Source of the DNA: a virus
Lineage: Duplodnaviria; Caudoviricetes
Strand: one strand, 5' to 3'
Length of the DNA stretch: 25,722 nucleotides
IMG/VR virus record: IMGVR_UViG_3300005764_000076
Coordinates: 1-25,722 of that record
Notes under the pieces: model-generated
The model's database searches: none
Seen by the model: only the letters and a program-made list of their open reading frames with translations
Told to the model about the DNA's origin: nothing
Shown: one piece after another, positions 1-25,722 of the stretch
Layout of the letters: the number at the start of each line of letters is the position of its first letter
Numbering within the stretch: position 1 is the stretch's first letter
Position numbers and translations under genes: made by a program

Positions 1-2261
1 TCTGCCATTATGGGAGTACCGAACCCACCGATACGCCTTCCTGCGATAATCACCACATCAAGGTTCGGCCGGATCAGCTCCAGCTGCCTCCGGAGCCTAG
101 GGAAGTTCCAGCGGTTTACCCGCGCATACACTTCCTCATCGCCGGTATCGTACATATGGAGCGTAGCGCGCTTGACTAGCTCCGGGTGCTTCAGCTCTGC
201 CAGGATTTCCTCGACCTCCCGGCCGGTGCGGGATCTTTCGTCTTCAACGATGTCCTTGTACTCGACTCTCCGGACCATCCCCATATAGGTGACGGCCGGT
301 CCCTTCCGGAACGGCATGCCCTTGCGGAACGGCTCCACCTTCATAGCTGCGAGCGCATTTCCATTATGCGTCGGGCGCGGGACGGCCTTCTGCCTCCGGA
401 GCCAGCGGGAGACAGCCGCTAGCTTCCGCTCCGTCCGGTATAGCTCAAATGGGTCCTTAGCCTTGCTGAAAGCCTCCATACGGCCCACAGTCCGCTCGCC
501 TATACCCGGAACCACGGTCAGGTCCTGCCACCGCCTGAAGCCTCCCTGGGCCCTTCCTGCGGTATCGATCCGGAGAGCGAGCTTATCGCCTACCTTGGGA
601 ATCTGCTGCCAGCCAGCCAGTAGCTCCGGGCCGGTCCCGTTATGCCACGGCGTCCAGGTAGGCCCGGAACGCCTAACGTCCGGAGGCCGTACGTCGATAC
701 TGTGGGCGAGGGCATCCCGCATTAGCCGGAACCGTGTTTCTGCACTTCCCGCTTTCGCGAGGGAGGCCGCATAGAATTCGAGCGGGTACCTCGCCTTCAG
801 CCACGCGGTCCAGAACGCGAGCATCGAGTATGAGATAGCATGGGCGATATTGAAGCTATACGTACCGGAGGTAACAAGCCGCTTCCAGATAAGGTCAGCC
901 GTCTCGCGCGGTACGCCGTGAAGCCGCTCTGCACCTTCCGCAAAGTTCTCATACGACATCTGGAACTGGGCCTCGCCTAGTTTCTTTGAGATAATGCGCC
1001 GGATCTGCCCGACAGCGAACCAGTCAAATCCTCCCATTTCCTTGAGGATGCGGAGGATCTGTTCCTGATAGATTATCTGTCCGTAGGTGTCCCTCGTGAT
1101 GTCATCAACCATTGGATGAAGGGATGCTGGAGATTTACGGCCCCATCTGACATCCACGTACTCGGCTGTCTGGCCGGAAAATAGCGGGCCAGGACGCGAT
1201 AGCGCATTGACGTCGGTGATATGCATGAAATGATCCGGAGCGACATCACGGTTGACAAGGCGTGTAGCTCGACCCTCAAACTGAAATACTCCGATGACGT
1301 CCCCTTTGCGGAAAACCTCGATCGTGTCTGGGTCATCGTCGGGAATCGCATAAAGATCCTCCAGGGTTATCCCAGCCATTCCTAGGCAGAGACCGATCAT
1401 ACCGGCAGTCGTAAGCCCTAGGAAGTCGAGCTTCAGGGCATCGACATACTCGGCATCATACTTATCAATACTCATCACCCTAGCACCGTCGCGCTCATAC
1501 ACGGCGCAGATATCGGTGAGCGGGCTATTCGCGATTATCAGGCCAGCCGCGTGAACGCTCATCCCGCGTACGTCGCCCTCAAGCCGGCAGGCCTTCATGA
1601 TATCCGGGTATTCCTCCGCTATCTCCTGCGCGGCCGGGAACAACTCGAATGTATCCTCAAGCGTAGCATCAAACCGGGAATCGCCTCCGCTCCGCTCAAT
1701 AAGCAGGTTCGCTACCGTCTCCCTCGCGTACGGAGGAATGCTGAAAACGTTAGTAACATCCTGGAGGGAATTTTTACCCCGGTACCGGACGAAATTGGCA
1801 ATGTGCCCGAAACATTCTGCCCCGTACTTTCCCGCGAGGTACCCCCAGACTTCGCTACGCCGGCCATCCTCACAGTCAACGTCAATATCAGGCGGGTCGG
1901 AACGGGACACATCCAGGAACCGCTCAAATATCATGCCCTTGTACTTGTGCGGCGGTATTTCGGTTATCCGGGTAAGGTACGCAACGACAGATGCGGCCGT
2001 AGAGCCCCGGCCTGGGCCGAATACGATGCCATGGTCCTTGCCCCACCGGATCGTATCGGAGGTAAAGAGAAAGAAGTCAGCGAGCCCGCGCGAGAGGATC
2101 AGGTCCATCTCGTACCGGACACGATCCGCGTACCAGTCCTGTTCGGCCTGCGGGAGCCGGGATATCTCCCGGTAGGCCCAGCCGTACCGGAGCCACTCCC
2201 ATAGGAGGGCTTCCGCCTCCGGTCGGCTCCGCTCGCTCTTAACGATCTCCGTGGTAGCCAT
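1..2261 (-). CDS. dnaE: DnaE-like DNA polymerase III alpha, polymerase (palm/thumb/fingers) fragment; runs off the left window edge
   Basis: Absent from the ORF track (no stop in window). Manual translation from ATG 2261 gives MATTEIVKSERSRPEAEALLWEWLRYGW..., with DnaE motifs GPGRGSTAASVVAYL, FERFLDVSRSDPPDIDVD, SVHAAG, LKLDFLGL, GVFQFEG, TYGQIIYQEQ and YSFNIAHAISY. Confidence 0.95.
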   Translation of the reverse strand, partial: MATTEIVKSERSRPEAEALLWEWLRYGWAYREISRLPQAEQDWYADRVRYEMDLILSRGLADFFLFTSDTIRWGKDHGIVFGPGRGSTAASVVAYLTRITEIPPHKYKGMIFERFLDVSRSDPPDIDVDCEDGRRSEVWGYLAGKYGAECFGHIANFVRYRGKNSLQDVTNVFSIPPYARETVANLLIERSGGDSRFDATLEDTFELFPAAQEIAEEYPDIMKACRLEGDVRGMSVHAAGLIIANSPLTDICAVYERDGARVMSIDKYDAEYVDALKLDFLGLTTAGMIGLCLGMAGITLEDLYAIPDDDPDTIEVFRKGDVIGVFQFEGRATRLVNRDVAPDHFMHITDVNALSRPGPLFSGQTAEYVDVRWGRKSPASLHPMVDDITRDTYGQIIYQEQILRILKEMGGFDWFAVGQIRRIISKKLGEAQFQMSYENFAEGAERLHGVPRETADLIWKRLVTSGTYSFNIAHAISYSMLAFWTAWLKARYPLEFYAASLAKAGSAETRFRLMRDALAHSIDVRPPDVRRSGPTWTPWHNGTGPELLAGWQQIPKVGDKLALRIDTAGRAQGGFRRWQDLTVVPGIGERTVGRMEAFSKAKDPFELYRTERKLAAVSRWLRRQKAVPRPTHNGNALAAMKVEPFRKGMPFRKGPAVTYMGMVRRVEYKDIVEDERSRTGREVEEILAELKHPELVKRATLHMYDTGDEEVYARVNRWNFPRLRRQLELIRPNLDVVIIAGRRIGGFGTPIMA

Positions 2262-2466
2262 TCCCAAGCCTCTCGTAATCTTCCAGGGTCATCTTAGCGG
2301 CCAGGAAGACGACTTCCTCATCCTCCGCAAAACTACGGGCCTCGCCTTCCGTCGCGAACTTCCAGGCACATACAAACGGACGGCCATTCACATCAAGGCG
2401 AGCCCGGACGGCCCATACCACTCCACCGAAATGACTAAAGACATCAATCCCGGCTAGCGTTACCAT
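2239..2466 (-). CDS. hypothetical protein (75 aa) between the two dnaE fragments
   Basis: GGAGG 8 nt upstream of ATG 2466; overlaps both neighbours in typical phage packing. Confidence 0.6.
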   Translation of the reverse strand: MVTLAGIDVFSHFGGVVWAVRARLDVNGRPFVCAWKFATEGEARSFAEDEEVVFLAAKMTLEDYERLGNGYHGDR

Positions 2467-2836
2467 TTTGCTGCCTCCACCTCTCCCATCGCTTACTCTG
2501 GGCTGCGCTCATCCGGGCTCTAGTCTCCGGCGATAGCTTACGGCCGGTCATCATCTTCCTTGCTGCTGGATTAGGTACTCCAGTTTTGGCAGCCGATATC
2601 TTGGCGCAGAATTCACGAGAACGTTTTATGCCTCCAAGGTCATATTGGAGATGACACTTCGTACACATCGGCCGGTAACTATTGATATCAAGAAAATTCG
2701 TATCATGAATCTGCGCCCAGTCATCAGCTTGTTGTCCACATCCAACGCAATTGTATTTACAAGCATCACCACGGGCTCGCCTTACACGCTTATGCATACC
2801 ATTGCGGCTAATATTATCTCCGGCCCATTTCGGCAT
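2444..2836 (-). CDS. HNH-type (His-Me finger) homing endonuclease with C-terminal NUMOD3-like repeats
   Basis: Start moved to ATG 2836 (GGAGGTG SD overlapping the upstream stop). HKRVRRARG..CVGC..W..YRPMCTKCHLQYD core; NUMOD3-like SREFCAKISAAKTG and GRKLSPETRARMSAAQ; AT-rich. Confidence 0.8.
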   Translation of the reverse strand: MPKWAGDNISRNGMHKRVRRARGDACKYNCVGCGQQADDWAQIHDTNFLDINSYRPMCTKCHLQYDLGGIKRSREFCAKISAAKTGVPNPAARKMMTGRKLSPETRARMSAAQSKRWERWRQQNGNASRD

Positions 2837-2840
2837 TTTA

Positions 2841-3770
2841 TCACCTCCATGGCTTCCGGTCGGAATCGGTAATGGGATACCGCAAACGTTCTGCTTTTGG
2901 AAGAGTAACATTACACATATTAGCTATTATAGCCGAATTCTCGATAGCATCAATTGATGCCTTCCGTGACAATCCTGTCTTTTCTAGCTTATAGAACAAT
3001 TCATTATCTGATTCAGGATAGGTCATTTTCACCTCGTAATTCCATTCCCGCATCATTTCCTCAACGGTATGCTTCCCTCTATGCGTCGCGTGGAGGATAG
3101 CCTGCATCTCGGAATCCTCCGGGAACGGGTAATGGATATCGCACGTCGCTACAAGCGGGATACCGGTCTCACGGGAGAGCCGCTCGTATGCCGTATTGAT
3201 CCGGTTAGTTTTCTCAAGTTCCCAGAACGGCTGGACCTCAAGGAAATAGTACGGCCCAAATAGAGCCTTAAATCTGGATGCCACCTCCAATGCCCTCTCG
3301 AATCCAGTCCGCTCGGAGTCAGGTTCTGCGATCCCTTTCCCTCCAGTGAGAGAGCAAGCGAGCAGGCTTCCGCTACAACCCGACAGAACCGCCAGGCCGT
3401 CGGAGTGCTCCCTGAGATTTCTTCCGGATATGGTCGGATGATAATGATGATCACGCCAGGACTGTGTGACGAGTCGATTGAGATTCTGATATCCACCGGC
3501 ATGCCTCGCTAGGATCGTCAAATGGTACTTAAACTGGGAGCTTACCTCCGGGCCTACCGGCCCACAATATCCCTCAAGCCCGAAGATAGGCTTGATGCCT
3601 GCTTCAATAGCATACTTCTCAAGCTGGAAATGTGACGAAACGCCTCCGTGCTCCGTGAGCGCCAGGGCCGTGTAGCCTAGCGAGGCCGCTCGCTCGACAT
3701 GGAAGCGCGGTAGCTTATGGCCGTCGCCGTGACTAAAGGTGCTATGTCCATGTAGGTTTACGTATCTCAT
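2841..3770 (-). CDS. dnaE: DnaE PHP domain (N-terminal fragment of DNA polymerase III alpha)
   Basis: YVNLHGHSTFSHGDG, ALALTEHG, IKPIFGLE, HLTILA, LSGC, YFLEVQ and VATCDIHY motifs; ATG 3770 forms an ATGA overlap with the upstream small ORF. Confidence 0.93.
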   Translation of the reverse strand: MRYVNLHGHSTFSHGDGHKLPRFHVERAASLGYTALALTEHGGVSSHFQLEKYAIEAGIKPIFGLEGYCGPVGPEVSSQFKYHLTILARHAGGYQNLNRLVTQSWRDHHYHPTISGRNLREHSDGLAVLSGCSGSLLACSLTGGKGIAEPDSERTGFERALEVASRFKALFGPYYFLEVQPFWELEKTNRINTAYERLSRETGIPLVATCDIHYPFPEDSEMQAILHATHRGKHTVEEMMREWNYEVKMTYPESDNELFYKLEKTGLSRKASIDAIENSAIIANMCNVTLPKAERLRYPITDSDRKPWR

Positions 3771-3889
3771 CGGCATGGCAGCCACCGGAGTACGTAGCAG
3801 GCTAGGTAGGTATTATGCCGGAGGGCATTCAGCACGATCAGGAATACCAGAACGGCCGATATCGCGATACGCCAGGCACGGTCGCTCAT
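3767..3889 (-). CDS. small putative membrane protein (40 aa)
   Basis: MSDRAWRIAISAVLVFLIVLNALRHNTYLACYVLRWLPCR; ATGA overlaps at both ends exactly fill the gap; not in the ORF track. Confidence 0.6.
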   Translation of the reverse strand: MSDRAWRIAISAVLVFLIVLNALRHNTYLACYVLRWLPCR

Positions 3890-4215
3890 GCCCGTACCGG
3901 CATAGAGCAGGCCCGGATAAATTCTGCGGTCTGCTCAACGCACGGGCAGTACGGGCAGACGCACCTTCCCTTTGGCTCGCCTCCGGCCGTACTCGTACCT
4001 TTCTTGATTACGCGGGTAAAGCCGTGACTCTGCCAGCACTTAGCGCAGCGGCACCAGCAGTTCCTCTGTCCCGGAACCTCCGTGACCTCGATACAGAGCC
4101 GGTCATGCTTGTGTGAGGGAACCGGAGCCCGCGACTTAGCCGACCTATCAAAGGATCGGGCTTTGGGCTGCAGGTCATCCCGCTCCGCCATTACGGCTCC
4201 GAGTGGCTGTGTCAT
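3886..4215 (-). CDS. Cys-rich hypothetical protein, possible zinc-binding
   Basis: AGGAGG SD, ATGA overlap at 4212-4215; CWCRCAKC and CVCPYCPC motifs. Confidence 0.65.
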   Translation of the reverse strand: MTQPLGAVMAERDDLQPKARSFDRSAKSRAPVPSHKHDRLCIEVTEVPGQRNCWCRCAKCWQSHGFTRVIKKGTSTAGGEPKGRCVCPYCPCVEQTAEFIRACSMPVRA

Positions 4216-4397
4216 GTTTCCTCCTGTATCCTCGCGGTAATGCCGCGCCGCTCTATCTCGGCTAGCAGCTGCCGGCCCCATGGCGACGGCCCGCCATCAA
4301 ATAGCGCAGTATCGCTGCGGTAATTCTCGATGAGGATCTCATCGCTATATCCACGGATAAGCAAGTCAATCTCGGCACGGCCCATTGGCTGAGTCAT
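4212..4397 (-). CDS. hypothetical protein (61 aa)
   Basis: ATGA overlaps at both ends. Confidence 0.6.
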   Translation of the reverse strand: MTQPMGRAEIDLLIRGYSDEILIENYRSDTALFDGGPSPWGRQLLAEIERRGITARIQEET

Positions 4398-4729
4398 GAG
4401 TATCCCTTCCTTGGTTTTAGGCAGATAGCGCAGTGAATTCCCGGACGGGTCTCGTCACTACACGTATGCCAGGAATGCTTGAGCCATCCGCACGTCCTGG
4501 CAAATCCGGTCCTTTCCCTACCGCATCGCCGGCACTTTTCCTTTTGTACTCCGTGCTTCGCCTTCCCGCGAGCGGTATAGTCATGGAACAGGAAACACGG
4601 CCGTACCGTCCTAGTACGGAGTTTACCGCACCGGCCGCATTTCTGAGTCTGGACGCCATCTACCGGCTTCCGGTAGTTGGTGAAATTACCGAGACAGGTT
4701 CCCGCGAGTAGGCCCTTGCTATGGCTCAT
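4394..4729 (-). CDS. zinc-ribbon repeat protein
   Basis: Internal repeats GVQTQKCGRCGKLRT and GVQKEKCRRCGRERT, plus a third C/H unit. Confidence 0.65.
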   Translation of the reverse strand: MSHSKGLLAGTCLGNFTNYRKPVDGVQTQKCGRCGKLRTRTVRPCFLFHDYTARGKAKHGVQKEKCRRCGRERTGFARTCGWLKHSWHTCSDETRPGIHCAICLKPRKGYS

Positions 4730-4934
4730 CGGAAGGCTCCACTACCAGGATAATGAAGGTGAGGTTCCCATCCGTGACCTCGACGTGCGGGCCTCCACAG
4801 ACGGACGCCGGGCATTCATCGACTCCGCACCATTCCTCATTACGGTCTGGTATCTTCTGGCATCGCGGGAAGTCATCGCACGCACCACAGCCGGAAGCGA
4901 TACATCGCGGACAAGTATTATATTTCTCGTTCAT
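4719..4934 (-). CDS. small Cys-rich hypothetical protein
   Basis: ATGA overlap at 4931-4934; CPRC..GCGAC..C..C..C..C pattern. Confidence 0.5.
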   Translation of the reverse strand: MNEKYNTCPRCIASGCGACDDFPRCQKIPDRNEEWCGVDECPASVCGGPHVEVTDGNLTFIILVVEPSDEP

Positions 4935-5296
4935 CCGGGCTCGCCCCATTCACCCCACTTAGGGCCTTTGATCCCCAGCCTCCAGAGGAAGCCGCAGAAA
5001 TTAATCATGTCGATCGGGTCATCCGGGTTGAAGTCGTTGTTCCGCCAGGAACGGTACCGGAGCCGACCGGCCTTGTTAAGGATGTCATGGACCAGGCCCT
5101 TCCATCCCTTGCTTTTCCAGGTTCCACCTTCCGGATCGTATCCGCGCTCGCACATGATCCGTAGGCACTCCGTAAACGGCCCGGAGAGCTGCCCTATGGC
5201 GTCCGGGGTAGGGTCTAGGCCGATCTTCCGCATATAGTCGTACGCGGCGTCACGACGGCTCTCGTACGGGCCTCGCTCCAGTTCATCCTCGTACAT
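4931..5296 (-). CDS. Nmad1/DUF1599-like all-alpha nucleotide pyrophosphohydrolase-fold protein
   Basis: Start at MYEDELER (5296); pattern Y..W..GWKGLVHDILNKAGRL..DDPIDMINF resembles DUF1599. Confidence 0.6.
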   Translation of the reverse strand: MYEDELERGPYESRRDAAYDYMRKIGLDPTPDAIGQLSGPFTECLRIMCERGYDPEGGTWKSKGWKGLVHDILNKAGRLRYRSWRNNDFNPDDPIDMINFCGFLWRLGIKGPKWGEWGEPG

Positions 5297-5594
5297 CCTT
5301 AAGCCCTCCACATTCGTCTGCGCTGATATCGATAAGGAACCGGAGGGCCATAGCGGCCACCTGAACCGCTTCCATCCGCCTTCCTTCTGGAGTGCCGGTC
5401 TTGAGCCGGACTTCATCCCAAAGCTCCTGCTCTTCCTCGTGGATGACGGCCCATCCCTCGTGAGCTGAATGGAAAGGCGCAAACGCCTCCTGCGCATCCC
5501 GTAGCTCGCAGATAACCGCGCTCAGGGCATCCGCGAGGGCATGGAGCTTGCCAGGATTGAATCCCTCAGGGCTGATATTCGGCATAGTAGTCAC
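5283..5594 (-). CDS. MazG-like nucleotide pyrophosphohydrolase
   Basis: FHSAHEGWAVIHEEEQELWDEV..EAVQVAAMALRF has the EExxE..ExxQ signature of phage MazG-like proteins. Confidence 0.75.
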   Translation of the reverse strand: MTTMPNISPEGFNPGKLHALADALSAVICELRDAQEAFAPFHSAHEGWAVIHEEEQELWDEVRLKTGTPEGRRMEAVQVAAMALRFLIDISADECGGLKDVRG

Positions 5595-6237
5595 CTATTT
5601 CCAGGAGAGAGCCAGTGTTAACGGTACGGAGCCCGGTAGGCTTATACAGCCGCTTCAGAAGAATGCGGAAGTCAATGGAGACTCGCGTACGGCCGGTAAG
5701 ATTACGAACATTCCCGTGATAGTACCGCACCGCATCGAATACAAGAACTTCTCCATATTCGACCGGCATGAAGTCTACGCCGCGAATACCCGGCATCTGG
5801 ATCGCGATTGAGTTACTGCGGAACGCACTTGTGACCGGGAGCCAGAAATTGACTTCACCTTCCGGATGGTTATACTCGGCATCGGTATGGAATTCGCCTA
5901 CGGCTACGTTCCCCGGAAGGTGAACCCGGAAGGTCGGAACCTTCTGGTAGATAAACGGCTCCGGGACTACCGGGGCTATCGCCTCCGCAATAAAACTCCG
6001 GTAGAGCGGCTCGACCTCCCGCTCCCAGGACGCATAGAACTTCCGGTGGTATCCGGATGACTGATCGGTTCCGCGCTTAAACGTCTCATACTCGCCCTCG
6101 AATCCCAGGCCATCGAGCCCGGAGCCGGACACACCGAATATCCGGGAGATAGCCGCACGGAAGTCGTACTTGCCGTAATTGTAGGGGTATATGCGCGGCA
6201 CGAAAGGCTGCTCGCCGGAGGGCAATGGACCAATCAT
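5566..6237 (-). CDS. 2OG-Fe(II) dioxygenase, StrG-like
   Basis: YQKVPTFRVHLPG, FHTD (HxD), NFWLP, HGN (distal His) and TRVSIDFR (2OG-binding Arg). Confidence 0.8.
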   Translation of the reverse strand: MIGPLPSGEQPFVPRIYPYNYGKYDFRAAISRIFGVSGSGLDGLGFEGEYETFKRGTDQSSGYHRKFYASWEREVEPLYRSFIAEAIAPVVPEPFIYQKVPTFRVHLPGNVAVGEFHTDAEYNHPEGEVNFWLPVTSAFRSNSIAIQMPGIRGVDFMPVEYGEVLVFDAVRYYHGNVRNLTGRTRVSIDFRILLKRLYKPTGLRTVNTGSLLEIGDYYAEYQP

Positions 6238-7139
6238 CGCGGGTCCATAGCAGCGCGGCGGTGGAGCGGCTCGTGCGGCTCGATATCGGTCCAGGCCTCT
6301 GGGGGATCTCCGGCCGCGTGATGCACCTGGACCCTATCCCGGATAGCGCACCACCGGTCGGTTGGGGCCATGAACTCGCACTTCCCGGTGTGGTAGCAGA
6401 TAGGCTTAAACAGCCTAGCGATCTCCATCTGCTGCCACCGTTCGGACTCCGGCCCGTACGCACGGATGGCCTGGATCATCTTGAGCCAGACCCGCTTCCA
6501 TTCGTGCTGGGCCTGGGAGCAGAGCCGGTTGCCGGCGTGCTCGGCTAGGTTCCGGAGGTTCGTGTGGTAGTGGACTCGCGTCCCGATGTTAGTAGGCAGG
6601 AGCCCGCGCGCATCCTCAGCAGGCATCCCGGAATCGACCAAATGGAGGTATGCCTGGGCGATATGCCCCACCGCCTCATCCCAGACATTCCGCTGCCACT
6701 CTGATGTACTCGACTCCGCGCCTAGCGTCTCGCCTCCGTGCGTCTCTTCTAGGGAGGGCGGGAGGACTACCTCCATCGCGGCATCTTCCTTTACCGCGAA
6801 CCGCATCGACTCCTGAACGTACACGGCTGTCCGCTGCCGGACTAGCTGATGGGTGAAAGCGCGGGTAACGCCTTCAAAGTAGAAATGGAGTTCAATAAAC
6901 TCCAGCGGAGCCTGGAGCCTATTCTTGCTCGCAGACGCGAGCCACTCCAGGGCCGTGTACTTGCTGATCTCGGATGGGTCGTGAACCGGAATGCCCCGGT
7001 ACTGCTGCGCTGCGGCCGCCATTACCCGGAGCGGATTAGCCGTCATCGAGATTAGCGTGACCTTCGGCTTCTCCCATCCTAGCGGAGTAGCCGCGTACAT
7101 TGCTGGGTCGGCCCATTTCTGGACCCTGTTCTCCGTCAT
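6234..7139 (-). CDS. thyX: ThyX-family FAD-dependent thymidylate synthase with variant motif
   Basis: PLEF..F..EGVTRAFTHQLVRQRTAVYVQESMRF, EDARGLLP, NLRNL..RLCSQAQHEW; ATGA overlap at 7136-7139. Confidence 0.88.
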   Translation of the reverse strand: MTENRVQKWADPAMYAATPLGWEKPKVTLISMTANPLRVMAAAAQQYRGIPVHDPSEISKYTALEWLASASKNRLQAPLEFIELHFYFEGVTRAFTHQLVRQRTAVYVQESMRFAVKEDAAMEVVLPPSLEETHGGETLGAESSTSEWQRNVWDEAVGHIAQAYLHLVDSGMPAEDARGLLPTNIGTRVHYHTNLRNLAEHAGNRLCSQAQHEWKRVWLKMIQAIRAYGPESERWQQMEIARLFKPICYHTGKCEFMAPTDRWCAIRDRVQVHHAAGDPPEAWTDIEPHEPLHRRAAMDPR

Positions 7140-7918
7140 ATGATCTGGTCCCATTCATCCTTATGGAGCATTTCCATGAGAGCAGTACGCGTGTCTATGT
7201 AAGCCGTATCGATCCAGGCCATATTGTCCCAGGTTCCGAAACGGCCCACCCGGAGGACCCGTGGATGGCAGGTACAGTTCGTGCGTATGGGCTTCTTTAC
7301 GATCCGGTACGGCTCAGCCGGGATATTCTCGACCATGAACTCAGTCGTCTCATACCCGAACATCCGCGCACTCCGCACCCAGGGCACCTCCGGGTAGGCG
7401 TTGAAGATGACGGTATTCTCCGGCTGGCCCGGATACGAGGAATGGAAGACCATCGCTACCGGCTGGTAGATGAAGTCATGGCCGGCCTCGCACAGCTTAT
7501 TGAGCGGAGCCGTACTAACGACAAGGTCGGCCTGTGCCACGAGGTCATCAACCTCATCTGGCTTGACTTCCCGGTCCTCGATAAGGGAGGCGTACATTCC
7601 CCACATCTTGTCGTACGCCTCCTGAATGCTCCAGGTATGGATACCGGTCCTGAGATGCCCGTCTCGCGTAATCGAGATATTGACGTCGCCGTAGAGCTTA
7701 ACGCCGTAATCGACTATCGAGCCGCCAATCACAAACTGGCGGATATAGCCCTGCGGATGATCGGTACTTATCCCAGGGATCGGAGTGTTAAGGAAGATCG
7801 GGCCATTCTGCGACGTCTGGGATTTCGGCGCGATAATCCTCACGTCTGCGGAAAGGCCGGAGGCCGCGTGAGCGGCCGCCAGCCCTGCCGGTCCGCATCC
7901 AAGGACAATAACCTTCAT
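7136..7918 (-). CDS. FAD-dependent oxidoreductase (Rossmann fold; UDP-galactopyranose mutase/amine-oxidase-like)
   Basis: N-terminal VIVLGCGPAGLAAA (GxGxxG), ADLVVSTAPL, C-terminal VGRFGTW. Confidence 0.8.
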   Translation of the reverse strand: MKVIVLGCGPAGLAAAHAASGLSADVRIIAPKSQTSQNGPIFLNTPIPGISTDHPQGYIRQFVIGGSIVDYGVKLYGDVNISITRDGHLRTGIHTWSIQEAYDKMWGMYASLIEDREVKPDEVDDLVAQADLVVSTAPLNKLCEAGHDFIYQPVAMVFHSSYPGQPENTVIFNAYPEVPWVRSARMFGYETTEFMVENIPAEPYRIVKKPIRTNCTCHPRVLRVGRFGTWDNMAWIDTAYIDTRTALMEMLHKDEWDQII

Positions 7919-8014
7919 GCTGGTCCCTTCCAGAGCGATTCAGAGATCTCACGGCGTAGGTTCTCCCGGAGCCTAGCCACCTCAGCAGCTAGGCTCTCGG
8001 TGTCCAGGCCTCCC

Positions 8015-8031
<17 letters not shown>
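7915..8031 (-). CDS. small hypothetical protein (38 aa), coiled-coil-like
   Basis: MSLPFKGGLDTESLAAEVARLRENLRREISESLWKGPA fills the gap and has an ATGA overlap with the oxidoreductase. Confidence 0.45.
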
Positions 8032-8842
<811 letters not shown>

Positions 8843-8845
8843 TTG

Positions 8846-9031
8846 CTAGTCCCTTTCGTGATAGTGGTCTAGGTATGTCTGGTGGAGTCTATGATCGGCC
8901 TCGTGCTCTCCCTTGTTGACGTACCGGAGTAGAGCGTGACGCTTGGCGACGTGCTTGCGTAGCCACTCGGCCGTCTGACCGAACGGATCGGCTAGCCATA
9001 CGCCTTCCGGCTCCGGTATTTTCCGTGACAC
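8846..9031 (-). CDS. hypothetical protein (61 aa) overlapping the AAA ATPase 3' end
   Basis: GTG preceded by AAAGGCGAGGCGG; stop 3 nt before the SSB start; 143-nt overlap lowers confidence. Confidence 0.4.
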   Translation of the reverse strand: MSRKIPEPEGVWLADPFGQTAEWLRKHVAKRHALLRYVNKGEHEADHRLHQTYLDHYHERD

Positions 9032-9902
9032 CCGCCTCGCCTTTCTTGAGGGAATTCTCGATTGCCTCGATCATCCGCGCCATGGCGAAATAATCGCCTT
9101 CCTCTACATCCCACGTCTTGCCTAGCGCGGAATAGCGGTCTTTAGCCCACCATGGTGGACGTGGCTGGCAAAGGGCTCGCCTTATTACATCGCCAGTCAT
9201 ATCCCGCGATTCCCGCGCTACCGCGTAGTATATACCTACGGAGAATTGAGAGGAAATGGCGTCTGATATCTCGCCTTTCTTACCGAGTAGCAGCGGGATG
9301 ATCCGTTCCTCGCCTTCCGCGTCATCGGCGGTCATTGATGTTGTAATGAATATCGTGTTAGCCGGCATGGCGATAATCCGGCTAGCCCACCGCTTGAAAC
9401 CGTTCTGATACTTCTGGTGGTTCTGGACGGCCGGAATGTCTAGGTCACGAGCCGGATTGATCCGGTTCTCCGTCGCCAGGATCCAGCGCATGTACATTTC
9501 CTGCATAACCGTGCCGGAATCGATAACGAGCCAGTCCCCGTGAACCAGGTTCATTTCAGCCCACGTAACGACCTTTACGGCATGCGGCCAGCTCTCGCAG
9601 CGGATAAGCTCTGCCTGAGAGCCGACTGAGCGAGGGCTCGCAATTCCCTCGACCTCCGTCGAAAGGAAGACAACCCTACGGTCGCCGTTCGCGGCTCCGC
9701 CAGCGAGCATTGTCTTGCCGTGCCCGGACGGCCCGTGAAGAATGATGTTGATCGGGGCATTAGTGTGAGAAGTCGCGAGATCCTCGATCACGATCTCAAC
9801 ATCTTCCTCGACCATCGCGGCCGGAGCTTCCTTGATCTGCTTAGCAGTCTGGCGCGCGGCACGCGCTTTTGTTCCCCTGAGTGGTCTCGCTGCTGGTGGC
9901 AT
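8889..9902 (-). CDS. AAA-family ATPase (AAA_24/Sak4-like recombination protein)
   Basis: Walker A HGPSGHGKT, Walker B LVIDS, WAKDR motif; sits between the Cas4-like nuclease and SSB. Confidence 0.85.
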   Translation of the reverse strand: MPPAARPLRGTKARAARQTAKQIKEAPAAMVEEDVEIVIEDLATSHTNAPINIILHGPSGHGKTMLAGGAANGDRRVVFLSTEVEGIASPRSVGSQAELIRCESWPHAVKVVTWAEMNLVHGDWLVIDSGTVMQEMYMRWILATENRINPARDLDIPAVQNHQKYQNGFKRWASRIIAMPANTIFITTSMTADDAEGEERIIPLLLGKKGEISDAISSQFSVGIYYAVARESRDMTGDVIRRALCQPRPPWWAKDRYSALGKTWDVEEGDYFAMARMIEAIENSLKKGEAGVTENTGAGRRMASRSVRSDGRVATQARRQASRSTPVRQQGRARGRS

Positions 9903-10879
9903 TATGCTGACTTCCTCATATCCTCGTATGGATCGATCTGGACGTAATTGCCCTTTAGCACCGACTTATAGGAATCGGAACCGTGCTCGTGAAGGACGCA
10001 TGGCCCCCAGAACGGGCAGCGCGGGCAGTCCTTTGTAGGCGTCTTGGTTGCCGGGATGGTACCGTCACGGACGGCATTCATGACCGCTACCTCATCCGAG
10101 ATCCGCTCCAGCTGAGTCTTCTGCTCGCCTCGCGTACGGTAGACCGGATCTGGGCGCACGAACATTGGCGGTGGCTGTTTCTTTGATACGGAGCCGTCCT
10201 TGTTAAGGCACAGGCCCTGCTCGTTACGCGGCCTCTCGTCAGGCATCGCCTTCCGGAGGAAGTTGTAAATGATGCCAGCGATTTCCTCGCCTTCCTTTAG
10301 GACTCCCTTGGCGCGGAGTACCTGAGAGGCAACGGCCCAGTATGAGCCGCCTTGATCGTCAAGCTCAAGATAAGCCGTTACGATCTGGGCGGCTGTCTTA
10401 TGCTCGACTAGGTATATCCGGCCATCCGCGAGATTCCGCAGGACACCATCCCACCGCGAACGGAATACAGCAACAGCCTTCCCGTTCCGGTTAATCCGGA
10501 CGCTGAAAGGCTGCTCGACTGATATGATATGCCATTGAGGATCACGGCCATAGAAATCGACGTACTCCTCAAGCATCGCCTCGCCTAGCTCACTCGCATC
10601 CTCCCATACGCCGGAGTCGTACGTCTCATCAAGGTACGTCTTCGCATAGGCAACCTCATCGCCTACCCACTTATGCCAGGTATCGGCCGGATGGGGACCT
10701 CTCCGCTTCCCGCGTAGATACCACTTCGCTAGGGCCTCGTGAATCCCGATACCGAACCAGAGCGCATCCGCCTGGACGTGGCGCGGCCGGTAGCCATAGC
10801 GGTACTCCTGGAGCCAGCGCCACGCACATCGCTTGAACGTCGCGCGCTCTGACGTCCGGAGAATAGGGACCTCAGCCAT
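9902..10879 (-). CDS. Cas4/RecB-like PD-(D/E)XK exonuclease
   Basis: S..TFKRC, FGIGIHEAL, VEQPF, RWDG..YLVEHKTA, Q..Y, C-terminal CPRCPFWGPC. Confidence 0.88.
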   Translation of the reverse strand: MAEVPILRTSERATFKRCAWRWLQEYRYGYRPRHVQADALWFGIGIHEALAKWYLRGKRRGPHPADTWHKWVGDEVAYAKTYLDETYDSGVWEDASELGEAMLEEYVDFYGRDPQWHIISVEQPFSVRINRNGKAVAVFRSRWDGVLRNLADGRIYLVEHKTAAQIVTAYLELDDQGGSYWAVASQVLRAKGVLKEGEEIAGIIYNFLRKAMPDERPRNEQGLCLNKDGSVSKKQPPPMFVRPDPVYRTRGEQKTQLERISDEVAVMNAVRDGTIPATKTPTKDCPRCPFWGPCVLHEHGSDSYKSVLKGNYVQIDPYEDMRKSA

Positions 10880-11023
10880 CGCCTCGCCTTCCGCTTACCT
10901 TGCCTTTACCCTCAGGGCTCCGTCCGGGAGCCGGGGCCATTTAAGCCACCGGACGGAACGCTCAGGATACCCCATAATGGGGCCAGGCCCGGCCACTGAC
11001 GGGACAGCAACCGGGCCTGGGTC

Positions 11024-11437
11024 CTAGTAGGGATCGGCTCCACCGGCACCGGCAGAAGCCGCCTGGCGGCCTCGCCCGCCACGCCGGCCAGCCGGAGCGG
11101 TACCGGCCTTGGCAGCGGGCTTGCCACGCCCACGGCCGCGAGCGGGAGCGGGAGCGGCAGGCTCCGGCTCCGGGGCCGGAGTCCGCGCCGCGCGCCGTGC
11201 CGTGCGCTGGGCGATGTTGAAGTCGGACTTCTGGAAGTGCGGGTAGAGGCTGGAGCCGAGCACCAGGAGCCGGTCGATGGGAACGTCTTCCAGCTTGGCC
11301 ACGTTGTCCTCGAACCAGGTGATGTAGTCGGTCATCGTGTCGGAGATGTCCTTGGTGAGATAGAGCTGGTAATCGACCTCACCATTCTGCGGCTCCGGAG
11401 CCGGAGCGGCCTGCCTGCGGCCTCGTGCTGGAGGCAT
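11024..11437 (-). CDS. hypothetical protein with small helical core and Arg/Ala/Pro-rich disordered ends
   Basis: Strong SD (GGGGAGG) before ATG 11437; the frame is also open up to ATG 11740, so the start is uncertain. Confidence 0.7.
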   Translation of the reverse strand: MPPARGRRQAAPAPEPQNGEVDYQLYLTKDISDTMTDYITWFEDNVAKLEDVPIDRLLVLGSSLYPHFQKSDFNIAQRTARRAARTPAPEPEPAAPAPARGRGRGKPAAKAGTAPAGRRGGRGRQAASAGAGGADPY

Positions 11438-11727
11438 TTTCCTCCCCATCCTTTCGTGTGTAACATTAGCCTTACTAGGAATATACCGCGCTGGGGCTGC
11501 TTTCGCTACCCTATTCCTATGCGTATTTCCGGTATGATCCTCCAGGCTAAACCGGGACAGCCCATGATACCGGACTGTTACGTATCCGTCATCAGTTTTC
11601 CATTCCTTTGACGGACGTTTCCTATCCCGCGCCGTAATGGGCAGGATGGTCTCACGGATAGCGGACTCCGCGAACCACTCACGGAGAGCCGCGATGATCT
11701 CCGGTACATTCGACCTCCGGGGAACGG

Positions 11728-12015
11728 CTACATCAGCCATGGCGCTCTCCCGGCAAGATAGGCAAGGGCATCCCCTTTAGGAAGCGTCCGGTTACGCATC
11801 CGGCGCATCATATCCTCGAAAGCGAGGCACCCATCCATCCGCCAGCACCCCTGCCATCCGGTACGGCTCTTGTACTGACGGAGCAGCTGGCGCATTCCGG
11901 GCAGGTTCTGCGCGTTAATGTTAAACTCGCCCGGGACGGGGGCCGTTTTGCGCGCCGCTGCCCGCTTTCCGGGAGCAGGCTCACCCGCACGCGCTGCCGC
12001 AGTATGCGCAATCAT
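11728..12015 (-). CDS. hypothetical protein (95 aa)
   Basis: ATGA overlap with 12012..12299. Confidence 0.5.
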   Translation of the reverse strand: MIAHTAAARAGEPAPGKRAAARKTAPVPGEFNINAQNLPGMRQLLRQYKSRTGWQGCWRMDGCLAFEDMMRRMRNRTLPKGDALAYLAGRAPWLM

Positions 12016-12091
12016 CGCACGGGCACGGGCACCGGCACTCGCAATACGGGCAGCGCCCGCCGAGGTGCAGCCAGTTCAATATGCGCCTCAT
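11981..12091 (-). CDS. nested Cys-rich peptide (36 aa), metallothionein-like composition
   Basis: AAGGAGGAG SD before ATG 12091; MRRILNWLHLGGRCPYCECRCPCPCDDCAYCGSACG. Confidence 0.45.
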   Translation of the reverse strand: MRRILNWLHLGGRCPYCECRCPCPCDDCAYCGSACG

Positions 12092-12299
12092 ACGCTCCTC
12101 CTTCCTTAGATCGCCGGCTTCCCGCCGCGTCCGCGATAGCCTCATACCAGAGGTTATCCTTAGCGCATTGATGGCATACAGATAGCCCCGTAGGATCGTA
12201 CGCAAAGCCATGCGCGCAGACCCGCGTATCGCCTGGATCGATATGACCGCGAATCCCGAACGGCTCGAACGGGCCGGAATCGTAATGGTTCATAGTCAT
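12012..12299 (-). CDS. hypothetical protein, possible zinc finger
   Basis: AAAGGAAG SD, ATGA overlap with the helicase stop; CAHG..CHQC. Confidence 0.55.
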   Translation of the reverse strand: MTMNHYDSGPFEPFGIRGHIDPGDTRVCAHGFAYDPTGLSVCHQCAKDNLWYEAIADAAGSRRSKEGGAYEAHIELAAPRRALPVLRVPVPVPVR

Positions 12300-14191
12300 G
12301 CCGCTTCCTTTCCTGCTATTGCTAGCTCCGAGAGCTTACGCGGACTCGACTTGGCGACTACCGCGCGCTGCTCGTCTGTTAGGGAGGCCATCCACTCATC
12401 GACAGTACCGACCGAAACAAGCCGGTAGACCGTAACCTGGTGAATCCGGGATACCCGGTGAATCCGGGAGATCAGCTGCTCATCCCAGTCGCTGATCCAT
12501 GGTAGATCGATCTCAACCATCTCATCGGCCGCATCGAGGGTAATCGACTCGCCTCCGGCCTTCCGGTTGATAATGACTACCCGAAGCGAGTCATTTGGGT
12601 CCTGGAACCGCTCGACAAGCTCAAGCCGCTTCCGGTCGGAAGTCGCGCCGGTCAGGGTCAGGACCTCCACGTCGCATTCCTTCCGGAGGACATCCGCAAC
12701 TAGCTCAACAATCTCGCTGAACTCGCTCGCGATCACAACCTTGGCCCCGGTGTCCTCGCGCTCCTGAATGAATTCGGTGATCCATTCGATCTTGTTGGAC
12801 GGGAGAGCCGGGATGACTGAACGTCCCTCTCCGAGACGGCCGGAGGCGTTGGCGAACTGCCGGAGGCGGGTGATCTCCGCGAGTACCCCGGTAGCCGTTA
12901 TCTTCCCGCCCTCAAGGTGGGCCTCCGCATCGGCCTCCATCTCCCAGTAGAGCTTGGCCTGCTCCGGATCCATTTCGAGCTGGACATAGCAAGGGCTCTC
13001 AGGGTCATCCGGATCGATAGGCGTTCCGGCGTAGGCGATGGGCGGGAGGTCCGGAGCTGCATCAGCCTTGGTCCGCTTCAGGTAATACGGCCGCAGCATC
13101 AGGTCCCAGATACCGGCATCGAGCGGCTCAAGGACCTTTGCCCCACCGCCGACAATCTTGCCGTACTTGCCATCCTCGACTCCGAAGTGGGTTTCCGCCC
13201 AGCGCCAGTACGAGCTGAACCGGTCGGGCCGGAGCCAGTTCAGAGTGCCCCAGCCTTTCTCGACCTTAGACCGGAACGGAGTCCCACTCATCGCGATAGC
13301 GAGCCCGCCATCTACAAGCCGCTTCCGGAGCTGCATCGCGCCGAAACGCTGCTGCGTGATCCGCTTGCTCTGAACGTTCGCGGTAGAGGCGAGTAGGTTA
13401 TGCGACTCGTCGAAAATGATCGCGTCCCACTCCTGCTCGGTAAGGAACGGCCACTGCGGCTCCGCATGAATAACGGCCTTCCCGTTCGCGCCTACCGTCT
13501 CGACCCGCTTTGCCCGGACCATCTCGATGTTGATAATAAGCATCTTCGGGCCGTCGCACACCATGTAGTCATACATAACGGCTAGCCGCTCCGTCCGCGA
13601 GCCCTGGGCCACGAACGTCTTAATGCCAGGAGCCCACCGGGCCGTCTCCCGCTCCCACACCGCACGGGTAGCGGTACGCCGGCAGGCCACGAGGATTCGC
13701 TGCGAGCCGGATTGGATAAGAGCAGCTAGGCCCTGAAGCGTCTTGCCCAGGCCTGGGTCATCGCCCAAGATGACGTTCCGGCCGGCAAGGATGAAGCCGG
13801 TACCACTAATCTGGTACCGGCGATTCTGAAGAGCGGCATAGAGAGCCGGAGCCTCAAGCTCCACGCGAGACAAGTCAACGCCGGTGATCGCTTCCTCGCG
13901 GAGCGTTTCTAGGCTCCGCTCACGGCTGACCTCCGTCTGGGCCCAGTGCGCGAGGGCGGGCATTACGGTCAGGCCATCGCCAAACACGCTCCGGAAGGCC
14001 CGGCACGTATCCATCGAGAGCGGGTAGACCCAGCCCTTGAACACATTCGGCGTGACCGTCTTGTCCCAGTCCGCGCGGGCTCCGGGCACCCTCCGCGCCC
14101 ACTTCGGGCCGGAGCCGTTCGCATAGTCGATACGCGCCAGGATCTTCCGGCCGTCCGTCGTAATCGCTGCCTTCATCGTCGCCTTCCCCAT
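12296..14191 (-). CDS. SNF2-family DNA helicase
   Basis: LGDDPGLGKT, IIFDESH, MSGTP, LRQFAN, KVVIAS, AGGESITL, QLISRIHRVS; alternative start at 14176. Confidence 0.92.
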   Translation of the reverse strand: MGKATMKAAITTDGRKILARIDYANGSGPKWARRVPGARADWDKTVTPNVFKGWVYPLSMDTCRAFRSVFGDGLTVMPALAHWAQTEVSRERSLETLREEAITGVDLSRVELEAPALYAALQNRRYQISGTGFILAGRNVILGDDPGLGKTLQGLAALIQSGSQRILVACRRTATRAVWERETARWAPGIKTFVAQGSRTERLAVMYDYMVCDGPKMLIINIEMVRAKRVETVGANGKAVIHAEPQWPFLTEQEWDAIIFDESHNLLASTANVQSKRITQQRFGAMQLRKRLVDGGLAIAMSGTPFRSKVEKGWGTLNWLRPDRFSSYWRWAETHFGVEDGKYGKIVGGGAKVLEPLDAGIWDLMLRPYYLKRTKADAAPDLPPIAYAGTPIDPDDPESPCYVQLEMDPEQAKLYWEMEADAEAHLEGGKITATGVLAEITRLRQFANASGRLGEGRSVIPALPSNKIEWITEFIQEREDTGAKVVIASEFSEIVELVADVLRKECDVEVLTLTGATSDRKRLELVERFQDPNDSLRVVIINRKAGGESITLDAADEMVEIDLPWISDWDEQLISRIHRVSRIHQVTVYRLVSVGTVDEWMASLTDEQRAVVAKSSPRKLSELAIAGKEAA

Positions 14192-14209
14192 CGTCGCCTT
14201 ACGGCCCCA

Positions 14210-14238
14210 ATCCTACCCCAGCCTGCGCCGGAAGTCTA
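14210..14238 (-). promoter_or_regulatory. putative sigma70-type promoter for the helicase operon
   Basis: TAGACT-17 bp-TAGGAT, with GGGG immediately before the -10. Confidence 0.55.
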
Positions 14239-14295
14239 ATCGAGATGCAAGGCCCAGAGAGCGATTCTCCGGCTCCGGGCTCCGGAGCTACCGGC

Positions 14296-15138
14296 CTAGG
14301 CCCGTAATGCGCTCCTGGAGCCGCTCTGCGCCGTTCCTGGGCCGGTTCCGGCCCATCGGCCTCCGTGGATCGCAGAACGCTCGCGCCAGTCCGGGATGTA
14401 GTCATCGAGCATCTTCTGCCATGCCATCCGGAGCCGCTTATCCGGAGGATTCGTGTAGATGGGCCAGCGCTTGTGGATCAGCTCCAGGCACTCCCATTCC
14501 GCCTGGGTACGATCCTCCGGCTCCCGGAACCGCGTGTTGATCCCTCCGGGAGCATAGCGGGCTCCGATCGTAGCGCACTCGACGTCGCAATGGACCAGCC
14601 ACGGATAGCCGCGAGCTATCCCGTTCCGGGCAAGCTCCGCATCCTCTCCGGCCGTATGGAGCTTGCTATCGAAATTGCCTACCTCGATGGCCGCCCGGAC
14701 GTTAAGGCCAAATAGCTGGAATCCCCAGCCTCCGGGGCAGAGGATTACGCCGTGGTTCCGCGAGACGGCTCCACCGGTGAAGAAGTCGTGAATCGGCCGT
14801 ACGGCTCCGATTCCAAGGACACCGGGCCTCGCGGCCTCCGTAAGCAGGGGCCAGGCTTCCGTTGTCGGCCGCATATCATCATCACTCATGATGATGGATG
14901 GAAGCTGGGACTGGCTTGCATGGGATACGCAGAAACGCCTCGCGGCTCCGATCCCGCTTCCACGCGCCGCAAGGACCTGGACACGATCCCTCCAGCCCAT
15001 TTCCTCCCGGAGGTCCCGGTGCTGCGGGAATTCCGACCGGTCTACCACGAGACGTACCTGAATGCCCTGCGCGAGCCAGGCCGGTACGATCCGCTTCAGA
15101 TTGTCGTATCGGCCCATAGTCGGAATGTAGACGGTCAC
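14296..15138 (-). CDS. GT-A glycosyltransferase, TET-associated (TAGT/GREB1-like) type
   Basis: VYIPTMGR, GIGAARRF, IIMSDDD (DxD), GED.EL and GG motifs characteristic of phage TAGT-like enzymes. Confidence 0.78.
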   Translation of the reverse strand: MTVYIPTMGRYDNLKRIVPAWLAQGIQVRLVVDRSEFPQHRDLREEMGWRDRVQVLAARGSGIGAARRFCVSHASQSQLPSIIMSDDDMRPTTEAWPLLTEAARPGVLGIGAVRPIHDFFTGGAVSRNHGVILCPGGWGFQLFGLNVRAAIEVGNFDSKLHTAGEDAELARNGIARGYPWLVHCDVECATIGARYAPGGINTRFREPEDRTQAEWECLELIHKRWPIYTNPPDKRLRMAWQKMLDDYIPDWRERSAIHGGRWAGTGPGTAQSGSRSALRA

Positions 15139-15296
15139 GGCTTCCGCCAGGCTTTCTTAGTCCAGCGCTCTACCGGGAAGCCCGGATAGTTCACGACCAT
15201 GATCGATGTCGGAAGGACGATAAGCCGCTTGGCGTCGCCTCCTGCGGCCGTGAGAGCGACCTCGCGCGTGCCATCGTTTACGATTTTGCCTTTCAT
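15135..15296 (-). CDS. hypothetical protein (53 aa)
   Basis: AGGAGG SD; MKGKIVNDGTREVALTAAGGDAKRL...; GTGA overlap with the glycosyltransferase; not in the ORF track. Confidence 0.65.
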   Translation of the reverse strand: MKGKIVNDGTREVALTAAGGDAKRLIVLPTSIMVVNYPGFPVERWTKKAWRKP

Positions 15297-15313
15297 TGTT
15301 CCTCCTGTGTAGT

Positions 15314-15340
15314 GGACCGGGCTCTACCGGAGCCCGGTCC
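15314..15340. terminator. intergenic hairpin
   Basis: GGACCGGGCTC-5 nt-GAGCCCGGTCC, perfect 11-bp stem, no U tract. Confidence 0.5.
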
Positions 15341-15348
15341 CGTTCTGC

Positions 15349-15456
15349 TTACTGCCCGTCGCGCCAGGAATCGGCCTGTGAATCCCGGAGCATCTTTGCC
15401 TCCCAGCTATCCGCGCTAGTCGGGCCTGCACCGTTCGGGTTGCCTTTCCGGTTCAT
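15349..15456 (-). CDS. small hypothetical protein (35 aa)
   Basis: GGAGGTG SD; MNRKGNPNGAGPTSADSWEAKMLRDSQADSWRDGQ. Confidence 0.5.
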   Translation of the reverse strand: MNRKGNPNGAGPTSADSWEAKMLRDSQADSWRDGQ

Positions 15457-15465
15457 GTCACCTCC

Positions 15466-16239
15466 CTAGTCAAGTCGCATACGCTGGAATGCGTACCGGA
15501 GGACATCATCCCGCTCGACTTCCTCCACGAACAGAATGGACTGGACGGTCACGCCAGCCGTCCCGCAGTACCGGCCGGAGTGCGTACGATCCGGACCACG
15601 GCCGCTGAACTGAAGGACGCTACTAGGATGTACTGCCTCCCGATACTGAAGCCCCATGAAGGCCATGCGCGAATAGCGCGGCTTCCGCTCCACGCCAGGA
15701 ACCATGGTCGTGATCCGGTACTCACGGCCTTCCACGAGCGTAAACACGGCCTTGCCTCGCCGGAACTGAATCACCTTCCGGGAAGGCGGGAGGCTACACT
15801 GGCACTCCGGATCATCGCAAGATACCTCATCCAGGGAATGCGGAGCCCTATCGCCATTTGATGGCGGCTTATACCCGGAATGCCCGATTGTGGCCGGCTC
15901 CCGGTCCACGTAGTGGGTGTTATCGAACTTCCGGCCTCTGAGATCCTCATGGAGCTTAACCTCGTGGCCCTTAGCGAGCACGCACATGTTATTGACCGAA
16001 TAGGGCCAGACCTGGTAAAGGCACCGGACCATACGGTCGGCCGCGAGCGGCTCCCCATCTGTCAGGTAGGCAAGGAAGTCTCCGGTGAGTACCCTCACGG
16101 CCTTTGCGGAGACAGTATCGAGAAAGGCCATGGCCTGCTCATCCGTCATCCCGCGTGTCGTCCGGAGATACTGATAGAAGTCCCCCAGGATCTGCTCGTC
16201 ATCCGTGAGCTTGACTGTGTCATCGCTAATGCGTTCCAT
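15466..16239 (-). CDS. hypothetical protein (257 aa)
   Basis: Long ORF in operon orientation, preceded by AAAGGCGG. Confidence 0.7.
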   Translation of the reverse strand: MERISDDTVKLTDDEQILGDFYQYLRTTRGMTDEQAMAFLDTVSAKAVRVLTGDFLAYLTDGEPLAADRMVRCLYQVWPYSVNNMCVLAKGHEVKLHEDLRGRKFDNTHYVDREPATIGHSGYKPPSNGDRAPHSLDEVSCDDPECQCSLPPSRKVIQFRRGKAVFTLVEGREYRITTMVPGVERKPRYSRMAFMGLQYREAVHPSSVLQFSGRGPDRTHSGRYCGTAGVTVQSILFVEEVERDDVLRYAFQRMRLD

Positions 16240-16618
16240 TGCTTCCGCCTTTCGTCGTAACCGATTCTACTCCATCGAATTTGCCCCATATGCCGTTACG
16301 CGGAACCGGGGTACATTCCGGGCAGTACTCGCGGAAATGACCGCGCCTCTTGAGACGCCGTTCTAGGGCCTTCCCTCCGGGAGTGGTCCTTGCGACCGTG
16401 AACGCGATACCGCGCCGGTGAAACTCTGCTACGATCGGTACACCGCTCCGGCCGTTCGCGTGGTCCGTGAGACGGCTCTCGCTCCAGTACGATCCCACGT
16501 AGTGCTGCGCATACATCCTGGGACGCGAAAGGTCGCCTATCGGCTCCGCAAAATGGAGCAGATAGACGACCTTCGTCCGCGAGTCCCTAGGCACGCGCGC
16601 CCCAGCAATCCGGGCCAT
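16226..16618 (-). CDS. GIY-YIG-like nuclease; start uncertain (16594, 16618 or 16642)
   Basis: VVYLLHF..HYVG..RL..H..G..ALERRLK..CPEC. Confidence 0.65.
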   Translation of the reverse strand: MARIAGARVPRDSRTKVVYLLHFAEPIGDLSRPRMYAQHYVGSYWSESRLTDHANGRSGVPIVAEFHRRGIAFTVARTTPGGKALERRLKRRGHFREYCPECTPVPRNGIWGKFDGVESVTTKGGSNGTH

Positions 16619-17207
16619 AACCGCGCGAGCGGCTAAGCTCATCGGTGAGGTGCCGGTTACAGTTCCGGCAGGCCCCAAGCTCATCCGCGTACCGCATCCC
16701 ACAGACCTCGATACCCTCGAACAGGATCGCGGAGAGAGCCGCGTGCCGCGTGGCACCGCGCACCGGAGCCTCCGGCTTCCCGCCGATGACCCGCTTGACG
16801 AATATCCGCCCGGCCCACTTGCCCTCCGTGGGAGCGTCCACCCGCCAGAAATCGTAGTCGTCGTTGCCGGTAAGGCTCGCCGTCGCGTAGTGGCCGGCCG
16901 GGATTCCCTTGAAGTCTTCCCGGAAGCTCACGGCCGGAGCCGGAGTAGCCGGAACCTCAGAGCACTGACCATCGAGGTGGAACACGTCCCACTTCCCGCT
17001 CGCGTTCCGCTCGATACGGCCTTCCTGCTCACCCACGTAGTGCCCGCACTTCACGCAGTTCCCGCCGAACTTGTTCGACCGGACGGTCACCATCGTCGCC
17101 GGAGGGTTCAGGACCATCGTGCTCGGGAGCAGCTGCTCCACCGCGTAGCACTCGCGGACTTCCGCAACAGTCTCGTGCTCGTGGCCCTTCCCACATCGGA
17201 TCGCCAT
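16587..17207 (-). CDS. phage protein with C-terminal DUF6011-like zinc motif
   Basis: Start moved to MAIRCGK (17207); CRNCNRHLTDELSRSRGYGPDCW; IPAGHYA..FWRV..GKWAGRIFV. Confidence 0.75.
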   Translation of the reverse strand: MAIRCGKGHEHETVAEVRECYAVEQLLPSTMVLNPPATMVTVRSNKFGGNCVKCGHYVGEQEGRIERNASGKWDVFHLDGQCSEVPATPAPAVSFREDFKGIPAGHYATASLTGNDDYDFWRVDAPTEGKWAGRIFVKRVIGGKPEAPVRGATRHAALSAILFEGIEVCGMRYADELGACRNCNRHLTDELSRSRGYGPDCWGARA

Positions 17208-17257
17208 TTTCTCGCCTTTCGCCTTCCGCCGGATCTTCTCTCCGGCCGCTTGGTACA

Positions 17258-17287
17258 AGCTTACCCCATGCAAGCCCTTGCGCGCTA
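17258..17287 (-). promoter_or_regulatory. putative promoter
   Basis: TAGCGC-18 bp-TAAGCT with TGGGG before the -10, same style as the other promoters. Confidence 0.4.
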
Positions 17288-17533
17288 CTCCGGCCCGGAA
17301 ATTTCCCTGCGACTTTTGCGCAGTCGCCGCATCTGCTCCGCTTCCCGCTCGCGCCTCTGGCAGTACCGGTACCCCAGGGCTCCGAGAGAGGCCGCAGAAC
17401 AGACGGCCTTCCCGTAGAGCCCAAGCGTATGCCATTCCCAGGCATGAGGCTGGAACGGGAGCAGTACGGTTAGCGTGAGTATGACCAGCCCTACCAGGAC
17501 CACCCATACCCGCGCAAGCGTCCGCAGCCTCAT
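17285..17533 (-). CDS. membrane protein with two predicted TM segments
   Basis: VWVVLVGLVILTLTVLL and AVCSAASLGALGY; ATGA overlap. Confidence 0.65.
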   Translation of the reverse strand: MRLRTLARVWVVLVGLVILTLTVLLPFQPHAWEWHTLGLYGKAVCSAASLGALGYRYCQRREREAEQMRRLRKSRREISGPE

Positions 17534-18495
17534 GACAGGGCCTGCCGGGGAGACTGGCCGGCCTCCGGCTGAAGGCTAGCGGTGTTCGCGTGGTTGATTC
17601 CGCGCTCGTACGCGGCCTGGTTATAGGTCACGCGCTTTGCGCTACTCCGGCTAAGGTCCGGATGCTCCGAAGCGACCATGGCCGCAATGTTCTGGGTCTT
17701 GTCGGCTAGGACTAGCTCCGTACCGGCTCCGCGCTCTCCCGCGAGCCTGCGCAGGCGGATGTCGATACGAGTGAGGTATCCCTGCGCCGCGTTACGCCGG
17801 AAGGTCCCGGAGCCCGATGGCGGAATCCTGAACGGCTTCTCTCCGCGCGCCTTGATCTCTGCGGCGTAAGCTGACTTGATCCGGCCGATGCTCTTGGCCC
17901 AGGAGACCCGCTCATCCGGGTTGCTCCTGTTTACGTACATGTACCGCGCCTCGCCTGGTTGGCTCTTGACCTCGCGCCATCCGTAGGCTTTCGCGATATC
18001 GAACCAGTTCAGGCCCGCGTTGTGAAGCTCGTAAGCGTTCTGGCCTAGGGTCTTGAGTGGGTCCGGTGACGGGAAGATCGCGCCACTCATGTGAAGGTAG
18101 AGCGAAGTATACAGAAGCTCGAAATACCGGAGATCCGAATCATACCCGTACACCCAGCAGTATTCCTGCCTCCCGGTCGGCCGGTAGCCGGAGCCCAGAA
18201 TCCAGATTGACTTGCACTTACAGAATGTAGCCACGACGTTCACGAGAGTCGCGGCCTCCGAGAGGAACGGGTCGCCTTCCTCTCCGATGTCGATCTTGAT
18301 CCGCGTGGGCTTCTGCGTCGCCGGAGCCTGCCGGAGGATCTGCCATTCCTCAACGGCATACTTCTGCATCATCCGGTCAGCCGCAGCGCGGCACACGTCC
18401 GCCTCGTGCATGCTGTTCTCATCGCCCGCAGACTCCAGGCTCTCCGCTTTCGCGATAAGCCCACGGACCTTATCGAGTACGCCTGCCAGTTCCAT
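17530..18495 (-). CDS. DUF2786-like domain protein
   Basis: N-terminal LDKVRGLIAKAES..EA..A..MMQKY; later VYGYDSD and AYERG. Confidence 0.75.
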   Translation of the reverse strand: MELAGVLDKVRGLIAKAESLESAGDENSMHEADVCRAAADRMMQKYAVEEWQILRQAPATQKPTRIKIDIGEEGDPFLSEAATLVNVVATFCKCKSIWILGSGYRPTGRQEYCWVYGYDSDLRYFELLYTSLYLHMSGAIFPSPDPLKTLGQNAYELHNAGLNWFDIAKAYGWREVKSQPGEARYMYVNRSNPDERVSWAKSIGRIKSAYAAEIKARGEKPFRIPPSGSGTFRRNAAQGYLTRIDIRLRRLAGERGAGTELVLADKTQNIAAMVASEHPDLSRSSAKRVTYNQAAYERGINHANTASLQPEAGQSPRQALS

Positions 18496-18508
18496 GTCGC
18501 CTTCCGCC

Positions 18509-18751
18509 TTACTTCCGCTCGATAACTATGTCTAGTACTGGGCCATCAACGTACCAGTAACCGTGATACCCAGAATCCGGGCTGTACCACCGGTTCTCCC
18601 CGGACTCATCATCCACTATGATATGAGCCGGGTTGTCGAGCCCGTCAATCGTCAGGGCAATATACTTCCGAATAGCCCGGACAGTAACGGTATCGGCATC
18701 ATCCGGCTCCCTGTCATCAGGGCCTAGATCGTAATGCATAAGGTCAATCAT
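18509..18751 (-). CDS. hypothetical protein (80 aa)
   Basis: Fills the gap; AAGGCGAGGCA upstream. Confidence 0.6.
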   Translation of the reverse strand: MIDLMHYDLGPDDREPDDADTVTVRAIRKYIALTIDGLDNPAHIIVDDESGENRWYSPDSGYHGYWYVDGPVLDIVIERK

Positions 18752-18771
18752 TGCCTCGCCTTCCTACCCCA

Positions 18772-18801
18772 AGTATACCCGCTCTGTGCGTCTCCGGTCT
18801 A
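18772..18801 (-). promoter_or_regulatory. putative promoter
   Basis: TAGACC-18 bp-TATACT. Confidence 0.55.
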
Positions 18802-19026
18802 CCGGAGCCGCGACATGACTTCCCGCTCGACTACGGCCGCATCCACATCCTCCGGGATGGCCATCGACGCCTGGAAAATCCAGCCGAAACCACCACCACC
18901 GTGAACCCACACCACGACCTCTCGCGGCCTATCCGCGAACCCCTGAACCTCTACTTTGTACTTATCCGTCTTCATCAACTGTACAGATCGCTTGCCCGCA
19001 GGCCTAGCCTTCCTCTTTGCCCCCAT
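18799..19026 (-). CDS. hypothetical protein (start may be internal MKTDK)
   Basis: ORF in operon orientation. Confidence 0.5.
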   Translation of the reverse strand: MGAKRKARPAGKRSVQLMKTDKYKVEVQGFADRPREVVVWVHGGGGFGWIFQASMAIPEDVDAAVVEREVMSRLR

Positions 19027-19029
19027 GCG

Positions 19030-19059
19030 GAGGCCGGAGGCCCATTCGCCTCCGGCCTC
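19030..19059. terminator. intergenic hairpin
   Basis: GAGGCCGGAGGC-6 nt-GCCTCCGGCCTC, perfect 12-bp stem just after the 19069 stop. Confidence 0.55.
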
Positions 19060-19068
19060 GCCTAACTG

Positions 19069-19497
19069 CTACCAACCGGCCCATTCGATAGCCGGAGTCG
19101 TGTCTTCGGTAATCCCGTACTTGCCCGGCTCCGCGAGACGGTACCGGTAGTTAGCAAGCTCGTACGCAAGCTTCCGCTCCGTAAGCTTTCTGGTCTTCAG
19201 GAGCGTCCGGGAGACGGAGCCTCCAAGAAACCGCGTAGTCGCGCTGAAGCCTGCCTGCGGCCGTACGGAAGTCCATCCGGCCCACAGCGAATCTCCGAAA
19301 GCCCCAAGCCATCCGTCACGGACTGAGACATAAGCCATCAGCCGCTCCGGGAGCATTACGCTGCCGTCGCTGTAGAGATCGGCCGGTAGCCGCTCGATAC
19401 GAATCTCAGCCATCAGGCCGTACTTCCGCGCCTCTCGCGCGTACGCCTCCGCACGCACGATCGCGAGCGGCTTCTCATCGTCGCGCTTACGTCCCAT
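19069..19497 (-). CDS. hypothetical protein (142 aa)
   Basis: Has its own promoter repeat and start motif. Confidence 0.7.
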   Translation of the reverse strand: MGRKRDDEKPLAIVRAEAYAREARKYGLMAEIRIERLPADLYSDGSVMLPERLMAYVSVRDGWLGAFGDSLWAGWTSVRPQAGFSATTRFLGGSVSRTLLKTRKLTERKLAYELANYRYRLAEPGKYGITEDTTPAIEWAGW

Positions 19498-19513
19498 TGT
19501 CGCCTCCGTCGCC

Positions 19514-19536
19514 TTGCCTACGGCAAGTCTACTCCA
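19514..19536 (-). promoter_or_regulatory. 23-bp promoter repeat, copy 1
   Basis: TGGAGTAGACTTGCCGTAGGCAA on the minus strand, identical to 20980-21002; contains -10 TAGACT, with TTTGCG upstream. Confidence 0.75.
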
Positions 19537-19559
19537 CGCCTGCCCAACCGCAAAACGTT

Positions 19560-20012
19560 TTAGGCAGTAACTTCAAAAATCTCGTACCGGAACGGAGGGA
19601 ACATCGGCCGGAACTGCCGGCCGTTCATAACCGACCATAGGTGGGCCTTCCGGCTCTTCTGCCCTCCGACATAAAACACGCGGCCGGAGGAACGGGAGGC
19701 CCGGAGCGCATCCTCAAGCTTAAACCGGTAGCTCATCCGGGTAACCGCGTAGCCGTACGACTCGAATACGGCCTTGGTAATGTCGCGCCTCGTGCCATGA
19801 CCGGGCCGGAACCCGGCCGCGAGGAAGGCCGTAGAGGCTTCCTCGTACGTCGCGCCGGTGATCTCCATGAACGTCTGCACGGCGCAATCGCTCTTGTACC
19901 AGACAGCTCCGGCCTCATCGCGCCGGAGCTTAGAGGAAGCTAGGCAGTCGCCGCAGTACGCGAGGTAATGCGCCTTGCACTGCTCTCCGGCCTCCCATGC
20001 CTCGATAGTCAC
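19560..20012 (-). CDS. hypothetical protein, possible papain/C39-like fold
   Basis: GTG start overlapping the upstream TGA; DCAVQTFMEITGATYEEA..GT..HLWSVMNG supplies a candidate Cys/His pair. Confidence 0.6.
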   Translation of the reverse strand: MTIEAWEAGEQCKAHYLAYCGDCLASSKLRRDEAGAVWYKSDCAVQTFMEITGATYEEASTAFLAAGFRPGHGTRRDITKAVFESYGYAVTRMSYRFKLEDALRASRSSGRVFYVGGQKSRKAHLWSVMNGRQFRPMFPPFRYEIFEVTA

Positions 20013-20227
20013 GGAAGGCTCCGGTAGATCCGGATGACCTTCCGGAGGATGGAGCGTCCGGGCTCCCGGCACGCTTCCCACTCCGGAGCGGAATCGTCCG
20101 ACACCAGGAAGTCAAGAATCTGCGCCGCCTCGACCGGGCCGACCGTACCGTTACCGGTCCCACGAGCGGCTGCATTCACGATAATCGTGATCAGTTCCTC
20201 GCGGAGTACCGCCTTGCTCATCGCCAT
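20009..20227 (-). CDS. hypothetical protein (72 aa)
   Basis: Preceded by the promoter repeat and GAAAGGCGAGACG. Confidence 0.6.
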   Translation of the reverse strand: MAMSKAVLREELITIIVNAAARGTGNGTVGPVEAAQILDFLVSDDSAPEWEACREPGRSILRKVIRIYRSLP

Positions 20228-20242
20228 CGTCTCGCCTTTCGT

Positions 20243-20265
20243 TCGCCTAGGGCAAGTCTACGCCA
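20243..20265 (-). promoter_or_regulatory. 23-bp promoter repeat, degenerate copy (20/23)
   Basis: TGGCGTAGACTTGCCCTAGGCGA. Confidence 0.65.
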
Positions 20266-20274
20266 TGCCACCCA

Positions 20275-20318
20275 GAAAACAAAATGGAAGGCTCCCTGGA
20301 TGTGACAGGGAGCCTTCC
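20275..20318 (-). terminator. intrinsic terminator
   Basis: 13-bp perfect stem GGAAGGCTCCCTG/CAGGGAGCCTTCC followed by ATTTTGTTTTC on the minus strand. Confidence 0.8.
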
Positions 20319-20410
20319 TCCGAGACTTAGGACGGGCTTGCCCTTGGGAAGCACACCCGCCCTGCCATGGTTGTGCTACCGTCTAGGCCCCACCCCCTTC
20401 CCGCTCCGCT
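20280..20410 (-). ncRNA. candidate small RNA (about 130 nt)
   Basis: TAGGAT -10 at 20415-20420, no SD-led ORF, ends at a strong terminator. Confidence 0.3.
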
Positions 20411-20427
20411 AGCTATCCTACCGAAAG

Positions 20428-20459
20428 CCGGAGGCCCCAGGTTTCCCCAGGGCCTCCGG
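20428..20459. terminator. hairpin after 20474..20959
   Basis: CCGGAGGCCC-12 nt-GGGCCTCCGG followed by CTTTC on the minus strand. Confidence 0.5.
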
Positions 20460-20473
20460 ACGCCTCGCGCCTA

Positions 20474-20959
20474 CTAGTCGCGCATCCCGAACATGACCGC
20501 TACCCGCTCCGACTGCTGAACCATCATCGCGTGAAGCTCCGGCTCCGCGTACATCGAGTCATTGAGCTGATTCTCGATACCGGCCCACAGGGCGGCACGA
20601 GCCCTCGCGCGGAGAGCGTAACTCTTCCCACGGCTCATCTTCGGAGCGGGCTCCGGAGCCGTCTCCGGGCCTCCGTCCGGGAGAGCATCGCAGCACGGCT
20701 GGAAGTTCATCTCAGCCATCACGTCCATCGAGCCCTCGCCGTGCTCTGCCTCGTACTCTTCCAGGATTCCGTTGTCCCAGTAGTCGTACGCGAACGCATA
20801 CCGAGTCGGCCAATCCGTCTGCCCGAACTCAACCTGGTCATGCCGGCGTACCGTCGTGCCCTTGTAGCCCTTCCGGAGCCGCTCACGCCCGGCATCCGCG
20901 CATCCCCACTTGTGGATCTCGACTTCGCCATCGCTCGTGTTGAACGCTACCAGTTTCAT
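20474..20959 (-). CDS. hypothetical protein (161 aa)
   Basis: Has its own promoter repeat and start motif; EIHKWGCAD..FQPC. Confidence 0.75.
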   Translation of the reverse strand: MKLVAFNTSDGEVEIHKWGCADAGRERLRKGYKGTTVRRHDQVEFGQTDWPTRYAFAYDYWDNGILEEYEAEHGEGSMDVMAEMNFQPCCDALPDGGPETAPEPAPKMSRGKSYALRARARAALWAGIENQLNDSMYAEPELHAMMVQQSERVAVMFGMRD

Positions 20960-20979
20960 GTCCGCCTCGCCTTTTTCGA

Positions 20980-21002
20980 TTGCCTACGGCAAGTCTACTC
21001 CA
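20980..21002 (-). promoter_or_regulatory. 23-bp promoter repeat, copy 2
   Basis: Identical to 19514-19536. Confidence 0.75.
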
Positions 21003-21027
21003 GGATGGCAGGATCGCAAAATCTTTC

Positions 21028-21417
21028 TCAGGCTGGAGTCTCCGGCTCCGTCTCCGGCGATGGCTCCGGAGGCTTCCGGACCACGAGGCTGGAGCCGTCC
21101 GGGCTGAACGCTAGCTCTACCCCGGAGCCCGCAAGCCAGTCAGCATCCTTCGCCATCTCATCCCGGTCGGACTCCCCAAGCACGGGCATCGGCTGCGTTC
21201 CGGCCGCAAGCTTCCGTCGCCTCCGGTACCAGCGAATAGAGCTAGCGATGAACGCGAGGGAGAAGATCACGGCCGCCAGGAGCCCGATTGCGAGCAGCAT
21301 CGTCAGGAGAGTGTCGATGATAATGCGCCGGTAAACATAGACAATGGCGCAGATACCAACAACGAGGATTAGCACCGATAGCGCCGGTGACATCTGAATC
21401 CTATCATACTTCCTCAT
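21028..21417 (-). CDS. membrane protein with two predicted TM segments; last gene of the FtsK operon
   Basis: Two long hydrophobic stretches, then RRRRK; AGGAG SD overlapping the FtsK 3' end. Confidence 0.75.
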   Translation of the reverse strand: MRKYDRIQMSPALSVLILVVGICAIVYVYRRIIIDTLLTMLLAIGLLAAVIFSLAFIASSIRWYRRRRKLAAGTQPMPVLGESDRDEMAKDADWLAGSGVELAFSPDGSSLVVRKPPEPSPETEPETPA

Positions 21418-21419
21418 GC

Positions 21420-23081
21420 TTATCTCCTGTTCTCAAGAGCGTACTCGCGGAGCCAGTCTTCATCGTCATAGAAACCCTGGACCCAGGTCCGCTTATTTCC
21501 ACGGCACATAAGGATCTTACCCGGTCCCTCTATACATTCAGCCGCAGGATTACCGACCGTCCGGGCAAACTGCCCCGGAAGGAACCCGGCTGCCCCGAAT
21601 ACCGCAAAAGCCATCTTTAGGCTCTCGCCTCCCATTGCCTGATCCCGGAGGTCCTGGAACATCCATTCCCCGAAGATCCGCGCCTGCCTACCCTGCCGGA
21701 GTAGCGGGCCAACGCATTCACCCCATATGGAGGGAGAGGCCGATGTCTCGCCCAGGACATTCTTCCAGTAGCTCTTATAGCACGCACCGAGATCGTTTCC
21801 CTCATCGACCAGAAGCCAGATATCGTGAAAGTCACGTTCTGACATACGGCCCTCCCGGATAGCCGCATACCGGTCCCGCATAATGCCGGCAAGCGTATGA
21901 GGCACCCTCCAGATTGCCTCCATATCCGACTGCGGGTTATCGAATACATAGACTCGCGGAATCCCCTTTAGATGGGTAAAGGAAACCTGCTTGGTATCGA
22001 CGCAGTACAGCTCAGCCTCCGGATCGTTATGGCAGATCTGCGCAGCCTTAACGAGGAAGCCCATTGACTTCCCAGTACCGGAATTCGCGAACCGGCAGTG
22101 CCACGGAGCGTCACCGTTGTGATTACTCACGTACATCGTCCGGTCGGCTACCACACCAACGCCAAACTCGCGCGGAGCGAGAGCCCGCATAGCCGGTACA
22201 TAATCGCGGAACCGTACCCTATCCGGCAGGGAATGCTCGACTATGGGGACCCATGTCAACGTCCGTGGCGTTACAGTAGTGGCCCAGGAGAACCGGACCT
22301 TGCCGATTGTATGGGCCTCGATTAGCTCCTGGACCGGTTCCCGCTCTTTAGCAAGGGCAGCGAATGAATCCGGGAGGATAAGCGAGCCTTTCTCCGGCGA
22401 GAGCCGGAGCCGCGAGGAAATCTCAGCCTTGGAGCAGCTCATCCGCGAGGCTAGCAGGCCGGCCAGGACGTCATGCGGTACGCCTTCCAGCTGCGGAGTC
22501 TTCTCCTGAGTCAGGACTGGAGTCGCGCCAGCAGTAAGCTCATCCGCGCTGAATACCGTTTTTGCCCGCGCGGTCATAGCCATGGCCGGCCTATGGACCG
22601 GGCTGAGCTTCCGGATCTTCTCCCGCTTCCGGTAGACCGCGAGCGAAATCCGCGCCAGGATCAGGAGCACGATAAATATTGTAACGGCCCTGACGGTGGC
22701 GGCCGGATCAATAGCCATACAGCTAAGCAGGACCAGGATCACGAACACGATCAGGTTATTCCGGACGGCCCGGTAACCCCGCGAGCGGGGCGTGAAGTAG
22801 ACAATCGTGCCCTCTGCCGTCGCGCGGCTACTCCCTCCGGCCGTACGCCGGATGCTCTTCTCATCCCCAAAGCTCTTCTCAGGATGGATATGCGCGCCGG
22901 TATGGAAGCGCAGAAGTACCTTGTGGATCTTGCCGGGCCGTCCGGGATGGCGCCAGCCTAGGTACTCCTGCGCATAGCCGTTGATAAGGTACCCCATCGC
23001 CAGGAAGACGTAGAGCCCGAACCAGAACGCGAACGGCACCCACCATTCGACGTGGAGATGCCGCAAGACGATATCGGTCAT
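21420..23081 (-). CDS. membrane-anchored FtsK/SpoIIIE (TraB-like) ATPase
   Basis: About three N-terminal TM segments; Walker A ANSGTGKS, VDTK, M..RY, Walker B LLVDE, LLRQGRQARI..MFQ; no C-terminal winged helix. Confidence 0.8.
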   Translation of the reverse strand: MTDIVLRHLHVEWWVPFAFWFGLYVFLAMGYLINGYAQEYLGWRHPGRPGKIHKVLLRFHTGAHIHPEKSFGDEKSIRRTAGGSSRATAEGTIVYFTPRSRGYRAVRNNLIVFVILVLLSCMAIDPAATVRAVTIFIVLLILARISLAVYRKREKIRKLSPVHRPAMAMTARAKTVFSADELTAGATPVLTQEKTPQLEGVPHDVLAGLLASRMSCSKAEISSRLRLSPEKGSLILPDSFAALAKEREPVQELIEAHTIGKVRFSWATTVTPRTLTWVPIVEHSLPDRVRFRDYVPAMRALAPREFGVGVVADRTMYVSNHNGDAPWHCRFANSGTGKSMGFLVKAAQICHNDPEAELYCVDTKQVSFTHLKGIPRVYVFDNPQSDMEAIWRVPHTLAGIMRDRYAAIREGRMSERDFHDIWLLVDEGNDLGACYKSYWKNVLGETSASPSIWGECVGPLLRQGRQARIFGEWMFQDLRDQAMGGESLKMAFAVFGAAGFLPGQFARTVGNPAAECIEGPGKILMCRGNKRTWVQGFYDDEDWLREYALENRR

Positions 23082-23938
23082 CAGGCCTCCCGTTCCTCCG
23101 GGAAGACATCATAGTATGCGTCCTGGATGTCCTGGTGAATCCTGCCATGGAGCCCTACCCGGTGGGCGTACTCCGGACGGGCTCTGGCCCATGCCCGCAT
23201 ACGGGCCTTTGGAGAGTGTGTCTGGGCCCATGCCGTGCCTCCGGAACCGGAGGCCGTACGCCGCTCACGGTGCTCCCTGAGGACGCTCTCAGGCTCCACT
23301 ACGGCCGGATCTGCGGCTGGCTCCTGAACGGGCTCCGGGACTATCCGCTCGCGGGTGTTCCTGACCCGGTCGGCCTCGCGCCGGAAGTCACCGACCACAG
23401 TATGCGCAGCAGCCATAAGGGCATCCCTCCGCGCCACGACAATATCCCGGAGCCTCCCCAGAGTCGAGAGCGGGAACAGGAGCCAGGCCATCATGCCAAA
23501 GCTGGGCAGTGGCGAGGGATAGACGGAGCCAGCACGAGCAAGGGCCTTCCGCTTCTCCCAGCGAATGTGGATCTCGTACACGACCATCGCGCCGATTGGG
23601 AGAGCTGCCCACATCACCCAGGAGCCCGGTAGCTCGTGATCGATACGGGCATGGAACGTCTGAAGAAAAGCTGCGGTGAACGCGAATAGCCGGACAACGA
23701 ATTTCGGGAAGCTGCCCGATAGCCCGGCCTGAGCGTAATCGACGGACTTACGCGCAGCGAATAGCGCCACGCCATCGAAACATGTACTGAACGCGATAGC
23801 GATGAACCATGGCGCGCCAAGATACCGGCCGATGTAGTAAAGAGAGTATGCCGAGACGCCTAGAATCGGCACTAGCACCACGAGCCATAGAAAACCTCCC
23901 ACGATAGCCGCGAGGGCTCGCCTTACCGTATCGAGCAT
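23081..23938 (-). CDS. DUF2637-like multi-TM protein with C-terminal Lsr2-like DNA-binding domain
   Basis: Four TM segments with S..SL..A..FDG pattern, then P.FG..AWLLFP..T; tail MRAWARARPEYAHRVGLHGRIHQDIQDAY resembles Lsr2 IRxWA..GRI..AY. Confidence 0.72.
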   Translation of the reverse strand: MLDTVRRALAAIVGGFLWLVVLVPILGVSAYSLYYIGRYLGAPWFIAIAFSTCFDGVALFAARKSVDYAQAGLSGSFPKFVVRLFAFTAAFLQTFHARIDHELPGSWVMWAALPIGAMVVYEIHIRWEKRKALARAGSVYPSPLPSFGMMAWLLFPLSTLGRLRDIVVARRDALMAAAHTVVGDFRREADRVRNTRERIVPEPVQEPAADPAVVEPESVLREHRERRTASGSGGTAWAQTHSPKARMRAWARARPEYAHRVGLHGRIHQDIQDAYYDVFPEEREA

Positions 23939-24070
23939 ATCACTTCCTTTCGCTCATATCGGCCCACTCTATCGAGGATAAGACATCGATAGCGATAGCG
24001 CTATCATCTTCCGCGCTATCGCGGCCACCTAGCGCTTTCGCGCAGGTAGTCACCGATTGTGGCCTGAAAA

Positions 24071-24130
24071 GGAAATTTTCGCGGAAACTTCTATGGAAAT
24101 TTTCGCGGAAATTCTCGCGGAAATTTCTAC
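24071..24130. repeat. five tandem 12-bp direct repeats, consensus GGAAATTTTCGC
   Basis: GGAAATTTTCGC, GGAAACTTCTAT, GGAAATTTTCGC, GGAAATTCTCGC, GGAAATTTCTAC. Confidence 0.9.
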
Positions 24131-24624
24131 AACTTCCCTGCATCCCGGAGGAAGCCGTCAATCACGGCCGGCAGCTCGAATACCAGAGCCCAGTCCTCAT
24201 TCGTGAGCAGCGGCCAGAATGCCGGATTGGCGGCTAGCTCGCCCAGGGCTACAGAGGCCGCCATAACAAGACCATGCGCAGAATGGTCCTCCGGCTCCCG
24301 CCTCCGGTGCTTCCCTGTAGGCCCGTCGCCTCCGCTCTCCGGATCTCCCCGGACCTCGACGGAGTTGTATATCTCATTGAAGTTGGGCAGGCCTCCGTCC
24401 GCATCAATCCCGCCAAGCTTCCGGCCTACCAGGTCCCAGCAGTTGTACATGTACCGGACATGAGTATGACTCTTGCCGATCTCCTGCCCCAGCTGACGCC
24501 TCGACTTTCCCTCATTGACTTCCTCCCAGATAAGCTGCGCAGCTATCCAGCGATGGTGGCTCGTGGTCGAGTCATTCCGCTCCGCTATCGCCTCATGCTT
24601 CCTGATTTCCGCTATCCGGTCCAT
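24127..24624 (-). CDS. HTH DNA-binding protein
   Basis: GGAGG SD before ATG 24624; KSRRQLGQEIGKSHTHVRYM is HTH-like. Confidence 0.7.
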   Translation of the reverse strand: MDRIAEIRKHEAIAERNDSTTSHHRWIAAQLIWEEVNEGKSRRQLGQEIGKSHTHVRYMYNCWDLVGRKLGGIDADGGLPNFNEIYNSVEVRGDPESGGDGPTGKHRRREPEDHSAHGLVMAASVALGELAANPAFWPLLTNEDWALVFELPAVIDGFLRDAGKL

Positions 24625-24650
24625 TGTTCCCTCCAGAAACTTTCGTTTCC

Positions 24651-24662
24651 GGTAGGATACCC
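24651..24662. promoter_or_regulatory. candidate bidirectional promoter with overlapping -10 hexamers
   Basis: Plus-strand TAGGAT 24653-24658 (6 nt before ATG 24665) overlaps minus-strand TATCCT 24659-24654. Confidence 0.5.
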
Positions 24663-24664
24663 TC

Positions 24665-25201
24665 ATGACGATTAAAGCGATAGAGACGAAATATGGAGGC
24701 TACCGGTTCCGCTCGCGGCTGGAAGCCCGATGGGCTGTGTTCCTTGATAATGAGGGAATTGAATGGAATTACGAGCCACAGGGCATTGAAGTCGATTCTC
24801 CACGAGGCCGTATCCGGTACCTCCCGGACTTCTGGCTAGGCACCGGCCAGTGGGCTGAGGTCAAGGGATTCCTTGACCTGGACGGGATGCGCCGCCTCCA
24901 TGCCCTCGCCTGCGGTATGACGGTCTGCGGCTCCGGTAGCGATATCGTCATACTCGGCGGCATACCTAGGCCACGGAGTATCCTATGGCCAGTCCAGCTC
25001 CACTACCACGAGCGGCTCTGGGGCCTGCCATGGCGGCCGGAGCCCGGATGCCCGATGGGGAGGCCGCGCGTAGCGGTAGACGCGACATTTGAGATGGCAG
25101 ACCACCTCGTGGCCGGCTTCCCGTTCGGAATCCCAGACTGGGCCATAGACGGCCTTGAGAGAGCCCGTATGGCCCGTTTCGAGTGGGGAGAGTCCGGATG
25201 A
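24665..25201 (+). CDS. PD-(D/E)XK endonuclease-like phage protein
   Basis: FRSRLEARWAVFLD..W.YEP..YLPDFWL..WAEVKG; the only convincing plus-strand gene. Confidence 0.8.
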   Translation: MTIKAIETKYGGYRFRSRLEARWAVFLDNEGIEWNYEPQGIEVDSPRGRIRYLPDFWLGTGQWAEVKGFLDLDGMRRLHALACGMTVCGSGSDIVILGGIPRPRSILWPVQLHYHERLWGLPWRPEPGCPMGRPRVAVDATFEMADHLVAGFPFGIPDWAIDGLERARMARFEWGESG

Positions 25202-25205
25202 CCGT

Positions 25206-25234
25206 GAGCCCGGTAGGACAAGCCTACCGGGCTC
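25206..25234. terminator. hairpin between convergent genes
   Basis: GAGCCCGGTAGG-5 nt-CCTACCGGGCTC, perfect 12-bp stem. Confidence 0.65.
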
Positions 25235-25276
25235 TACAGCCTCCGGCGATGGACCTTGGCCCAGCCGGAAGTCTCT

Positions 25277-25408
25277 CTACACCAAGGCCAGGGCCTGGAA
25301 CCGGAGGAAGATCCGGAGTAGGTGCTGGAAGAGATGGGGCGCATCGCCATCGCAGTGGAACGCGAGCGCGAGAGCCTGAAGAATGAAGTCCCAGACGTAC
25401 TCGATCAT
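25277..25408 (-). CDS. small hydrophobic protein (43 aa)
   Basis: MIEYVWDFILQALALAFH...; preceded by three AAGGC units. Confidence 0.5.
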   Translation of the reverse strand: MIEYVWDFILQALALAFHCDGDAPHLFQHLLRIFLRFQALALV

Positions 25409-25589
25409 TGCTTCGCCTTTCGTCGCCTTGCCTTTGCCGGAGGCTAGCCCGGAGCCTTGCCGTTGATCCGGTCCTTGCCGGTTCGGCCGCTCCGGGCCTA
25501 GTCTCCGCTGGGGATTGCTCCGGGGCTTCCCGCTACCCTGTCCGGGCCCATTCGTCCCGGTCGGTTCGAGCCTCATCCCAAACACAACA

Positions 25590-25619
25590 AGTATACCCCG
25601 GAAGACAGACCGCAGTCTA
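25590..25619 (-). promoter_or_regulatory. putative promoter
   Basis: TAGACT-18 bp-TATACT, GGGG before the -10. Confidence 0.6.
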
Positions 25620-25648
25620 CCCTTCCGGGGCATCTTGTTATCCGGCCG

Positions 25649-25722
25649 TCAGCCGCCCAGGTTCGCAAACGGGTTGTCGCCGTTCTCGGCCCACTGCTTC
25701 GCACTGCCGGAGACCACGAGGT
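25649..25722 (-). CDS. 3' end of a gene entering from the right edge
   Basis: ..LVVSGSAKQWAENGDNPFANLGG then TGA at 25651-25649. Confidence 0.4.
   Translation of the reverse strand, partial: LVVSGSAKQWAENGDNPFANLGG

What the first reader, a model, noticed from the sequence alone, without database searches (positions are those of the whole stretch)
9029..25440. Non-canonical, often tandem AAGGCG(A/G) motif in the Shine-Dalgarno position of about 11 genes
Seen directly upstream of minus-strand starts: 9031 AAAGGCGAGGCGG; 10879 GAAGGCGAGGCG; 14191 and 14176 AAGGCGACG; 16239 AAAGGCGGAAGCA; 17207 GGCGGAAGGCGAAAGGCGAGAAA; 18495 AAGGCGGAAGGCGAC; 18751 GAAGGCGAGGCA; 19497 AAGGCGACGGAGGCGACA; 20227 GAAAGGCGAGACG; 20959 AAAAAGGCGAGGCGGAC; 25408 AAGGCAAGGCGACGAAAGGCGAAGCA. 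Other genes (2836, 4215, 11437, 15296, 15456, 24624) use ordinary GGAGG. The motif mostly marks the first gene after a promoter. The conserved C mismatches the standard anti-SD. Inference: a second translation-initiation code, read either by a multivalent RNA-binding protein, a phage sRNA carrying UCGCCUU, or a variant anti-SD; analogous to but different from mycobacteriophage start-associated sequences.
Basis: partly seen in the sequence, partly recalled or inferred. Interest (0 to 1): 0.85.

Follow-up and report, generated by a model that had tools for sequence, protein, structure and literature searches.

The report
Phage start tag with mirror RNA
An uncultured actinobacterial phage marks 11 of its 41 genes in this window with a private ribosome-site tag (AAGGCG), and its relatives carry a predicted two-hairpin RNA whose loop mirrors the tag and often changes together with it, likely an RNA switch that turns these early genes down.

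Summary
The motif is real: AAGGCG precedes 11 of 41 starts against 9 of 791 other ATG/GTG (p=1e-10), and relatives keep it as GAAAGGCGA, 4-5 nt before the start. It is not a second initiation code. GAAAGG is an ordinary actinobacterial Shine-Dalgarno, and no variant 16S tail was found. The extra CGA is the private part. Its likely reader lies outside the window. Upstream of a ruvC-like gene, 28 distinct relatives carry a predicted 75-115 nt two-hairpin RNA behind its own promoter. The stems covary; the first loop shows UCGCCU in 19 of 28. Where the loop changed (UAGCCU, CCGACU, CCGGCU), the ribosome site of the neighbouring tagged gene changed to match in three lineages; two did not match. Across 19 genomes p is at most 8e-4. 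One relative has a second tag with its own single loop-borne complement. The likely function is antisense repression of early genes. Expression, direction of effect and this phage's own copy are not shown. The tag is a start-associated sequence (SAS) of a kind in print; I found no paper naming an RNA reader. This scan has already noted tag-plus-mirror-hairpin pairs in several other phages, including cluster K.

The parts
25409..25595 (-). -10-like box (TATACT, 25590-25595), about 180-nt leader and two tags (AAGGCG 25424-25429, 25414-25419) before the 43-aa gene at 25408
   Evidence: promoter inferred
20960..21026 (-). Repeated promoter-leader cassette (TAGACT box, AGGCA at the likely start site, tag 20968-20973) of gene 20959
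   Evidence: (family D2)
20228..20318 (-). Terminator-like hairpin (20286-20318), cassette copy and tag (20233-20238) of gene 20227
19498..19560 (-). Cassette copy with tags (AAGGCG 19510-19515, then GGAGGCGA) of gene 19497
18752..18777 (-). TATACT box and tag (18757-18762) of gene 18751
18496..18510 (-). Tandem tags (18505-18510, 18498-18503) of the DUF2786 gene 18495; internal gene, no own promoter here; its orthologue is tagged in 6 of 7 relatives listed
17208..17263 (-). TAAGCT box and tandem tags (17220-17225, 17213-17218) of the DUF6011 gene 17207
16240..16269 (-). TAGAAT box and tag (16246-16251, AAGGCGG form) of gene 16239
14177..14215 (-). TAGGAT box and tandem tags (14195-14200, 14180-14185) of the SNF2 helicase gene (start 14176)
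10880..10969 (-). TATCCT box (10964-10969) and tag (10885-10890) of the PD-(D/E)XK exonuclease gene 10879
9032..9043 (-). Tag (9038-9043) of the 61-aa gene 9031, lying inside the 3' tail of the AAA gene
8846..9031 (-). Conserved 61-aa gene of unknown family, overlapping the AAA gene
   Evidence: 11 relatives, 52-82% identity; no PHROG match
3..25408 (-). Early and replication genes; AGGCGA is also enriched inside their coding sequences (24 observed, 7.6 expected from synonymous shuffles, 18 long ORFs). The predicted reader RNA is not in the window; by synteny with the closest relative it would lie about 3.5 kb beyond 25722

Best explanation
The motif is an ordinary actinobacterial Shine-Dalgarno core (GAAAGG/AAGG) extended by a private CGA, and relatives of this phage carry a predicted two-hairpin RNA whose first loop is the tag's complement and likely pairs with it to repress translation of the tagged early genes. 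Shown by sequence: the tag, its position, the RNA's conserved fold with covarying stems, the complementary loop, and matching changes of loop and tag. Inferred: the RNA is made from its own host-type promoter at the head of the early arm. Being GC-rich and structured, it would build up during infection. Its loop would then outcompete the 16S tail at tagged sites, because it pairs through the C and A that the ribosome cannot use. Early and host-takeover genes, the helicase and the exonuclease would be turned down, while DnaE, ThyX, virion genes and host genes stay free. Extra AGGCGA sites inside early genes would add binding sites, perhaps for decay. Repeated promoter-leader cassettes likely spread the tag to new genes. 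That this phage has the RNA is inferred from its relatives.
For: Tag. CGA follows GAAAGG in 13 of 17, 12 of 14 and 8 of 11 GAAAGG starts of three relatives and 4 of 8 in the window, but in 2 of the 150 host matches listed (hand count). RNA: 11 of 11 discovery copies fold as two hairpins, z -2.9 to -5.3. The loop hexamer is kept in 11,11,11,11,10,11 of 11, flanking columns mostly in 4-7. 12 of 23 pairs are compensatory, 0 of 500 shuffles reach this, and slid controls are far lower. Held-out: 12 of 23 new ruvC loci hit the model at E<1e-6; 19 of 23 have the element when weak hits and folds are counted. Covariation: six-phage test p=0.0014-0.008; 19-genome test on one orthologous target p=6e-5 to 8e-4. 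Seed swaps are matched in L249 (predicted), L264 and L245, on separate branches. A relative's loop beats the 16S tail by 3 kcal/mol or more at 10 of 11 tagged and 6 of 30 untagged window starts. G325 has a second tag (12 copies) whose only sense-strand complement is the loop of another hairpin, z -4.7. The gene right behind the RNA usually has an untagged SD, and other genes are inserted there in several lineages, so the loop's partners lie elsewhere.
Against: The window phage's own RNA was not seen; the locus is beyond the contig end. L254 and L247 have changed loops with no good partner (longest Watson-Crick run 5). For L245 and L175 the match is to a gene inserted before the orthologue, not the orthologue itself (runs of 3 and 4 there). 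Genomes in the tests are related (L253/L174/L258, L242/L252, L259/L260) and target lists of the six-phage test were picked by hand, so p-values are optimistic. Nothing here shows whether pairing represses or activates. The RNA's promoter looks like the targets' promoters, so timing rests on accumulation, which is assumed. Hairpin 2 mostly lacks a U-tract, so the RNA may be the 5' end of the ruvC message. Several relatives tag few genes (4-6 in G324, G325, G318, G006), and G318 shows no coding enrichment (6 against 6.3).
Confidence: 0.65

Rival explanations
1. The loop pairs with the tag but activates or stabilises the messages (for example by shielding the copy at the 5' end from a 5' exonuclease), or it acts only in cis on the neighbouring gene.
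For: A second AGGC/AGGA-type copy sits at the likely start site in many cassettes (4 of 7 in the window, 7 of 8 in G009). The best-covarying target lies under 1 kb downstream of the RNA. In L171, L172, L185 and L266 ruvC itself is tagged and can fold back on the loop. Lambda PreS both represses and activates (10.1101/2024.10.31.621285, passages).
Against: The paired region covers the SD in all cases. Most tagged genes in the window's subclade sit in separate terminator-promoter cassettes, out of reach in cis. The six-phage test covers these distant genes.
Confidence: 0.17
2. The tag is a neutral passenger of PeSL-like promoter-leader cassettes homogenised by recombination; translation uses GAAAGG alone.
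For: A 47-nt cassette is repeated at 19514, 20243 and 20980 and before up to eight genes in relatives. GAAAGG-N6-9-ATG is common in five actinobacteria, 73-154 against 25-37 in controls, with free following bases. PeSLs include promoter, stem-loop and SD and recombine (PMC2839356, PMC4122927, passages). Onyinye has its own homogenised leader.
Against: It does not explain the single loop-borne complement, the matched seed swaps, tags on genes without a cassette (18495, 9031, G001 14633, G003 26602) or the coding enrichment in early but mostly not late genes. Cassettes probably explain how the tag spreads, not why it is kept.
Confidence: 0.09
3. A phage or host protein binds AGGCGA on RNA or DNA (RegA/RegB- or stoperator-like), and the hairpin copy is an inverted operator.
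For: Tandem copies with variable spacing; enrichment within early coding sequences, as for RegB sites (PMC3014915, passages). The 165-aa protein at 24624 has weak HTH-like structural neighbours, TM 0.3-0.43 by query, under the bar.
Against: A protein would not need the reverse complement displayed single-stranded, nor flanks and seeds that change in complementary fashion in separate lineages. Tags are strand-polar (37 against 4).
Confidence: 0.07
4. The host has a variant anti-SD (UCGCC or CCGCC in place of CCUCC) and the tag is simply its SD.
For: GGCGA stands in the same register as GGAGG, 4-5 nt before the start.
Against: A scan of the GTDB collection for the variant tail gave 4 matches, none in an rRNA gene. 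None of 301 sampled Actinomycetota genomes has more than 6 GAAAGGCGA-N3-6-ATG. The phage's other genes use GGAGG. Sister phages use different seeds. Many genomes lack the 16S 3' end, so absence is not proven.
Confidence: 0.01

Closest known systems
Start-associated sequences (SAS/ESAS) of cluster K mycobacteriophages (Pope et al. 2011, PMC3203893; PMC11373665; PMC12699233; passages read)
   Same: Asymmetric, one orientation, at the RBS, 3-7 nt before mostly ATG starts of non-structural genes, containing an SD core plus conserved bases that cannot pair with 16S; often behind a promoter; a lone reverse copy exists in K1 phages.
   Different: Other sequence (GAAAGGCGA against GGGATAGGAGCCC), shorter, often tandem, no 17-bp ESAS inverted repeats seen; here the reverse copy is a conserved RNA-like element that covaries with the tag.
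SAS of cluster EF Microbacterium phages, GGGAAAGGACCCC (PMC7302621, passages read)
   Same: Same GAAAGG core with conserved non-pairing extension in an actinophage.
   Different: Other extension; no reader proposed in the passages read.
PeSL cassettes of T4-like phages (PMC2839356, PMC4122927, passages read)
   Same: Repeated stem-loop, promoter, SD and start codon before small variable genes.
   Different: No private tag or antisense reader described in the passages read; actinobacterial promoter type here; recombination not tested here.
T4 RegB endoribonuclease and RegA repressor (PMC3014915, passages read)
   Same: Likely same job: silencing early messages through a motif in the SD region, with extra sites in coding sequences and possible self-control.
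   Different: Those are proteins and RegB uses the canonical GGAG; here the predicted reader is a base-pairing RNA and the tag is private.
Phage trans-acting sRNAs PreS (lambda) and VpdS (10.1101/2024.10.31.621285, passages read; VpdS as cited there)
   Same: Phage-encoded small RNA with an unpaired seed complementary to a shared motif in many targets.
   Different: PreS is Hfq-bound and acts mainly on host mRNAs; here the targets are the phage's own tagged RBSs, in an actinobacterial host (no Hfq in this group, recalled), with no Rfam match.

Membership tests
SAS-type start-associated sequence | Asymmetric motif in one orientation a few nt before start codons | tested here: met
   37 against 4 strand counts; 11 of 41 starts against 9 of 791
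SAS-type start-associated sequence | Restricted to non-structural genes | tested here: met
   AGGCGA starts early/late strand 22/4, 16/2, 14/1, 6/1, 6/0, 4/0, 5/3, 10/6 in eight long genomes (crude ORF filter); one late-strand case is a primase/polymerase
SAS-type start-associated sequence | SD core plus conserved bases that do not pair with 16S | tested here: met
SAS-type start-associated sequence | Rare in host genomes | tested here: met
   at most 6 per genome in 301 Actinomycetota genomes; true host unknown
Cluster K SAS/ESAS proper | 13-bp consensus GGGATAGGAGCCC and 17-bp inverted repeats | tested here: not met
   motif differs; no such repeats seen in the cassettes by eye; the consensus itself was not scanned in the window
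PeSL cassette | Repeated stem-loop, promoter, SD and start before variable genes | tested here: met
PeSL cassette | Recombination between cassettes (mini-circles) | not testable with these tools
   needs phage DNA or raw reads
Trans-acting base-pairing sRNA | Conserved structure with covarying stems and unpaired seed | tested here: met
   on a model-fitted alignment that includes weak hits
Trans-acting base-pairing sRNA | Seed complementary to targets, with compensatory change | tested here: met
   two exceptions (L254, L247)
Trans-acting base-pairing sRNA | Discrete transcript that changes target expression | not testable with these tools
   needs infection RNA or reporters
Known Rfam family | Match at gathering score | tested here: not met
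   0 matches in L171, L172, L174, L185 and the window
Variant anti-SD system | 16S tail with CGCC in place of CUCC | tested here: not met
   host not identified

The most novel reading that the evidence does not exclude
Start-associated sequences of phages in general are addresses for a phage-made anti-RBS hairpin RNA. A one-loop RNA silences a whole gene class by outcompeting the 16S tail at privately tagged ribosome sites; tag and loop can be recoded together, and one genome can run two such channels (G325). The lone reverse SAS of cluster K phages Anaya and Adephagia is the same kind of RNA.
Probability: 0.45. Interest if true: 0.9.

Novelty: new variant of a known kind. Interest (0 to 1): 0.8.

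Why it matters
The role of SASs has been open since 2011 and was still called unknown in 2024-2025 (PMC11373665, PMC12699233). This family gives natural compensatory changes between a tag and a separate RNA loop, which is the comparative signature of base pairing. It points to an RNA-only way for a lytic phage to shut down early genes, a job known from T4 proteins. The same arrangement in cultured Adephagia makes the idea testable at the bench and in an existing RNA-seq set. A loop-and-tag pair that can be recoded would also be a compact translation switch for actinobacteria.

Tried and rejected
Restriction-site avoidance as the cause. The window's subclade lacks AAGGAG, GAGGAG and TAGGAG on both strands (1/56.5, 8/84, 2/27 observed/expected), but G001 has many of these words and still uses the tag: rejected. 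Variant 16S tail: rejected. My first view that 9031 is spurious: wrong. A complement inside the window: the three TCGCCT on the coding strand are all inside genes, and model R1 finds nothing in the window. Expression: no RNA holder listed. Reading this phage's own RNA locus from public runs: one contig runs 409 nt past the window end, too short; the question stays open. Pattern scan CGAAAGGCGAG..ATG in viral contigs: of 120 loci only the clade's own showed homology. Pattern scan for loop plus hairpin 2: 38 loci, mostly chance, none a new confirmed copy. No element in distant ruvC loci at 28-49% identity (L178, L179, L189-L192, L268-L271) nor in the fetched parts of Onyinye and P3.1. The six-phage test had a mis-anchored loop and one wrong coordinate; one search is the corrected run. 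In one search the automatic loop pick missed the seed for L242 and L249; both rows were kept. Protein trees place the window phage in an unresolved clade with RNA-bearing genomes, nearest G004; nesting is not resolved. Literature: ten searches found no paper on this motif or on an RNA reader of SASs; subscription papers are largely missing, and no supplements were read.
Full report
Context. The window is part of the early and replication arm of an uncultured phage. Nearly all genes lie on the minus strand: split DnaE, ThyX, SNF2 helicase, PD-(D/E)XK exonuclease, AAA ATPase, FtsK-like, DUF2786 and DUF6011. The best cultured DnaE matches are mycobacteriophages Onyinye and cluster D and Nocardia phage P3.1 at 47-49%, so an actinobacterial host is inferred, not identified. 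Close uncultured relatives (helicase 64-79%, DnaE 67-81%) came; in the long ones virion genes lie on the opposite strand (crude gene calls).

The observation. All quoted sites are present. AAGGCG precedes 11 of my 41 curated starts and 9 of 791 other ATG/GTG (p=1.3e-10). The start list is hand-made and not blind to the motif; an RBS-blind gene caller found eight of the tagged genes with a tagged start. The 9031 gene is real. Relatives keep the tag as GAAAGGCGA with 4-5 nt to the start, often with a second AGGCGA or AGGCAA about 7 nt after a -10-like box, in repeated hairpin-promoter-leader cassettes.

It is an ordinary SD with a private extension. The actinobacterial 16S tail read from four of five fetched loci ends CACCUCCUUUCU (the fifth was not rRNA). 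GAAAGG followed by ATG at 6-9 nt occurs 73-154 times per genome against 25-37 for the control in five genomes, with free following bases; CGA follows in 2 of the 150 listed (hand count). In phages it follows in 13 of 17, 12 of 14 and 8 of 11 cases in three relatives and 4 of 8 in the window. Tagged window sites pair with the tail at -10.0 kcal/mol on average, untagged at -8.6. A GTDB scan for a variant tail gave four non-rRNA matches, and none of 301 Actinomycetota genomes has more than 6 GAAAGGCGA-N3-6-ATG (seven of the 301 are unpublished and none of them sets the maximum). Avoidance of AAGGAG/GAGGAG on both strands is real in the window's subclade but absent in G001, which keeps the tag.

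The mirror element. In the window its three copies are inside genes. In G004 and G006 a copy lies 100-130 nt upstream of the same gene, just behind a -10-like box. That gene is RuvC-like by 29% identity to Onyinye gp87, annotated so (E 8e-9); PHROGs calls its family unknown. Eleven distinct phages carry the element. Each folds alone into two hairpins, z -2.9 to -5.3, with the hexamer in the first loop (mean unpaired probability 0.66-1.0). The hexamer is kept in 10 of 11, flanking columns mostly in 4-7 of 11. In a seven-sequence alignment 12 of 23 pairs show changes on both sides; no shuffle of 500 reaches this and slid structures give 1-3 (the structure was derived from these sequences). There is no Rfam match.

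Held-out test. A ruvC profile gave 31 loci, 8 already used and 23 new. The model built on seven copies hit 12 at E<1e-6 and four more weakly; three more were seen by eye and fold. That makes 19 of 23 loci, 17 distinct. The four without it are the most distant (45-49%). Of all 28 distinct copies, 19 have UCGCCU in loop 1; three have one-base variants (L176, L256, L261) and six have changed seeds. In several lineages another gene is inserted between the element and ruvC, and the next gene's SD is mostly untagged, so the element is not simply a ruvC leader.

Loop and tag change together. In six phages with several tagged genes, each RNA extends pairing best on its own targets after row and column centring (p=0.0014 for Watson-Crick runs, 0.004 and 0.008 for energies; lists hand-picked). 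A cleaner test uses one orthologous 135-aa gene just behind ruvC in 19 genomes: p=6e-5 to 8e-4, and at most 2e-5 when an inserted gene that took over the leader is used for L245 and L175. L249's loop UAGCCUUUC predicted the site GAAAGGCTAG, which was then found. L264 has UCCGACUU with AAGTCGGA, L245 has UUCCGGCUU with AAGCCGGAA, and L176 has a U that makes a G-U pair. Variants need at least three changes on the tree. Longest Watson-Crick runs are 7-11 nt in 16 of 19; L176 has 6, L254 and L247 have 5 and count against; L255 has no target in its contig. The genomes are related, so the p-values overstate independence.

A check that could have failed. G325 has a UCGCCU loop, yet most of its early genes share another tag, AAAAGGGGA (12 copies). 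Its only sense-strand complement is the loop of a different long hairpin, z -4.7. That hairpin is at the place of the window's hairpin at 10983-11020, whose loop is short and does not match AGGCGA. AGGCGA is also enriched inside early coding sequences against synonymous shuffles (window 24/7.6, G003 27/10.1, G317 31/13.7, G001 30/6.6, G006 15/6.8; G318 6/6.3) but mostly not in late genes (G317 6/7.6, G006 6/9.1, G318 8/8.6, G007 14/10.4; G001 9/3.5) nor in Onyinye (19/15.8) or P3.1 (8/9.1). Depletion of GGCGG may add to this.

Mechanism. Pairing of loop and tag is well supported by comparison; I put it near 0.85. The effect is inferred. The paired stretch covers the SD, and a relative's loop pairs with the window's tagged sites at -15.4 kcal/mol against -10.0 for the 16S tail, so occlusion of the ribosome is the simplest outcome. 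A stable RNA made from the start of infection would act as a delayed brake on early genes, the job RegB does in T4 (PMC3014915, passages). Activation, stabilisation or action in cis only remain possible. The window phage's own copy is not seen: by synteny with G004, its nearest relative, it would lie about 3.5 kb past 25722.

Comparison and novelty. The tag meets the general SAS features but is not the cluster K sequence. In Anaya and Adephagia that copy lies in an intergenic gap of about 385 and 430 nt and forms the 10-nt loop of a predicted hairpin on the sense strand; z is -3.9 for Adephagia but only -1.1 for Anaya on 81-nt windows. Ten literature searches found no RNA reader of SASs; papers were read as passages only, with no supplements, and Pope's Fig. 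S3 and the Adephagia RNA-seq could bear on this. The scan's own notes already describe tag-plus-mirror-hairpin pairs in other phages, one naming the cluster K copy; none covers this DNA. Those notes are unchecked and are not counted as support. What this case adds is 28 copies with matched seed swaps. Verdict: real; a new variant of SAS plus base-pairing RNA; interest 0.8.

Noticed in passing
whole window and G003, G004, L001, G002/L006: Strong avoidance on both strands of AAGGAG, GAGGAG, TAGGAG (CAGGAG allowed) and of CCGCGG, GAGCTC, CTCGAG, CCCGGG, GGATCC, GGCGCC, GGCGG; looks like restriction-site avoidance that differs between lineages.
   Followed up: partly
window 10983-11020, minus strand: Long hairpin after the 137-aa gene 11437, present at this place in most relatives with C/U-rich loops. 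In G325 its loop mirrors a second RBS tag. In the window its top (UGUCCC) is complementary to GGGAC before genes 8842, 7918 and 7139; only 5-6 nt, weak.
   Followed up: partly
L209:5986-6092, plus strand (G001): A two-hairpin fold with UCGCCUUUCU on the opposite strand at the same place; no promoter seen; may be an inverted copy or a terminator followed by an orphan tag.
   Followed up: partly
L239:31871-31883 (Anaya) and L240:30683-30695 (Adephagia): The lone reverse SAS of cluster K1 phages is the loop of a predicted intergenic hairpin.
   Followed up: partly
window 14177-14240; G003 16286-16345; G004 16736-16802: The helicase promoter is flanked by an inverted repeat that would hide the upstream tag in read-through transcripts in G003 and G004; weaker in the window.
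   Followed up: partly
window 8846-9031: Conserved His-rich 61-aa gene overlapping the variable, Arg-rich tail of the AAA gene; no family match.
   Followed up: partly
window 25409-25590: About 180-nt GC-rich structured leader before the 43-aa gene 25408, partly shared with G004; no Rfam match.
   Followed up: no
window 2239-3773: DnaE is split: PHP domain gene, then a NUMOD3 homing-endonuclease-like gene and a 75-aa gene, then the catalytic part.
   Followed up: no
window 14296-15138, 7136-7918, 5566-6237: TET-associated glycosyltransferase, an oxidoreductase and a 223-aa gene without family near ThyX suggest DNA modification (inference).
   Followed up: no
L169:10046 and 10135-13996 (Onyinye); L170:2382 (P3.1): Onyinye early leaders share CAACAACC..GAAGG with one reverse copy in the gap before gene 54, not loop-exposed in my fold. 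P3.1 has an intergenic hairpin with a CCUUUC loop.
   Followed up: partly
window 24071-24129: Three near-palindromic GGAAATTTTCGCGGAAA repeats between genes 24624 and 23938 (D7).
   Followed up: no
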